Shown: positions 1 through 64,000 of the stretch, one piece after another
Layout: every line of letters begins with the position of its first letter
Position numbering within the stretch: position 1 is the first letter of the stretch
From: Lachnospiraceae bacterium
GTDB taxonomy: Bacteria > Bacillota > Clostridia > Lachnospirales > Lachnospiraceae
Assembly: GCA_016288495.1 (NCBI GenBank)
Contig: JAEEZH010000155.1
Coordinates: 4,804-68,803, forward strand
Direction: 5' to 3'
DNA: 64,000 nt
Made by a program: the position numbers and the translations under genes
The notes under the pieces: generated by a model
Told to the model about the DNA's origin: nothing
The model's database searches: none
The model's input: the letters and a program-made list of their open reading frames with translations, nothing else

Positions 1-31
1 TGGCGCAGACGGAAAATTAGCTGAGTCGGCC

Positions 32-3000
32 ATGTACGAGATCAGTTTTTCAAATGAGGGTGAGGGACGATGCGTAGCAAAAAAAGGAGGCAGTATCATC
101 ACTTTGTCGCCTGTCAGAGCGACAGGGAATAGCCTTATCACTATTGAAGCTATACCGGCTCAGTATTATAAATTTAATCGTTGGCAGGTAGTATCCGGTG
201 GTATCACCCTGGCAGAAAAGACAGCTGCGACCACCACATTTACCCTGGGAACGAATGATGTGGCTATTAAGGCATATTTTGACGAGGACAATTACAGGCA
301 GGTGACTTATAACGGCGGTGCTTATTCTGACGGTACGGTTGTGATCTCACCTTCAAAAAAATATGTAGGCTCGCCCCTTACTCTTTCATCAGCGGTATTC
401 AAAGATAAAAGGGGTAAATATACCCAGACTGGCTGGTCTAAGACGGACGGCGGGGATAAAGATTTTGCCTTGGGTGGAACCTATGAAGCGGATGAGGATA
501 TGACGCTCTATCCTTTCTGGGAGATCAACCATACGGTTAAGTATCTTTTCGGACTTTATCCTCCTGAGGGGAAAAAGACCGGTGATGTGGCTTATGAAGA
601 TGTAAAATGTCCCGGAGCGGATCTTACTATACGCAGTTTTCTGAACATGGGAAATACGGATATTGCTGACAAGACAAAGGATGGGGACGGTCACTGGTAT
701 ATCTGCAGGGGATGGACCACGGATAAAGACAGAGAGTTAAGTGAATATGATCCGGAAGATAAATACACTGCGGATGCGGATCTTACCCTTTATCCCGCCT
801 GGGAGAGGATGTATGAGATCAGATACTCCGGCGGAGATCATGCGGTTGAAACAACGGACCCGGATCCACAGTACAGATATAAGACCGGGGATAATACAAG
901 CGTCTATCTGTATTATGAAAAATATACTGATAGCAGAGGTCTTTACTATCAGGACGGATGGTCTGTCAGATCTGATGGCACGACCAAAGATCATACCTTC
1001 GGCGAATATTATTCAGGGACTGAGGACCTGGATCTTTATCCTTATTGGGAAAAATACATAATTATAACTTATGATCCGGGAGCGTATGGCACAGCCATAA
1101 ATGATGATGCCGTATACGACAAGAAGAAAAAGGGGTATAGCATAGGCTTTTCCGATGCCCTCTTTACCCGTGAGGGTTATACCCAGATAGGCTGGAGCAA
1201 AACAGACGGATCGGCCACGGCAGATTATTCTTTTACGGCCACTTATGGGAAGGATCAGGATATTACGGTCTATCCCGTATGGCAGCAGGATCGTACCATT
1301 ACATATATGCCGGGACACCGTGTTCAGGGGGTCTCTCCTGTCGTGGATGTGAAACATAAGGGCATAGCTTCTACCATAAGGGGTAATATATTTGGCAATG
1401 ATGATCTGGAATTCATTGGATGGAGTGCTGACGGTGAAAATGATACGGTTGAATATGAGCCTTTATCTTCTTATGGGACAGATGAAAATTTGGTCCTGTA
1501 TCCCGTATGGAGAGTCAGATCCTACGCCCTTTGGATCGGTGACACGCAGGTGACAGTGGAGAATAAGGATGATGTAGTTGGGGACGGAAGTGTAAAATAC
1601 GATCCCACAACTTCCACGCTGACACTTAAGGGTGCTCACATAGATTCCTATAAGGACATAAATGAATGGAATACGGATATGGTGAGACGCGCAGGGATCG
1701 TTGCCCTTAATGACACCACTATGCCAAAGGAGGCTGACGCGGACTGTGAAGAAAAGGTACAGATCGCGGACTATGCGTTGAACACGCTTACAATAGTTCC
1801 CGTGGGCGCAGATAATGTGATCGATCCCATCCCGGCTTCGGAAGATGAGATCGCGGTAGTGACATACGGGATCTATTCCTGTGACGTATCACTTGAAGTG
1901 GCAGGGGAGGGTACCCTTACCATAGGCACAGCCACAGCCGGTGCTGATCTGTCGCAGGCGGGTATTTTTGCCAGATCCTCCTATGACTATACCGGCAGGA
2001 AGAATGATTTCAAAAAATCCGGCCCTTCGATCCTTAACATATATGCCGGACATTATGGTTTATGGGTAGATAATATGTATCCCGGCGCCGATGGTGTAGT
2101 GATGAATTACGGTGAGATAAATGTCACGGTTACAGCCTCTGATGCGGCAGCTGTTTATTCCACCCGCGATAGTGCAAAAGCAGTGGTCATGAAGGGCGGA
2201 TCGATGAATCTTTATACCACAGGCAATTCAAAGACGGTGACTCAGGGAGGAGAGTCGTATACCTTTGAGCCTGTTCTTATTAAGGCATATACAGAGAACT
2301 CGGATGCTCTGTTAATGGAGGGAGGTACCCTGAATCTGGAGAATAAGGGAAATGCAGGGTGGAGTATAGATAGTGTGACAGACTCTGATAATCCCGGGGA
2401 AGGAGAAGGCGATGGCCAGGACGGCGGGTATGGATACTATGATGTGAGATATGAAGCCGGTACGGTCACAGCGACTTCAAAGAGCGGGATCATCAAACCC
2501 CATACGTCCTATTATAATCGTGTTTTTATCAATAAAAATGCGGTGATCAAAGCCGGAGCTTCGGCCCAGAGCGCTGTCGTGGTGGAGGATCTGTATCAGG
2601 ATTACAGATATGCTTATATCTCGGGGGGAGTGGCTCCTTCAAAGACATACCTGAATCTTTGGGGGAAGGCAGTGACTGACGATGCCCTGTCGGGAGAAGG
2701 GTACAGTTATGATCCGGCGTCTGGCACTCTCACCCTGACAGGGTTTGAAGGTATGACCGATGTTTTTGGCGAAGAAGAGTGCGCCGAAGGTGAAGAAGCG
2801 GGGACATACGGCATAGAATGTGATTCTTCTCTTATAATAAATCTTGAGGGAGTATCCTCCATAGGTCTGGGGGATGCCACCCCCAGTCATGGCATATATA
2901 TCGGAGGTGATCTTGAGATAACGGGCGACGGTCATCTGGATCTGGCGGGGTCATCTTTCGGCATGTATGTAAATAATGATGTGAAAATGAAGAGCGGCAG

Positions 3001-5521
3001 TGTGGATGTTTGTTCGGGAGGACAATACGGAATATTCTGTTATGGTGATGTTTATGTTTCAGGCGGAAATCTGGATGTGACGGGATCAAAGGCGGACAAA
3101 GAAATAACTGAATCGGACAGCAAAAGTGATTATGGTATATCTGCCGGGAATATAACCGTCACCGGGGGTGAATTGAACGTCCGGGCCGGCTGTTTAGGAA
3201 TAGATCTGAATGAATTTGATCATGGTATATTTACACAGACCGGAGGTCATGTGGTCATAATGGCTACAGGCGGTAAGAACCCTGAAAATATCACCCGATA
3301 CGATCCCCGCGGCGTATGCGGCCTGCAGGGGTCGAAGGCTGATATAAAGGGGGGCGATCTGTATGTATCCGCTTATAACAGAGCGGTAAGTCTTTATGAT
3401 TATGCTCAGAGTGGCGGAAATGTGAGCTTTGTGTCAGAATGCCGGGATAATACGTTCCCTTATTATAACGGAAACGAGACTTTAGACTATTATAATATGG
3501 CTTTTCGTGCGGCAAGCGGATCTAATGGCGATGACCAAAATCTTATTTCCGTTACAGGCGGCAGTCTTTACTGCGAGAGTGAACATATGGTTATGAGCGC
3601 AGACAAAGATCACAGACTGGTCATTCGGGGCGGTCTTGTCAGGCTGAATCCGAGAAGCAGTAAAATAGTACAGCGTTATGGAAGTTGTGCTCAGGTCCGG
3701 TATGTGGATATCTACGATGGCAGACTGGAGGCGAAAGGAAGCCAGTATGGATTCTTTTATGGAACGTACTCGTCTTCTCTTGTCAATATGAATGTATATG
3801 GGGGAAGTCTTCTGATAGATCTTTCCGAATGTACAGACAGTGAAAACAGATACCCTGTGTACAAAAGCCTGAGCATAAAGATGCCGGTCTGGGGATATAA
3901 GACGGCAAAGGACGGGAATTATGCCATAGGCATGAGTAATGGTAATAATGGCTATATTGATTTTTGCGATTACTACGATGGAACCGGAAAATACGATTAT
4001 GTGGAAGTCTGCGCTATAAATACGGTCATCTATAAGCCCGGTGTAAACGGCAGCGGAGAAAGTATCAAAGCCCTGAAGATAGGCGGTGAGCCTCTTATGT
4101 TGAAGGGTGCCGTATTTACCAGGGAAGGTTTTGTCCAGACCGGCTGGTCCAAAACAGACGGAGAGGCAAAGGTTTTTGATCTGGGAGCTTCATATGACAG
4201 GGATGAAGGAGTCACTCTGTATCCGGTATGGAAAGAGTCAAGGAAGATCAGTTATAAGCCGGGAGACGGTGTACAGGGGCAGGAATATGATGATCAGGTG
4301 CCTGAGAACAGCGATGTGATACTGAGGGGAAAGACCTATACAAAGGCAAACGCGGTACAAAAGGGCTGGAATACCGCTTCTGACGGCATGGGCAAGGGGT
4401 ATGCCCTGCAGGAGGTTGTGACGGTGTCAGGCAATATGATCCTTTATCCTTCGTGGGATGAGACCATAAGGGTGACATATGAAAAGGGCATCAGGGGAAC
4501 GGGATTTAGCTGGTCTGAAATACATGGTGTGGGCTCCGCCTTCACCCTTGAGGATGCAATTTTTACCAGAATCGGGTATACTATGGATGGTTGGGCTCTT
4601 TCTGACGGAGGGGCAAAGGTATATGATCTGGAACAAAGCGTAAGCTTTGATGAGGATACCGTACTCTATCCCGCATGGAAGATTAATAAGAGTGTGGAGC
4701 CTGATGATCCTTCGGGCTCGTCGTCGAGTTCATCGTCGAGTTCGACTTCTTCATCGAGCACGAGGCCGAATACATCATCGAGCACAAGACCTGATAATAC
4801 ATCGAGTACGAGGCCGGATACATCATCGAGCACTAAGCCTGATAATACATCAAGCACTAAGCCGGATGCTTCCTCCTCTTCGGATAAGAAGGACGACACA
4901 TCATCAGCTAAAAAAGATGACACATCATCATCAGCTCAGCAGGGCGGGGATGAAAACGGCTTGACCGGACCGTTGAAAAAGACGGATGTGACCTGCAGTG
5001 TAAAGGATGAAAACGGTAAGCTTCTTGTTGACAGCGTATGGGCGACCACCTATGTGACCTATGACCAGAAGAAGCATGTGGCCGCAGCCACCGCAAAGGC
5101 CGGAAAGGAAACAGGCGATGTCACGGTAAAGGTGGAGGGTGAGATACACGGTTATGCCGCGCCTGTTTATAAGTTTAAAAACAATAAGGATGCATCCGGC
5201 AAAAAGCAGCCCTTCTTCACCGTTGGTTTCAAGGCGTCAAAGAGCGCGACGAAGGAACAGAAAAAGCTTATCAAGGCTGTGAATAAGGAACTTAAGAATC
5301 AGAGGATCGGCTTTGACATAAAGCCTGCTGATCTGACCACAGCCGTGGTTACAGGTAGCAAGGGTGATCCTAAAAAGGGTAAGCTGTCCTGGTTCACCGT
5401 GAGTCTTAACGGCAATACCTTTAAGCTTAAGAAGAAGGATTTTGACTTCACCGCAAAAGACGAAGGCTTTGAGGTGAAGGGCAAGGGTAACTTTACCGGA
5501 ACCGTATTAGTAAAACAGTAA
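32..5521 (+). CDS. Very large secreted/cell-surface protein with eight Listeria-Bacteroides (InlB B-repeat-like) repeats, a Gly/Ser/Tyr-rich central region, a Ser/Thr/Pro-rich linker and a Lys-rich C-terminal module
   Basis: Uninterrupted 1829-aa ORF. It has recurring units ending ...F.R.GY.Q.GWS.TDG......LYP.W (5 N-terminal, 3 C-terminal). The frame is open back to position 2, so the true start may lie upstream of the window. No LPXTG motif was seen. Confidence 0.7.
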   Translation: MYEISFSNEGEGRCVAKKGGSIITLSPVRATGNSLITIEAIPAQYYKFNRWQVVSGGITLAEKTAATTTFTLGTNDVAIKAYFDEDNYRQVTYNGGAYSDGTVVISPSKKYVGSPLTLSSAVFKDKRGKYTQTGWSKTDGGDKDFALGGTYEADEDMTLYPFWEINHTVKYLFGLYPPEGKKTGDVAYEDVKCPGADLTIRSFLNMGNTDIADKTKDGDGHWYICRGWTTDKDRELSEYDPEDKYTADADLTLYPAWERMYEIRYSGGDHAVETTDPDPQYRYKTGDNTSVYLYYEKYTDSRGLYYQDGWSVRSDGTTKDHTFGEYYSGTEDLDLYPYWEKYIIITYDPGAYGTAINDDAVYDKKKKGYSIGFSDALFTREGYTQIGWSKTDGSATADYSFTATYGKDQDITVYPVWQQDRTITYMPGHRVQGVSPVVDVKHKGIASTIRGNIFGNDDLEFIGWSADGENDTVEYEPLSSYGTDENLVLYPVWRVRSYALWIGDTQVTVENKDDVVGDGSVKYDPTTSTLTLKGAHIDSYKDINEWNTDMVRRAGIVALNDTTMPKEADADCEEKVQIADYALNTLTIVPVGADNVIDPIPASEDEIAVVTYGIYSCDVSLEVAGEGTLTIGTATAGADLSQAGIFARSSYDYTGRKNDFKKSGPSILNIYAGHYGLWVDNMYPGADGVVMNYGEINVTVTASDAAAVYSTRDSAKAVVMKGGSMNLYTTGNSKTVTQGGESYTFEPVLIKAYTENSDALLMEGGTLNLENKGNAGWSIDSVTDSDNPGEGEGDGQDGGYGYYDVRYEAGTVTATSKSGIIKPHTSYYNRVFINKNAVIKAGASAQSAVVVEDLYQDYRYAYISGGVAPSKTYLNLWGKAVTDDALSGEGYSYDPASGTLTLTGFEGMTDVFGEEECAEGEEAGTYGIECDSSLIINLEGVSSIGLGDATPSHGIYIGGDLEITGDGHLDLAGSSFGMYVNNDVKMKSGSVDVCSGGQYGIFCYGDVYVSGGNLDVTGSKADKEITESDSKSDYGISAGNITVTGGELNVRAGCLGIDLNEFDHGIFTQTGGHVVIMATGGKNPENITRYDPRGVCGLQGSKADIKGGDLYVSAYNRAVSLYDYAQSGGNVSFVSECRDNTFPYYNGNETLDYYNMAFRAASGSNGDDQNLISVTGGSLYCESEHMVMSADKDHRLVIRGGLVRLNPRSSKIVQRYGSCAQVRYVDIYDGRLEAKGSQYGFFYGTYSSSLVNMNVYGGSLLIDLSECTDSENRYPVYKSLSIKMPVWGYKTAKDGNYAIGMSNGNNGYIDFCDYYDGTGKYDYVEVCAINTVIYKPGVNGSGESIKALKIGGEPLMLKGAVFTREGFVQTGWSKTDGEAKVFDLGASYDRDEGVTLYPVWKESRKISYKPGDGVQGQEYDDQVPENSDVILRGKTYTKANAVQKGWNTASDGMGKGYALQEVVTVSGNMILYPSWDETIRVTYEKGIRGTGFSWSEIHGVGSAFTLEDAIFTRIGYTMDGWALSDGGAKVYDLEQSVSFDEDTVLYPAWKINKSVEPDDPSGSSSSSSSSSTSSSSTRPNTSSSTRPDNTSSTRPDTSSSTKPDNTSSTKPDASSSSDKKDDTSSAKKDDTSSSAQQGGDENGLTGPLKKTDVTCSVKDENGKLLVDSVWATTYVTYDQKKHVAAATAKAGKETGDVTVKVEGEIHGYAAPVYKFKNNKDASGKKQPFFTVGFKASKSATKEQKKLIKAVNKELKNQRIGFDIKPADLTTAVVTGSKGDPKKGKLSWFTVSLNGNTFKLKKKDFDFTAKDEGFEVKGKGNFTGTVLVKQ
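4716..4935 (+). repeat. Coding low-complexity tandem repeat (SSTRPDNTS / SSTKPDNTS units)
   Basis: Direct reading of the DNA and the translation (SSSSSSSSSTSSSSTRPNTSSSTRPDNTSSTRPDTSSSTKPDNTSSTKPD...). Confidence 0.8.
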
Positions 5522-5529
5522 GGACGATA

Positions 5530-6333
5530 ATGAGATTAAATATTCTTGTAACAGGTAAAAACAGAAGTATTGTCAAGGATGTGTGTTCTTTTCTGCAGAG
5601 TGAAAAGGGTTTTAATCCCCTGAGCTGCGAACCGTACAGAAATACACTTTTCGATATCATGCTGGACGGTCTGCCTCCCGTGGTGATCATATGCCTGGGA
5701 GATGAGAATGAGGAGTCCATAGCATCCTATAATGTGATCCATGACGCTGTCAGCCGGGGAGAATGCCTGGTGGTAGTGGTCACGAACAAAAAGGACGAAG
5801 AGGTTTTTATCCGGTATTCGCGGCTGGAAAGTGTGCTCTTTCTGCCCAGACCCATTTCCTTCACCGTTTTAAGGGAAAAGCTGGCGGAAATAAAGACTAC
5901 GGTGGAAAAGAGAAAGGAACAGAATCTTTCTCTATTCCGCGAATATGTCAATGAAAAGGAATACTATACAAAAAAGAATATCCTGGTGGTGGATGACGAT
6001 CCCGATTATCTGGCTCATATCAAGGAACAGCTGGAGGAGTTTTACAGGGTGACCTGTGTGAGATCGGGTGCAGATGCTTATAAGTCCCTTATCAGGGAGA
6101 TACCGGATCTTATCCTTTTGGATTATCTGATGCCGGATGAAAACGGTCCGGCGGTGCTGAGACGTATACAGGCGTCATCGGACTGGTGCGATATCCCGGT
6201 TATCTTTCTGACCGGGGTGAGCGAGAAGAGTGCGGTACTCCAGACTCTGACCGAGCTGCGGCCTCAGGGCTATGTGGTGAAGCCTTGTAAAAGATCCGAG
6301 CTGGTGGCAAAGATAATCGACGTTTTGGAATGA
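5530..6333 (+). CDS. Response regulator: degenerate N-terminal receiver-like region plus a C-terminal REC domain, with no output domain
   Basis: The C-terminal half reads NILVVDDDPDYL...DLILLDYLMPDENG...IPVIFLTG...KP, the canonical CheY-like receiver motifs. Confidence 0.75.
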   Translation: MRLNILVTGKNRSIVKDVCSFLQSEKGFNPLSCEPYRNTLFDIMLDGLPPVVIICLGDENEESIASYNVIHDAVSRGECLVVVVTNKKDEEVFIRYSRLESVLFLPRPISFTVLREKLAEIKTTVEKRKEQNLSLFREYVNEKEYYTKKNILVVDDDPDYLAHIKEQLEEFYRVTCVRSGADAYKSLIREIPDLILLDYLMPDENGPAVLRRIQASSDWCDIPVIFLTGVSEKSAVLQTLTELRPQGYVVKPCKRSELVAKIIDVLE

Positions 6334-6336
6334 CAC

Positions 6337-6417
6337 CCGGTCATGACATTCTGATATCCGGTCATGTCATTCTGATATCCGGTCATGTCATTCTGAGCGA
6401 AGCGAAGAATCCTGACA
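6337..6417 (+). repeat. REP/MITE-like element locus 1: three 21-bp tandem half-units (CCGGTCATGTCATTCTGATAT), the last extended to ...GAGCGAAGCGAAGAATCCTGACAG
   Basis: Read directly from the sequence. It shares the GTCATTCTGAG...GAAGAATC core with nine other loci in this window. Confidence 0.85.
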
Positions 6418-6456
6418 GCGTGGGCATATCGACAAAAGTGAGGTAGGAGGACATAT

Positions 6457-7746
6457 ATGACAAAGAAACTGATAAGCATTTTCCTTACAGCGGCCATGGT
6501 CGTATTGATGACGGCATGTTCCGGTTCACCGGCTGTATCCGATACGGCTGTCAACACGGGCAGCGGTGAGACCGAAGAAAAGACAGGGGATAAAGGAGAA
6601 ACTCAGGAACAGGCTCCTGAGGAGGATGATACAGATGACTTTCGCATAGGCATAGTTACCGGTTCTTTTTCCCAGTCGGAGGATGACAGGCGCGGTGCTG
6701 AAGCCTTTCAGGAAAAATATGGTGAGGACCGGGTGACCCTTGCCATTTATCCTGATAATTTTACGGAGGAATTCGAGGTTACGGTCCAGACTATCGTGAA
6801 CCTGTCCGAGGATCCGAAGATGAAGGCCATCATTGTCAACCAGGCTGTGGACGGGACAGTGGAAGCCTTCCGCAGGATAAAGGAGACCAGACCTGATATC
6901 CTTTGTATCGCCGGAGAGCCCTACGAGGATTTCGCCGATATCGAGGAGGTTGCGGATTTTGTGGTTTGCTCCGATTTCGTGGGACGTGGTTATCTGATGA
7001 TACATACGGCGCATGAGCTGGGCTGCGACACCTTTGTACATATCTCGTTCCCCCGTCATCTTTCCTATGAGACCGTTTCCAGACTGGTGGCCATCATGAG
7101 GGCAGCCTGTGGGGAATTCGACATGAAATTTGAGATGGAGGAAGCTCCCGATCCCACGACGGAGGTGGGAGTTCCCGGAGCCCAGTTTTTTATCACCGAG
7201 CACGTGCCCGAGTGGGTGGAAAAATACGGTCCCAATTCGGCGTATTTCTGCACGAATGATGCCCATACGGAGCCGCTTATAAAAGCGCTTATGGAGCATG
7301 GGGGCTACTTTATAGAAGCAGACCTCCCCTCTCCTCTCATGGGTTATCCCGGAGCTCTGGATCTTGACTTGAGTAACGAGGAGGGTGATTTTGAAAAGAT
7401 CCTCGACAAGGTGGAAAAAGCGGTAGTGGAAAAGGGGGGCGCAGGCAGGTTCGGAACCTGGACTTATTCCTACGGATATGCATGTTCTGCGGGGCTGGCA
7501 GAGCATGCCAGAAACGTGATCCTGGGTGAGAGCGATCTCACTGATATCAATGATCTGTCCAAGGCGTACCGTGTATTTTCACCCAAGGCTGAGTGGAACG
7601 GATCCCAGTATACGGAGGCAAAGACCGGAGCAAGATCCGATAAGATATTCCTGATCTATCAGGATACATATATAATGGGTGATCCGGGACATTACATGGG
7701 CGTGACCAAGCTGGAGGTTCCCGAAAAATATTTTACCATAGAATGA
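6457..7746 (+). CDS. Lipoprotein, periplasmic-binding-protein-like (resembles the DUF3798 family)
   Basis: It has a signal peptide with a lipobox (LMTAC), an acidic linker, then an alpha/beta binding-protein-like body. The family assignment is from memory, not a search. A GGAGG RBS lies upstream. Confidence 0.5.
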   Translation: MTKKLISIFLTAAMVVLMTACSGSPAVSDTAVNTGSGETEEKTGDKGETQEQAPEEDDTDDFRIGIVTGSFSQSEDDRRGAEAFQEKYGEDRVTLAIYPDNFTEEFEVTVQTIVNLSEDPKMKAIIVNQAVDGTVEAFRRIKETRPDILCIAGEPYEDFADIEEVADFVVCSDFVGRGYLMIHTAHELGCDTFVHISFPRHLSYETVSRLVAIMRAACGEFDMKFEMEEAPDPTTEVGVPGAQFFITEHVPEWVEKYGPNSAYFCTNDAHTEPLIKALMEHGGYFIEADLPSPLMGYPGALDLDLSNEEGDFEKILDKVEKAVVEKGGAGRFGTWTYSYGYACSAGLAEHARNVILGESDLTDINDLSKAYRVFSPKAEWNGSQYTEAKTGARSDKIFLIYQDTYIMGDPGHYMGVTKLEVPEKYFTIE

Positions 7747-7771
7747 TCTGAAGGGATCATCGCAGGACAGG

Positions 7772-10258
7772 GTGCGTATATTGGATAAGAAAAAGAAAAA
7801 CAGATTCAAGGTTTCAGACGAATACAGTCATAAAAAACACAGTATGGTGATACCTCTCATACTGGTGTTTATTTTTGTGGCCGTTATGGTGGGCTATACT
7901 TCAAAGCTCATATATAATGTGGCTGTGCTCAATTCCAGCGCGGTCATTGAAGACAGGATGAAGAATGTTTCATCACTGATCGAGAATCATCTGAACACAG
8001 CCGAAAACGTGCTTCAGATCACAGCCGATTCCGTGCATCACATGCTGATCAGCGGTTCCACCCCGGCACGTATACATGAATTTCTGGTGGAAGAGACGGA
8101 CAATGTGACGGAACAGTTCGGTGAGAACTATAATGGGATCTACGGTTATATCATGAGCAAATATATGGACGGACTGAACTGGGAGCCGCCTGAGGGCTAC
8201 GATCCCAAGATCCGTGACTGGTATGTGGTGGCGAGGCAGGCCGACGGCGAGGTGGCTTTTGTGCCGCCCTATGTGGACGCGCAGACGGGAAGCCTCATCA
8301 TTTCCGTGAGCAGGATGCTGCCGGATCGGCAGAACATCCTGTCCCTTGATGTGCAGCTGGACGGTATCCAGTCCATGATGAAGGAACTGACCATAAACGG
8401 AAAGGGTTACGGCTTTGTCATCGATGAGACCGGAATGATCATTGCCCACAGGGATGAGGAGAAAAAAGGCACGTATGTTACCTCGTATCCCGGCGGATAT
8501 GAGCTTTTGTCCGTTATCAAAAATGAGGGCTCGGGACGTTTTTCCAGCATGTTTGACGGGGAAAAGAGCACGGTCTTCGTAAACAGTATAAAGAACCACT
8601 GGCATGTGGTCATGGTCGTCAGCAATCATGAGCTATATGCGGAGGTGACCAGACAGCTGGTCATAAATGTATTTATCTGTACCCTGGTATTTGTCATGAT
8701 CGCCGTTCTGTATTATGTCGGTCATAAGAATGAGCGCAGCTACGCAAAGAGCGTGGAGGAGATGAAGCTTGAGGAGCAGAAGGCAGCGTATGAGAGAAAG
8801 GTGCTGGAGCTGGAAAAGGATGCGGCGAACGCATCGAACAAGGCAAAGAGTGATTTCCTGGCTAACATGTCCCATGAGATAAGGACGCCCATGAATGCCA
8901 TTCTGGGTATGGATGAGATGATACTCCGTTCTTATCCCGGGGATCCCATCAGAAAGTACGCTTTGAATATCCAGAGTGCCGGCAGGACGCTTTTGTCCAT
9001 AATCAACGGTATCCTGGATTTCTCCAAGATCGAGTCGGGCAAGATGGATCTGATACCCGTCGAATACAGTTTCGCTTCGGTCATTAATGATATCGTTAAC
9101 ATGACGATGAAAAGGGCCCAGGATAAGGGGCTCAAATATGAGATAAAGGTCGATGAGAATATCCCGTCCACGCTTCTGGGTGACGAGATCAGAGTCCGTC
9201 AGGTCATGCTCAATCTCATCAACAATGCCATTAAATATACCCATGAGGGCAGCGTATCCATAGATGTGTCCTATGACAAGGCAGACCGGATGCTGCAGTT
9301 CTCAGTGAGCGATACAGGTATCGGTATAAAGAGCGAAGATCTGGACAAGCTTTTCGCTTCCTTCCAGCGGCTGGAGGAGGATAAGAACAGAAATATCGAG
9401 GGTACGGGTCTGGGCCTTAATATAGCCATGCGCCTGGTGGAGATGATGGAAGGCTCCATCGATGTAAAGAGTGTATACGGCGAGGGCACTACATTTACGG
9501 CAAAGATGAAGCAGACCATCGTGGATGAAAATCCCATAGGAGATTTTGCCCAGAATATCTCAAAAATGCAGGAACATATCGATGAATACAAGCCTGCGCT
9601 TGTGGCTCCCTCTGCCCGGGTGCTTATTGTGGATGACAATGAGATGAATCTGGAGGTTATAGAGTCGCTTCTTAAGGAAACCAGGATAAAAGTGACCACT
9701 GCCCAGTCAGGTATGGAATGCATCAGTATTCTTGAAAAGGGCGTTTTTGACATGATCCTGCTGGACCAGATGATGCCCGGCATGTCAGGTAACAGAACCC
9801 TGGAGATGATCAGGGATCAGCATCTGGCGGACGGTACGCCTGTGATCGCCCTTACTGCCGATGCCATAACAGGAGCCCGGGAGTTCTATATCAAGGCGGG
9901 TTTCACAGATTATCTTTCAAAACCCGTGATGTACGCGGATCTGGAAAATATTTTGCTGAAATACATCGATCCGTCCCTGCTGCTTACTCCCGAACAGCTT
10001 AAGGAGGAAGAGGCAAAGGAGGCGGCGAAAAAAGAAGCGGATAAGGCTGATGACAGGGAAAAGAGCGTGATCCTGGTGATAAACGATTCCCCGGAGAAGC
10101 TCAAGGATCTGAAGGAAGCCATAGGCGGACATTACAAGGGCGTTTTTGTCAGGAATGAGGAGAGCGCATCAAAATATCTGGAGAAGCATGAGGCAGAGTT
10201 CGTTCTGAGGGCAGTACCTCGCTGTCATTCTGAGGAACGTAGTGACGAAGAATCTTGA
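7772..10258 (+). CDS. Hybrid sensor histidine kinase (TM - dCache - TM - HisKA - HATPase_c - REC)
   Basis: It has the H-box MSHEIRTPMNAILG, N-box LINNAIKYT, G-boxes DTGIGI/GTGLGL and receiver VLIVDDNEMN...LLDQMMPGMSG...KP. A Cache-like extracytoplasmic region contains DWY...PPYVDAQTGSLIISVS. The start is GTG/uncertain, and the last 12 codons lie inside a REP-like element. Confidence 0.9.
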   Translation: MRILDKKKKNRFKVSDEYSHKKHSMVIPLILVFIFVAVMVGYTSKLIYNVAVLNSSAVIEDRMKNVSSLIENHLNTAENVLQITADSVHHMLISGSTPARIHEFLVEETDNVTEQFGENYNGIYGYIMSKYMDGLNWEPPEGYDPKIRDWYVVARQADGEVAFVPPYVDAQTGSLIISVSRMLPDRQNILSLDVQLDGIQSMMKELTINGKGYGFVIDETGMIIAHRDEEKKGTYVTSYPGGYELLSVIKNEGSGRFSSMFDGEKSTVFVNSIKNHWHVVMVVSNHELYAEVTRQLVINVFICTLVFVMIAVLYYVGHKNERSYAKSVEEMKLEEQKAAYERKVLELEKDAANASNKAKSDFLANMSHEIRTPMNAILGMDEMILRSYPGDPIRKYALNIQSAGRTLLSIINGILDFSKIESGKMDLIPVEYSFASVINDIVNMTMKRAQDKGLKYEIKVDENIPSTLLGDEIRVRQVMLNLINNAIKYTHEGSVSIDVSYDKADRMLQFSVSDTGIGIKSEDLDKLFASFQRLEEDKNRNIEGTGLGLNIAMRLVEMMEGSIDVKSVYGEGTTFTAKMKQTIVDENPIGDFAQNISKMQEHIDEYKPALVAPSARVLIVDDNEMNLEVIESLLKETRIKVTTAQSGMECISILEKGVFDMILLDQMMPGMSGNRTLEMIRDQHLADGTPVIALTADAITGAREFYIKAGFTDYLSKPVMYADLENILLKYIDPSLLLTPEQLKEEEAKEAAKKEADKADDREKSVILVINDSPEKLKDLKEAIGGHYKGVFVRNEESASKYLEKHEAEFVLRAVPRCHSEERSDEES

Positions 10259-10460
10259 TAGTGTAAAGCATACTGTGAAAAAGATCCTTCGGCTAAAGCC
10301 TCAGGATGACCGTAGGATGTTGTCAGAGTGTTAGTTGTCATCCGGTAATGTCATTCTGAGTGCACTACACCCACCTGTCATTCTGAGTGCACTACACTCA
10401 CCTGTCATTCTGAGTGCACTACACTCACCTGTCATTCTGAGCGAAGCGAAGAATCTTGAT
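10222..10460 (+). repeat. REP/MITE-like element locus 2: one full palindromic unit, three 27-28-bp tandem half-units, and one terminal half-unit
   Basis: The full unit CTGTCATTCTGAGGAACGTAGTGACGAAGAATCTTGA...AAGATCCTTCGGCTAAAGCCTCAGGATGAC (10222-10310) is a long inverted repeat. It is followed by TGTCATTCTGAGTGCACTACAC(C/T)CACC x3 and GTCATTCTGAGCGAAGCGAAGAATCTTGAT. Confidence 0.9.
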
Positions 10461-10477
10461 AAAGAGGGAGACGAATT

Positions 10478-11080
10478 ATGAATTTTGATATCAGTCAGTT
10501 AAGCGAAGCAGGTCTGGACATACAGACCGGAATGGGTTACACCGGAGGTGAGGAGAAATATATATCCGCTCTTCAGAGGTTTTTCAGATCTTCCGAAAGT
10601 AATAAGGAAAAAATGGTCTCCTACCTTTCCTCTGATGATCTGGAATCATTTTCCATAACCGTTCACGCCCTAAAGAGTAATTCGAAAATGATAGGAGCCA
10701 TGGAACTGTCATCCATGTTTGAAGCGCTTGAGCTGGCATCGAAAAACAAGGACGGCGCAGCCGTGGAAACGGGGCTTTCCAAGACCATGGAGGAATATGA
10801 AAGGATCCTTAAGGTCCTGGAACCCCTGGGAGAGATGGATACCTTCAGGGCTTCGGATGAGATCGGCGCACAGGAGGCGAAGGAAACTGCAGACGCTCTG
10901 TTGGAAGCATTGGATGATTTCGATGATGATCTGGCCGGGGAGCTTGTAAAAAAAATGTCGGGCTATCCCTTCAGGATCACCCAGAGAGAAAAACTGAAGT
11001 CTGCGGCGGAAAACATAAGCCAGTTTATGTATGAAGAGGCAGCGGAATTGATCCGGGAGATATACCCATGTATTGAGTGA
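10478..11080 (+). CDS. Hpt (histidine phosphotransfer) domain protein
   Basis: It carries the motif HALKSNSKMIGA (H-x-x-K-G/S-x-x-x-x-G of Hpt) in a helical 200-aa protein. It lies between a hybrid kinase and a REC-GGDEF gene. Confidence 0.8.
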   Translation: MNFDISQLSEAGLDIQTGMGYTGGEEKYISALQRFFRSSESNKEKMVSYLSSDDLESFSITVHALKSNSKMIGAMELSSMFEALELASKNKDGAAVETGLSKTMEEYERILKVLEPLGEMDTFRASDEIGAQEAKETADALLEALDDFDDDLAGELVKKMSGYPFRITQREKLKSAAENISQFMYEEAAELIREIYPCIE

Positions 11081-11099
11081 TGTTTTTTGACAGCCGATA

Positions 11100-11268
11100 T
11101 TGTCATTCTGAGTTAAGTATACCTGCTGTCATTCTGAGTTAAGTATACCTGCTGTCATTCTGAGTTAAGTATACCTGCTGTCATTCTGAGGAACGAAGTG
11201 ACGAAGAATCTTGACAGAGTAAAGCATATTGTAAAAAAGATCCTTCGGCTGACGCCTCAGGATGACAG
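11100..11268 (+). repeat. REP/MITE-like element locus 3: three 26-bp tandem half-units plus one full palindromic unit (an extra half-unit lies at 11289-11308)
   Basis: The sequence reads TGTCATTCTGAGTTAAGTATACCTGC x3, then GTCATTCTGAGGAACGAAGTGACGAAGAATCTTGACAG...AAGATCCTTCGGCTGACGCCTCAGGATGACAG. Confidence 0.9.
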
Positions 11269-11323
11269 GTGATATGGTCTTTCCTTGGGAATGAAGCGAA
11301 GAATCTTGTTTAGAGGTTATGAC

Positions 11324-12655
11324 ATGGAAAAAATGAAATACCATGTTGCCGTGGTGGATGATGATGCGCAGAACCTGGCCAATGCAAAGAGCCTTCTTAT
11401 CGAGAACGGAATGCGCGTTACCTGTCTTACTTCGGGACGTGATCTGCTTAAATTTATAAAGAAAAAAACACCGGATCTCATCCTCCTTGACGTGATGATG
11501 CCTGAAATGGATGGCTTTGAGGCTTTGAGCGCCCTTCGGAAATATGAGGAAGAGAACCAGAAAAGTATGGTACCGGTCATATTCCTGACGGGAGACAGTG
11601 ACAGCAGTACGGAGCAAAAGGGACTCATGGCCGGGGCCTCCGACTTTGTTCGCAAGCCCTTTAACAGGGATATCCTTGTGAGGCGTATCAAAAATACAGT
11701 GGCCTATAACCGGACTGTGGAGACCCTGACCCAGGAAGCTACCATTGATAAACTTACAGGTTTTCTGAATAAAGCCAGCGGTACCAAAAAGGTTTCGTCC
11801 ATGTGCGCAAGGGACGGCGGCGTGATGATGATCCTTGACCTTGATAATTTTAAGCTGGTGAATGATCTGTACGGCCATGATATGGGCGATAAGGTGCTCA
11901 TGGCCTTTTCAAAGATAGTAAGGCAGAGCATCAGAAAAGACGATGTGGCCTGCAGGATAGGCGGAGACGAATTTCTGACCTTTATACTGGGCCCCGGTGA
12001 CCGGACTGTGGTGGAGTCCCTGACAAAAAGGTTTAACGAAAGCCTGATAAAAGAAGCCCGTGAGCTTATGGGGGAGAGCTTTGATATACCCTTGGGTATA
12101 TCCGTGGGAGCCGTTATGATCCCGGAGATGGGAAGAGATTACGGGACGCTTTTTTCCTATGCCGACGCCTCTCTCTACAGGGTAAAGAAAAACGGCAAGC
12201 ATGGATTTGAGATATATGATCCCGCTTCCTTTGCCGAAGAAAAAAACGATGATATCGAAAGTGATTTTGCAAGACTTCTTCGTATAGTGGAGGAGAGGAA
12301 TTCCGGAGACGGTGCGCAGATACTGGGAAAGGATGCGTTCATTGCGACATACCGTTATATACTGAGAAGCCTTAAGCGTTACAAGAGGGTGGCGGTCCGG
12401 ATCCTGTTTTCCCTGTCTGCCTGTGAGGATGATGAAGCGTTCACTCAGAAGGCAGCGGCCTTTGCCCGTGTGCTCCATAAGAATCTTCGAAAAAGCGATA
12501 TCATCCTTCATAACAGGACAGGGCAGTTTTTTGTACTCATGCCTGAGCTCGCGGAGGAGAATGCGGAAAAGGTCATAGCACGTATCCTGAAAACAGCTGC
12601 AAAACCCGAAAACTGCGGTGATGTCGAAGTGAGCTTCGTCATGGACAGTATTTGA
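11324..12655 (+). CDS. Response regulator with a GGDEF output (diguanylate cyclase) and a C-terminal uncharacterised domain
   Basis: The REC domain reads VAVVDDDAQN...LILLDVMMPEMDG...KP, and the GGDEF domain has RIGGDEFLTF. The start was moved to ATG 11324 (MEKMKYHV) because the upstream part of the ORF is repeat-element sequence. Confidence 0.9.
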   Translation: MEKMKYHVAVVDDDAQNLANAKSLLIENGMRVTCLTSGRDLLKFIKKKTPDLILLDVMMPEMDGFEALSALRKYEEENQKSMVPVIFLTGDSDSSTEQKGLMAGASDFVRKPFNRDILVRRIKNTVAYNRTVETLTQEATIDKLTGFLNKASGTKKVSSMCARDGGVMMILDLDNFKLVNDLYGHDMGDKVLMAFSKIVRQSIRKDDVACRIGGDEFLTFILGPGDRTVVESLTKRFNESLIKEARELMGESFDIPLGISVGAVMIPEMGRDYGTLFSYADASLYRVKKNGKHGFEIYDPASFAEEKNDDIESDFARLLRIVEERNSGDGAQILGKDAFIATYRYILRSLKRYKRVAVRILFSLSACEDDEAFTQKAAAFARVLHKNLRKSDIILHNRTGQFFVLMPELAEENAEKVIARILKTAAKPENCGDVEVSFVMDSI

Positions 12656-12657
12656 AT

Positions 12658-12947
12658 TGTGTGTATTTCACATTGTCATCCTGAGCGAAGCGAAGGATCT
12701 TGACAGAGTAAAGCAGATCATGAAAAAGATCCTTCGGCTAAAGCCTCAGGATGACCGTTGGATAAAATTATGAATAAAAAACTGATTTCGGCAATTTTCA
12801 TATGTGTGCATTTCACATTGTCATCCTGAGCGAAGCGAAGGATCTTGACAGAGTAAAGCAGATCATGAAAAAGATCCTTCGGCTAAAGCCTCAGGATGAC
12901 CGTTGGATAAAATTATGAATAAAAAACTGATTTCGGCAATTTTCATA
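12658..12947 (+). repeat. Tandem duplication, 2 x 145 bp (12658-12802 and 12803-12947). Each copy holds one full REP-like palindrome plus the RBS and first 11 codons of the M15 peptidase gene
   Basis: The two copies are identical by eye apart from a two-base difference in the first eight bases of each copy (TGTGTGTA vs TGTGTGCA). The landmarks CATTGTCATCC (12671/12816) and ATGAATAAAAAACTG (12770/12915) are both offset by 145. Confidence 0.95.
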
Positions 12948-13871
12948 TTATTTATGCTGTCGCTGACAGCCTGCGTAAATGACGCTGATTCCACCCGATC
13001 CGGTACGACAAAGCCCGGGGGTGCAGATATATCCGGCTCTTCGTCGGATGTGTCCGGCACAGGGCAGACCAAAGCAGAGCAGACATCCACAGCTCAATTT
13101 ATATCAGAACAGGGGGCTGAGGATCAGCCGGCCATGGTCATTGACGATGCTCTTCAGACAGATGCAGGAAAGACAGCGGATGCTTTTCTTACTCAGGACG
13201 TGGTAAAAGGGAACGAAGAGTCCGACACCATAGTGACCGAAGAAAATGACAGCTCGCAAACAAGTCTTGAGGATTTTTATATAAGCGAGATCACCGACGA
13301 TATTTTCCAGCGGATCAAGGGTAAGTCCTTTAAGGATGACTGTACCCTTCCCCGTGAGGATTTAAGGTATCTTCATGTGCTTCACAAGGATAAGGACGGC
13401 GAGGTACATGAGGGCGAGATGATAGTGAATTATCATATCGCTCAGGATGTGCTTGATATATTAAAGGAGCTGTATGAAAAGGATTATCCCATAGAAAAGA
13501 TAAGGCTGGTGGATGAATACGGCGCCGATGACGAGACATCCATGGAGGACAACAATTCATCTTCATTTAATTTCCGTTTCATTTCTCATACCACAAAGGT
13601 GTCAAAACATGGCCTGGGACTTGCTGTGGATATAAACACTCTCTATAATCCTTATACAAAGGTTGTGGATGGAAAGAGGATAGTGGAGCCTGTTACCGGC
13701 GAGCCCTACCTTGACAGGGAAGCCGATTTTGATTATAAGATAAATAAAGGCGATCTGTGCTATGAGCTTTTTATCGAACATGGCTTTGAGTGGGGCGGAA
13801 ACTGGAAGGACAGGAAGGATTATCAGCATTTTGAGATCCCCACGTCACAGGTAGAGAAGTGGTACCCATAA
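12915..13871 (+). CDS. Secreted lipoprotein, M15-family (LAS-type) D-Ala-D-Ala/L-Ala-D-Glu metallopeptidase
   Basis: It has the lipobox LSLTAC and the motifs SKHGLGLAVDIN and FEWGGNW...YQHFE (H-x6-D ... H zinc ligands of the VanY/M15 fold). Confidence 0.8.
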   Translation: MNKKLISAIFILFMLSLTACVNDADSTRSGTTKPGGADISGSSSDVSGTGQTKAEQTSTAQFISEQGAEDQPAMVIDDALQTDAGKTADAFLTQDVVKGNEESDTIVTEENDSSQTSLEDFYISEITDDIFQRIKGKSFKDDCTLPREDLRYLHVLHKDKDGEVHEGEMIVNYHIAQDVLDILKELYEKDYPIEKIRLVDEYGADDETSMEDNNSSSFNFRFISHTTKVSKHGLGLAVDINTLYNPYTKVVDGKRIVEPVTGEPYLDREADFDYKINKGDLCYELFIEHGFEWGGNWKDRKDYQHFEIPTSQVEKWYP

Positions 13872-13876
13872 TAGAT

Positions 13877-14596
13877 ATGGAACAAGCCAACAACAGTATT
13901 GAAGAAATACAATTCAGGAAATATTCAAAACGTCTCGTCATAAGCGGACTGGCCATGATCATGCTTTCAGTGTGGTCTTTTTTCAGGTTTGGGCTGGAGG
14001 TGTATTCCGAACGAAAGCTTTTGGTAAGGATAATGACCCGGGCGGTAGAACAGACTCCCGACATGACGCTGGATGACGGTTTGTTTCTACTTAAGGTGAT
14101 CCTTGTCTTTCTTTTGATCGCGCTTTTTTTCTCAGTCCTGTTTCATCTGTTCATAGGTATTATGGCTATCCGCGACGGCCTTGGAAAGAAGAGTTTGGCG
14201 ATCTATCTGCTTCTGGTTGTAATGGTGGCACAATCTGCCTTTTATTCCATTGGCGATTTCAATGGCCCGGTGAGTACGCTGTCCCGGCTCACCGAAGGTG
14301 CCGGGGAGGAGGAGACTGAAGAACTATCCGAGGACCTTGAGGACCCGGAGGACTTACTTGATATTGAGGAATCGGAGGATATGCCTGATATTGAAGACGC
14401 GGAAGATCCGGAAGATATGCTTGAAGACGCGGAAGATCCGGAAGACATGTTTGAGGAAACGGAAGATACCATGGTAAATGACGGGGATACAGAGTTTACT
14501 TCAAATATTCTGGATGTGACCACCATTATCATATGCTTTGAAATGCTTTACTGCAGCATCAGGAAGAGGATCCTGAAGGCTAAATTGAAAGGATAG
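13877..14596 (+). CDS. Membrane protein with an acidic repeat-containing loop
   Basis: It has several hydrophobic helices and an EDPEDMLEDAEDPEDMFEE tandem acidic repeat (30-bp DNA repeat near 14390-14450). I recognise no family. Confidence 0.5.
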   Translation: MEQANNSIEEIQFRKYSKRLVISGLAMIMLSVWSFFRFGLEVYSERKLLVRIMTRAVEQTPDMTLDDGLFLLKVILVFLLIALFFSVLFHLFIGIMAIRDGLGKKSLAIYLLLVVMVAQSAFYSIGDFNGPVSTLSRLTEGAGEEETEELSEDLEDPEDLLDIEESEDMPDIEDAEDPEDMLEDAEDPEDMFEETEDTMVNDGDTEFTSNILDVTTIIICFEMLYCSIRKRILKAKLKG

Positions 14597-14598
14597 AT

Positions 14599-15690
14599 AT
14601 GCAACTGGATTTTCATTATTATGCCACATACTGCGCCGCATATCTGGCAGGCTTTGATCATAATGAAAGTGTGGGGATCGCTTATTTTGCCCAGTTTGTG
14701 GACGAGTGCCACGCGGCTCTGTTAAAAAAACTGAACGCGCCGGCAGAAGCTGCCACAACTCAGCTTCAGATGGAATTACTGGATTCCAGGACGGACCTTC
14801 TCGGACTGCAGAATATCACGAGGATCTGGTCCTCTTTTCATTTTTTGCCTGCGGATCTTTATGTGAAGAGAAGAGGGACAAAATTTTATCTGAACAAATA
14901 CAGGCTTATCTGCGGACCTGACGGCGAGCTGTTGAAAAAGACTGTGGAGCTGGCAAAAAACAAAGATCTGCCTTCCGCAGGCCTTGCCATGCATGTGCTG
15001 GCGGACACCTGGGCCCATCGTTATTTTGCCGGGACGCCGTCCCTGGTCATAAATAATACGGACCAGCATTTTTTTGAGCTTTTCCCCGACGGTACGAGAA
15101 AGAAGATAGTTTTCCGGCATAAGACTGGGGCCGATGAACCCGAAAAAGGTCTGTATTCCAACAGCATCTTCCAGAACAGCGAGAATTCCATAATGAATCT
15201 GGGACATGGACGGGCAGGACATCTTCCCGATTACAGCTTCTGTGTATATAAATATCTTCCTGCCTGGGGAGATTACATGGAACTGGTCAAGGATAACCCT
15301 TCGGACTATTGGAATGCGTTCCGTCAGATGATATATGCGCTGAAATATATAAGGGATGATATCCCTGAGTTTGAGACGGGAATATATGATGAAGAAGCCG
15401 TGGCGGGATATGAGGATGAGATAAATGCCATCATTAAAAAAAGACAGGTCGACGCCTCCATGGACTGGCGCTCTTTTGGGGAAAAGCTTTCGGGTGAAAC
15501 GATCCCCGATTTTGACATAAAGCTTTACCAGGAGGAGTATCTGGCAGCGGGCACTGATAAAAAGAAATTCACCTGCCTGGGCCTTTTTTTTGAAGCTGCC
15601 ATGAGACAAAAGCATATGGTGTCCCATGAGATATTTGCTTCAAGAAATCCCCTGGCGGGAATCTTTACGAAAAAACTGTTTGGTAAATAA
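14599..15690 (+). CDS. Hypothetical protein with conserved His/Asp clusters (possible metal-dependent hydrolase fold)
   Basis: This is a 363-aa ORF tightly packed after the previous gene. The motifs DFHYYATY and HVLADTWAHRYF suggest metal ligands. The family was not identified. Confidence 0.45.
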   Translation: MQLDFHYYATYCAAYLAGFDHNESVGIAYFAQFVDECHAALLKKLNAPAEAATTQLQMELLDSRTDLLGLQNITRIWSSFHFLPADLYVKRRGTKFYLNKYRLICGPDGELLKKTVELAKNKDLPSAGLAMHVLADTWAHRYFAGTPSLVINNTDQHFFELFPDGTRKKIVFRHKTGADEPEKGLYSNSIFQNSENSIMNLGHGRAGHLPDYSFCVYKYLPAWGDYMELVKDNPSDYWNAFRQMIYALKYIRDDIPEFETGIYDEEAVAGYEDEINAIIKKRQVDASMDWRSFGEKLSGETIPDFDIKLYQEEYLAAGTDKKKFTCLGLFFEAAMRQKHMVSHEIFASRNPLAGIFTKKLFGK

Positions 15691-15693
15691 AAG

Positions 15694-16227
15694 ATGACGA
15701 GAATCCAAAGAATAAGATCATTCATAGCGGGGCTGTTCATGCTGTTCATCTCCATTCCCTTTGTGATCGACCCATCCGATGGATATGCCTTTATCATGCT
15801 GATGCTGGGATTTGTGTTTACCTTCAAGGGGATCAGGCTGCTCGCATACTATATCACCATGGCCAGATACATGGTGGGAGGCTCCCGTGTTCTGTTTTCG
15901 GGCCTGCTGATCTTTGATTTCGGCCTGTTTACCCTTTTCCTTAATGATATCCCTCATCTGCTTATTCTGCTGTACCTGGCAGTGCTTCATGTGTTTACGG
16001 GGCTCGTGACGACCGTAAATGCGGTGGATACCATGAAACGCGGCTCAAAAAGCTGGAGGCTTAAGCTGAGCATAGGCCTGGTAAATCTCATCGCGGGAAT
16101 ACTGTGCCTGGTGCTCTTAAAGGAAAACATTGCGGTATATATCTATTGCGCCGGAATGGCATATGGTGGTATTATGAGGATTGTCACGGCATTCCGCCGT
16201 AATAAGGAGATTCTGATAATAGAATGA
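15694..16227 (+). CDS. Small polytopic membrane protein (HdeD/DUF308-like)
   Basis: It has six predicted hydrophobic segments. The similarity to HdeD-type repeats is from memory only. Confidence 0.45.
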   Translation: MTRIQRIRSFIAGLFMLFISIPFVIDPSDGYAFIMLMLGFVFTFKGIRLLAYYITMARYMVGGSRVLFSGLLIFDFGLFTLFLNDIPHLLILLYLAVLHVFTGLVTTVNAVDTMKRGSKSWRLKLSIGLVNLIAGILCLVLLKENIAVYIYCAGMAYGGIMRIVTAFRRNKEILIIE

Positions 16228-16268
16228 CTTTATAACAGTAAGACTAAAATGGAAGGAACCGTAAAAAG

Positions 16269-17921
16269 ATGAAAAAGAAGAGCATGTTTTATTTGGCAGC
16301 ATTGGTGATCCTGGTAGTGGTTTTCGCGGCTTTGTCCGTCAAGAATCCGGGACAGGTGGACGCAGAAACCTATGTGCCGGCAGTATATTCCACGGCAGCT
16401 TCGCTGCTTCCGCCCATTATAGCCATCGGGCTGGCCCTGATCACCAAAGAGGTTTATTCGTCTTTGTTCATAGGTATTGTTTCGGGAGCCCTGCTCTATG
16501 CCAACGGGAATTTTGAGCTCATGCTCAATACCATGCTTTTCAATGAAGACGGTGGTATGATATTCAAGCTCGCCGACAGCTGGAATGCGGGTATACTGGT
16601 ATTTCTGGTCATTCTGGGCATCCTGGTGGCTCTCATGAACCGGGTGGGAGGCTCGGCTGCTTTCGGAAAGTGGGCCTCCGAACATATTAAGACCAGGACG
16701 GGAGCCCAGCTTGCCACTGTTGCTCTGGGTGTTCTGATATTTATAGATGACTATTTCAACTGCCTGACGGTAGGCTCCGTTATGAGGCCCGTCACTGACA
16801 GACAAAAGGTTTCCAGGTCAAAGCTGGCCTACCTTATAGATGCCACTGCCGCACCGGTGTGTATCATAGCTCCCGTATCCAGCTGGGCTGCCGCGGTCAC
16901 ATCTTCGGTACCGGATGATTCGAATATCAACGGCTTTGCCATGTTCTTAAAGACCATCCCCTACAATTATTACGCCCTTGCAACCTTGGTGATGATGATC
17001 ACCATGGTGCTTGTGGATTTTGACTTTGGCTCCATGAAGACCCATGAGGATAATGCAAAAGCAGGTGATATCTTCACTACCAAAGCCCGTCCTTATGGGG
17101 ATGTAAAGGAAGAGGCCTTATGGCCTGACGGCAAAGTCATAGATCTGGTATTTCCCGTGGTCATGCTGATAATCTGCTGTATCATAGGAATGGTCTACAC
17201 CGGCGGTTTCTTCTCAGGAGAGAGTTTTGTGGATGCCTTTGCAAATGCGGATGCATCCATGGGTCTGGTGTTTGGTGCCATAGTGACTCTCATAATCACC
17301 TTCTTCTTCTACATGATAAGGGGAGTCCTTGACTTTAAAGGCTTTACGGACTGTATTCCCGAGGGCTTCAGGGCAATGGTGGCACCTATCCTGATCCTGA
17401 CCATGGCCTGGACACTTTCAGGTATGACCGGTCTTCTGGGCGCAAAGTTTTTCGTTCATGATCTGGTGGAGTCCTCGGCGGGGGGATTAAAGATGTTCCT
17501 GCCGGCGCTCATCTTCCTGGTAGCCCTGTTCCTGGCGTTTTCCACAGGAACCAGCTGGGGCACCTTTGCCATCCTGATCCCTATCGTGACCAATGTATTC
17601 GGAGCAGATGCTTCCACCTATGAGATGCTGGTGATCTCCATAGCAGCCTGCCTGGCAGGAGCTGTCTGCGGCGACCACTGTTCGCCCATATCGGACACTA
17701 CCATCATGGCTTCGGCGGGAGCACACTGCGATCATGTGAATCATGTATCCACACAGCTGCCTTATGCGCTGACTGCAGCTGCTGTTTCCTGTGTAGGATA
17801 TCTGTTTGCGGGCATAGTGGGATATAAATTCGAGAATTCGGCGGCAATGATCATGCTGCCAGTGACACTGGTACTGATGGTGGCTGTGGTATTGGTGATG
17901 AAGAAGATGAAAAAGGCCTGA
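16269..17921 (+). CDS. nhaC: Na+/H+ antiporter, NhaC family
   Basis: This is a 550-aa polytopic protein with NhaC-family signatures (DDYFNCLTVGSVMRPVTD, TGTSWGTFAI, CGDHCSPISDTTI). Confidence 0.85.
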   Translation: MKKKSMFYLAALVILVVVFAALSVKNPGQVDAETYVPAVYSTAASLLPPIIAIGLALITKEVYSSLFIGIVSGALLYANGNFELMLNTMLFNEDGGMIFKLADSWNAGILVFLVILGILVALMNRVGGSAAFGKWASEHIKTRTGAQLATVALGVLIFIDDYFNCLTVGSVMRPVTDRQKVSRSKLAYLIDATAAPVCIIAPVSSWAAAVTSSVPDDSNINGFAMFLKTIPYNYYALATLVMMITMVLVDFDFGSMKTHEDNAKAGDIFTTKARPYGDVKEEALWPDGKVIDLVFPVVMLIICCIIGMVYTGGFFSGESFVDAFANADASMGLVFGAIVTLIITFFFYMIRGVLDFKGFTDCIPEGFRAMVAPILILTMAWTLSGMTGLLGAKFFVHDLVESSAGGLKMFLPALIFLVALFLAFSTGTSWGTFAILIPIVTNVFGADASTYEMLVISIAACLAGAVCGDHCSPISDTTIMASAGAHCDHVNHVSTQLPYALTAAAVSCVGYLFAGIVGYKFENSAAMIMLPVTLVLMVAVVLVMKKMKKA

Positions 17922-17929
17922 GATACGGC

Positions 17930-19297
17930 TTAGATCAGCTTGTCGAACTCGGCTAACGGCATGGGCTTATAGAATAAAAATCCCTGGGCGTTGGTACAGC
18001 CGTTGGATACCAGGAAGTCCTGCTGTTGGGGTGTTTCCACTCCCTCAGCTATTACATTGACGTCAAGGTGGGATAGCATGTCCAGCATGGAGGACATGAT
18101 TATCCTGCCTTTTTTGTTGTCCAGATCGCTGAGCATGCCCTTATCGATCTTTATCTCGTCCATATCCCGGCTCTTCAGCATGTTCAGTGAGGAATATCCG
18201 CTTCCGAAATCATCCATGGAAATGGTGAAACCCAGGGAACGCAGATTTTCCATGGTGAGGATTATCTTGTTCTCATCGGATGTGAAGGCGCTCTCCGTAA
18301 GCTCCAGAGGGACATATTCGGGAGCCACGTCGTAGGTCTTAACAAACTGGGTCAGGACCCGGGTCATATCCGGATCGTACACATGCATGCGGGATACATT
18401 GACTGAAATGGGTACCGGCTGTCTGCCTGAGTCTATGACTTTTCTCTGGTATTCAAAGACCTTTTGCCAGATGAAATAATCCACACTGATGATCAGACCG
18501 CTGTCCTCCGCGATGGATATAAATTCGTCCGGGGCGATCAGCCCCTGGGAAGGATGTATCCATCTGGTCAGGGCTTCGCCGCCGATTATCCTGTTCGTGG
18601 ACATGTCTACCTGGGGCTGGATGTAAGGAACTATCTGCTCATTTTCTATGGCTATCAGCAGCTCGCTTTCTATAAGCTTTTCCTTGAGCATATCGGTGCG
18701 CATGCTGTCTTCAAAAAACAGGCAGTCCGCATAATGCTTTCCCTTGATCTCGTGAAGTGCTAGGTTGGCGCAGTCCCTGATATAGGAAATGGAAGGCTGG
18801 CTCTCTTCGGAAGCACAGATGCCGAAGGATATGTTCACATGGTATGCCAGGGGAAGAGCGTTGATCTCGTTTTTTATCCCGGTGGCTATATCCGAAAGCT
18901 CGGATCTGTCCTCATAGGCGGTAAAAAGCACGAAAATATCGGCTCTTGCATGTCCCGCTACAGTGAGAGGACGCTGCTGTACGTGAGCGTTCAGACAATC
19001 GGCTATCTTATGCAATACCATATCTCCGGTCTGTCTGCCGAGGAATTCATTTACTGCTTTAAACTGGGTGATGTCGGACATGATGACGCCGAACTTTTTA
19101 TCGGGATTGGATCTGATGATGTCCGTGCACAGGATATTGAACATACGAAGAACAGGCAGGCCGGTAAGGAGATTGTAATTGGCTGATTCATCCACCCGGC
19201 TGGCCTTGTTTATCTCATAATCATACATCCTCTTTTTTTCGTCATCCGATGACAGGTAAGAGGAATATAATGCATTTTCTCTTATCTTGTTATTCAT
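17930..19297 (-). CDS. c-di-GMP phosphodiesterase: degenerate GGDEF-like domain plus an EAL domain
   Basis: EAL-domain motifs are present (EALTRW, LELTES, DDFGSGYSSLNMLK, KIDK, EGVET, QGFLFYKP). The start was placed at ATG 19297 (MNNKIREN). It is a paralog of 22650-24032. Confidence 0.9.
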   Translation of the reverse strand: MNNKIRENALYSSYLSSDDEKKRMYDYEINKASRVDESANYNLLTGLPVLRMFNILCTDIIRSNPDKKFGVIMSDITQFKAVNEFLGRQTGDMVLHKIADCLNAHVQQRPLTVAGHARADIFVLFTAYEDRSELSDIATGIKNEINALPLAYHVNISFGICASEESQPSISYIRDCANLALHEIKGKHYADCLFFEDSMRTDMLKEKLIESELLIAIENEQIVPYIQPQVDMSTNRIIGGEALTRWIHPSQGLIAPDEFISIAEDSGLIISVDYFIWQKVFEYQRKVIDSGRQPVPISVNVSRMHVYDPDMTRVLTQFVKTYDVAPEYVPLELTESAFTSDENKIILTMENLRSLGFTISMDDFGSGYSSLNMLKSRDMDEIKIDKGMLSDLDNKKGRIIMSSMLDMLSHLDVNVIAEGVETPQQQDFLVSNGCTNAQGFLFYKPMPLAEFDKLI

Positions 19298-19425
19298 GGG
19301 CACCTGCAAAGCTGATTCAAAGAACAGTCTTATTGTACCACAAATATTCTGAATATGAAACTCGACAAAATCAGATAATAGTTTTATAATGTATCTAACT
19401 GTGTTTTCAGGAGAAAAGAGGGATA

Positions 19426-20520
19426 ATGTACGATGTTATTCTGCAGGAAGTCATACAGCTGAATTTTCTTCCGGTCTGTATCATCCTGTTTCTGATCATA
19501 TTTTTGATTTTTAACGATCCCTTTGAGCACAGGCTTACTCTTTTGTTTATGACACCGCTTATCATGGTGCTCATTCTGGTGGTTATAGATAATCTGGATT
19601 ATTATCTGCTGAACATCGGAGATAACAGTAAAGGTCATGTGCTTGTGGCCGTTCTGGGATATAATGACAGGATATTCCTGATGTTGTCATTGATCTTGGT
19701 AGCTTTTCGCAATATCAAGAACAGGCTGCTAAAAAGACTGCTTTTTATTCCCGGGATCGTAAATCTGTTCATCACATTCCTGGCTCTGTTTACCGAGCTG
19801 GTGTTCTGGTACGGACCTCAGGGTGAGCTTCATCGTGGGATGCTCTCATATACTCCCCATGTGGTATCGCTTTTTTACTCGCTGGTACTGTTTGTCTATG
19901 CGCTGTGGATCACTCTTTACGGGCGTGACAACGAAGGAGTCATCATTTTCCTGATGGTCACTCTTTCCATTGCGGGGACGGCGGTGGAGACTTTTTTCCA
20001 ATTGAGGGGCGTGCTGGTGGGCGTCGTCGCCATGGATATCATTTTTTATTATCTGTATATCCATATAGAGCATTACAAGGTGGACGTGCTCACAGGGACT
20101 CTTAACAGAGACAGTTTCCTGGCGGATATAAAGGATCTTTCACCTTCGGATGCGGTGGATGTGATATCCGTGGATATGAACGATCTGAAACTCATAAATG
20201 ATACCAGGGGGCATCTGGCAGGAGACGAGGCCATTAAGGCTGTGGTCATTGAATTAAGGCGCGCCCTGGACAGTTATCTGGGAAAGTGCAGGATCTACAG
20301 AGTGGGCGGAGACGAGTTTGTGATCATCTGCCGCAGGCTGTCCCAGAGTGATCTGGACAGGGTCTTCGACAGATTCGGTCAGATCATAAAAGAATCGGGC
20401 TACAGCTTCGCAGCGGGCAGCGCGCACTGGGGTGAGGGCGAAAGCTTCGATGCAGTCTATGGCAGGGCCGATAAGGAAATGTACAAGGCAAAGGAAAAAT
20501 ATCATCATTTAAGAAAATAA
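19426..20520 (+). CDS. Membrane-anchored diguanylate cyclase (multi-TM N-terminus plus GGDEF)
   Basis: It has six or more hydrophobic helices, then LTGTLNRDSF...RVGGDEFVII. Confidence 0.9.
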   Translation: MYDVILQEVIQLNFLPVCIILFLIIFLIFNDPFEHRLTLLFMTPLIMVLILVVIDNLDYYLLNIGDNSKGHVLVAVLGYNDRIFLMLSLILVAFRNIKNRLLKRLLFIPGIVNLFITFLALFTELVFWYGPQGELHRGMLSYTPHVVSLFYSLVLFVYALWITLYGRDNEGVIIFLMVTLSIAGTAVETFFQLRGVLVGVVAMDIIFYYLYIHIEHYKVDVLTGTLNRDSFLADIKDLSPSDAVDVISVDMNDLKLINDTRGHLAGDEAIKAVVIELRRALDSYLGKCRIYRVGGDEFVIICRRLSQSDLDRVFDRFGQIIKESGYSFAAGSAHWGEGESFDAVYGRADKEMYKAKEKYHHLRK

Positions 20521-20549
20521 CCGTATTATATTTTTTAAGGAGGGATCAT

Positions 20550-21296
20550 ATGAAATCCAGAGGAGCACTTGCGGCAGCATTGTTGGGGATAAGCGCTATC
20601 ATATGTGTGGCCATATTTGTATCCGGCATGAAGCAGTTCAGAAAAAATGATATTAAGACGGGTATCACCGCTACAGGTTCCGCCAGCTGTGATTTTGAAG
20701 CGGATCTGGTGGTATGGAGAGGCAGCTTTAAGAGCTCCGGCGCCACTTCCAAGGCTGCATACAGCAAGCTGAAAAGGGATTCCGAACTGGTCAGGAGATA
20801 TCTGCTGGATTCGGGAGTGACCGACAGTGAGATGGTATTCTCATCGGTGAACATATATCGCGAGACCCTTTCACAGTATAATGACAATGGAGATTACATA
20901 GGTGATATCCCCGGAGATTACAAGCTGAACCAGGAAGTATCCGTCAGCTCTTATGATGTGGACAAGATAGACAAGATCTCCCGTGATATCTCTGCCCTGA
21001 TAGAGTCCGGGATCGAGTTTACTTCTGACTCTCCCGAGTATTATTATACCAAGCTTGATGAACTGAAACTTCAGCTTATTGAGGAGGCTACCAAAAATGC
21101 CAAGGCCAGGGTAGACATACTGGCTAAGGAGAGCGGTGCCACTCTGGCGGGGATGAACAGTGCAAATCTGGGGGTATTCCAGATCACTGCTACAAACTCC
21201 GCTTCGGAGGAATATTCCTCGGGCGGTACCTTTAATACCAGCTCCAGAAATAAGACGGCTTCCATTACGGTAAAGCTTAATTATTCCGTGAGATAA
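20550..21296 (+). CDS. SIMPL (DUF541) domain protein with an N-terminal anchor
   Basis: The single N-terminal TM/signal, the size and the sequence pattern are consistent with the SIMPL family. The assignment is from memory. Confidence 0.55.
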   Translation: MKSRGALAAALLGISAIICVAIFVSGMKQFRKNDIKTGITATGSASCDFEADLVVWRGSFKSSGATSKAAYSKLKRDSELVRRYLLDSGVTDSEMVFSSVNIYRETLSQYNDNGDYIGDIPGDYKLNQEVSVSSYDVDKIDKISRDISALIESGIEFTSDSPEYYYTKLDELKLQLIEEATKNAKARVDILAKESGATLAGMNSANLGVFQITATNSASEEYSSGGTFNTSSRNKTASITVKLNYSVR

Positions 21297-21318
21297 ATGA
21301 TTTCGGAGATAACAGGAA

Positions 21319-22614
21319 ATGGATTACAATGAAAACGAAACGCTGACCGACAGTTTGGACTACCCTGAGAATTACAGGGTGGACAGCGCTGAAAACAGAG
21401 AAGAGGACCCTCCCAAAAAGCAGGGAGGTGCCGTCAGGTTTCTGGCGGGACTCATAGTCGGCCTGGTAGTGGGGATATGCGGCTGTGCAGTGGTGGTGAT
21501 AATAGCTCTTCTCATCATGTACAGCTCCGATACCTTCAGACTGAATTATAAGGCTACGGAAAAGCTGAAGCTCATAGAGACCATGGTCAGGGATCATTAT
21601 CTCCATGAGGATGAGATCACCCAGGAGATGCTGGAGGACGGTATGTACAAGGGGATGATGGAATCCCTGGGGGATCCTTACAGTGTATATATGAATTCCC
21701 AGGATTTCAAATCCATGATGGACACCACCAGAGGCTCCTTCGGCGGCGTGGGTATGAACCTGACCCAGGACGAGGACACAAAGCAGATCAAGGTATACAA
21801 GGTCCTGCCCGGCACACCTGCGGAAAAGGCAGGCATAGAAGATGAGGACATCCTCCTTAAGGTGGACGGTGAGGATGTATCCGGACAGGATCTGGATTCA
21901 GTGGTCCTTAAGGTCCGCGGCAAGGAAGGCAGCACGGTCAACCTCGAATTTAAAAGGGGGGACAAGGAAGTCAGCTTCGACGTGGTCAGGGATATAATCG
22001 ACATAGAGACTGTGGAATGGCGCATGGAGGATGAGGACAACAAGATCGGTTATATCTACATCACTGAGTTTGATGAGGTGACCTACGATCAGTTCATGAA
22101 GGCGCTTTATGATCTTCAGGATCAGGGTATGAAGTCACTGATACTTGACCTGAGGGACAATCCCGGCGGAAACGTGGATACAGTCTGCGACATAGCGGAC
22201 GAGCTGCTTCCCGAGGGAAAGATAGTTTATGTGGTGGACAAGGACGGTCATACCAAGAATTACAATTCGGACCCCGAGCAGGCCTATACCGGACCCATGG
22301 TGGTCCTGGTGGATCAGTATTCGGCCAGCGCTTCGGAGATACTCACCGGAGCCTTAAAGGATTACGATCTGGCTACCATAGTCGGGAAAAAGACCTTCGG
22401 AAAGGGTATAGTTCAGAGCATATATCCTCTGGGCGACGGTTCCGCTTTGAAGATAACGGTGGAGGATTATTATTCCCCCAACGGCCACAATATCCATGGG
22501 GTGGGGATAGAGCCTGATGTGGATGTGGATCTGGATGTGGATAAATATAAAAAAGATAAGACGGACACACAGCTTGAAGCGGCAAAGAAGGAACTGACTC
22601 CCGGAAAGGGATGA
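21319..22614 (+). CDS. S41 carboxy-terminal processing protease with a PDZ domain
   Basis: It has a TM anchor, a PDZ domain (PGTPAEKAGIEDEDILLKVDG), and S41 catalytic region motifs LDLRDNPGG, SASASEI and GKKTFGKG. Confidence 0.9.
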   Translation: MDYNENETLTDSLDYPENYRVDSAENREEDPPKKQGGAVRFLAGLIVGLVVGICGCAVVVIIALLIMYSSDTFRLNYKATEKLKLIETMVRDHYLHEDEITQEMLEDGMYKGMMESLGDPYSVYMNSQDFKSMMDTTRGSFGGVGMNLTQDEDTKQIKVYKVLPGTPAEKAGIEDEDILLKVDGEDVSGQDLDSVVLKVRGKEGSTVNLEFKRGDKEVSFDVVRDIIDIETVEWRMEDEDNKIGYIYITEFDEVTYDQFMKALYDLQDQGMKSLILDLRDNPGGNVDTVCDIADELLPEGKIVYVVDKDGHTKNYNSDPEQAYTGPMVVLVDQYSASASEILTGALKDYDLATIVGKKTFGKGIVQSIYPLGDGSALKITVEDYYSPNGHNIHGVGIEPDVDVDLDVDKYKKDKTDTQLEAAKKELTPGKG

Positions 22615-22649
22615 GACGCCGGTATTCTTAAGCATATTGGGTGCGGGGT

Positions 22650-24032
22650 ATGGACAAGGAAATAAAAGAGCGGGTCTTTGCCGCTTCCTATCAGAAGTCG
22701 GAAGAGGGCAAGGAGGAGCTTTACAATTACGAAAAGAATAAAATACACGGCGTTGACGATCTGGCAAATTATAATTCGTTGACAAAGCTTCCTGTGCTGA
22801 GACTGTTCAACTATAAGTCATCTGAGATCGTGAAAGCATATCCGGAGCTTCGCTACGCCGTGATCGTGATGGATATCACCCAGTTTAAGGCAGTGAACGA
22901 ATTCCTGGGCAGGAGTGAGGGCGACAGACTGCTTTTGTTCATTGCGGGCTGTCTTAATGATTATGTGGAGAACAGGCGTTTCACTGTGGCGGGACATATG
23001 AGGGCGGATAATTTCTGTCTTTTCACGGCTTATACCAACGAAGAGGAGCTTTCAGATATCTGTATCAATATAAAGCGCAGGATAAAGACACTGTCTTTTG
23101 CCTACAGGGTCATCATTTCCTTTGGTATCTGTGCCTGCCCCGATGAGAGGCCCGCTATCCCGTATCTCAAGGATTGCGCCACCCTGGCACTTTCGGAGGT
23201 AAAGGGGAAATATTACGCCGATTATTGTTTTTTCCGTGATGAGATGCGCACCAACATGCTCAGGGAAAAGCTGATCGAGAGCGACATACTGGTGGGACTG
23301 GAGCAGGGTGAAGTGGTTCCCTATATCCAGCCCAAGGTAGATATGATCACCGGCAGGATCATCGGGGGAGAGGCTCTGGTGAGATGGAAGCATCATGACG
23401 ACGGACTGATATCGCCGGCAGAGTTTATCCCTGTTATAGAAAAGACTGGTATAATAATCAATGTGGACAGATTTATGTGGTCCCGAATTTTTGCCTATCA
23501 GAAACGTGTAATTGATGAGGGTCGTACTCCCGTACCTCTTTCTTTAAACGTATCCAGGATGCACAGTGTCGAAGACAAGCTGGCTCACAGGATCCTGGGA
23601 ATGCAGGAGAGATATGAGGTTCCTTCGGAATATCTGATCCTGGAGCTGACGGAAAGCGCTTTCGCCATGGATGAGAAAAATATGAACGAGCAGATGAAGG
23701 AGCTTCGGCGTTCCGGATTCTGTGTTTCGATGGATGATTTCGGAAGCGGCTATTCTTCATTGAATATGCTCAAATCCCGTGAGCTGGATGAGGTAAAGAT
23801 AGATAAGGAATTCCTCTCCGATATGGATAATCCCAAGTGCAGGATAGTGATCAGAAATCTGATATCCATGCTTAAGGAACTGGATGTAAAGATGATAGTA
23901 GAGGGAATAGAAACCGAGAAACAAAAGGAATTCTTTCTTGAAAACGGTTGCAACAGGGCGCAGGGCTTTTTGTTTTACAAGCCCATGCCCCTTGATGAGT
24001 TTGATGAACTGATGAAAAAAGAGAGCAGATAA
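22650..24032 (+). CDS. c-di-GMP phosphodiesterase: degenerate GGDEF-like domain plus an EAL domain (paralog of 17930-19297)
   Basis: It has the same architecture and is colinear in sequence with the other gene (YNYEKNKIHGVDDLANYNSLTKLPVLRLFN vs YDYEINKASRVDESANYNLLTGLPVLRMFN). EAL motifs LELTES and DDFGSGYSSLNMLK are present. Confidence 0.9.
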   Translation: MDKEIKERVFAASYQKSEEGKEELYNYEKNKIHGVDDLANYNSLTKLPVLRLFNYKSSEIVKAYPELRYAVIVMDITQFKAVNEFLGRSEGDRLLLFIAGCLNDYVENRRFTVAGHMRADNFCLFTAYTNEEELSDICINIKRRIKTLSFAYRVIISFGICACPDERPAIPYLKDCATLALSEVKGKYYADYCFFRDEMRTNMLREKLIESDILVGLEQGEVVPYIQPKVDMITGRIIGGEALVRWKHHDDGLISPAEFIPVIEKTGIIINVDRFMWSRIFAYQKRVIDEGRTPVPLSLNVSRMHSVEDKLAHRILGMQERYEVPSEYLILELTESAFAMDEKNMNEQMKELRRSGFCVSMDDFGSGYSSLNMLKSRELDEVKIDKEFLSDMDNPKCRIVIRNLISMLKELDVKMIVEGIETEKQKEFFLENGCNRAQGFLFYKPMPLDEFDELMKKESR

Positions 24033-24042
24033 GGAGATACAT

Positions 24043-25410
24043 ATGGACCACTTTTTGAAATTCCAGATATCTGTGGATGAGGATATGAAGCTTTCGGACG
24101 CTTCGGATTCCTTTTATGCTTATGTGGGAAATGATGAGATCACCAGTCTGGATCAGCTGGTGCCCCCTCAGGATATGACCCAGCTTAAAAATTCGCTTTT
24201 TGCCCTGAGCGAGGGCAGGAAGGGCATGTGCTGCTTCAGGATCCGTACCGCCGGCGACGTGCTGAACTGGATAGCGGCCAATATTAAAAAGAACAGTGCA
24301 AAGAAGGGACTGATCGAGCTGGATCTGGTAGATATCCAGTCCATGAATGAAAAGAGCACCCCCGTTCAGTATGACGCCATGACCGAGCTGCTGAACAAGC
24401 AGGCCATCACCGATTACGCGGCCAGCCTGACCAGGGTATACCCCCGGAAGATGTTTTATTTCGTGCTTCTGGATATAGATCATTTCAAGAATGTGAACGA
24501 TCTCTTCGGACATATGTGCGGAGATGAGGTCATCATAGATGTGGCTCATATCATAAGGGACTGCGTGGGAAGCAAGGGACAGACAGGAAGGATCGGTGGA
24601 GACGAATTCATGGTGGTCCTGGACAATATAGACAGCAGCTTTAAGATCCGCGAGATCCTGGCTGCCATCCGGGAGACCGTGGAGGAAAAATATAAGAGCT
24701 TCAGGGGTGAGATAGATGTGACCGTTTCCATAGGCGCGGTCCTCTATCCTGAGGACGGCACCAGTTATGACGAGCTTTTCATGCTGGCGGACAAGATGCT
24801 CTACAGGGCAAAGATGAAGGGCCGTAACAGATATATCATCTATACTCCCGAGATCCACGGAGAACTGAAGGAAGCTTCCATTACTAATGTTACCACCCGT
24901 CAGGTGGCTTCTGAGGATGCAAAGATAGCCCTGATCATCAGTTATATGAATTCCTTCTTAAGGAAAGCCACCATACCCATTCAGGTGGCGCTTGAAAATG
25001 TGATGAGGACCTTTGAACTGGACGGGCTGTATGTCTTTTACGAGAGTCTGGGTGCTTCCCGTTACGGTATCAGGAGAAATACAAGACCCGATGGCCGTGA
25101 GATGATGGAAGATGAGACTGTGGCGATGCCTATTCTGGGCACGGAGGACATAGCCGGCAAGTTCGATTCAAATAATGTGGCGATCCTGAATATCTTTGAT
25201 CTGAAGCGCGGAAGCGATGACAGTATTATCAAATATCTGGAGGAAAAGGAATACAGATTCATGATGGTATATCATATGCGGGATGCCAAGAAGGGCGGTT
25301 ATGTGGTATATACTGCCGATAAGGAGAGCGCCTGCAGGCTTTCGGAGACAGATATGGCGGATCTGATCTATTTCTCCAGGATGCTGGAGCTCACCTCCCT
25401 GGAACGCTGA
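24043..25410 (+). CDS. Diguanylate cyclase (N-terminal sensor-like region, GGDEF, and a C-terminal uncharacterised domain)
   Basis: It reads MTELLNKQAI...RIGGDEFMVV, and the start follows the previous stop by 10 nt. Confidence 0.85.
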   Translation: MDHFLKFQISVDEDMKLSDASDSFYAYVGNDEITSLDQLVPPQDMTQLKNSLFALSEGRKGMCCFRIRTAGDVLNWIAANIKKNSAKKGLIELDLVDIQSMNEKSTPVQYDAMTELLNKQAITDYAASLTRVYPRKMFYFVLLDIDHFKNVNDLFGHMCGDEVIIDVAHIIRDCVGSKGQTGRIGGDEFMVVLDNIDSSFKIREILAAIRETVEEKYKSFRGEIDVTVSIGAVLYPEDGTSYDELFMLADKMLYRAKMKGRNRYIIYTPEIHGELKEASITNVTTRQVASEDAKIALIISYMNSFLRKATIPIQVALENVMRTFELDGLYVFYESLGASRYGIRRNTRPDGREMMEDETVAMPILGTEDIAGKFDSNNVAILNIFDLKRGSDDSIIKYLEEKEYRFMMVYHMRDAKKGGYVVYTADKESACRLSETDMADLIYFSRMLELTSLER

Positions 25411-25422
25411 AATAGTCTCCCG

Positions 25423-25457
25423 CTGTCATCCTGAGGAGCACAGCGACGAAGGATCTT
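25423..25457 (+). repeat. REP/MITE-like half-element (locus 6)
   Basis: CTGTCATCCTGAGGAGCACAGCGACGAAGGATCTT lies directly upstream of the RBS of the next gene. Confidence 0.75.
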
Positions 25458-25472
25458 ATGAAAGGAGCATAT

Positions 25473-25850
25473 ATGGATTTCTTTGAAAAATTAGGCAAAA
25501 CACTGAATGACGCCGGTGAGGCGACAGTCCAGAAGACAAGGGAAATATCCGCTGTGACAAAGATCAATTCCCAGATCGCCCAGCAGGATAAGCTCCAGTC
25601 CGACATGTATAAAAAGATGGGCAAGATGTATTTTGACGCCCATGATGAAGCCGGGGATTTTGATCCCGAATATGCGGAGTGCTTTGACACCATCAGGGAG
25701 AGCATGAAGAGAGAACTGGAACTGAAGCAGGAGCTCAATGTGGCAAAAGGCATTGCGATATGTCCCACCTGCAGGGCTGAGAATCCCATGACATCTTCAT
25801 TCTGCAGTTCCTGTGGGGCACCTCTGCCCGGTCAGAATGTAGCCGGATAA
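25473..25850 (+). CDS. Small zinc-ribbon protein
   Basis: The C-terminal CPTC...CSSC motif follows a helical N-terminus. An AAAGGAG RBS precedes ATG 25473. Confidence 0.6.
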   Translation: MDFFEKLGKTLNDAGEATVQKTREISAVTKINSQIAQQDKLQSDMYKKMGKMYFDAHDEAGDFDPEYAECFDTIRESMKRELELKQELNVAKGIAICPTCRAENPMTSSFCSSCGAPLPGQNVAG

Positions 25851-25860
25851 TACTACTATA

Positions 25861-25887
25861 AAGGGGGCTTTTGCTCCCTTTTTTTAT
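25861..25887 (+). terminator. Rho-independent terminator
   Basis: An AGGGGGC-TTTT-GCTCCCT hairpin is followed by a T-run. Confidence 0.6.
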
Positions 25888-26009
25888 TTTTTTTTAAAAA
25901 TTTTATATTTTTTTGTGACGAACCGTTCTGTTTTTCCGTCTTTATTATCAGAAGGGCAGAAAACAAGCAAAATGCCAAAACAGTTTTGAATCATATAAGG
26001 AGGTTCGTT

Positions 26010-27827
26010 ATGAAAAAAAGAATGATAAGTCTGATACTTGCAGCAGGAATGATCACAGTTAATCTTTCGGGCTGCGGCCTTTTCTCCGGTAATGCACTTA
26101 CCAAGACCGCACCTTCCGATATGTATGAGAGCGGTGATGAATCAAAAGCCGGTTATTCCTATGAAGAAAAAAATGAGGCGGCGCAGTCTCAACGCTATGA
26201 GGCTCCTGCAGCTGAGGCCACGACGGATGAGTATGAGGGGGAATGCTATGATAGCAGTGTGAACGCATACTATTCGACCGAACAGGCAGCTTTGGGAGGC
26301 TCCAGAAGCTTTGATCCCAGGCAGAAGATCGCGGGTGCAAAGGCATCGGATTGCTTCCCCGCCCAGGGCTGTTACCCCGATCCCGGGTTTTATCCCGAAG
26401 AAGAGTATTATTACGAAGATGATTTCAACACGGAGGAGTATAAGTATATCCCTGAAAATGTGTGGATGTCTCCGGTTTCCTCTCCCTTCTCCACTTTTGC
26501 AGCCGATGTGGATACCGCATCCTATGCAAACATCCGCAGGATGATCATAAATAACGAGGATATCCCGGCGGACGCTGTCAGGATCGAGGAGATGGTAAAT
26601 TATTTTACCTATGACTATAAGGATCCTAAAGGAAATGAGCCTTTCGGCGTGACCACGCAGATAGCCCCCTGCCCCTGGAATAAGGATAATCACCTGCTTC
26701 TGGTGGGGCTCAAGGCAAAAGATCTGGATATGAGAGAGAGGGTGGATTCCAACCTGGTATTTCTGGTGGATGTATCCGGTTCCATGGCCGATGATGACAA
26801 GCTTCCGCTGATACAGAGATCCTTCCGTCTTTTGTGCGAGGAGCTGGGCAGATATGACAGGATATCCATAGTGACCTATGCATCCGGTGATACCGTGGTG
26901 CTGGACGGTGTACAGGGCAGCGAAAAGGCCAGGATCAACGACGCCATGGAGGATCTGTTTGCAGGCGGAAGTACCAATGGATCAGCAGGTATAAGGACCG
27001 CTTATGAGATCGCCCGCAGAAACTTTATCAAAGGCGGAAATAACAGGATAATCCTGGCTACGGACGGCGATCTGAACGTGGGCGAGACAGATGAGGGATC
27101 CCTGGCCCGCCTGGTACAGGAAGAGGCAAAGAGCGGTATCTATCTCTCAGTTCTCGGCTTCGGACAGGGCAATATCTCCGATGTGAATATGGAAGCCCTG
27201 GCTGACAACGGAAACGGAAATTACAGCTATATCGATTCAGTGAACGAGGCCAGAAGGGTGCTCATAGATGAGATCGGCGGCACGCTTTTCACAGTGGCAA
27301 AGGATGTAAAGCTTCAGGTTGAATTTAACCCCGAATACATAAAGGGTTATCGTCTCATAGGTTATGAGAACAGACAGATGGCTGCAGAGAGCTTCGCAGA
27401 CGATTCAAAGGACGGCGGAGAGATAGGCGCGGGACACTGCGTGACAGCTCTTTATGAGATAGCAAGTCATGCTTCATCCCAGAAGGTGGAAACCGTTGAA
27501 TCAAAATATACCGATACCACATTCAAGGGAGATGACCTTTCGGCGGCAAAGGGTGAACTACTGACAGTGAACATCAGATACAAGGAGCCGGATGGGGAAA
27601 AGAGCATCCTCAAGGAGTATCCCGTGGATAAGTCGATGGTATCAAGGTACATGAGCGATGATATGTCCTGGGCAGCAGGTGTGGCACAGATAGGAATGAT
27701 CCTTAAGGATTCCGAATATGCCGGGGACAGCAGCCTCAGGGATGTACTCTACAGGATGGAAAACACAAAGGGCGCTGACAGCGACGAATACCGCAGGGAG
27801 TTTTTATACCTGTACAACAGGATCTGA
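26010..27827 (+). CDS. Lipoprotein with a von Willebrand factor type A domain (YfbK-like, vWA plus a C-terminal DUF3520-like region)
   Basis: It has the lipobox LSGC and the MIDAS motif DVSGSM with downstream ...GSTNG...ATDGD. An AAGGAGG RBS precedes ATG 26010. Confidence 0.85.
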   Translation: MKKRMISLILAAGMITVNLSGCGLFSGNALTKTAPSDMYESGDESKAGYSYEEKNEAAQSQRYEAPAAEATTDEYEGECYDSSVNAYYSTEQAALGGSRSFDPRQKIAGAKASDCFPAQGCYPDPGFYPEEEYYYEDDFNTEEYKYIPENVWMSPVSSPFSTFAADVDTASYANIRRMIINNEDIPADAVRIEEMVNYFTYDYKDPKGNEPFGVTTQIAPCPWNKDNHLLLVGLKAKDLDMRERVDSNLVFLVDVSGSMADDDKLPLIQRSFRLLCEELGRYDRISIVTYASGDTVVLDGVQGSEKARINDAMEDLFAGGSTNGSAGIRTAYEIARRNFIKGGNNRIILATDGDLNVGETDEGSLARLVQEEAKSGIYLSVLGFGQGNISDVNMEALADNGNGNYSYIDSVNEARRVLIDEIGGTLFTVAKDVKLQVEFNPEYIKGYRLIGYENRQMAAESFADDSKDGGEIGAGHCVTALYEIASHASSQKVETVESKYTDTTFKGDDLSAAKGELLTVNIRYKEPDGEKSILKEYPVDKSMVSRYMSDDMSWAAGVAQIGMILKDSEYAGDSSLRDVLYRMENTKGADSDEYRREFLYLYNRI

Positions 27828-27833
27828 GAGAAT

Positions 27834-28394
27834 ATGGATGACAGACAGATCATAGAAGCATTTTTAAACAGGCGGGATGATGCCGTAAAACATCTTTTTG
27901 AAAAGTATTTCTCCTACTGCTTTAAGATAGCCTGGAATATACTTTTCAACAAAGAGGATTCGGATGAATGTGTGAACGATACGGGTCTCAGGACCTGGGA
28001 GAGCATCCCGCCCAACGAGCCTGACTCACTGAGGGCTTATGTGGGGCGGATCACCCGCAACCTGGCCATCACGAGGGTAGAGAATTCCACCGCCCGGAAG
28101 AGGGGCGGCGGACAGCTCTCCCTTTGTCTGGATGAGTTGTCCGAATGCGTATCCGGGGGCGACGACACCCTGGATATAGCAGACCGGATGACCCTGGGAA
28201 AATGTCTTAATGAGTTTCTTGCCGGTCTTAAGAGGGATGAGAGGATATTTTTTGTTCAAAGATACTGGTATATGATGTCTGTCAGCGAAATAGCAAACCA
28301 AAACGGCTGTACCCAGAGTAAGGTGAAGATGAGCCTTAAGAGGAGACGGGATGAGCTCCGATCAAGACTGATCAGCGAGGGGATAGAAGTGTGA
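27834..28394 (+). CDS. RNA polymerase sigma-70 family factor, ECF-like
   Basis: This 186-aa protein has a region 2-like N-terminus and a region 4 HTH (MSVSEIANQNGCTQSKVKMSLKRRRDELR). Confidence 0.85.
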   Translation: MDDRQIIEAFLNRRDDAVKHLFEKYFSYCFKIAWNILFNKEDSDECVNDTGLRTWESIPPNEPDSLRAYVGRITRNLAITRVENSTARKRGGGQLSLCLDELSECVSGGDDTLDIADRMTLGKCLNEFLAGLKRDERIFFVQRYWYMMSVSEIANQNGCTQSKVKMSLKRRRDELRSRLISEGIEV

Positions 28395-28423
28395 TACCCT
28401 GTTATGGAGGAAGAAAAAGCAGA

Positions 28424-28490
28424 AAAACGCATGCATCCTGAACGAAGCAGTAAAACGCATGTCATCCTGAGCGAAGCGAAGGATCTTGAT
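28424..28490 (+). repeat. REP/MITE-like half-element with a partial tandem duplication (locus 7)
   Basis: The sequence is AAAACGCATGCATCCTGAACGAAGCAGT followed by AAAACGCATGTCATCCTGAGCGAAGCGAAGGATCTTGAT. Confidence 0.75.
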
Positions 28491-28501
28491 AGAGGTATAA
28501 C

Positions 28502-29407
28502 ATGAAAACGACAGATCTCCTTAGGGAATTAAGCAATATAGATGATGAATATATTAACGAAGCGGCCCCTTCACCGGCGGTCAGGAGCATAAGACGTTAT
28601 TACGTTTTTGCCGGCCTGGCAGCTGCGGCTGTGATAATCATATTCTCTGTCAGGGTATTCAGGCAGATGGGGCATCTCTCCTCGAAGAGCGCTACCGCTC
28701 CGGCCTCGGATATTGCCATGGAAGCGTCAGATGAAGCTGATGAAGAGACTGCCAAAAGTGGATCAAAATCCGATGATATGGCGGATCTGAATATGGCGGA
28801 AGATGCGGTCTCGGGAGCTGCCGAAGAGTCTGCTGTCCGGGAAGCTGCCGAAGAGGCCACTGCAGATGCCGCCGCAGAAGAAGCTGCGACTTATGATGTG
28901 GCCCCTCAGGGGAATGCTCCTGTCGATATTGCCGAGAGCGAGGATGAAGAGATCGATCTGAAAGACGGATACGGGGATACGGAAAGCTTTAGGCCTGAGT
29001 TGAATAAGGAAAAGATCGCGGGAGGGTCTGCGATACATTTCAGAGATACGGAGCCTTCGGAAATAGAAAGACTTATGGGTCATAGCTTTGTGATACCGGA
29101 GGGAGCTTCCAATGTGAATTACCGTATGTCAGGTAAAGATCTGGCCATAGCGGATTTCATAATGAACGGGAGTGTCTGCCGTCTGGAAATGTCCCGGGGC
29201 ATATCCTCTGAGGATCTGACAGACTCTGCATATAAATGGGATGAAGGGACAAAGATACAGATAAACGGTAAGGAAGCCATGTTGTACAGGTCTCTTTTGA
29301 CAGAAAACACATCCTTATGTAGCTGGAATGATGAGGGGATCATGTACCGTGTGATCGTTTCCGGTGATGAAGATATAGAGAAATTATCCGAAGAGGTCTT
29401 TAATTAG
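28502..29407 (+). CDS. Single-pass membrane protein downstream of the sigma factor (putative anti-sigma/DUF4367-like partner)
   Basis: It has an N-terminal cytoplasmic segment, one TM (YYVFAGLAAAAVIIIFSV), an Ala/Glu-rich linker and a C-terminal globular domain. The role is inferred from gene order only. Confidence 0.45.
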   Translation: MKTTDLLRELSNIDDEYINEAAPSPAVRSIRRYYVFAGLAAAAVIIIFSVRVFRQMGHLSSKSATAPASDIAMEASDEADEETAKSGSKSDDMADLNMAEDAVSGAAEESAVREAAEEATADAAAEEAATYDVAPQGNAPVDIAESEDEEIDLKDGYGDTESFRPELNKEKIAGGSAIHFRDTEPSEIERLMGHSFVIPEGASNVNYRMSGKDLAIADFIMNGSVCRLEMSRGISSEDLTDSAYKWDEGTKIQINGKEAMLYRSLLTENTSLCSWNDEGIMYRVIVSGDEDIEKLSEEVFN

Positions 29408-29426
29408 CAGGTAAAAATGCCGATAT
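29399..29426 (+). promoter_or_regulatory. Sigma-28 (FliA/SigD)-type promoter for the flagellin gene
   Basis: A perfect -10 GCCGATAT lies at 29419-29426, with TTAA 15 nt upstream (consensus TAAA-N15-GCCGATAT). It sits about 50 nt upstream of the flagellin ATG. Confidence 0.6.
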
Positions 29427-29477
29427 ATATCCCGTATCATGCTTAAAGCAATTCATGGTACGGGAAGGGGATAAAGG

Positions 29478-32400
29478 ATGATCTCTGTTGCTACTAATCT
29501 GGCAGCCATGGAAGTGCAGCGCCAGATGAAGGTCAATACCGATAACAAGAAAAAATCGACAGAAAAGCTGTCGTCGGGATACAGGATAAACCGCGCTGCA
29601 GACGACGCTGCAGGCCTTACCATCAGTCAGAAGCTCCGGTCTCAGGTGAGAGGGCTTAATCAGGGTGCATACAATGGGGAGGATGGGGCTTCCTGGGTCA
29701 GGATAGGCGATGGTACGCTGAATGAAGTTCATGATATGATCCACCGCATGAACGAACTTACCATAAAGTCCCTGAACGAGACCAATACGCCCGCGGACAA
29801 GGCCGCGATCCAGCAGGAATTCGATAAATTACAATCAGAGATAGACCGCATCACAGACAATTCCACCTTTAATACCAAAAAGATCTTTATGGACCATGAC
29901 CCCACCTATTATCAGTGTGAGGGTAATGCCGAATTCGATAATTCGGAGATCCATTCCGTTTATGTGCCCAAAAACACTTTGATAGTCACCTACAAGATGC
30001 CCGAAGGCGATGACGCAGAGACGGAGAAGGAAGTGACTATCACTGTTCCTGAGGGTACGTATACCACCCAGGAGCTGGCCGATGAGATAGAGGATGCCAT
30101 TTTTAAAACCGCAGCCAAGGATGACGGGCTCTATATGTCCCTCACCGGGGACGGTACCTTTAATCTGAATCTGGAGGGCGGCACAAAGATAGATAAGGTG
30201 GGAGGAGGCCTGTCTTATCTGCTTTACGATTCCTATGACGGTGGTTCCGTGGGATCCCTTCTGGGCACCACGGTATTTACCAGCGACAGCGCAAAGCTTT
30301 ATATCCAGACCGGTAAAAATGATAACATGTCTTTTTCCATAGAGGATTTTGACGGTAATACCTCATCCAAATCCATTACTCTGCCTCAGGGCTTCTATAC
30401 CAGGGATCAGCTTATCGATAAACTGAACAATGCTCTCACGGGAACCGGCGTCACGGCGAAAAAATACGGCACGGGCATTATGATGGGCAGCGACAACGCC
30501 ATCATCTCGAACTTTAAGGGAAATATGTTCCAGATAGACGATGCCCGTTATACCTCGGTGTTCTATGACAATGTGAACCACGGAAATGTTCAGCTTACCG
30601 CAGGGCAGTTCACGGGCGGTGCCGTTTTGCCCATATCCTCGGATCCCAGGGACGAGGAACATACGAAATTTTCCATACAGGCGGGAGTGAATGACAAACT
30701 GACCCTTCAGCCAAACGGTGCGTCGAGTCCCACTACCGTTACACTGGCGGCGGGAAACTACAGCATAGATGAGATGAAGGATCAGCTTAACAGTAAGCTT
30801 TCCTCTGCGGGACTTAATGTCACGGCGTCCACCTATTCCGCCAACGGATACTATGGGATAAAGCTCACTTCCACACAAAAGGGGATCGGAAGCGAGGTCA
30901 AGGTGGATCCTTCATCGAGTGCTTTTGACACTCTCTTTGTGGAAAGAAGCTATAACCAGTATCGCAATGACGCTGCTGTGACCAATGAGACCACTCCGGA
31001 TACGCAGGCTACCGTGACCGGAGGCAAGACCTTTGACGGAGTTACCGGCAATAATTCATACATTAATCTTCCCCTGAATATCACCTCGGGATCAAATGAC
31101 AAATTCACCCTTTCCATCGATGGCAATTCCGTAAATGTGACAGTGGCTTCAGGCTCTTATACCACTTCCGCACAGGTGGCACAGGCAGTTGACGATGCCC
31201 TGAATTCCGATGCGATGGGGGCTTATAAGGGAAAGCTTTCGGCTTCAGTTTATAATGTGGGTAACCTGAAAGGACAGATCCGGATCACTGCAGAAATGGG
31301 GATCACGAATCTTGTATTGGGTGAGGTCAGCGGTAATTCAGGTCTTAAGGATATCTTTACCACAAACAGGCTGACCACCGATAATTCCTTTTCAGGCAGC
31401 GCTTTTACTTCGGAGCGTGTATTTCCTGAACCGTCGTCCATTACTTCAGCGGATAATAATATCAGGGTGTATTCACAGCAGAACGGAGTTTATTATGACC
31501 TTAAGCTTCCCACAGGAAATGCGGTTACCCGGGATGAGATCATTTCATCTTTAAACGCCCAGAAGCAGGAAAAGTCGGATGTGGTCTACAACACGACCAG
31601 CCCTTATCAGACTATAAACGGTGCCACAAATAATTTTACCAACACCGGTTCGGGACAGTCGAGCTATGTGACTACAGCTTATTCTTCTTCCGGTTCCACT
31701 ACGGCGGGTACGGAAGGAGAGGTGGGAGAGCACAGCTGGACCCAGACTCCTGCGAAGATCACGATAAATACCACCACGGACAGCTTTAAGATCGACAGTT
31801 CCAACAATACCCTTAACCTGAACCTTAACGGAACCAATAAGACCATCACGGTTTCGGCAGGCACGTATAATACCACCACTCTGGCACAGGCACTTCAGAA
31901 CGGGATCAATTCGGCCTTCGGTACAGGCGAGGGCTCGGCAACGGTTGCAGCCTCCGGCTCAAAGGGACTCACCATCACGGGAATACTGGGGGAGAATCTC
32001 TGGGGTGAGGATAATAACATATATTGCGACACTTCCGGAAGTACCCTGCTCAAGGAACTGAATACCACCAGAACAGGGGCCGTTATGACCACAAACAGGT
32101 CTCTGGCTTCCACCATAGATATCACTGATTCTTCAAATACCTTCAATTTTAAACTGAATAATCAGAATAAGAGCATCACCCTTTCATCCAATACCTATAC
32201 CCCCTCATCCCTGATCGATGAGATGAATCGGAAACTGAGTGCAGCTGGGATACCTGTCACGGCTTCGCTTTATTCGGGACGTCTGAGGCTTTCCACCAAT
32301 GAGGTTGGTTCGGATAAGTATCTGGAGTACAGCAGTGCGTCGGGAGGAAGTGCCACAGAGGCGCTTTATGACGGTTATAAGACTCCGGGCTCCCAGACTT

Positions 32401-34403
32401 TGAATCCCGCCATGCTCTCATCCATCACCATAGCTTCGGATGCTTCCGAATTCAAATACAACCTGAACGGAACTACGAAGACAGTTTCCCTGACTCCCGG
32501 CACCTATGACCGAACCCATTTTATATCCATGCTGAATACAAAGCTTGAAGGCGTGACGGCGTCTGTGGAAAACGGCCGGCTGAAGCTGACTACGGATCAG
32601 AAGGGAGCGGGTAATTCCGTGTCAGTGTCATATATCAGTGCATCACCCTCCGCCATGCCCTCCATCTGGGGAAAGACAGAGCGGGAGGTGCCTAAAGTTA
32701 CGGCAGGTTTTGATCCTTCAGGACATCTTACCCTTACTTCCGATGATGGCAGCAGTTTCTATCTGACATCCGCGGATACGACCATCATGCCCAAGTCTGT
32801 CACGGAGAGCAACAGCAGTTTTGAAAGACATCCCGGCTACGAATCATCCGGACATGCAGCCATGGATGGTAAGAATCTGACCATATCGGACAGCTCTCCC
32901 CTGGTGATCGACCAATGGAACGACGATCTGAAATTCAGGTATTATAAGGGGGTTAATGATAATACCGGAGCCAATGTGGACGTAAAGGTTCCCCAGGGTA
33001 CGTACACTTCTTATGATCAGCTTAAAACAGCTTTGCAGACAGCCCTTGACAATGCTGTGGGCGCGGGAGAACTTACGGCGACGGTGGATGCGAACGGTGT
33101 GAACATACAGGCTGTAAAGACGGGTACAGAGAGGTTTATAGGCACATATAACACTACCGGGAGACGTAATTATTTTAGCAGCAACGCTTATACCAGGGGT
33201 GATTTTTATGACAAGGTGATGTGTACCTCAAATGAAGTCACCCAGAGGCAGGGCACGCTGGAAACCGTGGGAAGCAATGTGACGGATCCCAAAAATCTGG
33301 CGTATACCATAGGCCGTAAGGATGTGAAGCATCATCCCGTAAAGATAATGGAGGGGGTGAACGATACCCTCACCATGGATGTCCAATATCCCGGGGGAAA
33401 TAAGACTCTTACCATGAAACTGGATCCCGGTGTATATTCGGGGGGCTCGCTTACGGACATGATCCAGGAAAAACTGGACGCGCAGCTTACTGCGGCGGGT
33501 CTGCCCAAAGGTATGATAGAGGCAAAGATAGGCGGCGTACAGAATAATGTGGCCGGCTCAAATAATGACAATGCCCTGAATTTCATGCTTTCATCTTCCG
33601 TTAAGCTTCCGGGAGAGGGCACCTATGTCATAGACGGGATCGGCGGGAACGCTGCATTTTCGGTATTTTATCAGACTGACGGTGAACTGGTTCCTGCCTA
33701 CATCGCAGGGGCTAAGGATCTGAGAGGCGGCGTGACCATCACTCCCGAGAACAATGAGCTATCCTTTAAGACAGACGGTGCGGAATATTCTCTGACCATA
33801 CCTGAAGCAGATTATACCACGCAGGAGCTTTTGGACGAGCTGAACGATCAGCTGACTGCCCAGGGAGCGCCTGTGAGAGCAGAGCTGGATGATAAAGGTG
33901 CGCTTAAGATATCCCATAAGAAAATGGGCAATCATCCCATTTCTGAGGTTTCGGGCAGTGCCAAGGGCACCCTCATGTTTAATGAAAACGGCCGGATCAG
34001 CGATGATAAGGGCGATATAGATATACAGATGAGCGGTGTCTATGATGATGTGATAAAGATAGAAAGACCCAGGTGTGATTCTACGGCGCTTGGCATAAAT
34101 ACCATAACCGTGACCCGGAAAAAGTATGCCGAAAAAGCTCTGGGAAGACTGACAGAGGCCTTGAACAAAGTCAGCAGCATACGTTCGAGATTCGGTGCCG
34201 AACAGAACCGGCTGGAGCATGCGATAGATATAAACCGGAATTCAAGCGAAAACACCGACGCGGCTGACAGCCGTCTGGCAGATACGGATATGGCCGCAGA
34301 GTCGGTCAAGCTGGCAAAGCACAATATCGTGCAGCAGGCTGCCGAGGCGATGCTCACCCAGGCAAACAATACCCATGAGGGGGTATTGAACCTGCTGAAA
34401 TAA
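29478..34403 (+). CDS. fliC: Giant flagellin (1641 aa)
   Basis: It has the canonical flagellin N-terminus (LSSGYRINRAADDAAGLTISQKLRSQVRGLNQ) and C-terminus (RSRFGAEQNRLEHAI...ADTDMAAESVKLAKHNIVQQAAEAMLTQAN). A central region of about 1400 aa contains about eleven repeats of a (T/S)(V/L)xxGxYTxxxLxxxLNxxL module. Confidence 0.9.
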   Translation: MISVATNLAAMEVQRQMKVNTDNKKKSTEKLSSGYRINRAADDAAGLTISQKLRSQVRGLNQGAYNGEDGASWVRIGDGTLNEVHDMIHRMNELTIKSLNETNTPADKAAIQQEFDKLQSEIDRITDNSTFNTKKIFMDHDPTYYQCEGNAEFDNSEIHSVYVPKNTLIVTYKMPEGDDAETEKEVTITVPEGTYTTQELADEIEDAIFKTAAKDDGLYMSLTGDGTFNLNLEGGTKIDKVGGGLSYLLYDSYDGGSVGSLLGTTVFTSDSAKLYIQTGKNDNMSFSIEDFDGNTSSKSITLPQGFYTRDQLIDKLNNALTGTGVTAKKYGTGIMMGSDNAIISNFKGNMFQIDDARYTSVFYDNVNHGNVQLTAGQFTGGAVLPISSDPRDEEHTKFSIQAGVNDKLTLQPNGASSPTTVTLAAGNYSIDEMKDQLNSKLSSAGLNVTASTYSANGYYGIKLTSTQKGIGSEVKVDPSSSAFDTLFVERSYNQYRNDAAVTNETTPDTQATVTGGKTFDGVTGNNSYINLPLNITSGSNDKFTLSIDGNSVNVTVASGSYTTSAQVAQAVDDALNSDAMGAYKGKLSASVYNVGNLKGQIRITAEMGITNLVLGEVSGNSGLKDIFTTNRLTTDNSFSGSAFTSERVFPEPSSITSADNNIRVYSQQNGVYYDLKLPTGNAVTRDEIISSLNAQKQEKSDVVYNTTSPYQTINGATNNFTNTGSGQSSYVTTAYSSSGSTTAGTEGEVGEHSWTQTPAKITINTTTDSFKIDSSNNTLNLNLNGTNKTITVSAGTYNTTTLAQALQNGINSAFGTGEGSATVAASGSKGLTITGILGENLWGEDNNIYCDTSGSTLLKELNTTRTGAVMTTNRSLASTIDITDSSNTFNFKLNNQNKSITLSSNTYTPSSLIDEMNRKLSAAGIPVTASLYSGRLRLSTNEVGSDKYLEYSSASGGSATEALYDGYKTPGSQTLNPAMLSSITIASDASEFKYNLNGTTKTVSLTPGTYDRTHFISMLNTKLEGVTASVENGRLKLTTDQKGAGNSVSVSYISASPSAMPSIWGKTEREVPKVTAGFDPSGHLTLTSDDGSSFYLTSADTTIMPKSVTESNSSFERHPGYESSGHAAMDGKNLTISDSSPLVIDQWNDDLKFRYYKGVNDNTGANVDVKVPQGTYTSYDQLKTALQTALDNAVGAGELTATVDANGVNIQAVKTGTERFIGTYNTTGRRNYFSSNAYTRGDFYDKVMCTSNEVTQRQGTLETVGSNVTDPKNLAYTIGRKDVKHHPVKIMEGVNDTLTMDVQYPGGNKTLTMKLDPGVYSGGSLTDMIQEKLDAQLTAAGLPKGMIEAKIGGVQNNVAGSNNDNALNFMLSSSVKLPGEGTYVIDGIGGNAAFSVFYQTDGELVPAYIAGAKDLRGGVTITPENNELSFKTDGAEYSLTIPEADYTTQELLDELNDQLTAQGAPVRAELDDKGALKISHKKMGNHPISEVSGSAKGTLMFNENGRISDDKGDIDIQMSGVYDDVIKIERPRCDSTALGINTITVTRKKYAEKALGRLTEALNKVSSIRSRFGAEQNRLEHAIDINRNSSENTDAADSRLADTDMAAESVKLAKHNIVQQAAEAMLTQANNTHEGVLNLLK

Positions 34404-34440
34404 AACGATAGTCATGTGCTTTGTCCGGTGGGATCCGGCT

Positions 34441-34671
34441 TTAGTATACAAAAACTCCTCCGTCATCACCGACGGTGTCGTTGCCGCCCTGGCCGCCTTT
34501 TTCAGGCTTTCCGCACTGACCGCAGTAAAGGATCCCGGTGCTGTCGGGAAACCACATGGTCTGGATCCCGCATCTCGGGCAGTCTCTCATAACCCCGTCG
34601 CCCTCTTCGCTTAAGCCGCCGGTAACCTGTTCCAATTCGTCTTCATTTAATTTCCTGTTATTATCAGCCAT
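34441..34671 (-). CDS. Double-glycine-leader peptide (76 aa) with a four-Cys zinc-ribbon-like core; candidate bacteriocin/RiPP/signalling precursor
   Basis: The N-terminus is MADNNRKLNEDELEQVTGG (LxxxELxxVxGG leader consensus), followed by ...CPRC...CGQC... and a Gly/Asp-rich tail. An RBS-like GAAAGGCGG lies 6 nt upstream of ATG 34671. Confidence 0.55.
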   Translation of the reverse strand: MADNNRKLNEDELEQVTGGLSEEGDGVMRDCPRCGIQTMWFPDSTGILYCGQCGKPEKGGQGGNDTVGDDGGVFVY

Positions 34672-34774
34672 TTGATCCGCCTTTCTCAGTGCCGTGATCG
34701 GAAACACCCTCATTATATCATAAACATGGAGGGAATACATAGCCTCTTATTGATAGCATAAGGGATCTGTGATC

Positions 34775-34867
34775 AAGATCCTTCGGCAAAAGCCTCAGGA
34801 TGACAGTCGGTTATGTCATTCTGAGCATAGTATACCTGCTGTCATTCTGAGCGTAGCGAAGAATCTT
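34775..34867 (+). repeat. REP/MITE-like element locus 8 (right arm followed by two left half-units)
   Basis: The sequence reads AAGATCCTTCGGCAAAAGCCTCAGGATGACAG ... TGTCATTCTGAGCATAGTATACCTGC TGTCATTCTGAGCGTAGCGAAGAATCTT. Confidence 0.85.
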
Positions 34868-34883
34868 ATGATATAAGCCGGTC

Positions 34884-35945
34884 CTATGTGATTATCCCAC
34901 CCCCTATGATGAAGTCGTCTTCATCGTAAAATACGGCAGACTGTCCGGGTGCCGCGGCCTTAACCGGTTCTTCGAAACTTAGGTTTACGAGTTTGTCGTC
35001 AATTTTGGACAGGATGGCATCCTTTGCGCCGTGACGATATCTGATCTTCGCGCGGCAGCGCAGCTGTTCATCATCGGAAAGTCCGGGGATGCTCATGAAA
35101 TTCACATCACGGCAGATGACCTCTTTGCCGAATATCGAGCTTTCGGGTCCCAGAACGATCTCGTTTTTAACGGGATCGATCTTTTTTATGTAGGCGGGAT
35201 AGCCCAAGGCTATTCCGAGTCCCTTGCGCTGGCCTACAGTGTAATGTATCAGCCCCTTGTGCCGGCCGAGTATATGGCCTTCTTCGTCGGTAAAATTGCC
35301 TTCTCCGGGCAAGCCGGAAGGAACATTTTTTTCTATATACGAGGCGTGATCACCGTCCGGAACAAAGCATATCTCCTGGGAATCCTTTTTTTGCGCCACA
35401 TTCAGGCCTGCATCCATGGCAATTTGCCTGACATCATCCTTTGTGTAGCCTCCAAGGGGCATGAGGGTGCGGGACAGCTGTTCCTGGCTCAGCTTATAGA
35501 GCATATAGCTCTGATCCTTTTCGGCATGAAGTGCTTTTCTCACGGCATATCTGCCGTTGTCTGTTTTTTGGATACGGGCGTAGTGGCCGGTGGCTATATA
35601 GTCCGCTTCGAGCACCTTTGTCATATACATCATACGGTCCCATTTTACATAGCGGTTACACTCTATGCAGGGATTGGGCGTGCGTGCGCTTATGTATTCA
35701 TGTAAAAAAGGATCGATGACTTTTTCTTTAAACAGAGAGGTGCAGTTCAGGGTATGATAGTCTATCCCTATGATCTCGGCTGTTTTTCTGGCATCATCGA
35801 TCTCGCAGCAACGGCTCTCCTCACCGTCGTCTGACAGCCAGGTGCGGAGTGTTATCCCTATTACCTCGTGGCCCTCTTTTTTCAGCAGATAAGCTGCCAC
35901 TGCGCTGTCTACGCCGCCCGACAGGCCGATAAGTACTCTTGACAT
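34884..35945 (-). CDS. mnmA: tRNA 2-thiouridine(34) synthase MnmA
   Basis: It has the PP-loop LSGGVDSAVAAYLL and conserved CCEIDD...NPCIECN...GHYAR motifs. The start was set at ATG 35945, which has a GGAGGA RBS. Confidence 0.95.
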   Translation of the reverse strand: MSRVLIGLSGGVDSAVAAYLLKKEGHEVIGITLRTWLSDDGEESRCCEIDDARKTAEIIGIDYHTLNCTSLFKEKVIDPFLHEYISARTPNPCIECNRYVKWDRMMYMTKVLEADYIATGHYARIQKTDNGRYAVRKALHAEKDQSYMLYKLSQEQLSRTLMPLGGYTKDDVRQIAMDAGLNVAQKKDSQEICFVPDGDHASYIEKNVPSGLPGEGNFTDEEGHILGRHKGLIHYTVGQRKGLGIALGYPAYIKKIDPVKNEIVLGPESSIFGKEVICRDVNFMSIPGLSDDEQLRCRAKIRYRHGAKDAILSKIDDKLVNLSFEEPVKAAAPGQSAVFYDEDDFIIGGGIIT

Positions 35946-36040
35946 ATGTTGATCCTCCCAATAGCACATTATATCAAAAAGAATTGCTAAACAGAAGATA
36001 AAAGCATAAAATATAAAGAAACCGGCAAAAGGTGAAAGCT

Positions 36041-37135
36041 ATGAAGAAAAAACTGATGTATGTTTTCGGAACCAGACCTGAGGCAGTGAAGCTCTGTCCC
36101 CTGATAAGGGAGACGGCGCAAAGGCCGTGTTTTGAAAACAGGGTCTGCGTAACCGGACAGCACCGTGATATGCTGGATCAGGTCCTTGAACTGTTCGATG
36201 TAAAGCCTGACCATGATCTGGATGTGATGAGGGCGGATCAGACCCTCTTTGACATCACAAATGCCGTGATGGAGCCTTTGCGTGAGGTCCTGACAAAGGA
36301 ACAGCCGCAGATCGTTATAGTACACGGTGATACAGCCACTTCGTATTGCGCGGCTTTGGCGTGTTTTTATCTGGGTATTCCGGTGGCACACGTGGAAGCC
36401 GGGCTTCGTTCCCATGATATAAAAAGACCATATCCGGAGGAATTTAACCGCAGAGCCATATCCCTGATCTCGGAATATGATTTTGCCCCCACCTTTGACG
36501 CAGGACAGAATCTCATCCGGGAGGGGAAGGATCCGGACAGGGTCTTCGTAACCGGAAATACGGTGGTGGACGCCCTGAAATACACTGTCTCGGATGATTT
36601 CACACATCCTCTGCTTGACTGGGCCGGGGATGATTTTATCCTGATCACGGCCCATCGCAGGGAGAGTCAGGGAGATGTTATGAGAGGCATGTTTGAGGGG
36701 ATCAAAAAAGCCCTTACGGAGCATCCGGAGCACAGAGCGGTCTTTCCGATCCACAGAAATCCCAGAGTGGGAGAACTGGCCCGGGAGGTTTTCGCCGGCT
36801 GTGACACCATCCGCATTGTGCCCGCCGTAGATGTTAAAACCTTCCACAACCTGGAGGCCGGATGTTATCTGTGTTTGACCGACTCCGGCGGGATCCAGGA
36901 AGAGTGTCCCTCCTTCGGAAAACCTGTGCTGGTCATGAGGGATGTCACCGAGCGGACCGAAGGGATCATGGCGGGTTGTGCGTATCTTACAGGGACAGGA
37001 AGCGAAGCGATCTACAAAAAACTTAAAGAACTTTTGGAAAACAGGGCTGCATATGATAAAATGGTATGTGCTCATAATCCGTACGGAGACGGTCAGGCCT
37101 GTAAGCGGATCGCCGACGTATTAGAGAAAGAATGA
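36041..37135 (+). CDS. wecB: UDP-N-acetylglucosamine 2-epimerase (non-hydrolysing)
   Basis: Family hallmarks are present: FGTRPEAVKLCPL, HGDTATS, HVEAGLRS, DSGGIQEE. Confidence 0.95.
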   Translation: MKKKLMYVFGTRPEAVKLCPLIRETAQRPCFENRVCVTGQHRDMLDQVLELFDVKPDHDLDVMRADQTLFDITNAVMEPLREVLTKEQPQIVIVHGDTATSYCAALACFYLGIPVAHVEAGLRSHDIKRPYPEEFNRRAISLISEYDFAPTFDAGQNLIREGKDPDRVFVTGNTVVDALKYTVSDDFTHPLLDWAGDDFILITAHRRESQGDVMRGMFEGIKKALTEHPEHRAVFPIHRNPRVGELAREVFAGCDTIRIVPAVDVKTFHNLEAGCYLCLTDSGGIQEECPSFGKPVLVMRDVTERTEGIMAGCAYLTGTGSEAIYKKLKELLENRAAYDKMVCAHNPYGDGQACKRIADVLEKE

Positions 37136-37152
37136 AGATGGCAGTATACCCG

Positions 37153-37245
37153 CTGTCATTCTGAGGAACGAAGTATATCTGTTGTCATTCTGAGGAACGA
37201 AGTATATCTGTTGTCATTCTGAGGAACGAAGTGACGAAGAATCTT
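37153..37245 (+). repeat. REP/MITE-like element locus 9: three tandem half-units (29 bp)
   Basis: The sequence reads CTGTCATTCTGAGGAACGAAGTATATCTGT x2, then TGTCATTCTGAGGAACGAAGTGACGAAGAATCTT. Confidence 0.9.
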
Positions 37246-37266
37246 AATTTCAGGAGGAATAATACT

Positions 37267-37518
37267 ATGAAAAACTATACTTACGCCCCTAAGGGAGTCT
37301 GTTCAAAAAAGATCGATTTTGAAATAGATGACGAAGGGAAAATGCATAATCTGAGGTTCCTGGGCGGCTGCAACGGAAATCTCAAGGCTATCGGGCTGCT
37401 TCTTGAGGGCGCCGATGCAAAAAATGCGGCTGATATCCTGAGAGGCAATGACTGCGGAGGAAGAGGCACTTCCTGTGCCGATCAGCTGGCAAGAGCCATA
37501 GATGAAATGGTCTCTTAA
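37267..37518 (+). CDS. TIGR03905-family TSCPD-domain protein
   Basis: The sequence MKNYTYAPKGVCSKKIDFEIDDEGKMHNLRFLGGCNGNLKAIG...CGGRGTSCADQLA matches my recollection of this small conserved family. A CAGGAGG RBS is present. Confidence 0.75.
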   Translation: MKNYTYAPKGVCSKKIDFEIDDEGKMHNLRFLGGCNGNLKAIGLLLEGADAKNAADILRGNDCGGRGTSCADQLARAIDEMVS

Positions 37519-37576
37519 GAGTTATGACAGTTTCAGGTGAATTATGAAAAAGATCTATGACTTATAAGGGGGAATT

Positions 37577-38014
37577 ATGCTTGACAATATTCAGGAGATG
37601 TTCTCCGATCAAAAATCTATGGTCAACAATCTAAAGAAAAAGTCCTATGAAGCCAATATGGAGAAATTCCGCAACAGCCGTGGTCATTTTATTGATGAGA
37701 TGATCCGTTATGTAAAGACGGCCGAAGATGAAAAAAAGGCGGCTGATGAAGTGGGGAAAGAATTTGCAGGGAAGGTCCATGAAGCCTATTCGGACGGAGG
37801 AAGGATAAACGGCCGGATGCAGATGGATATGAACCTGTTCATGATCTATTATGTGTTCCCCTCTATCCTTTTGACTGATGAAGAATGCGCCGACAGCCTG
37901 TGTATGGGGATAAAGGATGCATGGAACGGTCAGTTTAAGGATACGGACATTTCTTACACCACATATGATAAACTGTATGATTCATTTAATGAAAAGATAT
38001 TCGGGATGTTCTGA
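37577..38014 (+). CDS. Hypothetical protein (145 aa)
   Basis: It has good coding appearance and a GGGGGA RBS. I recognise no family. Confidence 0.5.
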   Translation: MLDNIQEMFSDQKSMVNNLKKKSYEANMEKFRNSRGHFIDEMIRYVKTAEDEKKAADEVGKEFAGKVHEAYSDGGRINGRMQMDMNLFMIYYVFPSILLTDEECADSLCMGIKDAWNGQFKDTDISYTTYDKLYDSFNEKIFGMF

Positions 38015-38036
38015 AGACTGAAGGCGTATCGAGAGG

Positions 38037-39491
38037 ATGGGTATGATGATTTTGGATGGGATTTTATTAATGGCTGACATTGGAAAATTCATAATGGAAT
38101 CCATAAGGGGAAAGAACGGTTTCTTTCCCTATATGCTTATCGCCGGTATTATGATCGTTCTGGTGACTTCACTTGTAATGATAGTTGTCAGGCATTTTTT
38201 CAGAAAGCTGCGTCAGAACAGCAGGGCGATACATCTTCTGTTTTTTGAGAGACTGGTACAGGTCCTTATCGTGATAGTGGCGATATTCGTATTCGTATTC
38301 GGGTATATCGGCACAGCCACGCTGTGGCATGCATTGTTCGGATCTACCGTGGTCGTAGGCGGTATCGTGGGTATTGCCGGGCAGGATGTGATCAGGGATA
38401 TACTCGGCGGGCTCATGCTGAGCCTGTATAAGCCCTTTGATGTGGGAGACAGGATCTATCTTTCGGATATTCCCAAATCCGTCGTGGTGGAGGATATCAC
38501 CATGAGACATGTGGTGCTCAGAGCGAGGGACGGCATGCACTTCATCGTTCCGAACAGTGAGATCAACAAGCGGACCATCACACATTCCAATTACGATCAT
38601 GGCAACAGGGCTACCTATCTGCAGATCCCCGTGGCTTACGGTGCGGATCTGAGAAAGGCGGCGGAGCTTATCAGACAGGCTGTAAAGGAATGTCCCTACA
38701 CCTGTCCGAACAACTGGAGAAATAAGGATCTGGACGGCTATGGGGATGCATATCTGGTCTCCATAGGAGACAGTGCAATGATGATGGAGACCACCATTTG
38801 GTCGGAGCCTGCGACAGATAATGATCTGGCCGTGAGTGAGGCTTATCAGGGGATAATCAGAAGCTTTGCCAAGAATGGAATAGAGATACCTTATGACTTT
38901 GTGAATGTTGTCAGCCGTGAGGATACCCCGATGTTTTATGATGATGATCAGGAATATACCGCAGTTCGCTCTTCATCTACAAGTACGGATTTTGTGAGCC
39001 TGGGAGGAGATATACAGGAAAGCATAAAAGCTATCATGGAAGATGTGGCAGGCTTTTCAAGGTTTCATGGACTTAAATCGTCACAAAGGAAAACCGTTGA
39101 ACTGCTTTCCGAGGAGCTTATCTCACTTGTAGAGGCAGTGGCCGGAGAGGTGACGGGCCGGTTCTGGATAAGGGGAAATTATCAGAAGGTAAATATTCAT
39201 GTCCGTTCACAGCTGAAGATCTCTCCCCATAAAAAAGCTGAGTTTCTGCAGATCGCGAGCCAGAATAAGAATGCGGTATTTTTCGGTATAGTGAGCAGGA
39301 TAAGGGAGCTTGTCATATCAGGAAACAGTACGAACGGGGGCGTTTCCTTCTCCATTAAACAGGATCAGGGTATAAAAGAAGAAGACGGTCTGGAAAAGCT
39401 CCTTATCTCCAAACTCTCCGATGATGTTGTGGTATCCGTTATCGGGAAAAATGTGGAGATAATGGTGGTGAAGAAATTTGATAAGGAATGA
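38037..39491 (+). CDS. Mechanosensitive ion channel (MscS family) with an extended C-terminal domain
   Basis: It has N-terminal TM helices and the MscS pore/beta-domain signature GGLMLSLYKPFDVGDRI...VEDITMRHVVLRARDG...VPNSEI. Confidence 0.8.
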   Translation: MGMMILDGILLMADIGKFIMESIRGKNGFFPYMLIAGIMIVLVTSLVMIVVRHFFRKLRQNSRAIHLLFFERLVQVLIVIVAIFVFVFGYIGTATLWHALFGSTVVVGGIVGIAGQDVIRDILGGLMLSLYKPFDVGDRIYLSDIPKSVVVEDITMRHVVLRARDGMHFIVPNSEINKRTITHSNYDHGNRATYLQIPVAYGADLRKAAELIRQAVKECPYTCPNNWRNKDLDGYGDAYLVSIGDSAMMMETTIWSEPATDNDLAVSEAYQGIIRSFAKNGIEIPYDFVNVVSREDTPMFYDDDQEYTAVRSSSTSTDFVSLGGDIQESIKAIMEDVAGFSRFHGLKSSQRKTVELLSEELISLVEAVAGEVTGRFWIRGNYQKVNIHVRSQLKISPHKKAEFLQIASQNKNAVFFGIVSRIRELVISGNSTNGGVSFSIKQDQGIKEEDGLEKLLISKLSDDVVVSVIGKNVEIMVVKKFDKE

Positions 39492-39539
39492 TATAAGGCC
39501 AAGGGTCAACATGTTGAAGCTATAGAAAAGGAGAGGCAT

Positions 39540-42215
39540 ATGTTAAATATCCGGGAAGCAAACAAGGAAGAACTGACAACTCTGAATCATGGACGAAATG
39601 TATTTCGTGATGCGCTGGCAAAGGTAAGGGAGGGTGAAACCCGTTTTCATGTGACGGATCCTGAAGGAAAAACAGAAGACTATGACCTTGTCTATACGGA
39701 TAATATGCTGCTTTTCCCCGAAAATGTCCGCGGCCTTATCCTCAAGATGACGAACGGGGGGATGGTTTATGCACCCTTTTTCCATTATGATGAAGATGAT
39801 AAGGATAATCTCTGTCTGGATTTTCTTAAACAGTTTGACAGGATCGAGATAGAGAGTGTGGATGAATACAGCCTTGGAGTTGCAGGGGTAGCTCTGAAGT
39901 ATACTGACCTTAACATATATTGTTCAGATGAAAGGATCAGGTGGTTTTTTGAAGACACTGACCGGATCATTGTAGCAGAGAGCCTGCCTTCACAGACGGA
40001 AAAGGGGACTCTTCGGATGACTCCGAGTCCTTTTGAAATGGGTTATACAAAACGTGACTGGTCGTATTTAAGTTCTGTTGCAGCATTTCAGAATGTTTTT
40101 CTCTGGCAGGCGTTCATTAACGGAAGAAAAGGTCCGTTTAAGTATATTGAAGTTGTAATGTCGAGAATATCGGGTGTGGGGGCGATCCTTGCCAATATGT
40201 CGGTCGCTTCAAATGCGGGTGCTCCCAGGGGACTCAGTGCTTTCCTGCGGCCCGGATGTACGAGATATCCGGAATCGCTTTTATGCCGGTATTTTCATAT
40301 CAATCCCAAACCTGATGATGCCACAGAGGATAACACTTTTGTTTTGGAAGGTCTGTACGCCGTGTTCTCCACATCCTGGTACGCCTGCCAGTATCCCGCC
40401 AACTTTGACGAGAGTATATTGGATAAAAAATTTGCTGAGGAAATGAGGGAATATGCGGATGCGGTGTTAGGCGGAAAAAAGACACTTGGGGTTCTTGCCA
40501 GAGGAACGGATTATCTGACCGCAAATCTTGGTGTAGATCGTGTCCATGCAAGGCCGGACCAGATGATATCCGTTATCAGCGAATGGATCAAAGAGGATGG
40601 TTATGAAAAGATATTCCTTGCCACAGAGGATGAGGATAATCTTGAAAAGATAAAAGCAGCATTCCCCGGAAAAGTCATAGCTATTTCTCAGGAGAGAATG
40701 CGTCTTTCCGATCTTGAAAAGAGGGGTACCACGCTCATATATGAGTATGAGCAGAAGGCAAAGCAGGGTCAGGCATATTATGATGCCCTTGAAGATACGA
40801 CCGTCAATTATTTTTATGCGCTGTATATCCTGTCAAGATGTGACTCCTTCCTGTGCTCGGGCCAGTGCAACGGCTGGGATACGGTGCGGTCGCTTAGGGA
40901 GGGTAAGTTCCTCAGGGAGCGTAAATTAAAGGTTGCCATGGAGGGAGATCCCTTCGTGGAAAAATGGAAGGAGATACGTCCTGTTACAGCGGGAATGATG
41001 GCAAAAGGAGCATATTTTACAAATAAGGCGTTCTTTATGACATATCGTTTTGATCTGGCTGAGAAGGTGGATCCTGAAGCGGTAAAAAAGGCGTGGGACA
41101 AGACCATAGCGATCTATCCCTATGTCACATACGCGGAGGCTACCCGTGACGGAAAGCTTGTATTGCTTGAGAATAAATTGCCTTTTGTGATAGAGGAGAC
41201 AGGTGAAGTCATAGAACCCTATGAGAGGTCCGGTAACTTCCATTCAGTGACTTTCTGCTATCTTGACAAGGTTCTTTGGGTGTATGTCGATCACGTGCCC
41301 TATGACGGTACCGGTTTTAAGTCGGTTCTGGAGACCTTCTTCTACTACTATTATTGTGAACTTGACGGGAAGGAATATCCCGTACCGGAGGGTGTATTTA
41401 CCGAAAAGGACGGCGTAGTCCCGGGACAGGATGTGGATGCTTATCTTATGTCCGATGCGATCGATCCCGGTGTTATGATGGGATCATTCGGGAAAGATAA
41501 ATCCTTTGAGATAAAGGAAGCCTACAGGGATGAGGCATTTTCGACCCGTGAGGACTGCAGAGGCTATTGTATCAGTGTGCCCGGTGATGAGTTTATGACA
41601 TATGCGAAGTCGGTAGGAGGCAGCCCCATGTCGGTACTGGCTGTGCTGCTTGCCAGGGCAATGCAGAAGGTGCATCCGGAAAATACGCTTCCCATCGATA
41701 TCATGTCGCCTGTAAGTGTGAGAAAAGTGATGGGCAATGCCAATTCCCTGCTGCATCAGGTGGTTCACGCACCATATACATTTAAGGCTGAGGCTCTTAA
41801 TGACAGCGATGAGATATTGAATAAAAACTACAGGGATTTCCTGAAGGGTTTTGCTTCGGAACAGAACATAAAAATGCTCTGCGGTGTGTACCGTGGGATC
41901 TGTGAAGGCTTCGCCAAGGCTTTTGCCGCGGGAGCTCTTGACAATATTGTACTTGAGCAGAGATCAAAGGTAAAGATCGGAGGCTCCATAAGCTATCTCG
42001 GAACCTTAAGAACTGATGAGTATGGCAGCCGCATCCGGATGACTTCTTATCATGCCATGCAGGAAAAGGGTATGATGGCGCAGGCCATTGAAGTGGGAGG
42101 CTTCTTCTACATCAACTGGTATCAGGGCTTCCATGGTGAAATGTATGCAAAAGCCATGAGAGATCTTATGAAAGAGGCGGGAATGGATTCGGTTTCCCTG
42201 GAACGTGTGGAATAA
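39540..42215 (+). CDS. Large fusion protein (891 aa): an N-terminal glycosyltransferase-like region (fucosyltransferase-superfamily-type motifs) plus a C-terminal condensation/acyltransferase-like domain
   Basis: The motifs GVLARGTDY ... IFLATEDE ... ILSRCDSFLCSGQCNGW resemble the RxxDY / ATDD / Cdxfi.s.S motif triad of GT11/GT23/GT65-type enzymes. The motif DHVPYDGTGF resembles the HxxxDG catalytic motif of condensation/WS-DGAT/PapA5 acyltransferases. Both are assigned by eye only. Confidence 0.45.
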   Translation: MLNIREANKEELTTLNHGRNVFRDALAKVREGETRFHVTDPEGKTEDYDLVYTDNMLLFPENVRGLILKMTNGGMVYAPFFHYDEDDKDNLCLDFLKQFDRIEIESVDEYSLGVAGVALKYTDLNIYCSDERIRWFFEDTDRIIVAESLPSQTEKGTLRMTPSPFEMGYTKRDWSYLSSVAAFQNVFLWQAFINGRKGPFKYIEVVMSRISGVGAILANMSVASNAGAPRGLSAFLRPGCTRYPESLLCRYFHINPKPDDATEDNTFVLEGLYAVFSTSWYACQYPANFDESILDKKFAEEMREYADAVLGGKKTLGVLARGTDYLTANLGVDRVHARPDQMISVISEWIKEDGYEKIFLATEDEDNLEKIKAAFPGKVIAISQERMRLSDLEKRGTTLIYEYEQKAKQGQAYYDALEDTTVNYFYALYILSRCDSFLCSGQCNGWDTVRSLREGKFLRERKLKVAMEGDPFVEKWKEIRPVTAGMMAKGAYFTNKAFFMTYRFDLAEKVDPEAVKKAWDKTIAIYPYVTYAEATRDGKLVLLENKLPFVIEETGEVIEPYERSGNFHSVTFCYLDKVLWVYVDHVPYDGTGFKSVLETFFYYYYCELDGKEYPVPEGVFTEKDGVVPGQDVDAYLMSDAIDPGVMMGSFGKDKSFEIKEAYRDEAFSTREDCRGYCISVPGDEFMTYAKSVGGSPMSVLAVLLARAMQKVHPENTLPIDIMSPVSVRKVMGNANSLLHQVVHAPYTFKAEALNDSDEILNKNYRDFLKGFASEQNIKMLCGVYRGICEGFAKAFAAGALDNIVLEQRSKVKIGGSISYLGTLRTDEYGSRIRMTSYHAMQEKGMMAQAIEVGGFFYINWYQGFHGEMYAKAMRDLMKEAGMDSVSLERVE

Positions 42216-42700
42216 TGAATGACAATATAGTTATGGCCTGTGAAAAAGACAGAGATGAGATAATGTCTTTATACAGGGCTCAGATTGGAAGAGAATACTG
42301 CCCATGGAGTGAAGAATATCCTTCGGAAGAAACCATCGATTTTGATCTTTCGAGGGACTCGCTCTTTGTTTTAAAGGAAGACGGAGTGATTAAGGCGTCC
42401 GTCTCCATCGACGAGGATGAGCAGGTCAACAGCCTTTCCTGCTGGAATGATGATCTGTCCCCCGAAGGTGAGCTGTCGAGACTGGCTGTGCTGCCGGGGG
42501 AACAGAATAAGGGATATGCCAGGCTCATGATGCAGTTTGGAATGGATGAACTCAGGCGTCGGGGATATCGCGGCATTCATATCCTGGTGGGCAAACACAA
42601 TATCAAGGCGATCCGCTCTTATGCTGTCTTTGGTTTTCACCTGGCAGGTGAATGCTTTTTGTATGAACATGATTATCTGTGTTATGAAAAAGAATTGTGA
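42215..42700 (+). CDS. GNAT-family N-acetyltransferase
   Basis: The acetyl-CoA-binding region reads LAVLPGEQNKGYARLMMQFGMDELRRRGY. The start overlaps the upstream stop (TAATG), implying translational coupling. Confidence 0.8.
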   Translation: MNDNIVMACEKDRDEIMSLYRAQIGREYCPWSEEYPSEETIDFDLSRDSLFVLKEDGVIKASVSIDEDEQVNSLSCWNDDLSPEGELSRLAVLPGEQNKGYARLMMQFGMDELRRRGYRGIHILVGKHNIKAIRSYAVFGFHLAGECFLYEHDYLCYEKEL

Positions 42701-42716
42701 GATGAGTTCAACCAAT

Positions 42717-43001
42717 TTATTTCATAAGCTTTCGCAGGGTTGTCAACAGTTCGTCGACGATCTCTCCGTTATTGTTTTTTATCCCGTCTGTCACGCATCC
42801 TTTAATATGATAGCCAAGCAATTCCTGATTGAATCCGTCTATCGCCGAACCCGCTGACATGGATTGCTGAAGTATATCGTTGCAATATGCGTCATCCTCG
42901 ATCATTTTTTCCAATCCCCGTATCTGTCCTTCCAGGCGTTTTAAACGATTGGTCAGAGCCTTTTTCTGTGCCGCTGTTCTGCTTGTCTTCTTATCGGTCA
43001 T
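42717..43001 (-). CDS. csoR: CsoR-family copper-sensing transcriptional repressor
   Basis: The sequence LKRLEGQIRGLEKMIEDDAYCNDILQQ...HIKGC is typical of CsoR/RcnR (the x-C-H-C ligand pattern is present). Confidence 0.85.
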   Translation of the reverse strand: MTDKKTSRTAAQKKALTNRLKRLEGQIRGLEKMIEDDAYCNDILQQSMSAGSAIDGFNQELLGYHIKGCVTDGIKNNNGEIVDELLTTLRKLMK

Positions 43002-43012
43002 AAGTGATCTCC

Positions 43013-45589
43013 CTACTCTATCCCCAGTACCTTGTAGTCCTGATCTTCCACGGCTTTTTTGAGCACATCGTCCGCCACATCCGCACTCAGCGTCACTACC
43101 GCTGTATTGGCATTATGGTCCGCCACAGCGCTTTCAACGCCTGCAACAGCTTCAAGAGCCTTTTTTACACGAGCCTCACAGTGTTCACACATCATTCCTT
43201 CTACCTTAAGTGTCTTTGTCATTGTACTTTCCTCCGTTTCAGTATTGTTGATATTATTTATTTCGTCCCATGCTAAAGCAGGGCGTCTTACCTTATGGTC
43301 ATGGGTTGCATCATGCACCTTGAACAGATTAAGCCTCAAAGCATTCATGCATACAGTAAAGCTTGAAAGGGACATGGCTGCGGCTCCCCACATGGGATTC
43401 ATGCGGATGCCATGGTACAGTCCTGCAGCCATGGGAATGAGAATGATGTTGTAGGCAAATGCCCAGAAAAGATTCTCATATATGTTTTTAAGGGTTTTGC
43501 GGCTGAGTCTTACAGCTGCCGATACATCCGTAAGCTTTGAATTTATCAGTACAACGTCAGCGGCATCTACAGCAATATCGGTACCGGCTCCGATTGCGAT
43601 CCCTATGTCTGCACGGGTGAGAGCGGGGGAATCATTGATGCCGTCGCCAACCATTGCCACCTTTCCGTATTTCTGAAGGTCTCTGATCACAGATTCCTTA
43701 CCCTCCGGAAGTATTCCTGCAATGACATTGTCTACTCCTGCCTGCTTTCCGATCGCCTGAGCTGTCCCGGCGTTGTCACCGGTAAGCATGACGACTTCAA
43801 TGCCCATATTTTTAAGTTCTTTAACGGCCCGGGCGGAATCTTCCTTAATGACATCAGCAACCGCGATGATCCCGAGAAGTTTTCCTTCTCTTGCAAAAAA
43901 CAGCGGGGTCTTGCCCTCCTTTGAAAGGCTCTTTTCCCTCTGCTTTGTAACAGGATCCATACTGCAGACAGTGCGGATAAATTTCCCGGAGCCCGCATAC
44001 AAAACCTGACTGTTTTGCTCTGCGGATATGCCGTTTCCGGGAAGTGCCTTCCAGTTCGTGACCGGGTGCAGGGGACAGGGCGGATCATCCACTGAATTGA
44101 CAACTGCTTTGGCAAGGGGATGTTCACTTCTTACTTCCATAAGATAAGCTGTTGATACAAGCTCTTCCTGTGTTACACCGTCTGCAGGGATGATATCCGT
44201 AACCTCCGGCTTTCCTTCGGTAATAGTGCCGGTCTTATCAAGTGCCACGATCTGAACTTTACCTGTTGATTCCAGGGCCTCGCCTGTTTTAAACAGGATC
44301 CCGTTCTTTGCTCCCATGCCGTTACCGACTATGATCGCAACCGGTGTGGCAAGCCCCAGTGCACAGGGACAGCTTATCACAAGCACGCTTATGGCACGCT
44401 CAAGGGCATAAACTATCCCCGCATCCTTAATCATCCATATGACAAATACTGCAGCTGCAACAGCTATGACTGCCGGTACAAACACTCCGGAAACCTTATC
44501 CGCTATCCTGGCGATCGGTGCTTTGGTTGCAGCTGCGTCACTTACCATCTGTATGATCCGGGAAAAAGCAGTATCCTCGCCTACACGGGTGGCTTTTGCC
44601 TTAAAAAAACCGGAATGATTGATAGTTGCGGCACTTACGCTGTCTCCCACAGATTTATCCACAGGAATGGATTCTCCGGTAAGAGCTGATTCATCAACAG
44701 CCGTATCTCCCTCAACAATGGTTCCGTCTACGGGTATGGATTCTCCGGGTTTTACGACGAACACATCCCCTGCCCGGACCTCCTTGATATCCACTAAAAA
44801 TTCTTTTCCGTCTCGCTCTATCGTGGCGGTCTTGGGAGCCATCTTCATCAGGTTTTTCAGGGCATCCGTTGTTTTTCCCTTGGACACTGATTCCAGTGTC
44901 TTGCCCACTGTGATCAGTGCCGGGATCATAGCTGCCGATTCAAAATATAGCTGGCTGTGATATATCTCCATGAGATCCGTGTTAGGTGTTCCCCCGGTGA
45001 TCATAACCGTCATCTTGTAAAAGACATACAGAGACCACCCAAAGGATACCGATGAGCCAAGGGCCACCAGTGTATCCATGTTGGGACTTCCATGGAAAAG
45101 AGTCCTGAAGCCCGAGATAAAAAAAGCCCTGTTGATATACATCACTATGATCGCAAGAAGCATCTGTGAAAGGGTAAGTCCCAGGTGATTATGTACCAGG
45201 AAAGCCGGGACATAAAGACCAAGCATGTTGTGTCCCATAGTCAGATACATGAGGATCAGAAGAAAACCTACAGACCATATAAGTCTTTTTATAAGCTTTG
45301 GAGTCTCATAGTCCTTCAGGGCTTCTTCTTCAGCCGCAAGATTTGCAAAAGCATCCGGCCGGTCGTTCTCTCTTATATCCGCCGTGATCTTTGGCCTTGC
45401 GCCGTAGCCTGCATCCTCCACCGCTTTTATGACATCAGCTTCGCTGACGTCGCCCTCCACACCCATGGTATTTGTAAGAAGAGAAACGCTGACATCTTTT
45501 ATTCCCGGCAGCCTTCCGACTGCCTTTTCCACTCTGGCCTGGCATGCAGCACAGGTCATTCCCGTAACGATATAATGCCTCATTATCAC
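43013..45589 (-). CDS. copA: Copper-translocating P1B-type ATPase CopA with an N-terminal HMA domain and an in-frame C-terminal CopZ-like HMA module
   Basis: It has GMTCAAC (N-terminal HMA), the CPC transmembrane motif [24 protein letters not shown], and a C-terminal [15 protein letters not shown] module. The start is either GTG 45589 or ATG 45583. Confidence 0.95.
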
Positions 45590-45611
45590 TCACTTGAAAA
45601 TAAATATGCTG

Positions 45612-45657
45612 AATAGTCCCCCCTACTATCCGGGATTATATACTAGGGGGGACTATT
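45612..45657. promoter_or_regulatory. Inverted repeat upstream of copA: putative CsoR operator overlapping a TATAAT -10 box
   Basis: AATAGTCCCCCCTAC...N...TAGGGGGGACTATT has C6/G6 tracts in 14-nt inverted arms. On the minus strand the spacer contains TATAAT. CsoR operators are typically GC-tract pseudo-palindromes. Confidence 0.5.
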
Positions 45658-45704
45658 TGTCAACAGTACATAGTGCTTTAATTTCGGATATCTGCAGAAT
45701 TATA

Positions 45705-45740
45705 CTTGAACGACCCGTCGGGATTGGTGTATCATTTATC
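45705..45740 (+). repeat. 36-nt array repeat, copy Z (most degenerate, 26/36 match)
   Basis: CTTGAACGACCCGTCGGGATTGGTGTATCATTTATC was compared with the consensus CTTGAACGACCCGCTAAAAATGGTGTATTGTTCAAC. The first 13 nt are identical, and it shares the ATCATT variant with copy A. Confidence 0.5.
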
Positions 45741-45809
45741 GGGATAGTCTTGCTTATGTCCATGGAAAAGGAAGGCAGCATGTAATTTAGCAATATAAGG
45801 AGGACATGT

Positions 45810-46133
45810 ATGGATAATATTCTTTTAGCCGCCACCGGGACGGTATCGGGAGGTCACCTTTGGTCTATAAGGATAATCGGTATCGCGGTGGTAGCGGCAT
45901 TCTATTATTTCGTTACTGTCAGACCCCGGGTCAGGGAGAAAGAAAAGAAAAAGGAAATGCTTACTAAAATGGAGGTCGGTGATGTGGTGGAGACCACAGG
46001 TGGTTTTTATGGGGTACTCATCGATGTTACGGATGAGGATGTCATAGTCGAGTTTGGTTCCAACAAGAACTGCCGTATCCCCATGAGAAAGACCGCTATT
46101 GCCGATGTATATAAGGCAGAAAATGATGTCTGA
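45810..46133 (+). CDS. yajC: Preprotein translocase subunit YajC
   Basis: It has a single TM followed by VGDVVETTGGFYGVLIDV...VEFG, the typical YajC core. Confidence 0.85.
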   Translation: MDNILLAATGTVSGGHLWSIRIIGIAVVAAFYYFVTVRPRVREKEKKKEMLTKMEVGDVVETTGGFYGVLIDVTDEDVIVEFGSNKNCRIPMRKTAIADVYKAENDV

Positions 46134-47261
46134 TCATAATTTTTTGTCGAAATACAATTGTTCATCAGCGCGTTTCAGACAGGTTTTGATCGTTTCATCA
46201 CTGTTGAGGAAATCATAGCCGACACTTGCTTCCAGCTTATATTTTAGATCAGCTGACTTCTCCTTTAGTATTGTTCTGAAACTTGAGATCAGTCCTGTCA
46301 CTGCCTCATTATCCACGGACCTTATGATCATAATGAACTCATCCCCGCCATAACGTCCCAGAAATATCGGAAATGTTGCCGCATCGGCAGTCTTTCTCAG
46401 AGAATCCGCTATCAGCGTAAGCGCACGATCCCCCTCGGCATGTCCGTAGTTGTCGTTGATCATTTTAAAGCTGTCTATGTCGATCATACATACACAGCAC
46501 GACTCGTCTTCGCTGTAACTGATGTTATCCATGTACCGGTCAATCTGCCTCCGATTGTTCAGTTTTGTCAGGGAGTCAACCGATATAAGCATCTGTAGGG
46601 ATTTGATGTAGAAATACAGCATCATCAACGTAACTCCGAAACAGAAAAGCGGTGCATTGAGCAAAAAGGTCTGCAGCAGGCCAAAAGATACTATGGCAAG
46701 CGGATAGAGAGCGATAAGCCGGTACAGTCTTTTTTCTTCTATCACAGTGGTTTTTTTTGCGTTTTTCAGGGAAATAACGGAGGAAGATAACACATATAAC
46801 GACGGAACAGTCACCATAAACGGATAGTAGAGATCACCGAGATTGCCATCTTTGTCTATCCAGAGTAAAGGGTTGATGACATAAGCTGCTATTATCACAA
46901 GGACAGATACCATGGTGGGTATCAGGACTGTTTTGGCAAATTTCCGTTTCTTATTAAGGAGCATCCCTTCCGAGGCAGCCATGTACATGAACCAGCTATA
47001 CCCTATAAGATGCAGGAATACATAGTTTGTAAAGTTAAAAAAGACAACAAAAAAACGAATATGGGGAAGTACATCGCTTAACACCGCAGCCCAGCCTATA
47101 TCCGAAAGAAAGTAAATGATATGTACGATGCCTGTCCTGATAAACCAGTTTTCCTGCTCGGTTTTGGTCCGGTAGCCTGTATTCTGAAAGATCAGCATGA
47201 TGAAAATGGCTATGCATACCAGGTTGGCTTCTGTATAGAATCCAAAGTATTCCGGTTTCAT
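46134..47261 (-). CDS. Membrane-anchored diguanylate cyclase (multi-TM plus GGDEF)
   Basis: It has hydrophobic N-terminal helices, then SLTKLNNRRQI...RYGGDEFIMI. Confidence 0.9.
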   Translation of the reverse strand: MKPEYFGFYTEANLVCIAIFIMLIFQNTGYRTKTEQENWFIRTGIVHIIYFLSDIGWAAVLSDVLPHIRFFVVFFNFTNYVFLHLIGYSWFMYMAASEGMLLNKKRKFAKTVLIPTMVSVLVIIAAYVINPLLWIDKDGNLGDLYYPFMVTVPSLYVLSSSVISLKNAKKTTVIEEKRLYRLIALYPLAIVSFGLLQTFLLNAPLFCFGVTLMMLYFYIKSLQMLISVDSLTKLNNRRQIDRYMDNISYSEDESCCVCMIDIDSFKMINDNYGHAEGDRALTLIADSLRKTADAATFPIFLGRYGGDEFIMIIRSVDNEAVTGLISSFRTILKEKSADLKYKLEASVGYDFLNSDETIKTCLKRADEQLYFDKKL

Positions 47262-47405
47262 TTATATTTTTTCCTACCTGACAACTTTTATTTATAATAT
47301 ACGGTTGAATTTTATAGTTTTATCGAATGTCCGTCCATTCTATTATAACACGTGAATTACGTATGGTTAAGGGTCTGGGTGATTTTTTCTTGGGAAATCA
47401 GCAAT

Positions 47406-47690
47406 CTAAACACTACGCTGTCTGGCCACTTCCACAGTACTCATCACACTTTCTTCTTTTTTAACGTAATCCGCAAGGTAAGGAATACAAAACATCACCT
47501 TGCCTCGTTCCGGGCTCGCAATGATCCCCTGGTCTATGAGATATGCCCTGGGTCTGCTCAGTTTATTCTGAGTCATACCCATACTGCGTGCAATATCAGC
47601 CGTTGAGGCAAGACGTTCTGAGTCCAGGCATTCGGACATCTTCGTTAAATATGTCCGCTCACTATTCGGAAGAGATAAAATGGAGAACTG
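47406..47690 (-). pseudogene. 5'-truncated remnant of an AAA-ATPase-type gene (C-terminal winged-helix portion only)
   Basis: The open frame has no plausible N-terminus. It reads ...STADIARSMGMTQNKLSRPRAYLIDQGIIASPERGKV..., an HTH-like tail. The frame stays open to within about 10 nt of repeat copy A. The family call is from memory. Confidence 0.5.
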
Positions 47691-47700
47691 TTAAGATTCT

Positions 47701-47736
47701 CTTGAATGATCCTCTAAAAATGGTGTATCATTCAAC
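47701..47736 (+). repeat. 36-nt array repeat, copy A (5 substitutions, 4 of them stem-preserving), followed by a 10-nt partial re-duplication
   Basis: The copy is CTTGAATGATCCTCTAAAAATGGTGTATCATTCAAC, then TTGAATGATC at 47737-47746. Confidence 0.85.
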
Positions 47737-47809
47737 TTGAATGATCTTATAATGGTAAACCGAAGATCTTATATAGGTAATGAAGACTGATATGGCTAAG
47801 GAGAATAAC

Positions 47810-50437
47810 ATGAAGGTAAGACATTCGTTCAAGAAACTTGTTTCTGTTTTTATATCTTTGACGTTTATGGCGGCTTTGATCCCGCAATCTACCCTGGCAG
47901 ACGGCCCGGATCCGCAGCAAAGCCTTACCGGAATATCTGTCTCTGATACGAAGGATAGCGTAAACAGCGTATATGAACTGGCGGATTCACTTTATCAACG
48001 AAATTCGAACTTTGGCAGAAGAGCCGGCGGATTCATCTGGGATACCGAGGGAAAAAAGAGGAGCTGGACCTATTATAACGGTATCATGATGGATGCTTTT
48101 CTTACGATCGACAAGGAGGCCTATCTTCCCTGTGTAAACGATTATTATAATGAAAATATAACCAGCTCGGGGAAAGTTGACAGCACCGATGCAAGCGAAA
48201 ACTATTACAGGGAGAAGGAACTGGACTCTATCCCGCCTGCACGTGCTCTTTTTGATCTGATCCGGGAGAAGGATTATAATAAGTGTGCCGATAAATATAA
48301 AAAGACAATTAATTATATTTACAGTATTATGCAGTCATATGAGGTTGCAGAGGGGACCAACGGTAATTTTAAACACAAGATAGACAACAAAAACTGGGAG
48401 ACCTATCTGATCGCCCTTGATGGTCTCTATATGGCCCAGCCCTTTTTTATGGAAGTTGCAAATGCTCTTGATGATGGCATATTAATTGTCCAGGATTTTC
48501 AGACTTACACATGTGAAGTACCGGAATCCGATGACATCTACAGTGCTGTGACGGAACGTATGTTATGGATTGGCGAGAATCTTTATATACCCCAAAAGCA
48601 TCTGTATTGTCATGGCTGGGGGCCTGATGGCCTGAACGGACAATACTGGTTAAGGGCTGTCGGCTGGTACGCGGCTGCTCTTGCCGATGTTATCAGTATG
48701 CTTCCTAAAGATGGGTATGAGGAAGAAAAGGATGCCCTTATATTAACAGAAAAAAAGCTTTTTGATGGTATGCTGGAATACCGTGACGAGGCGACGGGCA
48801 TGTGGTATAACGTGATCGACCACGGGCCGGAGCTCGCAGGAAGCGGTTGCAACAATGAGCTTGAAACCTCCGGCACTGCTCTCATGGCTTATGCTATGAT
48901 GAAAACCTATGCGGAAGGATATCTGGACGATACTTACGGGGAAGCCGGCCTCATGGCGTTTAATGGTATAGTTAAGAATTATCTGGATTCCGAAGGACTT
49001 CACAATGTCTATATTTCTTCGGGAGTTGAGACTACTCCGGAAGGGTACCTTGGCAAAAGTTATAAGGTGAACGAGGCAAAGGGCGTAGGGCCGCTGATGA
49101 TGGCCGCGTCCTATGCAAATGCCGCTGCAGAGATTCACGCCGCACCGTCAGCTATCCTGACCGGTGGGGAGGATATGACCTTTGAAATCAACAAAACTCC
49201 GGATTTTTCCGGGGTTTCAGCCAATATCATTTATAATAACGGCACGTCCGTTACGGTGACGAGTGAAAAGCTGACATTCGGAGAATGTGACCCGACAGTG
49301 ACAGGACTTCAGGAAGTGGAGGTATATTACAAGGATATTAATTGTGGAAAGATAAGAGTAACATTTAAAGAACCGGATTCGGAAGATAAGCCGGGCAGTT
49401 CATCCTCGTCGTCAAGGACCAGCAGTTCGTCCTCGTCGTCAAGGACCAGCAGTTCGTCCTCATCGACAAGGACCAGCAGTTCGTCCTCGTCGACAAGAGA
49501 CAGCAGTTCGTCCTCGTCGACAAGAGACAGCAGTTCGTCTTCGTCGTCAAGGACCAGCAGTTCGTCCTCGTCGACAAGAGACAGCAGTTCGTCCTCATCG
49601 ACAAGGACCAGCAGTTCGTCCTCGTCGACAAGAGACAGCAGTTCGTCCTCGTCGGCAAAGGATGGCAGCTCGTCATCTACAGAAAAGGATAAGGACAGCA
49701 GCTCATCAATTGTTGCAGATAGGAAGGACAGCAGCAGCTCAAGTGTGGTTCCTTCCGGCACGTCGGGAGACGGTGACGAGAAAGACAGTACATCGGGCAG
49801 TGTGAAGGTGGTAAGCGAACCCACGCAGCCTGTGAGCGTTTCCATCGGCGGAACGCCTGTGCAGGTCAGAGTGGAACAGGAATATACCGCTGATACCGTA
49901 TATTCGGGCGAGGCCCTGACTCCCGAGTCTGCGGGGCTCAAGACTGATGTTTCCGGCCTTGAAGGCCTCGCAAAGACCGCTATTGAGAATTCGGCAGGAA
50001 ACGTGGCTTCAGCCGGGGATCTAAGCGGACTATTCACTGTGTCCTACAAGGCAAAGGGTAAGGGCGGAGCAGGCGAGACAGCCTTTACATCAAAGATCAA
50101 ATTCGATAAAAAACAGGCAAAGCAGCTGGGAATGAGCAAGGATGACATTAAGGCCCTGGCAAACGCAGTGAAGGCTCTGAATAAATTTCTGAAGCAGAAT
50201 CCCGCGAAGATACAGGTGGCGAAGGCTGACCTTGCCAAATGTTTTGAATCCATAGATGCGTCCTTCGACGCGAAGGGGAAGCTGAAGATAAACTCTGTTA
50301 CAGTGAAGCTTAATGAAAAAACAGTAACTCTTAAGAAGAAGGACTACAAGGTGACGGTATCAGACTCTGAAAAACGCACTGTGACCTTGGAGGGACGGAA
50401 AAACTATGAGGGTACCATCACTGTCACGTTGAAGTGA
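47810..50437 (+). CDS. Secreted GH105/GH88-like unsaturated glycuronyl/rhamnogalacturonyl hydrolase, fused to an Ig-like domain, a Ser-rich linker and a Lys-rich C-terminal module
   Basis: It has a signal peptide (FMAALIPQSTLA) and GH105/GH88-type motifs (WTYYNGIMMDAF, LDGLYMAQPFF, HGWGPD..YWLRAVGWY, ETSGTA). A (SSSSSS[RT][RT][DT]S)n linker follows. The C-terminal region resembles that of ORF 32-5521. The start was set at ATG 47810 after an AAGGAG RBS. Confidence 0.7.
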   Translation: MKVRHSFKKLVSVFISLTFMAALIPQSTLADGPDPQQSLTGISVSDTKDSVNSVYELADSLYQRNSNFGRRAGGFIWDTEGKKRSWTYYNGIMMDAFLTIDKEAYLPCVNDYYNENITSSGKVDSTDASENYYREKELDSIPPARALFDLIREKDYNKCADKYKKTINYIYSIMQSYEVAEGTNGNFKHKIDNKNWETYLIALDGLYMAQPFFMEVANALDDGILIVQDFQTYTCEVPESDDIYSAVTERMLWIGENLYIPQKHLYCHGWGPDGLNGQYWLRAVGWYAAALADVISMLPKDGYEEEKDALILTEKKLFDGMLEYRDEATGMWYNVIDHGPELAGSGCNNELETSGTALMAYAMMKTYAEGYLDDTYGEAGLMAFNGIVKNYLDSEGLHNVYISSGVETTPEGYLGKSYKVNEAKGVGPLMMAASYANAAAEIHAAPSAILTGGEDMTFEINKTPDFSGVSANIIYNNGTSVTVTSEKLTFGECDPTVTGLQEVEVYYKDINCGKIRVTFKEPDSEDKPGSSSSSSRTSSSSSSSRTSSSSSSTRTSSSSSSTRDSSSSSSTRDSSSSSSSRTSSSSSSTRDSSSSSSTRTSSSSSSTRDSSSSSSAKDGSSSSTEKDKDSSSSIVADRKDSSSSSVVPSGTSGDGDEKDSTSGSVKVVSEPTQPVSVSIGGTPVQVRVEQEYTADTVYSGEALTPESAGLKTDVSGLEGLAKTAIENSAGNVASAGDLSGLFTVSYKAKGKGGAGETAFTSKIKFDKKQAKQLGMSKDDIKALANAVKALNKFLKQNPAKIQVAKADLAKCFESIDASFDAKGKLKINSVTVKLNEKTVTLKKKDYKVTVSDSEKRTVTLEGRKNYEGTITVTLK
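49396..49660 (+). repeat. About ten tandem 27-bp coding repeats (SSSSSS-T/R-R/T-D/T-S)
   Basis: Reiteration of AGTTCGTCCTCGTCGACAAG(G/A)(A/G)ACAGC was read directly from the DNA. Confidence 0.9.
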
Positions 50438-50498
50438 AAAAGATCATTATTTATAAGCTGCTCAACTCAGAGTTGAGATATTTGAGGAGTAGATAACA

Positions 50499-51044
50499 AT
50501 GGAGCTGTTAGATGGAAGACCGGAGAATGTGGAGGGGCGCCTGCCTCGTGAGACGCGTACCTACGACCTTCTGGATTCTCTCGGTATTGATTATAAAAGA
50601 ACAGATCACGAACGGACAGATACCATGGAGGCCTGTAATGCTGTAGATGAGATCCTGGGTGTTGTGATATGCAAGAATCTTTTTCTTTGCAATCGTCAGA
50701 AAACGGCATTTTATCTTTTGATGATGCCGGGAGATAAGAAGTTTAAAACAAAGGAACTGTCTGCGCAGATAAATTCTGCAAGGCTTTCTTTTGCCCAGCC
50801 TGAGGATATGCTGAAGTATCTGGATATCGAGCCGGGAGCCGTGAGCATCATGGGGCTGATGAATGATGAGGATCGTGCAGTTCAGCTGCTGATCGATGAG
50901 GATGTATTGAAGGATGAGTATCTCGGATGTCATCCCTGTGTGAATACATCCAGTCTTAAGATACGCGTGGATGATGTGATAAAGAAGTTTCTGCCGGCCG
51001 TGGGACATGATTATAGGACTGTGCATTTGGTCGGAGATGATTAG
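50499..51044 (+). CDS. Prolyl-tRNA synthetase-associated (YbaK/ProX-type) aminoacyl-tRNA editing domain protein
   Basis: The pattern KNLFLCNRQKTAFYLLMMPGDKKFKTKELSAQINSARLSFA...PGAVSIMGL...HPCVNTSS is typical of this family. Confidence 0.85.
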   Translation: MELLDGRPENVEGRLPRETRTYDLLDSLGIDYKRTDHERTDTMEACNAVDEILGVVICKNLFLCNRQKTAFYLLMMPGDKKFKTKELSAQINSARLSFAQPEDMLKYLDIEPGAVSIMGLMNDEDRAVQLLIDEDVLKDEYLGCHPCVNTSSLKIRVDDVIKKFLPAVGHDYRTVHLVGDD

Positions 51045-51061
51045 GTGTGAAAAATTTCCGA

Positions 51062-51481
51062 TCAATGTTCGTGTACGCTCCGCCTCCTGATACTAAAAAA
51101 TCCGATGAGGTCAAAGACACCGGCCAGAGAATTTAGTATGTGGGCGAGCGGGAAGATCCCTCTTTTGATCATGGGGGTATTGTCCAGGCTGGCGGCAAAG
51201 CCGAGAAAGACCAGACCGTCAAGGCAGATCAGGGTCATGGAAATGGTTATGACCGTCAGAGCCAGAATTAAGGTGAGCTGACTTCTGGTAAATGAAGTCA
51301 GGACAGTGGCGATGTTGGTCAGGTACATGGCAAAAAACAATATGATCAGCCCGCCCCACCAGTCGCTTATTGAATTGAAATACACAATGGTATAATAGAT
51401 TTTGTATCCGAATGCCCCTATCGCGATAAAAAGTCCGATCAGCTTCCATATGCTGAATATTCCGTGTCCGGCGTTGTCCAT
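51062..51481 (-). CDS. Small four-helix membrane protein
   Basis: This 139-aa protein has four hydrophobic segments. I recognise no family. Confidence 0.45.
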   Translation of the reverse strand: MDNAGHGIFSIWKLIGLFIAIGAFGYKIYYTIVYFNSISDWWGGLIILFFAMYLTNIATVLTSFTRSQLTLILALTVITISMTLICLDGLVFLGFAASLDNTPMIKRGIFPLAHILNSLAGVFDLIGFFSIRRRSVHEH

Positions 51482-51731
51482 GTCTTTGTTCTCCTTTGCC
51501 GGTTATATGGTAACACAGCAGGCCGGATTTGTTAATATACCGGTAATGAAATAACCCTTTTTGTTTTCTCCGGCGATCAGCATTTGATTTGTTCATATCC
51601 TTCCGAAAGGTCGCTCTTTCATTGCATTTTTCCATAAAAAAACATATAATTTACATTGATTTTGCACGAGCAATTTGAAATAAGTAATGAGTTTCATGGT
51701 GCTGCTGATGACGGGGTTAAGGAGGTTAGGA

Positions 51732-52052
51732 ATGGCATCGAGTAAAGAATATCTGGATTATGTATTGGATCAGTTATCCGGGGCGGATGAGATAACTTAC
51801 AGGGCGATGATGGGAGAGTATATTATCTATTATCGCCGGAAAGTGATCGGCGGGATCTATGATGACCGGTTTCTTGTGAAGAATGTAAAATCAGCCAGAG
51901 ATATGATGCCGGATGCGGACCTGGAATTACCCTATGAAGGCGCCAAGGAGATGCTTTTGGTAGACGATGTCGAGAATAAGGAGTTCCTTAAAGAATTGAT
52001 GGAAGCGATGTTCGAAGAACTGCCGGCTCCGAAGAAAAAGAAAGAGAAGTAG
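51732..52052 (+). CDS. TfoX N-terminal domain family protein
   Basis: It reads EYLDYVLDQL...YRAMMGEYIIYYRRKVIGGIYDDRFLVK. An AAGGAGG RBS precedes ATG 51732. Confidence 0.7.
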   Translation: MASSKEYLDYVLDQLSGADEITYRAMMGEYIIYYRRKVIGGIYDDRFLVKNVKSARDMMPDADLELPYEGAKEMLLVDDVENKEFLKELMEAMFEELPAPKKKKEK

Positions 52053-52081
52053 GAGAGGAGTTTTGATGGAGCCCGGCGTTT

Positions 52082-52143
52082 TCTTTGGACGTGAAAAAAA
52101 AAAGTGTGATGAGTACTGCGGAAGTGGCCAGACAGCGTAAAGT
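52082..52143 (+). pseudogene. Second remnant (last ~12 codons, MSTAEVARQRKV*) of the same ATPase-type gene as 47406-47690, in the opposite orientation, ending 13 nt before repeat copy B
   Basis: About 60 nt align with the reverse complement of 47403-47465 (GTGTGATGAGTACTG(C/T)GGAAGTGGCCAGACAGCGTA...). Confidence 0.6.
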
Positions 52144-52156
52144 ATAGATCACTGCG

Positions 52157-52192
52157 CTTGAACGACCCGCTAAAAATGGTGTGTTGTTCAAC
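52157..52192 (+). repeat. 36-nt array repeat, copy B (1 substitution, A27>G)
   Basis: CTTGAACGACCCGCTAAAAATGGTGTGTTGTTCAAC. Confidence 0.95.
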
Positions 52193-52293
52193 AAAATGGA
52201 GCGTAAGGGATTAACTCGTGAAGAGGCGTATGAGGATATAATAAAAACCGCATCAAAGACAAATGAAGAATACGATAAAAGGTATGGCGTGAA

Positions 52294-52557
52294 ATGAAAT
52301 ACAAGTATAACATAAAAACCTATAATTCTCCGGATGCCTTTAGGATGGCTTGTATGGAATTTGAGAAGGAGTATCCAACTGCCAAAAAGAATGAAATGCT
52401 CGTTGATGTAGATGGATCAACTATCCAAGTTTACGCAACCGATGAAGGCGAAATGGTGATTTTTGATGATTATGATGTAGGGGCTGTTTTTGCAAATGCT
52501 GACTTTTTGATTCCTGAAACCTCTAAGCTTAATGATTTATTTGTGTTGATAAACTAA
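52294..52557 (+). CDS. Hypothetical small acidic protein (87 aa), immunity-protein-like in size and context
   Basis: This is a complete ORF. Its ATG overlaps the stop of an upstream gene fragment (ATGA), and its stop overlaps the next start (TAATG). Confidence 0.5.
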   Translation: MKYKYNIKTYNSPDAFRMACMEFEKEYPTAKKNEMLVDVDGSTIQVYATDEGEMVIFDDYDVGAVFANADFLIPETSKLNDLFVLIN

Positions 52558-52685
52558 TGGCTGTTGTATCCGTTCGTATAACCGATAACTCCGACGCTGT
52601 CCTGGCCGAGCTTGAGAAGCGTGCGAAGGTGGCGCTTGAAGCCGTGGGGATCCAGGCAGAGGGGCATTGCAAGCAGGAACTTGAA
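52557..52685 (+). pseudogene. First 43 codons of a gene (possibly a phage HK97-gp10-like tail-completion protein), cut by repeat copy C
   Basis: MAVVSVRITDNSDAVLAELEKRAKVALEAVGIQAEGHCKQELE runs straight into the repeat. The family guess is from memory and is weak. Confidence 0.4.
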
Positions 52686-52721
52686 CTTGAACGACCTGCT
52701 AAAAATGGTGTATTGTTCAAC
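52686..52721 (+). repeat. 36-nt array repeat, copy C (C12>T), preceded by a partial CTTGAA re-duplication
   Basis: CTTGAACGACCTGCTAAAAATGGTGTATTGTTCAAC. Confidence 0.95.
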
Positions 52722-52885
52722 AATACCGCCACCAATAGCAAGTTCAGCAAGTAAACCAATTCCCTCTAAAATCCCTATTTCTGCCGCAAATGTTGTACTT
52801 GTAAAATATTGACCAAATACAGATGAAACAAGTATAATTAAGGCCAAGAAAACAGCAGAAAGGGATTTTATCATGGAATTTATCA
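52722..52885 (-). pseudogene. 3'-truncated gene encoding a signal-peptide/TM N-terminus, cut by repeat copy C
   Basis: The minus-strand ORF M(INSM)IKSLSAVFLALIILVSSVFGQYFTSTTFAAEIGILEG... runs into the repeat without a stop of its own. Confidence 0.35.
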
Positions 52886-53133
52886 TGCCTTTTTTACAAA
52901 ACAAAAGACTTTTAATTTCACTTATTATAATCTTTTTATATACCATCATATCTATTACCCGAAGCAAAATGAAATCAAATTATTTTTCACTTCACAAGAA
53001 ACCCGTTCGTGAAAAATTAAAATGGACTCATCATTTCAATTTATTCAAACGAAAACAAAAGGATCAATATATCAAATGGTTAACCGAACACAAACGTAAA
53101 TGGTCTGAAGAACGGTGGAAACGCTTTAAATAA
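52873..53133 (+). CDS. Hypothetical small protein (TM segment plus a highly basic tail); the start is uncertain (alternative ATG 52966)
   Basis: The ORF lies in an AT-rich segment and its stop is 5 nt before copy D. I have no family and little support beyond the ORF itself. Confidence 0.3.
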   Translation: MEFIMPFLQNKRLLISLIIIFLYTIISITRSKMKSNYFSLHKKPVREKLKWTHHFNLFKRKQKDQYIKWLTEHKRKWSEERWKRFK

Positions 53134-53138
53134 TTCTT

Positions 53139-53174
53139 CTTGAACGACCTGCTAAAAATGGTGTATTGTTCAAC
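53139..53174 (+). repeat. 36-nt array repeat, copy D (C12>T)
   Basis: CTTGAACGACCTGCTAAAAATGGTGTATTGTTCAAC. Confidence 0.95.
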
Positions 53175-53278
53175 TAAAATGGGTATAGTTACGAAGGAAG
53201 TAAGAAACCATAAATACACTGTTGTAAATTATGGATTTGATAATTATAGGGTTATCAAAAGGAAGCGATTGAAATAGT

Positions 53279-53509
53279 ATGCCGAGTGAAAGAATACTGA
53301 AGGAACTTAATAAAAGAATTATACCGATCTGCAGAACTGATGAAGAACTAAGCGCGATTCCTTTATATGTCGAAACTGATAAATATCGCCAAAAACTGAT
53401 TGATTATATCGATATTGCGAAAAAACGTGGCGATGAAGTGACAGGCGATCAACTGATGATTCTTTTAATTACATTGTCTAACGAAGAGGAAAAAGATACT
53501 GAATTATAA
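53279..53509 (+). CDS. Hypothetical small acidic protein (76 aa)
   Basis: This is a complete ORF starting 1 nt after the stop of a 32-codon ORF/fragment (53178-53276). It is followed by a hairpin terminator. Confidence 0.5.
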   Translation: MPSERILKELNKRIIPICRTDEELSAIPLYVETDKYRQKLIDYIDIAKKRGDEVTGDQLMILLITLSNEEEKDTEL

Positions 53510-53513
53510 AAAG

Positions 53514-53540
53514 AAGGCACTTACAAACGTAGGTGCTTTT
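53514..53540 (+). terminator. Hairpin terminator abutting repeat copy E
   Basis: A GGCACTTAC-AAAC-GTAGGTGC stem is followed by TTTT. A near-identical hairpin occurs inverted at 61257-61287. Confidence 0.6.
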
Positions 53541-53576
53541 CTTGAACGACCTGCTAAAAATGGTGTATTGTTCAAC
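53541..53576 (+). repeat. 36-nt array repeat, copy E (C12>T)
   Basis: CTTGAACGACCTGCTAAAAATGGTGTATTGTTCAAC. Confidence 0.95.
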
Positions 53577-53660
53577 TGAAAAACTGGCGGGACTTTTGGA
53601 ACAGAATCTCAAAGATCCCTGGCCGGATGAGCTCAGGTCGAGGCTGAATGCGGCATATAC

Positions 53661-53696
53661 CTTGAACGACCCGCTAAAAATGGTGTATTGTTCAAC
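53661..53696 (+). repeat. 36-nt array repeat, copy F (consensus)
   Basis: CTTGAACGACCCGCTAAAAATGGTGTATTGTTCAAC. Confidence 0.95.
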
Positions 53697-53723
53697 ATGA
53701 TTTATTTAAGGAGCGAATTTATA

Positions 53724-55787
53724 ATGAAAAAGAGAGTTTTATCAATATTGTTGACCACTGTTTTTATGTTTTCGGCAGTTGCCTGTGCACAGCAGAATAC
53801 GGCCGGAATACCGACGGATAAAGTGCTAGACACTGAAGAGATAACTCAAAAAAATGACGACGACAAAGACACAAAAGAGGCTGCGAAGGGTTCTGAACAG
53901 ACAGGGGATTCAACATCTGAAACGGATATCGACAAAATTATTGATGATATGACTCTTCGTGATAAGGTGGAACAGATGATGGTTGTATCCTATCGAGTTT
54001 GGAAAGAGGTTCCTGAAAAGGATGAAGAATCAGATGCGGTGTCAGATAATGATTTGGCTGAGGATATTCCGGGTATCAATGTAACTGAATTAAATGATGA
54101 GATCCGTGATGACCTCAAAGGACATAAATACGGCGGTGTTCTTCTTTTTGGTGAAAACTTTAAGGATGCCGCCCAGACTGCAGGCCTTGTCTCAGACATA
54201 CAGGCCACCAATCAGGACGGGGGAGGCCTTTCCTTATTCATCTGCGTGGATCAGGAGGGCGGTAAAGTGGCCCGTGTCAGCTTTGGCACGACAGGCCCCG
54301 GCAATATGGCCCTGGGGGCAACCGGCGATGCAGGCAACGCCAAAGCAATGGCGGAAATATACGGAAAAGAGTTACAGCTTCTGGGAATCAATACGGACTT
54401 TGCTCCCGTGGTTGACGTTAATAATAATCCCAGTAACCCTGTCATAGGTATCCGTTCTTTCTCCGATTCACCTGAAACGGTTTCGGATTATGCCATTTCA
54501 TACATTGAAGGACTGCATGATGCAGGAACTATCGCCACCTTAAAGCATTTTCCGGGACATGGAAACACGGATACCGATTCCCATACCGGATTTCCCCGCA
54601 TTGACTCAAGTTATGATGAATTAAAGGAATTTGAGCTGATCCCCTTTAAGAAGGCCATCGATGCCGGCGCAGACATGGTCATGACTGCGCATATCCAGTA
54701 TCCTCAGATAGAGACTGAGAAATATATTTCTACCTCATCAGGTGAGGAGGTATATATACCCGCAACCATGAGCCATAAGATCCTTACGGACATACTCAAA
54801 GATGATATGGGATTTGAAGGTGTGGTGGTTTCGGATGCCTTGGATATGAAAGCCATCACGGAGAATTTTGCGGATGAGGATGTCCTCAGGATGACCATGA
54901 ACGCAGGCGTGGATTTCATCATACTTCCCGCCATATTTGATACAGCAGGTTTCAGACATGTTAATGAAATGGTGGAAACAGCCGTGAAACTCGCCGAGGA
55001 CGGAGATGTGGATGAAGAAACTATAGATGATTCCGTAAGACGTATCCTTAGATTAAAGGAAAAATACGGCATTCTTGAGCAGTCGGATTTCGCTCTGACG
55101 GACGAACAGATAAATGAGGCTGTATCCGGCGTGGGAAGCAGCGAAAACCGTGAGGTGGCATGGGAGATTACAAAGAAGGCACTTAGTCTTGTCAAAAATG
55201 ATAATGAGGCATTTCCCATAAATTTGGCTGATGACGAAACCACACTGATGCTTTTTGCTGCAAACTGCGAAGCCCAGGTCGGAACGGGAGAGTATGTCAG
55301 ACAAGAACTCATGGAACAGGGAATCATTTCTAATGAATCACATATAGCGATAATGAAAAATGATAAAGAAAATGAAACTGAATGTATGAATGCGGCTCTT
55401 GAGGCTGATCACTGCATACTGGTATATAAGACCTATAATGCAGCCTGCCTTGATCCTGCTACAGACGACGGTTATTCATCAGGCGTATTTGATAAGATCA
55501 TAGCCTCTCTGCATGAGAAAGAAAAGCAGGCAATTGTTGTAACCTGTCAGCTTCCTTATGATGCGGCAAGGTTTGGCGATGCTGATGCGATTCTTCTTTC
55601 CTATAATTTTTCAACGATAGATAAGGCAGTTCCCGAGTCGGGAGCCGGCAGCGCCTTTGCCCCCAATCTGGCCGCAGCCCTTATGGCCTGCTTCGGAGAC
55701 GGTGATGTGAGCGGCAAAGCGCCTGTTAAGATTCCGAAACTGGATGAAAAATATAAGTTTACGGAAGAGGTATTTGAAACCAGATGA
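53724..55787 (+). CDS. Secreted lipoprotein, glycoside hydrolase family 3 (beta-N-acetylhexosaminidase/beta-glucosidase-like)
   Basis: It has the lipobox FSAVAC, the GH3 N-domain motifs VDQEGGKVARV and LKHFPGHGNTDTDSHTG, and a C-terminal alpha/beta domain. An AAGGAG RBS precedes ATG 53724, which lies 28 nt after copy F. Confidence 0.9.
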   Translation: MKKRVLSILLTTVFMFSAVACAQQNTAGIPTDKVLDTEEITQKNDDDKDTKEAAKGSEQTGDSTSETDIDKIIDDMTLRDKVEQMMVVSYRVWKEVPEKDEESDAVSDNDLAEDIPGINVTELNDEIRDDLKGHKYGGVLLFGENFKDAAQTAGLVSDIQATNQDGGGLSLFICVDQEGGKVARVSFGTTGPGNMALGATGDAGNAKAMAEIYGKELQLLGINTDFAPVVDVNNNPSNPVIGIRSFSDSPETVSDYAISYIEGLHDAGTIATLKHFPGHGNTDTDSHTGFPRIDSSYDELKEFELIPFKKAIDAGADMVMTAHIQYPQIETEKYISTSSGEEVYIPATMSHKILTDILKDDMGFEGVVVSDALDMKAITENFADEDVLRMTMNAGVDFIILPAIFDTAGFRHVNEMVETAVKLAEDGDVDEETIDDSVRRILRLKEKYGILEQSDFALTDEQINEAVSGVGSSENREVAWEITKKALSLVKNDNEAFPINLADDETTLMLFAANCEAQVGTGEYVRQELMEQGIISNESHIAIMKNDKENETECMNAALEADHCILVYKTYNAACLDPATDDGYSSGVFDKIIASLHEKEKQAIVVTCQLPYDAARFGDADAILLSYNFSTIDKAVPESGAGSAFAPNLAAALMACFGDGDVSGKAPVKIPKLDEKYKFTEEVFETR

Positions 55788-55842
55788 GTTTTTCATTGTT
55801 TAAAAATTTAAAAATAGATTTCATGTATCCGGAAATAAAGCG

Positions 55843-56812
55843 ATGAAAAAAACTGATTTGTCCGTCATATTGATCTGTATATTATGTGGTTTTATATTCA
55901 CGGGCTGCGGAAAGCTTAAAGCCATCATGGATCCTAAATCCCAAAATGCAGGGGATTCACACAATAATGCAGTGTATGATGTATCATTACAGCATAAAGA
56001 TGAAATCGATAAAACTGAAGATATTCCTTTGACGGATTCTGAAAAAGATGATGATTTAAATAACAATAAAGATGCTGATCCTGATATGTCGGTGGCCGAT
56101 AAGGATGATACCATCTATGGTAACGGCGGACATTTCGTCAAGTATGGCGGAAAAATCTATTTCAGGGCGCCAGGAAAAGATGCCATGAATAAGGCCGCGC
56201 TTTGGGGCGAATATGATCATATAGGTGAGGCTGTAAGCAGCACCGTAACTTCATATGATCTCGAAACACATGAAACACAGGCTCTTTTTGAGGACACATC
56301 TATAGGGCCCATAGTCATATCAGGAGGGCGTTTTATCCTGGCCGGAATGGAGGCAGACGGAGACGGTCATGTGTATTCATTATCTTTAGACGGATCAGAT
56401 AAAAAAGAACTCCCGGGCAGTCGGATATATGCCACACAGCCTTCAGGAAAATATTTTGTCACAGGTGGCTATGAAGATGATAATAATCTTCACTTTTTCA
56501 TCTGTGATGATGAAGGCAGCTCTCATGAAGTAGATAATACATTGACACTTCATGATTTTGCCGGTATTTCGGATGATCACTTTTTTGTATAACCTGTGAA
56601 GGTGATGAAACCTATGGGAGTTTCGCAGGATATGAGCTTGAAACCGGTAATGAGATCCCTTACGGTCATTTCGGGGAAATATCCGAATATTATAATTATC
56701 CCGGCTTACCTGAATGTCTGGATACCGATGAAAACTCAGTATATCTGCAGATGTCCGCATATGAAGGCACCGGTAATTTTTATTCCTCCAGCAAGTGGAA
56801 TAAGGCAGATTT
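55843..56812 (+). pseudogene. Lipoprotein gene, frameshifted in a T6 run (56581-56586) and 3'-truncated by repeat copy G
   Basis: It has the lipobox FTGC. The ORF stops at 56592, but the adjacent frame continues without stops (CITCEGDETYGSFAGYELETG...SSSKWNKADF) right into the repeat. Confidence 0.6.
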
Positions 56813-56848
56813 CTTGAACGACCCGCTAAAAATGGTGTATTGTTCAAC
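56813..56848 (+). repeat. 36-nt array repeat, copy G (consensus)
   Basis: CTTGAACGACCCGCTAAAAATGGTGTATTGTTCAAC. Confidence 0.95.
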
Positions 56849-57326
56849 CAGGCGACTATATATATATATGACCGGCACAATGTACACAGCCAGAGACGCC
56901 GCCCACAAAAGGATGATGGAAACTCTGGATAAGGAAGAAGCGCTTCCTCTCGATATTGACGGAGCCACCATATATTATATGGGCCCTTCCCCTGCAAGAG
57001 AGGGCAGGCCTATAGGTTCTGCGGGACCGACTACAGCCGGACGAATGGATAAATACGCTCCCAGGCTTCTCGATCTGGGTCTTAACGCCATGATCGGAAA
57101 GGGGAGACGTACAAAGCAGGTCAAAGATGCCATCATCAGGAATGGCGCAGTATATATCGCCGCAGTCGGCGGAGCCGGCGCTCTTTTATCAAAATGCATT
57201 AAGAGCTCTAAAGTGATCGCCTATGATGATCTCGGAACCGAAGCCATAAGAAGGCTTGAGGTTGAAGATTTTCCCGTGATAGTTGTATTTGACAGCAAAG
57301 GAAACGATCTGTACGACCCGGATTAA
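56849..57326 (+). pseudogene. Class I (Fe-S) fumarate hydratase/tartrate dehydratase beta subunit, missing roughly its first 15-25 codons (an internal ATG at 56868 could still be called as a start)
   Basis: The sequence ...TGTMYTARDAAHKRM...GPSPAREGRPIGSAGPTTAGRMD...IGKG...AAVGGAGAL is the conserved beta-subunit core. Homology begins immediately at the 3' edge of copy G. Confidence 0.7.
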
Positions 57327-57369
57327 CGATAATTACATATATCTTTGTTCAGTCTTCTTCATTTCATTA

Positions 57370-58047
57370 TTAACACTTCATTTTCTTCAGCGTGCCTTTA
57401 ACAAGCGCAGCTGAAAAAGGCATGCAAAACTGCGCTACCGGTCCGACCAGGAATGCGCAGATTATGGTTCCGACTCCAAATCTGCCTCCGGGAAAAAAAC
57501 CGATGAGTACAAATAACACATCAGTGATGATCCTCACGATGCCAAATGGTTTGCCGCTTTTTTCGCTTATGACAACAGCGACAAGGTCATTGGGTCCCGT
57601 ACCGGCTTCCGAGCGTATGACGATGGACATCCCGAAAGCAAGGATCACACATCCCAGGATAAGAACTGGGATCTTGACTGCAAGATCCGACTCACTGATA
57701 CTGAGAGGCTCCAGCAACAAGGTGAACAGATCGATAATCGGTCCCCCGCAGAACATACAGACTACAGTCCCCGCCTTTACATAGCTTCTGCCTGAAACAA
57801 GAAGTATCAGTATTATCAAAAAACACACGCACATATGCACCGTCCCGTGTGTCGGTGTGATCAGACCTGTTTTAATTATGAGCAGGCGAAGACCCTGTAT
57901 AAGTACGTTAAAGGGATCTGCTCCCAGATCCGCAAGTATGAATAAGGTGACGCCAAGATGTGCGACCACAAGTCCCAGAAATAGCAGACAAAGCCGGACT
58001 GTCTTTTCACGCAGCTTTTCGCTCATTTTATATCTTGTCTCCTCCAT
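57370..58047 (-). CDS. Polytopic membrane protein (YczE/DUF6198-like)
   Basis: This 225-aa protein has six hydrophobic segments and the motif LADLGADPFNVLIQGL. The family assignment is from memory. Confidence 0.5.
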   Translation of the reverse strand: MEETRYKMSEKLREKTVRLCLLFLGLVVAHLGVTLFILADLGADPFNVLIQGLRLLIIKTGLITPTHGTVHMCVCFLIILILLVSGRSYVKAGTVVCMFCGGPIIDLFTLLLEPLSISESDLAVKIPVLILGCVILAFGMSIVIRSEAGTGPNDLVAVVISEKSGKPFGIVRIITDVLFVLIGFFPGGRFGVGTIICAFLVGPVAQFCMPFSAALVKGTLKKMKC

Positions 58048-58152
58048 AGGTTTATATCTAACTTATTCCATCCTGAAGTCATCAGGATTCCGTCATGCAC
58101 GTCGTGCCTGCCACCTCATGACGAATGTTACCGATCCCGCAACTTGCCTGTC

Positions 58153-59700
58153 CTATATTTGAAATTTCAGCTTTTTTGTCTGCAACGCAGGTTCGAACGG
58201 TATCCGGTTCTGCTTTTCTGAATCTGCCTGTGTATACCGGCTGTTTTCTCTTTCCTGGATCTTTGCCTTTTCCATGATGGCTTTCCAGGACGGAGATAAG
58301 ATATAGTAGGCTATCATACACAGCATGCCAAAGCTGAATGAGATCGGGAAGCAAAGCATTATAAAGGTGCCGTCAAAATACCGGGTTATGAGCCATGCGC
58401 TCGGGATCCGGACTGCCCAGAGCATTAGGATATTGATGACCGTGGTATATCTTACCTTTCCCGTGCCGTTCACTATACAGATGATGCCGTTGAAGATGGC
58501 GTAAAACCACTGGGAAAGCAGCATGACCACAACATATCTGCCGGCATACATGAGCACCTCTTCATCCTTTGAAAAGATCCTGAGTATCGGCATCCTCACA
58601 AAGATGAATAAAAGGCCAAAGCCAAGAGTGATCAATCCCGAAAATACGGGGATTATTATATGTCCCTGCTTAAGCCTCATGTAGTTTCTGGCTCCGAAAT
58701 TCTGGCCGGAAAAAGCAGTGGCTGCTGAAGAAAGACCGGCAATTGCTATGTTTGAAAGTCCGGTGATCCTTCCGGCTACGGAATTACCCGCCATGAATAC
58801 CGAGCCCTGCATATTGACCATGGACTGAATAGCCACGTGTCCAAAGGAATACAATGAATTATTAAGTCCTATCGGAAGACCGATCGCCATCATTTCCTTA
58901 AACTCGGGCAAATACAGATGTCCGGGCAGAAAAGTGAATCCTATTCGCGGAAATCTCTTCTTTATATACAGGATGCTGGCAAGCCATGAAAGAAGCATTG
59001 CAAGGGAGGTAGCGACAGCAACTCCGCTTACGTCCATTCCGAAGCCTGCTACCAGTACTACATCAAGGATTATATTGACAACACATGAAACCAGAAGAAA
59101 TAACAGAGATGCAAAGCTGTCACCAAGACCCCTTAAGATCCCGGCATTAACATTATATCCGATATTTCCCAAAGCACCAAGTAAAACTATACGTGTATAT
59201 ATAAGCGCTGCTTCAAAGGTGTCTGCGGGAACATTCATGAACCGCAGCATATGGGGAGTGTAAAACCATCCCAGGACAGCAATGGGTATGCCGCACAGAT
59301 AGACAAAGGATATGGTGGTGTCGCTGATCCTACGTATCTTTTCATTGTCACCGGCTCCTACACACTGTGAAATGAGAATGGAAATCCCGGTCCCGATTCC
59401 AAGGAAAATGCATAAAAGCACTTCCACGGGCTGGGAGCTGGTGCCCACCGCGGCGAGGGAGGTATGTCCGCAGTAGGCGCCGATCACCAGCGTATCTACG
59501 GTAGTATATAAATACTGAAGAATGTTTCCGATGATGATAGGAACGGCAAACAGCAGAACCTTTCCCATTATGGAACCTCTTGTCATATCTATGCTTTTTG
59601 CTCTTTTTCTTACCCTGCTCATGATGATAACCTCATAATCCGGATTGAACAATGCATGTTTCCAATCCCCTGTCTGTTCTATAGCCTTATGATACATCAT
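58153..59700 (-). CDS. MATE-family efflux transporter
   Basis: This is a 12-TM protein with a typical MATE N-terminus (DMTRGSIMGKVLLFAVPIIIGNILQ). The true start is probably internal (for example ATG 59622), and the C-terminal tail is unusually long. Confidence 0.85.
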   Translation of the reverse strand: MMYHKAIEQTGDWKHALFNPDYEVIIMSRVRKRAKSIDMTRGSIMGKVLLFAVPIIIGNILQYLYTTVDTLVIGAYCGHTSLAAVGTSSQPVEVLLCIFLGIGTGISILISQCVGAGDNEKIRRISDTTISFVYLCGIPIAVLGWFYTPHMLRFMNVPADTFEAALIYTRIVLLGALGNIGYNVNAGILRGLGDSFASLLFLLVSCVVNIILDVVLVAGFGMDVSGVAVATSLAMLLSWLASILYIKKRFPRIGFTFLPGHLYLPEFKEMMAIGLPIGLNNSLYSFGHVAIQSMVNMQGSVFMAGNSVAGRITGLSNIAIAGLSSAATAFSGQNFGARNYMRLKQGHIIIPVFSGLITLGFGLLFIFVRMPILRIFSKDEEVLMYAGRYVVVMLLSQWFYAIFNGIICIVNGTGKVRYTTVINILMLWAVRIPSAWLITRYFDGTFIMLCFPISFSFGMLCMIAYYILSPSWKAIMEKAKIQERENSRYTQADSEKQNRIPFEPALQTKKLKFQI

Positions 59701-59846
59701 AAAATAATGTTTATCTTTTGTATTGATTGCCGTATTTGGTAAAAAATTATTATTTCATGCTGTTATTACTTGAAATATGACAGAATTACGGCTTGTTATG
59801 ATCATATCTGCCCTGTATAATAATTACATGAGGATCGGAGGATAAT

Positions 59847-60698
59847 ATGGCGCTTCCCTTACCTGAAGGAAAAAAAATACATATAAACTACAGACTTCTG
59901 GAGCCTGAATTTGAAATGCCTTCACTTGAAGCGGCGCCGGATCATTATACGCTGTGCCTTATTATCAGAGGTGACAGAAGAGTGATCACTCCGACTATGA
60001 CCTATGAACTCCATTCAGGAGACGTAAACGCCATGCCTCCGTTTTTGTATCACAAAACCATGCCGGCATCCGATGAGTATTATGAAAACATCCTGATAAA
60101 ATTCTCTCCGGATATCCTGGACGAATTTAACCGTAGACTCGGAAACAATATTATCGACCGCTTTTTTGAAAGTCCACCGAAATCCTTTGAAGATGAAAAG
60201 GCCAGGGAAAGAGTATTTTCAACTGCATGGAATATGTGGCGGATATATGACGCGGGAGATACAAACGAAACATATCTGAATTTCAGACTTCAAAGCCTTC
60301 TGTACGGACTGATCCTCGAGATCAATTCAGAGAGCTCTCACGTAAAGGGAGTTAACAACCACCAGACCGTCCTTAGCCAGCCCATAATGGATGCCATTTA
60401 TTATATAGAAAAAAACTACATGAAGCAGATCCATATTGAAGACGCCGCTTTTGCCGGAGGATATTCGGTCTCTTATTTTTCAAGACTGTTCCAGTCACAG
60501 CTCGGTCTGTCATTTACAGATTATCTTCAGAGCATCCGGCTCAAGCACGTAAAGTCAGATCTTATCAGCACGGACAGATCCATAATGGATATAGCCATTG
60601 ACAACGGCTTTATATACGCAGGCAACATGAGCAGCTGCTTTCGAAAAAAGACCGGAATGACTCCAACACAGTTCCGCCGCAAGATCAAGGAGAAATAA
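59847..60698 (+). CDS. AraC-family transcriptional regulator
   Basis: It has an N-terminal cupin-like region and a C-terminal double HTH (YSVSYFSRLFQSQLGLSFTDYL...IAIDNGFIYAGNMSSCFRKKTGMTPTQFRR). Confidence 0.85.
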   Translation: MALPLPEGKKIHINYRLLEPEFEMPSLEAAPDHYTLCLIIRGDRRVITPTMTYELHSGDVNAMPPFLYHKTMPASDEYYENILIKFSPDILDEFNRRLGNNIIDRFFESPPKSFEDEKARERVFSTAWNMWRIYDAGDTNETYLNFRLQSLLYGLILEINSESSHVKGVNNHQTVLSQPIMDAIYYIEKNYMKQIHIEDAAFAGGYSVSYFSRLFQSQLGLSFTDYLQSIRLKHVKSDLISTDRSIMDIAIDNGFIYAGNMSSCFRKKTGMTPTQFRRKIKEK

Positions 60699-60800
60699 GA
60701 ATTACTATTCGTATGATCAAACAAAGTTGTTGCTGTTGCGACTGGAATTACCAACAATATGTTGATGGATTGTGGATAACTTCACACTATATATAGTGAA

Positions 60801-61150
60801 TCAATAGATAAAAAATTCCCGGTAAACAGATTCTCTCTGCTTACCGGGTTTTCTTATCCTCTCCAAAAGCTCGATCTCCATATCCTTTACATAAGGAATA
60901 TCCGAATGAGATCCCGCAGGTCTGGTGAGAGCCTGCTTTGCCATAAGTGCACATTTTTCAAAAGTGCCTCCAATCCCCACTCCGATCACCATAGGAGGAC
61001 AGGCATTTGGACCTGCATCCTTAATTGCCTGAAGCACTGCGCTTTTTACACCCTCGATCCCATCTGCAGGCTTTAACATGAACACACGGCTCATGTTTTC
61101 CGAACCAAAGCCCTTGGGAGCAAGGGTTATCTTTACTTCATCTCCGGGAA
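60801..61150 (-). pseudogene. Internal fragment of the class I fumarate hydratase/tartrate dehydratase alpha subunit (about 100 codons)
   Basis: The fragment reads PGDEVKITLAPKGFGSENMSRVFMLKPADGIEGVK...AGPNACPPMVIGVGIGGTFEKCALMAKQALTRP. The N-terminal third is missing and the 5' end abuts copy H. Homology is lost near 60855, where the terminator hairpin begins. Confidence 0.7.
60818..60855 (+). terminator. Rho-independent terminator (bidirectional hairpin)
   Basis: A CCCGGTAA...TTACCGGG stem is followed by TTTTCTT. It also marks the point where fumarate hydratase alpha homology on the minus strand ends. Confidence 0.7.
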
Positions 61151-61186
61151 CTTGAACGACCCGCTAAAAATGGTGTATTGTTCAAC
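61151..61186 (+). repeat. 36-nt array repeat, copy H (consensus)
   Basis: CTTGAACGACCCGCTAAAAATGGTGTATTGTTCAAC. Confidence 0.95.
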
Positions 61187-61412
61187 ACAACATACCCGGT
61201 GGGTGTCTGGCGGCCGACTCTCGTCTTCGCCATAACATTCCCTCCTTTTGTGTATTAAAAAAGCACCTATGTTTGTAAGTGCTTTTTATACATCTCTATA
61301 ATTATCCCGCTCTAAAATGACTTGATATTATTCCAAATATATAATATATAATAACTAAGAGATGAGCCGGTGCACCCACACCCCTTTTTGGTGAGGGCCG
61401 ACACTATAAGGC

Positions 61413-61700
61413 TCATTTCTTATATCTGAATATATCAACTATTTTTCCTTCTTTGATTAAAATAAAATCACAATCAAAAGTTGAAGATCGTCTTAATCTG
61501 TTAAACGAAATCTGTTTTATCTCAGATACCTCCATTGTAGAATTTCCTACATCAAGAACAATTCCACCAGGATTTCCTCGTATTTGGTGTATTGCTTCTT
61601 GAACATTCTTATCAACTGCATTGTATGTGTATTTATCTGGTTCTTGTTCTTCCCATAATAAACCATTCCACTTATAATCTGGATTCTTTTTCCAGGTTGA
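61413..61700 (-). pseudogene. Start-less/frameshifted ORF, possibly the C-terminal nuclease-like domain of a toxin
   Basis: The frame ...WKKNPDYKWNGLLWEEQEPDKYTYNAVDKNVQEAIHQIRGNPGGIVLDVGNSTMEVSEIKQ...IFRYKK* has no usable ATG. An overlapping frame holds MRLLYNTFGGNIEALPEIIQPGK. The D...E-x-K spacing hints at a PD-(D/E)xK fold. This is weak. Confidence 0.3.
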
Positions 61701-61779
61701 ATTATCTCTGGAAGCGCTTCAATATTCCCGCCAAATGTGTTATAAAGAAGTCTCATATTTTCTTCTTCACGATTTTTCA

Positions 61780-61815
61780 CTTGAACGACCCGCTAAAAAT
61801 GGTGTATTGTTCAAC
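61780..61815 (+). repeat. 36-nt array repeat, copy I (consensus)
   Basis: CTTGAACGACCCGCTAAAAATGGTGTATTGTTCAAC. Confidence 0.95.
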
Positions 61816-61832
61816 TGAGGGGGAATTTATTT

Positions 61833-62285
61833 ATGAAAGCAAATCAAGAAAATGTAAGAGTAGCTTCTTCGAAAGAAGTGATGATCACGTTGGCAGCGCT
61901 TCTGCTTTTTTCGACTCTGATCTGTCTTGGTGAGCAGACAGGCGGATTGATCCAGAAAAAACTGGCCGGTCAGACGAAAGACGTTGCCTGTGAGATCATT
62001 GATATCCGTACGGAAAACCATGTCAAATTCCAGGAACAGTTTAGCATATTTCAGGATGCACAGGGAAACACATACGAATTAAAGACTACATTCAAAGATT
62101 CAATCGGGAGAAAAGCAGATCTGAGCGTTGCCGGATCCCGTGGCTATAGAAAGAGCTATGAGATTGTCAAACCGCAGACGGTCGGATGGGCGGTTTATCT
62201 GTTGCCGATCGTGTGTATTGTAAGCATGATCATTTATCCGATCAAAGCTAAAGAAAAGGGATTATGGCAATGGGAAAGACAATAA
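61833..62285 (+). CDS. Hypothetical two-TM membrane protein (150 aa)
   Basis: This is a complete ORF with a GAGGGGGA RBS, starting 18 nt after copy I. It has N- and C-terminal hydrophobic helices. Confidence 0.55.
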   Translation: MKANQENVRVASSKEVMITLAALLLFSTLICLGEQTGGLIQKKLAGQTKDVACEIIDIRTENHVKFQEQFSIFQDAQGNTYELKTTFKDSIGRKADLSVAGSRGYRKSYEIVKPQTVGWAVYLLPIVCIVSMIIYPIKAKEKGLWQWERQ

Positions 62286-62404
62286 AAAATATGAGCATCA
62301 GTCCTACTTGGGCTGAAGCTCATTTATACCATGGGGATTCTGTTATTTCTTTGCCTGCTTATTGATCTGCGTGGTCGATACAATTGCAAAAATGATTTCA
62401 CCAA

Positions 62405-62440
62405 CTTGAACGACCCGCTAAAAATGGTGTATTGTTCAAC
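62405..62440 (+). repeat. 36-nt array repeat, copy J (consensus; last copy in the window)
   Basis: CTTGAACGACCCGCTAAAAATGGTGTATTGTTCAAC. Confidence 0.95.
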
Positions 62441-62508
62441 ACTGTTGGTAATGAAGTATATGAGGAGAAGATTAAACGGATTATGCCGTCTAAAAGGAGG
62501 AAAAAGTA

Positions 62509-62772
62509 ATGACGAAAATTATTGGAAGAGTAAAATATATAGGAACCGATATAGGTTTTGATGGTATGGTTAATGGTAAGGAATATGATGTTGAATGGGC
62601 TGAGTATGGAAATTATGGAGTAATTGATGAAAGTGGGGAATCCTATTTATATAATGCAAAAAGACCTGCGAATTGCATGCAGAAATATGCAGATGTTGAG
62701 TTTGGACGTTTTGAGATAATTTCAGATCCCTCTGGATTACTAAAAAGAGAGCTTTTGAAAAACGTCTCTTAA
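62509..62772 (+). CDS. Hypothetical small protein (87 aa), immunity-protein-like context
   Basis: This is a complete ORF with an AAAGGAGG RBS. It directly follows a start-less gene tail (...TVGNEVYEEKIKRIMPSKRRKK*) that begins at the edge of copy J. Confidence 0.5.
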   Translation: MTKIIGRVKYIGTDIGFDGMVNGKEYDVEWAEYGNYGVIDESGESYLYNAKRPANCMQKYADVEFGRFEIISDPSGLLKRELLKNVS

Positions 62773-62793
62773 ATTGAGACTAAGGTTCATATC

Positions 62794-63234
62794 GTGGCTA
62801 CTCACTGGGATAAGCTTAATAAGCTCATCATCGAAAACTGGGAGCGCCAGAAAAAATTCCTGGTGGAGCTTTTCTCCGGAAGGAGTTTCTTCGGGGACAT
62901 GGAGCTGGCCCAGAAGAATATCATGCACTCCTCAGCTTATATGTATAATCTGCTCAAGGATGCGGATGACAACATGGATGAGCTGGAGATATTCTGCCGC
63001 ATGACGGGGCTCACGGAAAGAGGAGCGTCCGATGAGGAGATAAAAGCGGTATTGGATGATATAAAGGGTTATACCAATGTGGACAAGATCAGGGAGGTAA
63101 TAAAGACCGAACTTCTGGCCAAGTATAAGCATCTTCTGTTCTATAGGATAGAGACCGTATATCAGGATTTCATCAGTACTTACAGAAGAGGCATCAAGGA
63201 AAGGAAAGAGGCGGCTCAGCAGAACGCGCAGTAG
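62794..63234 (+). CDS. Hypothetical helical protein (146 aa; GTG start, possibly 5'-truncated)
   Basis: The ORF has host-like composition and is followed by a strong terminator. I recognise no family. Confidence 0.45.
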   Translation: MATHWDKLNKLIIENWERQKKFLVELFSGRSFFGDMELAQKNIMHSSAYMYNLLKDADDNMDELEIFCRMTGLTERGASDEEIKAVLDDIKGYTNVDKIREVIKTELLAKYKHLLFYRIETVYQDFISTYRRGIKERKEAAQQNAQ

Positions 63235-63268
63235 ACTCAGAATGACATAGGTGAGAGTTTCATTAAAA

Positions 63269-63300
63269 ACCGGCACGGTACACACCGAGCCGGTTTTTTT
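63269..63300 (+). terminator. Rho-independent terminator
   Basis: An ACCGGC...GCCGGT stem is followed by a T7 run. Confidence 0.7.
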
Positions 63301-63518
63301 GTGCCGGTTGGATCTGTGCGTCGATTGTATATGTATGCAATTGTTTATTATTTGTCATGTCGTTATTTTATTGTCAAAATGCACAACGGTTAGCCTAAAT
63401 CAACTTTAAAAAATGTTAAAAATTGACAAAAAGTTCTTTTCTTCTTCTTAAAAATATTGTATCATGGTGAAAGCGCATATTTTTGAGAAAACTATTTTTC
63501 TCAGGGAAAGGAGTGTAT

Positions 63519-64000
63519 ATGAGCAAAGAATTGCAAAATTCATCTGGATGTGATGTTCCGGAGATTGCCTTTGTCGCCTGTTCAGGCAGCGCGGCTGGAA
63601 AGGCCCGCTTTGCCGGAAGCTGCAGGACCTGTGCTGAGGCGGTTGAGCATGGCTTTTTGCGCGGCGAGTGTAAGAGTGGCTGCGTAGGCGTCGGATCCTG
63701 TATCGAAGTCTGTAAACAGGGGGCTATGAAGATCGAGGATGGCAGGATCGTGGTGGATCCCGAAAAGTGTAACGGCTGTGGTGACTGCGCTGCGGAGGGC
63801 ATATGTCCTCAGGGCCTTATCAGGATGATCCCGGCTGACGCCACCAACTTTATACCCTGTTCATCCACTGAGGATGAGGAAGAGGTGGTGAGGGCCACCT
63901 GCGGATACGGCTGTATAGCCTGCGGTGAGTGTGAGCGTGTATGCCCTCAGGGCGCGGTATCCATAGTGGATAATCATGCGGTCATCGATTATGACAGATG
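63519..64000 (+). CDS. 4Fe-4S cluster protein (RnfB-like/ferredoxin-domain), 3'-partial at the window edge
   Basis: An AAAGGAG RBS precedes the ATG at 63519. The frame is open to the window end and has several Cys clusters (CNGCGDCAAEGICP, CIACGECERVCP). It is not in the ORF track because it has no stop. Confidence 0.75.
   Translation, partial: MSKELQNSSGCDVPEIAFVACSGSAAGKARFAGSCRTCAEAVEHGFLRGECKSGCVGVGSCIEVCKQGAMKIEDGRIVVDPEKCNGCGDCAAEGICPQGLIRMIPADATNFIPCSSTEDEEEVVRATCGYGCIACGECERVCPQGAVSIVDNHAVIDYDR

Follow-up and report, generated by a model that had tools for sequence, protein, structure and literature searches.

A 36-nt repeat that separates complete genes and gene fragments in the 64-kb window (the whole stretch of DNA analysed, 64,000 nucleotides) probably belongs to a type II-derived CRISPR adaptation module that lacks a neighbouring cas9, and the window probably holds an orphan array of that module. 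In related metagenomic loci cas2 is followed by a conserved leader and then, approximately 70-125 bp downstream of cas2, by the same repeat family. With pieces of foreign DNA of 84-4420 bp standing where spacers of ~30 bp would be expected, this suggests a CRISPR-derived system for storing entire genes and pieces of phage, for which we found no published description.

A search of the window permitting up to three mismatches yielded nine matches to CTTGAACGACCCGCTAAAAATGGTGTATTGTTCAAC, all on the + strand, of which R3 to R6 carry one mismatch each and R7 to R11 none. None of 100 shuffled sequences gave any match at this threshold, in line with a chance expectation of none. A Hamming scan of both strands added the degenerate copies R1 and R2 and, beyond these 11, found nothing in the 64 kb above a background of 20-21 matching positions out of 36. 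The first-pass annotation had described exactly this series, eleven co-oriented copies confined to 45705-62440 and separated by gene-bearing segments of 84 bp to 4.4 kb. Its term "hairpin", however, is too strong, as the 36-mer has a terminal inverted repeat of 6-9 bp but folds weakly (DNA MFE -3.7 kcal/mol, z = -1.7), with no compensatory covariation across eight variants. Repeats and segments are as follows.

45705-45740, + strand: R1, decayed repeat copy (26/36 against the consensus)
45741-47700: segment 1, 1960 bp, GC 0.43
45810-46133, + strand: complete yajC (Pfam)
46134-47261, - strand: GGDEF protein (Pfam)
47701-47736, + strand: R2, decayed repeat copy (31/36)
47737-47756: partial degenerate repeat copy, 20 nt, abutting R2 (equal score in 2 of 2000 shuffles)
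47737-52156: segment 2, 4420 bp (Pfam)
47780-50437, + strand: GH88/105-family protein, 885 aa, with 27-bp tandem repeats
Within segment 2, - strand: two ORFs without assigned function
51687-52052, + strand: TfoX_N protein (Pfam)
52157-52192, + strand: R3 (A27G)
52193-52685, + strand: segment 3, 493 bp, phage-derived fragment (IMG/VR homologues)
Start of segment 3: final 34 codons of a minor-capsid gene (Phage_min_cap2/MuF-like) truncated by R3
52294-52557, + strand: complete 87-aa ORF
End of segment 3: initial 43 codons of a further ORF, truncated by R4
52686-52721, + strand: R4 (C12T)
52722-53138: segment 4, 417 bp, GC 0.31, with a membrane-protein-like ORF (- strand) open as far as the R4 border and an 86-aa ORF (+ strand)
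53139-53174, + strand: R5 (C12T)
53175-53190: partial repeat-like stretch directly after R5
53175-53540, + strand: segment 5, 366 bp, GC 0.33, with ORFs of 31 and 76 aa
53541-53576, + strand: R6 (C12T)
53577-53660, + strand: segment 6, 84 bp from the interior of a BMP-family (PF02608-like) gene, in frame
53661-53696, + strand: R7 (consensus)
53697-56812, + strand: segment 7, 3116 bp, complete GH3 gene and a 249-aa ORF
56813-56848, + strand: R8 (consensus)
56849-61150: segment 8, 4302 bp (Pfam), with Fumerase_C (+ strand; N-terminus cut by R8, profile 49-203 of 205), YitT (- strand), MatE (- strand), AraC (+ strand) and, at its end, a Fumerase alpha fragment (- strand; profile 143-226) cut by R9
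61151-61186, + strand: R9 (consensus)
61187-61779: segment 9, 593 bp, GC 0.35, minus-strand ORFs only, function unassigned, one beginning at the R10 border
61780-61815, + strand: R10 (consensus)
61816-62404, + strand: segment 10, 589 bp, complete 150-aa membrane ORF
62405-62440, + strand: R11 (consensus), the final copy in the window

The ten segments hold complete genes together with genes severed exactly at repeat borders, the latter comprising Fumerase_C, Fumerase, the BMP-family gene and the minor-capsid tail. Pfam searches confirm YajC, GGDEF, GH88/105-family, TfoX_N, GH3, MatE, AraC and fumarase fragments, and most genes in the array are metabolic, transport or regulatory. The phage origin of segment 3 is seen in five IMG/VR phage contigs, where a homologue of the 87-aa ORF (44-49% identity) lies directly 3′ of a 489-aa Phage_min_cap2 protein whose C-terminus matches the 34-aa fragment (55-58%, E 1e-9 to 1e-10). 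Metagenome contig L005 contains segment 4 in identical form and the same BMP-family piece as segment 6, extending at least 821 bp further. The GH3 gene has its own ribosome-binding site 28 nt downstream of R7, and that of the 150-aa membrane ORF is 17 nt past R10. From their sequences, the 249-aa ORF of segment 7 reads as a putative lipoprotein and the end of segment 5, abutting R6, as a terminator-like hairpin.

As the first-pass annotation had stated, no known machinery is in view: tblastn detected no Cas1 or Cas2 in the 64 kb, Pfam searches of almost all larger ORFs gave no recombinase, transposase or Cas domains, and the leader motif was not found in the window. The best reading of the window is an orphan array of 11 repeats without leader or cas genes nearby.

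The annotation had also proposed that the 36-mer be sought in other genomes and that the genes flanking other arrays be inspected, and both comparisons led to Cas1-Cas2. Among 185,579 species-representative genomes there is one match to the repeat, and it adjoins cas2. Altogether, six type II-like cas1-cas2 lineages were observed, each with its own repeat variant. The closest relative judged by the window's repeat, L001 from a Faecalimonas MAG, has the order clpC-radA-cas1-cas2, followed after 76 bp by a repeat with one mismatch to the window consensus and then by a truncated alpha/beta-hydrolase gene; its Cas1 and Cas2 match TIGR03639 (type II Cas1) and TIGR01573 (NCBIfam). Five further Cas1 lineages (L007, P0066, P0038, P0109 and P0079), 72-88% identical to L001 Cas1, carry lineage-specific repeat variants behind cas2 and an aligned leader ending in ACWAARATRTAR. 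The repeat variant covaries with the Cas1 lineage, and the conserved leader always precedes the repeat. The upstream gene neighbourhoods are of five kinds: two lineages share radA, and the others have a single serine recombinase, three serine recombinases, an EF-G/YacP-like gene or a TRAM methyltransferase. No cas9 is present upstream in any of the six (full 10 kb in five, 2.5 kb in L001), and no anti-repeat of at least 22/36 was found. All comparative loci come from metagenome assemblies or MAGs, with two named records for the module (Faecalimonas and Tyzzerella MAGs), and the cas1-cas2/leader/36-nt repeat module is widespread in gut Clostridia.

Both cas genes are under strong purifying selection (dN/dS approximately 0.06-0.1 for cas1 and 0.03-0.11 for cas2) and are thus maintained, while a frameshift in L001 Cas1 and degradation of cas2 in part of the P0079 lineage indicate that some copies are decaying. 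By eye, Cas1 shares approximately 35-40% identity with the solved II-A proteins of E. faecalis and S. pyogenes, and its catalytic E/H/E positions line up with those of 5xvn and 4zkj. In the L007 array R1 and R2 are identical and derived whereas the distal R3 differs, and the distal repeat of L045 has a degenerate 3′ end, a polarity that fits leader-proximal duplication.

The inserts are unlike ordinary spacers in size. In arrays from six lineages, 34 distinct gaps span 84-4420 bp (median 712 bp) and none is spacer-sized (~30 bp); in arrays at the related loci every "spacer" is 0.3-3.2 kb. Content varies between samples, another comparison suggested at the outset: four different arrays lie behind one and the same Cas1, with leaders that are also 100% identical, and each array was re-found in independent assemblies. 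The same DNA recurs with altered borders or in opposite orientation. For example, insert L017_s3 equals positions 103-677 of L013_s1 at 100%, L017_s2 equals positions 109-762 of L018_s1 at 99.8% but inverted, and two blocks (A and B) are common to L011 and L013 with the repeat at different places. The 3193-bp insert L013_s2 aligns collinearly, at 81-90%, to an internal part of a 35-kb IMG/VR phage contig, and the P0066 and P0038 arrays contain many truncated C-terminal domains of toxins (Gln_amidase, CdiA_C and MuF C-termini) with small ORFs after them.

The module thus resembles the type II (II-A/II-C) adaptation module in its Cas1 family, the presence of Cas2, 36-nt repeats with inverted termini, a conserved leader abutting the first repeat, repeat-Cas1 covariation, arrays that are hypervariable between strains, and phage-derived inserts. 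It differs in that neither cas9 nor csn2 nor a tracrRNA-like anti-repeat was detected in the vicinity of any copy, inserts of 84-4420 rather than ~30 bp hold whole genes in either orientation, five reconstructed donor borders show no PAM-like motif, and Cas2, as read off its sequence, has Ser in place of the usual catalytic Asp.

Cas1-Cas2 is tied to the long inserts by association, and the mechanism we propose is correspondingly conditional. Cas1-Cas2 would join the 3′ ends of DNA fragments to both borders of one repeat, with a preference for the repeat nearest the leader, and the 36 bp would be doubled by gap repair, as in ordinary spacer acquisition. In type II-A systems, a Cas9-Csn2-Cas1-Cas2 supercomplex trims prespacers to 30 bp (PMC8034620). 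Because this Cas9/Csn2 trimming machinery would be missing here, fragments would remain at native length and would be inserted at any length, with no PAM and in both orientations. Breaks inside the array, joined by the same chemistry, may account for the repeat-adjacent deletions and inversions observed. In solved Cas1-Cas2 complexes the protein itself is the ruler of ~30 bp, so kilobase integration would demand another way of holding the ends. A Cas1-type integrase duplicating a fixed 36-bp target had been among the original hypotheses, and of that partly supported interpretation it is this idea, with the core intuition, that the comparative data favour.

Several observations count against the proposal. 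Segment 8 contains an internal junction near 60800-60850 without a repeat, L021 has repeats in both orientations, the window lacks cas genes and leader, and a cas9 may exist at some other place in the genomes that carry the module. Decay of terminal copies had been offered as CRISPR-like; R1 and R2 are indeed decayed, but they occupy the end that is leader-proximal in cas-linked arrays, opposite to the CRISPR norm, so the direction of decay is anomalous. Repeat variants in the window also occur in blocks (C12T is common to R4-R6), a pattern that needs a reversal or a recombinational origin.

Other gene-capturing systems show partial likenesses. The analogy to integrons (IntI, attI/attC) holds loosely, in that captured genes form co-oriented arrays split by a short site, complete genes with ribosome-binding sites lie just past it (GH3 after R7, the 150-aa ORF after R10) and content differs from strain to strain. 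However, there is no intI, the associated enzyme being Cas1-Cas2; the near-identical 36-mer is not attC, a 57-141-bp imperfect palindrome of variable sequence; and inserts are often random fragments, or stretches of several genes, on either strand. Casposons likewise use a Cas1-family integrase (the casposase) to insert kilobase DNA with target duplication, but here a type II CRISPR Cas1 accompanies Cas2, there is no family B polymerase, inserts lack terminal inverted repeats and what is duplicated is a fixed repeat that follows a leader. The toxin remnants and small ORFs of P0066 and P0038 recall MuF toxins (PMC5576092), the acquired interbacterial defence clusters (rAID-1) of Bacteroidales, in which orphan immunity genes adjoin a recombinase (bioRxiv 10.1101/471110), and the orphan toxin/immunity arrays of polymorphic toxin systems. 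Those differ in phylum, repeat and enzyme (a tyrosine recombinase rather than Cas1-Cas2), and the window's content is mostly metabolic, transport and regulatory; an immunity role here is a candidate only.

An unlikely alternative is accretion by recombination, in which the 36-mer is an attachment or crossover site, incoming DNAs already carry a copy, and Cas1-Cas2 is a bystander or relic. Donors would be circular or linear phages or integrative elements, eroded later, and the route a site-specific recombinase, for instance one of the large serine recombinases adjoining some cas1-cas2 copies, or RecA crossover within 36 bp. Large serine recombinase genes do lie directly 5′ of cas1 in two lineages, lone repeat copies occur in other contexts (L002 and L003), and both the partial repeat copies and the deletions next to repeats suggest scars left by recombination. 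Yet no recombinase is present at the radA-, EF-G/YacP- and TRAM-linked loci or in the window, and the repeat core is absent from 2.9 million IMG/VR viral contigs, which argues that donors lack the site. Insert ends fall inside genes, and a fixed donor site could not yield the varied ends and both orientations seen for the same donor DNA. Serine integrases produce hybrid attL/attR sites, not identical 36-bp direct repeats, and an 84-bp insert is too small for a mobile element. Prophage integration into CRISPR repeats has been reported (bioRxiv 10.1101/2020.10.09.333658), a precedent for accretion; in the Streptococcus pyogenes case long foreign DNA also lies between CRISPR repeats, but as a complete prophage with its own integrase and an attP mimicking the repeat, whereas the inserts here are internal genome fragments with arbitrary ends.

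It is quite improbable that a formerly ordinary type II array was remodelled by recombination between short spacers and protospacers in phage or chromosomal DNA, a double crossover via two neighbouring spacers replacing spacer-repeat-spacer with the long stretch between protospacers. Such recombination is known in staphylococci and would leave long inserts with a repeat precisely at each end and genes truncated at arbitrary points. Each insert, though, would need two neighbouring spacers from the same donor in correct order and orientation, no spacer-sized gap survives among the 34 gaps in arrays of six lineages, and strong purifying selection on cas1-cas2 with no cas9 nearby suggests that the genes are active now and are not a relic.

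That the 36-mer is a REP-like repeat dispersed between genes, or a recombination hot spot, with no dedicated machinery, and the window cluster a local pile-up, is very improbable. It would agree with isolated copies such as L002, between two complete genes, and with the empty-handed window. The repeat nevertheless interrupts genes, forms one cluster in one orientation within the 64 kb rather than the generic two-orientation scatter named beforehand as contrary (L021, elsewhere, has both), and is tightly linked to cas1-cas2, leader and Cas1 lineage at other loci. Chimeric assembly joins are scarcely credible even though every locus is metagenomic and contig L005 departs from the window exactly at a repeat border, since independent samples and assemblers gave the same repeat-insert-repeat structures (L013=L014=L016=L020, L007=L008, L011=L012, L018=L019, L021-L025), window junctions recur at 99.9-100% in L004, L005 and L048, and both the reads and the final k-mers of assemblies like these are longer than 36 bp.

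If the 36-mer does belong to a cas9-free adaptation module, the most plausible benefit would be retention and expression of captured genes over RNA-guided interference, with immunity genes accompanying phage MuF-type toxins among the candidate cargo.

The 36-nt repeat CTTGAACGACCCGCTAAAAATGGTGTATTGTTCAAC occurs nine times in the 64-kb window with no more than one mismatch, on the + strand each time and at the coordinates reported in the first-pass annotation, while none of 100 shuffled sequences contains a match. A full Hamming scan of both strands also bears out two degenerate copies, at 47701 (31 of 36 positions identical) and 45705 (26 of 36), and finds nothing above the background of 20-21 of 36 elsewhere in the 64 kb. 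The copies are designated R1 to R11 from left to right (45705-62440), and the DNA between successive copies segments 1 to 10. Canonical CRISPR arrays have direct repeats of about 23-55 nt in one orientation and unique spacers of similar length, about 21-72 bp. The window array has the near-identical, co-oriented short direct repeats of such an array, but not its regular short spacing: from R1 to R11 the gaps are 1960, 4420, 493, 417, 366, 84, 3116, 4302, 593 and 589 bp.

The repeat had been described as a hairpin, which is too strong a term. It does carry a terminal inverted repeat of 6-9 bp, but the window variant folds weakly (z = -1.7), and the eight variants compared, whose family across lineages has the degenerate form GAAYGMNNNNSYMRAAATGGTGYATYGTTCAA, show wobble changes and no compensatory ones. 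A promoter within the repeat, suggested by eye (TTGAAC-16 nt-TGgTGTATT), is not flagged by a consensus scan and is unconserved in the variant of a radA-linked locus (L007). Nor does the repeat appear to be a coding element. Only the frame LNDPLKMVYCST is open in the four variants translated, but the variants differ mostly by non-synonymous changes, and the frequency of in-frame fusions does not exceed what chance allows.

Partial degenerate copies abut two of the window repeats, one behind R2 (47737-47756, repeat positions 2-24) and one behind R5 (53175-53190, positions ~15-32); these may be scars of deletions begun at a repeat border. The exact window repeat is also found in other contexts in two contigs from related metagenomes. 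In L002 (12537-12572) it lies 3 nt past the stop codon of a 199-aa gene and ~130 nt before a gene for a 2,900-aa surface protein; the 12.5 kb on the other side of this repeat contain no further copy. In L003 (47-82) it interrupts an ORF following its eighth codon.

The GC content of the segments varies from 0.31 to 0.51; the part of the window that precedes the array (1-45704) has a GC content of 0.48. Pfam searches identify complete genes for YajC, GGDEF, GH88/105-family, TfoX_N, GH3, MatE, AraC and YitT proteins. Several other genes are interrupted precisely at the edge of a repeat. A Fumerase_C match starts at profile position 49 immediately past R8, and a fumarase alpha fragment on the opposite strand runs into R9. 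Segment 6 is an in-frame 84-bp piece of a BMP-family gene, and segment 3 opens with the last 34 codons of one gene and closes with the first 43 codons of another. The ends of segment 8 carry two fragments of one two-subunit fumarase operon in opposite orientations:

Fumarase fragments in segment 8 (Pfam)
within 56849-57326, + strand: fumarase beta fragment (profile 49-203)
within 60800-61150, - strand: fumarase alpha fragment (profile 143-226)

The alpha fragment meets the AraC region at a junction inside segment 8 that has no repeat; a strong bidirectional terminator-like hairpin (60818-60848) lies beside this junction. Two further sequence features were observed in segments 1 and 2. A 58-bp stretch of segment 1 (47404-47461) recurs inverted, at 89% identity, at 52094-52149, the extreme end of segment 2 and seven bases before R3. 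The 885-aa GH88/105-family gene of segment 2 contains at least ~10 tandem 27-bp units (49341-49718) that are 80-92% identical and presumably encode a linker of 9-residue repeats.

Segment 3 is phage-derived. Its 87-aa ORF has homologues (44-49% identity) in five IMG/VR phage contigs, in all of which the homologue directly follows the gene for a 489-aa Phage_min_cap2 (MuF-like minor capsid) protein, and the C terminus of this protein matches the 34-codon fragment of segment 3 at 55-58%. No donors were identified for the other window segments. Segments 3-6, like the second insert of the related array L013, have no match in GenBank phages, and segments 7-8 none in plasmids; the small window ORFs gave no match in PHROGs and have nothing in common with the inserts of other arrays. 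The best homologues of fumarase beta (segment 8), besides the ORF of the window itself, are at most 86% identical, those of the segment 6 gene at most 57%, and exact protein matches to window genes occur only in short contigs of one metagenome, GCA_016648415.1.

The window itself holds no machinery for building such an array. The absence of Cas, recombinase and transposase genes noted in the first-pass annotation was upheld by tblastn with the Cas1 and Cas2 proteins of a related locus and by Pfam searches of almost all larger ORFs; Pfam assigns the ORFs to signalling proteins, transporters, CopA/CsoR and similar. Canonical CRISPR arrays have a leader adjoining their first repeat; no leader motif of the kind described below lies beside any window repeat. 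A possible leader remnant upstream of R1 was rejected, the alignment being unconvincing and the region being the palindromic, operator-like upstream region of copA. Between copA and R1 (45600-45660) lies a G/C-rich palindrome, CCCCCCTA...TAGGGGGG, which by eye looks like a CsoR operator or a terminator and which identifies the left flank of the array as the copA control region rather than a CRISPR leader.

Two giant ORFs in the window were judged by reading alone: one of 1,829 aa (32-5521) resembling a repeat-rich surface protein, and one of 1,641 aa (29478-34403) with flagellin-like termini. Genes for c-di-GMP signalling are unusually dense in 11285-25410, with six GGDEF or GGDEF-EAL proteins within 14 kb.

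Signalling genes in the window
5530-12655: hybrid kinase/Hpt/response-regulator set
11285, 17930, 19426, 22641, 24043: GGDEF or GGDEF-EAL genes
46134-47261: further GGDEF gene, inside array segment 1

A candidate for the missing machinery is provided by related loci. Among 185,579 species-representative genomes, the repeat core has a sole match, in a Faecalimonas MAG (L001) that carries the closest relative of the window repeat. Here the order is clpC-radA-cas1-cas2-repeat, with the repeat (35 of 36 positions) 76 bp past cas2 and followed by a truncated hydrolase gene. The Cas1 protein belongs to the type II family TIGR03639 and Cas2 to TIGR01573, and this copy of cas1 is frameshifted (2980-3040). 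More than 1,700 homologues of this Cas1 were found at E <= 1e-20, the best 120 of which are 72-88% identical. The genomic context was inspected for five homologue lineages beyond L001:

Genes upstream of cas1 in five related Cas1 lineages
P0002: radA
P0066: one large serine recombinase and a 53-aa ORF
P0038: three serine recombinases and a 356-aa ORF
P0109: EF-G/YacP-like gene
P0079: TRAM methyltransferase

In every lineage examined, a lineage-specific variant of the 36-mer follows cas2 and a leader, whose final 12-13 bases, ACWAARATRTAR, are conserved across lineages. The cas1-cas2 genes and leader that are absent beside the window array adjoin the arrays of the related loci, the leader being present in six cas-linked lineages. 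The Cas1 catalytic residues align with those of solved type II-A structures, and dN/dS values of ~0.06-0.1 for cas1 and ~0.03-0.11 for cas2, albeit with dS saturated, show both genes to be under strong purifying selection. There are also signs that some copies of the module are decaying: besides the frameshifted cas1 of L001, part of the P0079 lineage has a cas2 with a truncation or frameshift (L044 1270-1480), and the distal repeat of the two-repeat array of this lineage is degenerate at its 3′ end.

The signature gene of type II systems was not found near these adaptation genes. No cas9 lies upstream of cas1 in the six lineages (full 10 kb in five, 2.5 kb in L001), downstream of cas2 in the 0.1-7.5 kb inspected in these lineages, or in the 64-kb window, although a copy could lie farther off in the genome, and no conserved effector accompanies cas1-cas2. 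As for a tracrRNA, the loci contain no ungapped match of 22 or more of 36 positions to the reverse complement of the repeat, a search that bulged anti-repeats could escape, and the array region gave no Rfam hit.

Long inserts are a property of the whole family. The 34 distinct gaps in the window and related loci measure 84-4420 bp (median 712 bp), and not one is of spacer size. Several arrays were recovered repeatedly, as independent assemblies of different samples: L013, L014, L016 and L020 are the same array, as are L007 and L008, L011 and L012, L018 and L019, and L021 to L025. Junctions of the window array likewise recur, at 99.9-100%, in three short contigs of GCA_016648415.1. The arrays also behave as those of an acquisition system would. 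Behind one and the same Cas1 protein and 130-bp leader, four different arrays were seen, with unrelated inserts nearest the leader and with some deeper inserts in common at 95-99.8%. The divergent repeat of cas-linked arrays is the distal one (R3 in L007; R2 in L045, where it is degenerate at the 3′ end), as the copying of new repeats at the leader would predict.

The same DNA recurs among these arrays with different limits. The third insert of L017 (575 bp) is an exact internal part of the first insert of L013 (771 bp), and the second insert of L017 is an internal part, inverted, of the first insert of L018. L011 and L013 have two blocks in common, in the same order, with a repeat 101 bp or 136 bp from the block ends. 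Donor borders reconstructed from such overlapping inserts, five right and five left, have no motif in common that would indicate a PAM, although the sample is too small to count against a weak motif, nor do these borders show microhomology of any consistent kind to the ends of the repeat. Repeats in both orientations were seen in one locus of the P0038 lineage (L021 11286-16147), in which three + strand repeats are followed by three convergent - strand repeats with 442 bp between the blocks, and the far end of this array has no visible second leader.

Canonical CRISPR spacers derive from mobile genetic elements, and, as with segment 3, one of these inserts can be traced to such an element. The second insert of L013 (3193 bp) contains a partial portal gene, a 570-aa MuF-type gene, two small genes and Prp, and is collinear with the interior of a 35-kb phage contig at 81-90%, the toxin/immunity portion excepted. 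The C-terminal ~155 residues of its MuF protein are unconserved in 15 viral homologues, and a variable C terminus is the pattern of MuF polymorphic toxins (PMC5576092). Elsewhere the inserts hold Gln_amidase and CdiA_C toxin domains with small ORFs behind them, as well as fragments of topoisomerase, radical-SAM, ResIII and AsnA genes. The inserts of L011, L013, L017 and L018 are enriched in truncated toxin C termini (Gln_amidase, CdiA_C, MuF) followed by ORFs of 60-115 aa, for example at L013 8149-9015 and L018 2449-3435, and in this respect resemble orphan toxin/immunity modules.

Among other explanations, the arrays could have arisen by accretion of elements that each carry the repeat, through site-specific or homologous recombination. 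The evidence is against this: the repeat is absent from viral contigs, the same donor DNA appears with varying borders and orientations, one insert is merely 84 bp, and a recombinase is missing from three of the cas1-cas2 contexts. If spacers and protospacers had recombined to remodel an ordinary array, the total lack of short spacers in six lineages would go unexplained. REP-like dispersed intergenic repeats occur as many scattered copies, in both orientations, between genes; such an origin is contradicted by the confinement of the repeat to one cluster in the 64 kb and to one species-representative genome, by its linkage to cas genes and by its cutting of genes. An assembly artefact is contradicted by the replication of the structures across samples and assemblers.

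Known capture systems also differ from these loci. Integron attC sites are imperfect palindromes of ~57-141 bp, conserved in structure and not in sequence, whereas the window site is 36 nt, nearly invariant and weakly folded. Integron cassettes usually hold a single promoterless ORF in one orientation, whereas among the window inserts there are genes that are truncated, blocks of several genes and genes on the minus strand. An integron also has an intI tyrosine recombinase with attI beside its array, and no recombinase domain was found in the window ORFs or the radA-linked loci. Casposons combine Cas1 with a family B DNA polymerase, terminal inverted repeats and a target-site duplication, but PolB was found in no locus and the inserts share no terminal repeats except the 36-mer. 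Together with integrons and casposons, the closest concepts are the arrays of immunity genes that accompany a recombinase in Bacteroidales (10.1101/471110) and the integration of prophages into CRISPR repeats (10.1101/2020.10.09.333658).

The simplest account of the arrays is ordinary Cas1-Cas2 insertion without the step that sets length. The 3′-OH ends of a fragment would attack both borders of a repeat, and gap repair would then duplicate the repeat; only the fixing of prespacer length would be missing. In type II-A systems, the setting of prespacer length requires Cas9 (HNH) and Csn2, which join Cas1-Cas2 in a supercomplex (PMC8034620), and neither Cas9 nor Csn2 was found near any related locus. 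Free phage DNA ends could then enter an array in either orientation, with neither trimming nor a PAM, in agreement with the motif-free donor borders. The same end-joining on breaks inside an array could, we infer, give deletions with one end precisely at a repeat border, such as those suggested by the partial copies behind R2 and R5 and by the nested left borders of the Gln_amidase insert. It could likewise explain the difference at 53660/53661 between the window and L005, a metagenome contig overlapping segments 4-6, and inversions such as the three reverse-oriented repeats of L021.

Several observations do not fit simple insertion by Cas1-Cas2. The decayed R1 and R2, which retain an ancestral-like ATC at positions 27-29, lie at the end of the window array that corresponds to the leader-proximal end of cas-linked arrays, and R4-R6 have a common variant absent from neighbouring repeats. 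Possible explanations are that the window array is a composite, or that it grew leaderless through an enzyme acting in trans. Segment 8 counts against the simple model both for its repeat-free internal junction and for its two oppositely oriented pieces of one fumarase operon.

We rate the system as a derived CRISPR adaptation module, and there is a fair chance that it is a functionally new kind of gene-capture system. In a full-text search of literature outside subscription journals, Cas1-Cas2 arrays with kilobase inserts were nowhere described. CRISPR finders reject arrays whose spacers are long, and loci like these therefore appear in current annotations as isolated cas1-cas2 genes. We consider the odds evenly balanced that a type II-derived Cas1-Cas2 clade has lost Cas9 and length control and is now a general capture device that writes kilobase stretches of DNA, from phages and other sources, including whole expressible genes such as those for MuF-toxin immunity, into a repeat array. 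Such a device would be a CRISPR-derived functional analogue of integrons, or an infection memory that works by way of the genes it has captured and not by guide RNAs.

If Cas1-Cas2 does build these arrays, nothing intrinsic to the CRISPR integrase restricts it to inserts of ~30 bp in vivo, a point that would be relevant to the control of prespacer length and to the route proposed to lead from casposons to CRISPR. Designers of DNA-writing tools would also be interested in a natural integrase able to place kilobase DNA at a defined 36-bp site. The module is carried on chromosomes and on serine-recombinase elements alike. To our knowledge, integrons are rare or absent in the phylum to which gut Clostridia belong, and the arrays, if so built, would give these bacteria a previously unrecognised route of gene capture.

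Follow-up and report, generated by a model that had tools for sequence, protein, structure and literature searches.

What are eleven near-identical 36-nt repeats doing in a Lachnospiraceae genome, and how did stretches of up to 4420 bp come to lie between them? An initial annotation of this 64,000-nucleotide stretch of DNA (the window) had likened them to a CRISPR array. The eleven copies that it listed are real: all lie on the + strand, each is 36 nt long, and nine differ from the consensus, CTTGAACGACCCGCTAAAAATGGTGTATTGTTCAAC, by no more than one mismatch. From left to right the mismatches number 10, 5, 1, 1, 1, 1, 0, 0, 0, 0 and 0, as previously counted. Shuffled sequence gave no match with three or fewer mismatches. 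The next-best match in the 64 kb, beyond the eleven copies, has 15 mismatches, so even the 10-mismatch copy is real. The array extends from 45705 to 62440; the range first reported, 45705-52721, covers variant copies only. No further repeat occurs in the remaining ~45-47 kb of the window, nor is there an additional one, even decayed, 3' of copy J up to position 64000.

Table 1. Repeats, inter-repeat segments and flanking features of the array, in window coordinates.
Feature	Position	Strand	Description
Left flank	43013..45663	-	copA-type P-type ATPase gene
copA promoter	45663-45635	-	perfect sigma-70-type
Repeat copy 1	45705..45740	+	decayed, 10 mismatches: CTTGAACGACCCGTCGGGATTGGTGTATCATTTATC; hairpin lost
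Segment S1, 1960 bp	45741..47700		complete yajC (+, 45810-46133); GGDEF protein (-, 46134-47261)
Repeat copy A	47701..47736	+	5 mismatches: C7T, C10T, G13T, T29C, G30A
Partial second repeat	47737-47759		TTGAATGATCTTATAATGGT; abuts copy A, no spacer
Segment S2, 4420 bp	47737..52156		885-aa GH88-domain protein, YbaK/tRNA_edit protein, TfoX_N protein, all +
Repeat copy B	52157..52192	+	A27G
Segment S3, 493 bp	52193..52685		87-aa ORF (+), no family match
Repeat copy C	52686..52721	+	C12T
Segment S4, 417 bp	52722..53138		86-aa ORF (+), no family match
Repeat copy D	53139..53174	+	C12T
Segment S5, 366 bp	53175..53540		76-aa ORF (+), no family match
Repeat copy E	53541..53576	+	C12T
Segment S6, 84 bp	53577..53660		shortest of the entire data set
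Repeat copy F	53661..53696	+	consensus
Segment S7, 3116 bp	53697..56812		complete GH3 glycosidase with its own RBS; 249-aa ORF; open frame entering the next repeat
Repeat copy G	56813..56848	+	consensus
Segment S8, 4302 bp	56849..61150		mosaic of gene fragments. Left edge: fumB (Fumerase_C), ~25 codons missing at 5' end; interior: YitT (-), MatE (-), AraC (+); right edge: internal fumA fragment, inverted, roughly aa 130-235
Repeat copy H	61151..61186	+	consensus
Segment S9, 593 bp	61187..61779		no convincing gene
Repeat copy I	61780..61815	+	consensus
Segment S10, 589 bp	61816..62404		150-aa membrane-like ORF (+) with its own RBS
Repeat copy J	62405..62440	+	consensus; last copy
Right flank	62441..64000	+	87-aa ORF, 146-aa ORF, then Fe-S (RnfB-like) gene, which begins at 63520 and leaves the window
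Terminator-like hairpin	roughly 63270-63295		followed by a T run (read from sequence)

The + strand fold originally drawn,.((((((((..(((((....)))))..)))))))). in dot-bracket form, is the MFE structure. As RNA it reaches -11.5 kcal/mol (z -3.7), a value that none of 200 shuffles equalled or bettered; the - strand of the window repeat reaches -5.9 kcal/mol (z -1.75). Selection on the hairpin, as had been proposed, is borne out by covariation, seen across 74 distinct repeats and again across 21 lineage representatives that were collected via Cas1 rather than via the repeat. Strand specificity, as claimed, is seen in the repeat variant of the window but mostly vanishes family-wide: the consensus fold comes to -17.9 on the + strand versus -17.1 on the - strand, G.U cells number 100 versus 81, and the mean MFE is -12.8 versus -11.9. 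The repeat stem is 13-16 bp, and in some lineages the loop is T-rich rather than A-rich on the cas strand.

The substitutions in Table 1 are those first reported, and in copy A four of the five indeed preserve or improve pairing, while G13T breaks one pair. Because C is the majority state at position 29 across the repeat family, and probably the ancestral one, the T29 of the window would be derived. Copy A and the 10-mismatch copy share what reads as an older ...GTATCATT... version.

The most unusual feature of the array, passed over in the initial annotation, is the size of the inter-repeat DNA, which is 84-4420 bp in the window. The segments carry genes of chromosomal type, and no phage or plasmid match was found for them. 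Even S6 looks like a gene fragment, since one frame is open from end to end. The window contains no cas1 or cas2 detectable by tblastn and no leader detectable by nhmmer and, as far as can be seen within it, the array is an orphan.

Relatives of the repeat elsewhere establish that the resemblance to CRISPR is true homology: the family makes up the array that belongs to a cas1-cas2 module derived from type II. A degenerate repeat pattern matched 30 loci across many Lachnospiraceae genera, and in about 30 Lachnospiraceae and related loci, nearly all of them MAGs or metagenome contigs, cas1-cas2 and a leader adjoin the array. The array begins 70-90 nt 3' of cas1-cas2, behind the conserved leader of ~75 nt; L002, L003, L004, L007, L013, L017 and L027 show this arrangement, with array and cas genes on the same strand. 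In these relatives Cas1 scores 234 bits against TIGR03639 (type II Cas1; cutoff 120), Cas2 matches TIGR01573, and PADLOC returns Cas1_II (E 9e-83) and Cas2_II (E 3e-21). The catalytic E/H/E of Cas1 is intact, and its residues align with those of E. faecalis Cas1 (PDB 5xvn). Rfam gave no relevant match, and the self-complementarity of the repeat makes a search for an anti-repeat (tracrRNA) uninformative.

A Cas1-seeded metagenome scan separated two kinds of locus. Those at 39-91% Cas1 identity have 36-nt repeats hundreds to thousands of bp apart, and an intact cas1-cas2 keeps one fixed position relative to leader and array throughout this range; no long-spacer locus has a cas9-like ORF (at least 600 aa) beside cas1. 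Those at 34-38% identity are canonical II-C, with a cas9 of 1022-1315 aa immediately upstream of cas1 and an array period of 65-68 bp (normal ~66). The long-spacer Cas1 proteins form one clade, nested among the cas9-linked II-C Cas1 proteins. Module activity may be rare, since cas1 or cas2 is broken in many loci (L002, L003, L027, L053, L056/57, L074/75).

Across the family, 75 spacers range from 84 to 8167 bp, with a median of 682, and none is near 30 bp. They contain whole genes, gene-internal fragments and phage pieces, and their boundaries often fall inside genes. Some are single open frames (506 codons in L045); one carries a tape-measure-like fragment with matches of 74-86% protein identity in 45 viral contigs, and others a holin-endolysin pair, an integrase fragment or a transposase. 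The segments have in common a mirrored end motif, 5'-NNAA...TTNN-3', with A at position +3 in 42 of 70 (p 1e-6) and T at position -3 in 42 of 70 (p 2e-8), suggesting that selection or processing acts in the same manner on the two ends of an insert. Orientation, scored per segment, is 14 versus 8, a bias that is not significant. In two strain groups (L031/L032/L033/L034/L057 and L036/L037/L045) the flanks are 94-99.9% identical; homology runs exactly to the final base of the first repeat, is lost beyond it and returns with the last repeat, and these strains share no spacers, trailer-proximal ones included. Whole-array replacement by homologous recombination via the conserved flanks could explain this variability as well as serial acquisition.

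We consider it likely that the repeats in the window are the orphan array of a CRISPR-like system that derives from type II-C, lacks Cas9 and captures long DNA. The complete system comprises cas1, cas2, the ~75-nt conserved leader and an array of 36-nt hairpin-forming repeats. The Cas1-Cas2 integrase would insert DNA at the leader-proximal repeat, and each insertion would duplicate the 36-bp repeat, just as when ordinary spacers are acquired; working without a length ruler, it would take up inserts of 0.08-8 kb from whatever DNA is available, among them accessory genes in full, fragments from within genes, and parts of phages and transposons. The window array would survive as a patchwork of captured DNA, an island that lies between copA and the rnfB-like gene. 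We infer that Cas1-Cas2 is the inserting enzyme, and likewise infer the leader-proximal site and any benefit to the host. An acquiring type II module that lacks Cas9 would be a departure, since type II-A adaptation in vivo requires Cas9 (Wei et al. 2015, PMC4335292). The searched literature does not describe such a system or report spacers of a hundred to a thousand bp, and this is apparently an undescribed offshoot of type II-C CRISPR. The chances seem to us evenly balanced for a broader proposal: that a type II-C Cas1-Cas2 lineage lost both Cas9 and the spacer-length ruler and now serves to capture DNA in general, writing fragments of kilobase size, complete genes too, into a leader-adjacent array. 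Derived from CRISPR, it would then be a functional counterpart of the integron or, alternatively, would keep a long-form record of DNA that invades the cell, with orphan arrays as the islands left behind.

The direction of growth first proposed is not borne out. The initial annotation, reasoning from leader-proximal insertion in CRISPR arrays, placed it at the right-hand end, which does not fit the polarity of the family. Every cas-linked relative has its leader and cas2 on the 5' side of the repeat, the left side in the orientation of the window; the first repeat is always modal and variant or decayed copies are cas-distal, on the 3' side. The cas9-linked II-C relatives decay with the same polarity. 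The window array decays at its 5' side, that is, where the leader should be. Its variant blocks (G27, then T12 in three copies, then five consensus copies) need one reversal under either growth direction. For the window array itself, the 5'-side decay and the absence of leader and cas genes from the window speak against long-DNA capture.

Could the repeats instead be portable homology or recombination sites, their contents turned over mainly by homologous or site-specific recombination after DNA uptake, whether as exchange, deletion or replacement of the whole array, with Cas1-Cas2 a relic or rare contributor? This would suit the same-species strains whose flanks are 99% identical and which have zero spacers in common, the many truncated cas1 and cas2 genes, the orphan arrays, such as those of the window and L018, that retain perfect repeats with no cas genes nearby, and the large serine recombinases near some loci. 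However, those recombinases are heterogeneous and often lie within other mobile elements, and no recombinase family is common to the loci; what is fixed relative to leader and array is an intact cas1-cas2 with conserved catalytic residues. The NNAA...TTNN motif also favours end-specific insertion over homology-driven exchange. We regard this explanation as unlikely.

An integron-like origin seems very unlikely. On this view the hairpin of 36 nt would act as a short site of the attC type, formed by one strand folding on itself, at which a tyrosine recombinase encoded elsewhere inserts circular cassettes. The repeat start, ...TTGAAC, and its end, GTTCAAC, are reminiscent of the attC R''/R' boxes (RYYYAAC / GTTRRRY), the hairpin contains an internal mismatch, and among the gene-sized segments some small ones have a single sense ORF ending shortly before the repeat. 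Yet attC sites are 57 nt or more (57-141 nt), with R''-L''/L'-R' boxes and extrahelical bases, many segment ends cut genes, some segments are purely gene-internal and the orientation of segments shows no significant bias. No tyrosine recombinase is present in the window array or common to the roughly 75 loci; the conserved neighbour is cas1-cas2.

It is extremely unlikely that this is ordinary CRISPR, or a scatter of regulatory, REP or MITE-like hairpins, spaced out secondarily by mobile elements or by metagenome mis-assembly at the 36-mer: some long segments do hold transposases, serine recombinases and even cas genes, and the provenance of the loci invites the suspicion, but the 75 spacers start at 84 bp, with none near 30 bp, cas9-linked relatives from like data assemble with a clean 66-bp period, identical junctions between repeat and segment turn up again in other, independent samples or assemblies (L056/L057; the window versus L113/L116), both the reads and the final assembly k-mers (141 in many contig names) are longer than the repeat, and the window copies are one-stranded, clustered and absent from the rest of the window. 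Dispersal of the REP/BIME or MITE type was rejected: the copies lie on one strand within 17 kb, and boundaries are often within genes.

If the Cas1-Cas2 of the long-spacer clade does insert DNA of 0.1-8 kb, a CRISPR integrase can shed its molecular ruler in nature. Spacer acquisition would then be tied to casposon-type transposition in a living system, and abundant gut and rumen Lachnospiraceae would have a means of gaining genes and a source of hypervariability between strains. The enzyme would be a candidate for site-specific, sequence-independent insertion of long DNA at a 36-bp target, of interest for DNA recording and genome engineering. There is also a warning for annotation: long-spacer arrays escape CRISPR finders, and gene callers run straight across the repeats. 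One such read-through chimera, from the window's contig, is the 191-aa 'Fumerase_C' product.

How does this array compare with known systems? Like a canonical CRISPR array, it has direct, near-identical repeats on one strand, their 36 nt lying within the usual span of about 23-55 nt; unlike one, it has spacers of 84-4420 bp, rather than regular short spacers of about 21-72 bp. One of the closest known systems is type II-C, for example of the Neisseria or Campylobacter type. The family shares with it Cas1 and Cas2 of type II families, the Cas1 nested among those of II-C; a 36-nt repeat that starts GTTG... and ends ...CAAC; and an array placed 3' of cas2 behind a leader, with decayed repeats cas-distal. 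It differs in having neither cas9 nor any other effector in the long-spacer loci, spacers of 84-8167 bp rather than about 30 bp that include whole genes and chromosomal gene fragments, and a repeat that is self-complementary and folds into a hairpin, an unusual property among type II repeats, which pair with tracrRNA.

With integrons and CALINs (clusters of attC sites without an integrase) the family shares gene-sized segments between hairpin-forming repeats on one strand, orphan clusters without an enzyme gene, and content that is hypervariable between strains. Here, in contrast, the linked enzyme is Cas1-Cas2 and not an IntI tyrosine recombinase; the window array contains no Phage_integrase-type gene. 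The repeat is only 36 nt, with attC-like features limited to its AAC...GTT ends, segment ends cut genes, orientation bias is undetected, and there is no Pc/attI-type layout.

Casposons, the Cas1-solo self-synthesising transposons (Koonin and Makarova 2019, PMC6452270), offer a parallel in that a Cas1-family integrase would insert kilobase-scale DNA and duplicate its target site. Casposons, however, are self-mobile, and carry PolB (a family B polymerase) and terminal inverted repeats. In the long-spacer loci Cas1 is paired with Cas2 and stationary, its neighbours being cas2 and unrelated host genes, with no conserved polymerase found near cas1; the inserts are heterogeneous, lack terminal inverted repeats and accumulate in an array at a fixed leader. 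Finally, cas1-cas2 with an array but no effector genes is a situation already known in general (PMC6452270), and the window array, without cas genes in the window, resembles known orphan arrays. The known stand-alone adaptation modules and orphan arrays, unlike those described here, have ordinary short spacers.

The 36-mer occurs eleven times in the window, always on the + strand, and its mismatches to CTTGAACGACCCGCTAAAAATGGTGTATTGTTCAAC run 10, 5, 1, 1, 1, 1, 0, 0, 0, 0, 0 from left to right, as the initial annotation had claimed. With these copies set aside, no other site in the 64 kb comes closer than 15 mismatches, implying that the 10-mismatch copy is real; the window holds no additional copy 3' of 62440. 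The + strand folds exactly as described (-11.5 kcal/mol, z -3.7, against only -5.9 kcal/mol for the - strand), and the substitutions listed for the variant copies are correct. The key feature, however, is one that the annotation passed over: the spacing between copies, which ranges from 84 to 4420 bp.

The array is flanked on the left by a copA-type ATPase gene and on the right by an RnfB-like gene, and its GC content is 43.5%, compared with 47.9% upstream. The host is Butyrivibrio-like: its CopA shares 86% identity with the CopA of Butyrivibrio sp. AE3004, a strain that has no repeats at the corresponding position and shares no right flank with the window. Exact look-up of the window proteins gave matches only on contigs of at most 1.2 kb from one metagenome. 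Neither cas1 nor cas2 is present in the window, and no leader was found there with an nhmmer profile built from 24 leaders. The faintly leader-like stretch 5' of copy 1 ranked ninth in that search (E = 50); it is the copA promoter region. The partial repeat abutting copy A may be what an aborted insertion, or a deletion, left behind. Coordinates are collected in the table.

Features of the window array and of related loci (L-numbers), with the conserved elements of the leader
Feature	Location	Positions	Strand	Details
Repeat copies 1, A-J (starts)	window	45705, 47701, 52157, 52686, 53139, 53541, 53661, 56813, 61151, 61780, 62405	+	
copA promoter	window	45663-45635	-	perfect
Stretch 5' of copy 1	window	45660-45704		faintly leader-like by eye
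Partial second repeat	window	47737-47759		TTGAATGATCTTATAATGGT; 5' two-thirds, 3-nt gap; no spacer between it and copy A
Inverted pair	window	47404-47459, 52094-52149		56 nt, 89% identical; second member ends 8 nt before copy B
27-nt tandem repeat	window	49341-49718		in 885-aa GH88-domain ORF; 10 registers of 135-nt unit, 62-100% identical
Segment S6	window			84-bp open fragment
Segment S8, left edge	window	56849-61150 (S8)		fumB without ~25 N-terminal codons; full-length relatives 173-184 aa, closest 86% identical
Segment S8, right edge	window			inverted internal fumA fragment
Terminator-like hairpin in S8	window	60818-60848	-	strong, 13 bp; fumarase likeness of fumA fragment ends at ~60820-60830
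Other segments	window			complete genes with own ribosome-binding sites: GH3, GH88-domain protein, MatE, AraC, YitT, GGDEF, YajC
Gene call P0121	window	56751-57326		public call, 191 aa, 'Fumerase_C'; begins 5' of copy G, runs through the repeat
RnfB-like gene (start)	window	63520		
Skipping-rope RNA	L004	6747-6828		complete; RF02924, 72 bits; in first segment of cas-linked array
Repeats 5' of cas1	L040	16-1079		
Repeats 5' of cas1	L074	2-37		
Repeats 5' of cas1	L063	7984-9935		
Repeats 5' of cas1	L070	350-1109		
Single repeat copy	L111, IMG/VR viral contig (157 kb)	4437-4472		TTTGAATGATCTTCCAGAAATGGTGTATCGTTCAAC; intergenic gap between tape-measure-like ORFs
Single repeat copy	L112, IMG/VR viral contig (98 kb)	1054-1089		TTTGAATGATCTTCCAGAAATGGTGTATCGTTCAAC; intergenic gap between tape-measure-like ORFs
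Leader feature 1	cas-linked loci			TTGGnn-17/18-TATAAT promoter-like site, made by last cas2 codons and stop codon
Leader feature 2	cas-linked loci			CTATATATAGT box, 3' of promoter-like site
Leader feature 3	cas-linked loci			conserved ACAAGATGTAATA or CTAAATATAGTR element, directly adjoining repeat

A degenerate repeat pattern, searched in a species-representative genome collection, matched 30 loci. They come from numerous genera of Lachnospiraceae, among them Wujia, Roseburia, Agathobacter, Faecalimonas, Butyrivibrio, Acetatifactor and 'Crickella', and from a few other Clostridia. At seven of the 30, two co-oriented genes are followed 70-90 nt downstream by the first repeat copy. The first gene encodes Cas1 (TIGR03639, type II Cas1, at 234 bits where the cutoff is 120; PADLOC Cas1_II), with its catalytic Glu/His/Glu aligned to those of E. 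faecalis Cas1 (PDB 5xvn), and the second encodes Cas2 (TIGR01573; PADLOC Cas2_II). Between cas2 and the first repeat lies a conserved leader with three features. Its repeat-adjoining element is comparable to the leader-anchoring sequences of type II-A systems. The likeness to CRISPR arrays that had been noted for the window thus extends, in related loci, to linkage of the repeat family with type II cas1-cas2 and a leader. In Rfam, neither CRISPR-DR nor any other family matches the repeat.

A metagenome scan seeded with Cas1, and not with the repeat, returned 559 relatives, of which 80 were kept. Those at 39-91% identity (L031-L075) have 36-nt repeats 3' of cas2, at intervals of hundreds to thousands of bp, and in none of them does a cas9-sized ORF adjoin cas1. 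Those at 34-38% identity (L076-L110) are textbook II-C loci, with an ORF of 1022-1315 aa directly 5' of cas1 and an array period of 65-68. A neighbour-joining tree places every long-spacer Cas1 protein in one clade, nested among the Cas1 proteins of the cas9-linked loci. Our segment data set comprises 68 loci, nearly all from metagenome assemblies, with 143 repeat copies and 75 inter-repeat segments; segment length is 84-8167 bp (median 682, most 260-530), and none of the 75 is near 30 bp. When ORFs were compared all against all, cas1 and cas2 were the only gene families common across loci, and a search across loci for a conserved neighbouring effector gene found none. Large serine recombinases lie near some loci and are heterogeneous.

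Several loci depart from the standard arrangement. In many (L002, L003, L027, L053, L056/L057), cas1 or cas2 is internally deleted or truncated while the leader and perfect repeats are kept; among them are cases where the Cas1 N-terminus is joined to the Cas2 C-terminus, or where the DNA from mid-cas1 as far as the leader has been lost. Repeats can also lie 5' of cas1, as does the entire array in the GC-rich lineages L063, L064 and L070, and in L074/L075 a repeat is followed by cas1 without its N-terminal half. The stretches examined around the single copies on viral contigs contain no cas genes.

The initial annotation had pointed to pair-preserving substitutions in the hairpin, and covariation is seen in the wider family too. 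Across 74 distinct repeats, 76.8% of cells pair, compared with 24-45% when the partners are slid; both sides change in 11 of 16 pairs, and double-change cells total 47, compared with 21.3 +/- 3.5 in shuffles, none of the 500 being as high. The same is seen in 21 lineage representatives found via Cas1, which are free of the bias of the repeat search pattern. Here, 78.6% of inner-helix cells (8-15 with 22-29) pair, double changes occur in 6 of 8 pairs, pair 12-25 is C-G in nine sequences and G-C in eight, and the covariation score is 0.307 (shuffles, 0.158 +/- 0.020). The outer helix, GTTGAAC/GTTCAAC, exists in one subfamily; another has CAAATAC in its place at the 5' end, with the 3' GTTCAAC unchanged. 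These comparisons indicate selection for the hairpin or for an equivalent, be it a DNA cruciform or a site with two-fold symmetry. The claimed strand specificity holds for the window repeat but is weak family-wide (consensus, -17.9 versus -17.1 kcal/mol), where G.U cells number 100 on the + strand and 81 on the - strand; the loop is T-rich on the cas strand in some lineages.

The first repeat of a cas-linked array is always modal, with variant or truncated copies at the opposite end (L036, L037, L042, L066, and L004 plus L021); the cas9-linked II-C relatives have the same polarity. The window repeat differs from the family consensus at 3 positions and from its reverse complement at more than 11, which by sequence puts it unambiguously in cas-strand orientation. 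Its leader would therefore sit on the left, where the decayed copies are. Growth at the right-hand end had been proposed by analogy with leader-proximal insertion, and is not supported by the family, whose cas-linked arrays decay distally. Another orphan array, L018, has a reversed gradient like that of the window. Copies 1 and A carry C29, which is typical of the family, and for that reason resemble an older version of the repeat rather than freshly compensated copies.

Strains with near-identical flanks have completely different segments. In L031, L032, L033, L034 and L057, the flanks are 94-99.9% identical and collinear across cas1-cas2, leader and first repeat; homology stops at the last base of the first repeat and restarts at the last repeat. 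L036, L037 and L045, with 99% identical flanks extending more than 5 kb downstream, contain one, four and four segments, none in common. L039, L040 and L041 follow the same pattern.

Open frames of at least 60 codons reach segment ends in 24-39% of cases, whereas random fragments drawn from the same loci give 51-56%, implying that the ends are neither random nor confined to intergenic DNA. Some segments are one uninterrupted frame (506 codons in L045; 106-134 codons each in L004, L042 and L049) and are therefore gene-internal pieces. Within the window, gene call P0121 is a chimeric product of segment S7 (53697-56812), repeat copy G and the truncated fumB, and the end of the fumA fragment at the hairpin marks an internal junction within S8. 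If translated, the 27-nt tandem repeat would give a peptide repeat of 9 residues. No phage or plasmid matched the window array in a megablast search. Among related arrays, one segment contains a tape-measure-like fragment that shares 74-86% identity with proteins encoded on 45 IMG/VR contigs, and others contain a Hol44 holin together with a CHAP endolysin, the C terminus of a phage integrase, a transposase of the ISLre2 type, a Fic protein and an Ntox50 fragment. The 506-codon fragment has no relative in IMG/VR, and a PHROGs search gave weak matches only. A sense-orientation bias of segment genes was considered and set aside: complete ORFs divide 73 to 36 but are non-independent, and the per-segment count, 14 versus 8, is not significant.

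The segment ends, in the window (45741-62404) as in loci L002-L074, carry a mirrored signature. A stands at +3 in 42 of 70 segments (p 1e-6 against a background of 0.32) and T at -3 in 42 of 70 (p 2e-8, background 0.28); the +4 and -4 positions give 35/70 each, and about a third of segments have AA/TT at +3+4 and -4-3. Both insert strands therefore tend to read 5'-NNAA...TTNN-3', a motif that persists in the Cas1-seeded subset. This fits equivalent selection or processing of both ends by an integrase, not homology-driven exchange. About 12 segments end in a T run, some just 3' of a terminator-like hairpin.

The best-supported explanation is that Cas1-Cas2 would insert long DNA at the leader-proximal repeat, which would be duplicated on insertion, with no length ruler measuring the insert. 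Its main rival is that array content turns over by recombination through repeats or flanks and that Cas1-Cas2 is a relic. In favour of recombination are the absence of any common spacer between close strains and the frequent decay of cas genes; against it stand the end motif and the intact, conserved arrangement of cas1, cas2 and leader. Integron, attC, IS200/IS605, REP and IS91 readings of the hairpin were dropped, given cas1-cas2 beside the repeat and no recombinase or transposase common to the loci; a sequencing adapter or linker artefact is at odds with a repeat that varies with Cas1 phylogeny and is present in many independent studies; and integron-like, MITE/REP, secondary-insertion and mis-assembly accounts of the array are contradicted by the tested features.

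If Cas1-Cas2 does insert the segments, their lower limit of 84-200 bp and mode of ~300-500 bp would fit, we infer, a single duplex that must loop to bring its two ends to one complex. Both casposons and stand-alone adaptation modules are already known (PMC6452270), and Cas9 is normally required for type II-A adaptation (PMC4335292). In the full-text literature searched, with the repeat sequence itself included, cas1-cas2 arrays with spacers of hundreds to thousands of bp are nowhere described; as far as that literature goes, this variant of CRISPR adaptation is new. The proposed mechanism would be like canonical acquisition as regards its target and like a casposase as regards its substrate.

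What the first reader, a model, noticed from the sequence alone, without database searches (positions are those of the whole stretch)
52193..53660. Inter-repeat segments are pieces of unrelated operons cut flush at the repeat edges
Segment B-C (493 bp) is a slice through a tightly packed operon. It holds the last ~33 codons of one gene (...EEAYEDIIKTASKTNEEYDKRYGVK*), a complete 87-aa ORF overlapping it by ATGA, and the first 43 codons of a third gene overlapping by TAATG. That third gene is cut by copy C.

Segment E-F is only 84 bp and is an open frame with no start or stop (EKLAGLLEQNLKDPWPDELRSRLNAAY).

Other genes truncated exactly at a repeat edge:
- Segment C-D contains a minus-strand signal-peptide gene whose 3' part is removed by copy C.
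- 61187-61233 has a minus-strand RBS plus MAKTRVGRQTPTGYV, cut by copy H.
- 62331-62404 has an N-terminal membrane segment cut by copy J.
- 55843-56812, 56849-57326 and 60801-61150 are also cut at repeat edges.

Truncations on both sides and on both strands, always exactly at the 36-mer boundary, argue that DNA pieces were inserted between repeats (spacer- or cassette-like acquisition). The alternative is that deletions start precisely at the repeat edge. Ordinary decay of tandemly integrated islands would not give this pattern.
Basis: seen in the sequence. Interest (0 to 1): 0.75.

Follow-up and report, generated by a model that had tools for sequence, protein, structure and literature searches.

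The report
Cas9-less CRISPR-type array with gene-sized spacers
A 36-bp CRISPR-type repeat occurs ten times in 15 kb of this gut-type bacterial chromosome and separates 84 to 4,420-bp pieces of phage and bacterial genes cut exactly at the repeat edges; related bacteria carry the same kind of array next to cas1-cas2 with no Cas9, which suggests a spacer-acquisition machine that stores gene-sized DNA rather than 30-bp tags.

Summary
Nine near-identical direct copies and one diverged copy of a 36-mer lie at 47701-62440. They separate segments of 84-4420 bp whose terminal genes are cut flush at the repeat edges. Homology confirms this for a phage MuF-like gene tail, both fumarase subunits, a DUF5050 lipoprotein and the 84-bp E-F piece.

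The 36-mer is a CRISPR-type repeat. In four related lineages from public assemblies, a homologous repeat follows a short conserved leader directly downstream of type II cas1-cas2. No cas9 or tracrRNA is present. All 25 distinct spacers measured are 84-4420 bp, and they hold fragments of phage, toxin and housekeeping genes.

cas1 keeps its catalytic residues, and cas1 and cas2 are under strong purifying selection. Two loci with identical Cas1 differ at the leader-proximal end of the array. Spacer ends show a strand-symmetric T at position -3 from each 3' end, which replicated in a hold-out set.

The best reading is capture of long DNA by Cas1-Cas2 integrase chemistry, followed by truncations at repeat edges. 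The window itself has no cas genes or leader, so it is an orphan array. The mechanism is inferred, not shown. I found no prior description.

The parts
47701..47736 (+). Repeat copy A, diverged (CTTGAATGATCCTCTAAAAATGGTGTATCATTCAAC). It is followed at once by a partial second copy (TTGAATGATCTTATAATGG, 47737-47755).
   Evidence: It has 6 differences from the consensus. Two of them keep the terminal dyad paired (C7-G30 becomes T7-A30).
47737..52156 (+). Segment A-B (4420 bp). It holds a GH88-domain secreted protein, a YbaK-like gene and a TfoX-like gene. Its last ~56 bp are an inverted copy (89%) of the 3' end of the truncated gene left of A (47404-47459).
   Evidence: GC is 46.4%.
52157..52192 (+). 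Repeat copy B, with one mismatch (G at position 27).
52193..52685 (+). Segment B-C (493 bp), a slice of a phage head-morphogenesis module. 52193-52294 is the last ~33 codons of a MuF-like minor capsid gene. 52294-52557 is a complete 87-aa ORF. 52557-52685 is the first 43 codons of a third gene, cut by C.
   Evidence: IMG/VR contig L022. The same junction with C is present in L036.
52686..52721 (+). Repeat copy C (T at position 12).
52722..53138 (.). Segment C-D (417 bp, GC 30.7%). It holds a minus-strand signal-peptide ORF running into C and a plus-strand 86-aa ORF.
   Evidence: No family hits. Identical in L036.
53139..53174 (+). Repeat copy D (T at position 12).
53175..53540 (+). Segment D-E (366 bp, GC 33.1%). 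It holds 32-aa and 76-aa ORFs and a terminator-like hairpin (53514-53540) that ends flush at E.
   Evidence: (I1). Identical in L036.
53541..53576 (+). Repeat copy E (T at position 12).
53577..53660 (+). Segment E-F (84 bp). It is the first 84 bp of a longer spacer that survives in another strain, truncated flush at F.
   Evidence: L036 continues past position 84 with no repeat, as an ORF of at least 285 aa with a Bmp/PnrA domain.
53661..53696 (+). Repeat copy F.
53697..56812 (+). Segment F-G (3116 bp). It holds an intact GH3 lipoprotein gene (53724-55787) and a DUF5050-like lipoprotein gene (55843-56812) that is frameshifted at a T-run near 56585 and cut at its 3' end by G.
   Evidence: GC is 43.4%, below every same-size window of the flanking 47 kb.
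56813..56848 (+). Repeat copy G.
56849..61150 (.). Segment G-H (4302 bp), a composite. 56850-57326 (+) is fumarase beta lacking about 30 N-terminal codons. Then come YitT-like (-), MatE (-), AraC (+) and its terminator. About 60843-61150 (-) is an internal fumarase alpha fragment, joined to the AraC terminator without a repeat and cut flush by H.
   Evidence: GC is 44.9%.
61151..61186 (+). Repeat copy H.
61187..61779 (-). Segment H-I (593 bp, GC 35.2%). On the minus strand it holds a frameshifted toxin C-terminal fragment (CdiA_C-like, 61416-61779), a terminator hairpin (61259-61285), then an RBS and MAKTRVGRQTPTGYV (61233-61187) cut by H.
   Evidence: (I1).
61780..61815 (+). Repeat copy I.
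61816..62404 (+). Segment I-J (589 bp). It holds a complete 150-aa membrane protein ORF (61833-62285) and the first 24 codons of a membrane protein (62331-62404) cut by J.
   Evidence: The junction with J is confirmed in L009.
62405..62440 (+). Repeat copy J, the last copy.
62441..63300 (+). Tail after J. It holds 87-aa and 146-aa ORFs and a terminator near 63270-63300. GC is 41.3%, atypical for the flank, so this is probably the last captured piece.
47404..47700 (-). Left flank of the array. It is the C-terminal wHTH-type fragment of a truncated gene (77-aa ORF, 47406-47639). There is no leader-like sequence and no cas gene.

Best explanation
The 36-mer is the repeat of a CRISPR-type array belonging to an effector-less, type II-derived cas1-cas2 adaptation module found in Lachnospiraceae-like gut bacteria. 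In this family each 'spacer' is a long DNA fragment, 84 bp to more than 4 kb, rather than about 30 bp.

Proposed mechanism. Cas1-Cas2 joins the two 3'-OH ends of a linear double-stranded fragment to the two borders of a repeat. Gap repair then duplicates the 36-bp repeat. Every captured piece therefore ends flush at intact repeats, whatever genes its ends fell in. Sources are phage, other mobile DNA and other bacteria. With no Cas9 or Csn2 partner and no interference, nothing measures the fragment and nothing counter-selects odd or self-like spacers.

The same chemistry, or breaks repaired at the repeat borders, later trims or inverts spacers from the repeat edge. That would give partial spacers such as E-F and composite ones such as G-H.

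The array in this window has lost, or never had, an adjacent cas1-cas2 and leader. It is an orphan array.

Shown: the repeat family; its link to leader plus cas1-cas2 in other genomes; long fragmentary spacers in all of them; flush truncations; array turnover between close strains; intact and selected Cas1 and Cas2.

Inferred: that Cas1-Cas2 performs the insertions and the flush truncations, and that the system is active now.
For: 1. Link to cas genes. In L001 the order is clpC, radA, cas1, cas2, a 76-nt leader, then a repeat that differs from the window consensus by 1 nt.

2. Cas identity. Cas1 is type II: TIGR03639 at 240 bits against a cut-off of 120, full length. Cas2 matches TIGR01573. 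The closest named relative is 'type II CRISPR-associated endonuclease Cas1 [Tyzzerella sp.]'.

3. Four lineages share the architecture. L011-13, L017-21, L027-30 and L033-35 show cas1-cas2, then a 67-87-nt leader ending in A(C/T)(T/A)AAAT(G/A)TA.., then homologous 36-bp repeats. No cas9 lies within 10 kb upstream and no anti-repeat was found.

4. Spacer lengths. The 25 distinct spacers in the window and these cas1-cas2 loci are 84-4420 bp; none is near 30 bp. An IMG/VR contig adds spacers of 271-8839 bp.

5. Spacer content elsewhere is also fragmentary. Examples are SPP1 portal at profile 303-409 of 416 and AsnA at 88-172 of 228. MuF, Prp, Gln_amidase toxin and IS66 pieces also occur.

6. Cas1 looks functional. 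It keeps the E/H/E catalytic residues when aligned to E. faecalis and S. pyogenes Cas1. dN/dS is 0.04-0.06 for cas1 and 0.10 for cas2, with saturated dS.

7. CRISPR-like polarity. L017 and L019 encode identical Cas1. They share distal spacers in the same order and differ at the leader end.

8. End signature. With each junction written as the 3' end joined to the repeat, T at -3 occurs in 39 of 64 ends (p 2e-8). It is seen separately on both sides of the repeat. It replicates in a hold-out set at 13 of 21 (p 0.005). A terminal C is rare. This symmetry fits a reaction acting on both 3' ends of a fragment.

9. Composition. Five of the nine inter-repeat segments have GC below every same-size window of the flanking 47 kb, including the two 3-4 kb segments (F-G and G-H) that carry 'housekeeping' genes.

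10. Flush truncation is seen directly between strains. In L006 the first ~25 codons of cas1 abut a repeat.
Against: - The window holds no cas1, cas2 or leader-like sequence. The link rests on repeat homology to other genomes.
- No acquisition event was observed.
- From established knowledge of type II-A systems, Cas1-Cas2 uses a fixed molecular ruler of about 30 bp and needs Cas9 and Csn2 in vivo. Integration of kilobase DNA by a type II Cas1-Cas2 is unprecedented.
- The most diverged copy, A, lies on the side where the leader would be expected.
- One junction, near 60.85 kb, joins two unrelated pieces with no repeat. L033 has three repeats in each orientation. Other rearrangement processes are therefore also at work.
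- Some modules are decaying: cas1 is frameshifted in L001 and cas2 is shortened in L027-L029.
- Whether cas9 exists elsewhere in these genomes could not be checked.
- The -4 T enrichment did not replicate.
Confidence: 0.6

Rival explanations
1. The array is a decayed CRISPR remnant. An ordinary type II array lost cas9 and then most of its spacers. The long stretches between surviving repeats arose from unrelated insertions, deletions and homologous recombination between repeats. Cas1-Cas2 played no part.
For: No effector genes are present. Some cas1 or cas2 copies are frameshifted or shortened. Composite spacers and an inverted sub-array show generic rearrangement. The window has no cas genes.
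Against: - Not one ~30-bp spacer or spacer remnant is left beside any of more than 40 repeats.
- Gene homology runs right up to the repeat edge.
- Repeats within an array are identical, with 5-7 perfect copies, which does not fit old relics.
- Recombination between repeats removes whole units and cannot create new unrelated inserts flush at both edges.
- cas1 and cas2 are under strong purifying selection in four cas9-less lineages.
- Spacer ends carry a replicated symmetric signature.
Confidence: 0.15
2. The array is a cassette system run by a site-specific recombinase, in the manner of an integron or pdif module. The 36-mer would be a recombination site with inverted arms and a central region. 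A tyrosine or large serine recombinase would insert and excise circular cassettes there, sometimes using secondary sites.
For: The 36-mer has 8-9-bp terminal inverted arms. Large serine recombinase genes lie directly upstream of cas1 in two lineages. Segment sizes resemble integron cassettes. Copies in L002, L004 and L030 look like half-sites.
Against: - No recombinase lies near the array in the window or in the radA-linked and methyltransferase-linked lineages.
- The one constant neighbour is cas1-cas2 plus a conserved leader.
- Crossover inside a site gives hybrid sites and junctions within the repeat. It does not give perfect repeats with breaks exactly at both outer edges.
- Large serine recombinases leave only a 2-bp shared core (established knowledge).
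- Cassettes would be expected to be complete units, not arbitrary gene slices.
Confidence: 0.1
3. The 36-mer is a miniature mobile repeat, like a REP or MITE. A transposase acting in trans would insert it into intergenic DNA and cause adjacent deletions or inversions, as IS26 does on a larger scale.
For: Single copies occur in other contigs, for example L005, where a copy sits between a stop codon and a terminator-like hairpin. Flush adjacent deletions and inversions are classic outcomes of intramolecular transposition.
Against: - The copies are clustered in one 15-kb stretch, all in one orientation, and absent from the other 49 kb.
- The sequences on the two sides of a copy are never halves of one interrupted gene.
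- No transposase is associated.
- In four lineages the first copy sits at a fixed distance from cas2, behind a conserved leader.
- The apparent single copies mostly lie within about 1 kb of a contig end, so they may be array edges.
Confidence: 0.07
4. The pattern is an assembly or chimera artefact, with unrelated contigs joined at a short shared sequence.
For: The source is a draft contig of 74.6 kb whose proteins are unique in the collection.
Against: Independent metagenome contigs reproduce the junctions B-C|C|C-D|D|D-E|E and I-J|J, with 1-2 SNPs. The same architecture appears in many assemblies made with k-mers far longer than 36.
Confidence: 0.02

Closest known systems
Type II CRISPR-Cas adaptation module (Cas1-Cas2, leader, 36-bp repeat array)
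   Same: In related loci Cas1 and Cas2 are bona fide type II family members. The repeat is 36 bp with terminal inverted arms. A short A/T-rich leader with a conserved leader-repeat junction precedes it. Repeats are perfect duplicates. Inserts are flush at both repeat borders. Variation is leader-proximal.
   Different: No cas9, csn2, cas4 or tracrRNA is present. Spacers are 84-4420 bp instead of about 30 bp, and they include whole genes and bacterial housekeeping fragments. Spacers are later truncated or inverted from the repeat edge. The window's array has no cas genes at all.
Casposons (Cas1-solo 'casposase' transposons)
   Same: A Cas1-family integrase inserts kilobase-sized DNA and duplicates the target site. 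This is the only known precedent for Cas1 integrating long DNA (established knowledge).
   Different: Casposons carry their own Cas1, a PolB and terminal inverted repeats, and they move as defined elements. Here Cas1 is the type II CRISPR form, paired with Cas2. The inserts have arbitrary ends and no terminal inverted repeats, and the duplicated target is a fixed repeat behind a leader.
Integrons (intI, attI and attC gene-cassette arrays)
   Same: A chromosomal or MGE-borne array holds many 0.4-4 kb units separated by a conserved short repeat. The units are compositionally foreign, and many carry small ORFs, including toxin or immunity-like genes.
   Different: There is no tyrosine integrase. 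The repeat is not attC-like. Units are arbitrary slices through genes and operons rather than ORF-plus-attC cassettes. The associated genes are cas1-cas2.
IS26-type arrays of translocatable units
   Same: Direct copies of one element separate unrelated gene fragments that are cut flush at the element's edges. Flush adjacent deletions and inversions occur.
   Different: The repeated element here is 36 bp and encodes nothing. It sits in a leader-anchored array linked to cas1-cas2.
Recombinase-associated acquired interbacterial defence (rAID-1) clusters of Bacteroidales (recalled from memory, Ross et al. 2019; not checked here)
   Same: Arrays of orphan immunity genes and toxin fragments are separated by a conserved intergenic repeat in gut bacteria. 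The window has a CdiA_C toxin fragment, and L017 and L019 have a Gln_amidase toxin with small downstream ORFs.
   Different: rAID clusters are headed by a tyrosine recombinase. Here the partner is cas1-cas2, and the content is far broader, covering phage head genes, glycosidases and fumarase.

Membership tests
CRISPR array | Direct repeats of about 23-55 bp, near-identical within the array | tested here: met
   There are ten 36-bp copies, nine with at most 1 mismatch.
CRISPR array | Regular spacing by unique spacers of similar, short length (about 21-72 bp) | tested here: not met
   Spacers are 84-4420 bp in the window, and 271-8839 bp in related loci and an IMG/VR contig.
CRISPR array | Adjacent leader and cas1-cas2 adaptation genes | tested here: inconclusive
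   Both are absent from the 64-kb window. Both are present next to homologous repeats in four related lineages.
CRISPR array | Spacers derived from mobile genetic elements | tested here: inconclusive
   B-C is a slice of a phage head module, and other loci hold portal, MuF and Prp pieces. No near-identical protospacer was found. Several spacers carry ordinary bacterial genes.
Type II CRISPR-Cas system | Cas9 effector and tracrRNA with an anti-repeat | tested here: not met
   There is no cas9 in the window or within 10 kb upstream of cas1 in L011, L017, L027 and L033. No anti-repeat longer than 12 nt was found. The rest of each genome was not searchable.
Type II CRISPR-Cas system | Type II family Cas1 and Cas2 (related loci only) | tested here: met
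   Cas1 matches TIGR03639 at 240 and 233 bits against a cut-off of 120. Cas2 matches TIGR01573. Catalytic E/H/E residues are conserved.
Integron | IntI tyrosine integrase next to attI | tested here: not met
   The left neighbour of the array is a GGDEF protein. The ORFs scanned in the rest of the window are ordinary chromosomal genes, with no integrase among them.
Integron | attC sites: imperfect inverted repeats of 57-141 bp at the 3' end of complete promoterless cassettes | tested here: not met
   The repeat is 36 bp and identical between units. Units begin and end inside genes.
Casposon | Self-encoded Cas1-solo with PolB, terminal inverted repeats and a target-site duplication | tested here: not met
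   Cas1 is paired with Cas2 and belongs to the type II family. No terminal inverted repeats were seen at the segment ends.
REP/MITE-type dispersed repeat | Copies dispersed through the genome in intergenic DNA, with flanks continuous across the insert | tested here: not met
   All copies lie within 47.7-62.4 kb in one orientation. The flanks of each copy are unrelated. Only 64 kb of the genome could be examined.

The most novel reading that the evidence does not exclude
A clade of type II Cas1-Cas2 integrases in gut Lachnospiraceae and their mobile elements has been freed from Cas9 and from the ~30-bp ruler. It now works as a general DNA-capture platform, writing gene-sized fragments of phage and foreign bacterial DNA behind a leader. 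On this reading it is a 'CRISPR-derived integron'. The arrays would supply expressed cargo, such as immunity genes, enzymes, or decoy fragments of phage structural proteins, or long antisense or homology-based memory. The window would show a 15-kb product of that process.
Probability: 0.3. Interest if true: 0.92.

Novelty: new variant of a known kind. Interest (0 to 1): 0.8.

Why it matters
If Cas1-Cas2 really writes kilobase fragments into these arrays, CRISPR adaptation is not tied to short spacers or to interference. An adaptation module could persist under selection without an effector. That would be a second natural route, besides integrons, by which bacteria and their mobile elements collect foreign genes at one site.

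It would also bear on two open questions. One is how Cas1 moved from a casposon transposase, which handles long DNA, to a spacer integrase, which handles short measured DNA. The other is what effector-less cas1-cas2 loci do.

There are practical consequences too. Such an integrase would interest developers of DNA-recording and large-insert genome-writing tools. Arrays of this kind are invisible to CRISPR finders and can be mistaken for prophage by virus-prediction tools, as with the IMG/VR contigs.

Tried and rejected
- Rfam and tRNA/tmRNA scans of the window gave no hits, so the repeat is not a known RNA gene or a tRNA-derived att site.
- blastn of the short segments against phage and plasmid collections found nothing. 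tblastn of the 43-aa gene start against phages also found nothing, so no protospacer or PAM could be defined.
- PHROGs and Pfam scans of the small ORFs gave only one usable hit, CdiA_C.
- Exact-protein look-ups for several window proteins failed or returned only contigs shorter than 2 kb. The look-up of the source-contig protein P0121 failed.
- A fumarase-beta relative (L031) showed the normal fumA-fumB operon but no synteny with YitT, MatE or AraC. The source locus of G-H remains unknown.
- The idea that the repeat encodes a peptide (LERPAKNGVLFN) was dropped. That frame does not continue into the flanks. The one coding match, L003, is a chance hit in a BspA-type leucine-rich repeat gene.
- A sigma-70-like promoter inside the repeat, as in Neisseria type II-C, was not called by the scan.
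- Covariation in the repeat's terminal dyad is not significant: one double change, with 185 of 500 shuffles scoring as high.
- L006's resemblance to the window at 9.4-11.5 kb is only a shared histidine-kinase or receiver domain.
- Seven literature searches found no description of long-spacer cas1-cas2 arrays.
Full report
**The observation.** The 36-mer CTTGAACGACCYGCTAAAAATGGTGTATTGTTCAAC occurs nine times with at most one mismatch, always on the + strand, between 52157 and 62440. Shuffled sequence gives none. A tenth, diverged copy (A) lies at 47701-47736. The nine intervals are 4420, 493, 417, 366, 84, 3116, 4302, 593 and 589 bp. The rest of the window has no copy. It is ordinary chromosome: flagellin, histidine kinases, GGDEF/EAL proteins, CopA, MnmA, YajC and MscS. 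It has no Rfam, tRNA or tmRNA hit.

**Are the genes really cut at the repeat edges?** Yes, wherever homology allows a test.

- Right of B, the first 34 codons match the extreme C-terminus of an 848-aa MuF-like minor capsid protein in viral contig L022. That gene is followed there, with overlapping stop and start, by a 49%-identical homologue of the window's 87-aa ORF. B-C is therefore a 493-bp slice of a phage head module.
- Right of G, the fumarase beta subunit begins at Pfam profile position 49 of 205. Full-length relatives are 173-184 aa, and about 30 N-terminal residues are missing here.
- Left of H, on the minus strand, there is only the middle of the alpha subunit, profile 125-226 of 270. 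Its far end abuts the AraC terminator with no repeat.
- Left of G, a DUF5050-like lipoprotein gene is frameshifted in a T-run and still open when it hits the repeat.
- H-I carries a frameshifted CdiA_C toxin-domain fragment.
- The remaining claimed fragments rest on reading frames and translation signals only.

**Independent confirmation and a flush truncation.** Two contigs from a separate metagenome assembly reproduce the junctions. L009 equals window 62381-63227 with two mismatches. L036 equals 52571-53660 with one mismatch, including repeats C, D and E.

L036 adds a key fact. After the 84 bp that make up E-F in the window, it has no repeat. It continues for at least 737 bp as an ORF of at least 285 aa with a Bmp/PnrA domain.

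**What the 36-mer is.** Pattern scans of public collections found few copies, but one was decisive. In a Faecalimonas MAG (L001) the order is clpC, radA, cas1, cas2, a 76-nt leader, then a repeat one nucleotide different from the window's consensus. An alpha/beta-hydrolase ORF that reads straight out of the repeat follows it; it had no family hit, so its truncation is inferred from sequence only.

That Cas1 is a type II Cas1. It scores 240 bits against TIGR03639, whose cut-off is 120, and its best named relative is 'type II CRISPR-associated endonuclease Cas1'.

I looked up the contexts of four Cas1 relatives at 79-90% identity. Each gave the same architecture in a different genomic setting:

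- after radA (L011-16);
- after a large serine recombinase that is variably truncated at its 5' end (L017-21);
- after an HD protein and a methyltransferase (L027-30);
- after three tandem serine recombinases on what looks like a mobile element (L033-35).

Every locus reads cas1, cas2, a 67-87-nt A/T-rich leader with a conserved last dozen bases, then homologous 36-bp repeats. None has cas9 within 10 kb upstream, and none has an anti-repeat.

**Spacers across the family.** The 25 distinct spacers in the window and these loci measure 84-4420 bp, with a median near 770 bp. None is near 30 bp. An IMG/VR contig with at least seven repeats adds spacers of 271-8839 bp.

Their content is fragmentary, as in the window. 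It includes the last quarter of an SPP1-type portal, the middle of AsnA, MuF, Prp and scaffold genes, a Gln_amidase toxin, IS66 and resolvase pieces, Fic, and a CPBP protease.

**Is the module alive?**

- Cas1 aligns with the E. faecalis and S. pyogenes structures, and the catalytic Glu, His and Glu are conserved.
- Between lineages, dN/dS is 0.04-0.06 for cas1 and 0.10 for cas2, with synonymous sites saturated.
- L017 and L019 encode identical Cas1, yet their arrays differ. Distal spacers are shared in order at 93-99% identity, while leader-proximal ones differ. This is the polarity expected of CRISPR acquisition.
- The shared spacers have staggered ends. L017 spacer 2 starts at position 432 of L019 spacer 5. 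L017 spacer 3 starts at position 138 of L019 spacer 6. Part of L019 spacer 5 is an inverted copy of sequence from L017 spacer 1.
- In L006 the first ~25 codons of cas1 directly abut a repeat. This shows how a flush deletion can orphan an array.
- Against continued activity everywhere, cas1 is frameshifted in L001 and cas2 is shortened in L027-L029.

**An end signature.** I wrote every spacer-repeat junction as the 3' end of the strand that would be joined to the repeat. Position -3 is T in 39 of 64 distinct ends, against a background of 27% (p 2e-8). The enrichment is seen separately at left and right junctions. A terminal C is rare, at 3 of 64.

In a hold-out set from IMG/VR contigs, T at -3 recurs in 13 of 21 ends (p 0.005) and terminal C in 1 of 21. 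A weaker -4 signal did not replicate. A signature that is symmetric on the two strands fits a reaction acting on both 3' ends of a linear fragment. It fits crossover at a site less well.

**Origin of the pieces.** Five of the nine inter-repeat segments have GC content below every same-size window of the flanking 47 kb. They include the 3-4 kb segments that carry GH3, MatE, AraC and fumarase (F-G and G-H). B-C and I-J fall in the lowest 2% (the tail after J in the lowest 1%), while A-B and E-F are unremarkable. The segments therefore look imported rather than native chromosome that repeats have invaded. No near-identical source was found, so no PAM could be read.

**Mechanism, and what is inferred.** The simplest account uses the known chemistry of Cas1-Cas2. 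The two 3'-OH ends of a DNA fragment attack the two borders of a repeat, and repair duplicates the repeat. This explains four features: perfect repeats, inserts flush at both edges whatever their sequence, leader-end polarity, and a strand-symmetric end preference.

What is new is fragment length and the absence of any effector. In the type II-A systems studied so far, length and PAM choice depend on the Cas1-Cas2 ruler together with Cas9 and Csn2 (established knowledge). A module without those partners might accept any fragment long enough to loop both ends into the complex. That step is my inference.

Flush truncations and inversions could arise when a broken 3' end inside a spacer attacks a repeat border in the same molecule. 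This would be the analogue of intramolecular transposition, and it is also inferred.

I put 0.6 on this overall account. I put about 0.9 on the narrower statement that the 36-mer belongs to a cas9-less, type II-derived cas1-cas2 repeat family with long fragmentary spacers.

**Rivals.**

- A passively decayed CRISPR remnant does not explain the total lack of short spacers, the identical repeats, the selection on cas1-cas2 or the end signature.
- A site-specific recombinase cassette system lacks a constant recombinase. It would also place junctions inside the site rather than at its outer edges.
- A REP/MITE-like element does not fit the clustering, the single orientation, the unrelated flanks or the fixed leader.
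- Assembly artefact is excluded for the junctions covered by L009 and L036.

**Comparison with known systems and novelty.** The array works like CRISPR adaptation and is built from type II parts. It fails two defining tests for a CRISPR-Cas system, namely short regular spacers and an effector. It resembles integrons and IS26 arrays in outcome and casposons in insert size, but it meets none of their defining features. Seven full-text searches found no description of such arrays. I class it as a new variant of a known kind.

**Limits.**

- Only 64 kb of the source genome could be seen.
- The genome-wide and metagenome-wide scans were single-shot, and they used a pattern that missed variants ending in ...TTCAAT.
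- Nothing here demonstrates activity.

Noticed in passing
window 49341-49718: About 14 tandem copies of a 27-nt unit (80-92% identity) lie inside the 885-aa GH88-domain secreted protein. This gives a 9-residue coding repeat in the C-terminal half.
   Followed up: no
window 29478-34403: A 1641-aa ORF has flagellin N- and C-terminal domains (Pfam Flagellin_N and Flagellin_C) flanking about 1400 residues of insert. That is a giant flagellin.
   Followed up: no
window 39540-42215: An 891-aa ORF has no Pfam or NCBIfam hit at all. It sits in an otherwise ordinary chromosomal stretch and is followed by a GNAT acetyltransferase.
   Followed up: partly
window 53514-53540 (+) and 61259-61285 (-): The same 27-nt terminator-like hairpin, 93% complementary, occurs in two different low-GC spacers in opposite orientation. 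In D-E it ends flush at repeat E. In H-I it lies 73 nt from H. The two pieces probably come from related mobile elements.
   Followed up: partly
window 47404-47459 (-) and 52094-52149 (+): A 56-bp inverted duplication at 89% identity. The 3' end of the truncated gene left of copy A reappears, inverted, as the last bases of segment A-B just before copy B.
   Followed up: partly
window 47737-47755: Copy A is followed directly by a second, partial and degenerate repeat start (TTGAATGATCTTATAATGG) with no spacer between them.
   Followed up: no
window 53646-53660 and 56798-56812: The 15 nt upstream of repeats F and G resemble each other (GAATGCGGCATATAC and GAATAAGGCAGATTT, 9 of 15). This may be chance.
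   Followed up: no
L017 8407, L021 5021, L020 859-2553: The large serine recombinase gene upstream of cas1 is cut at different 5' positions in different contigs (564, 462 and 402 aa). Each has a different upstream flank, and there is no repeat at the break. The whole recombinase-cas1-cas2-array block seems to sit in different contexts.
   Followed up: partly
L033 11286-16147: One array has three repeats in + orientation followed by three in - orientation. This is either an inversion inside the array or two convergent arrays.
   Followed up: no
L002 4872-4907 and L004 6571-6606 (minus strand): A variant copy keeps only the right two-thirds of the repeat (CCAATACGATACACTAAAAATGGTGTATCGTTCAAC). 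It forms a different hairpin (ACGATACAC/GTGTATCGT). In L002 it follows a leader-like AAAATGTACTA, with no cas genes nearby.
   Followed up: partly
L003 508-543: The right half of the repeat matches by chance the coding sequence SKNGVLFNKD of a BspA-type leucine-rich repeat protein in a Bacteroidales MAG. This is a warning about false positives when scanning with this pattern.
   Followed up: yes
L037 and L040 (IMGVR_UViG_3300028570_000015): A 42.9-kb contig classed as viral in IMG/VR carries at least seven repeats of this family. It was possibly called viral because its spacers are full of phage gene fragments.
   Followed up: partly
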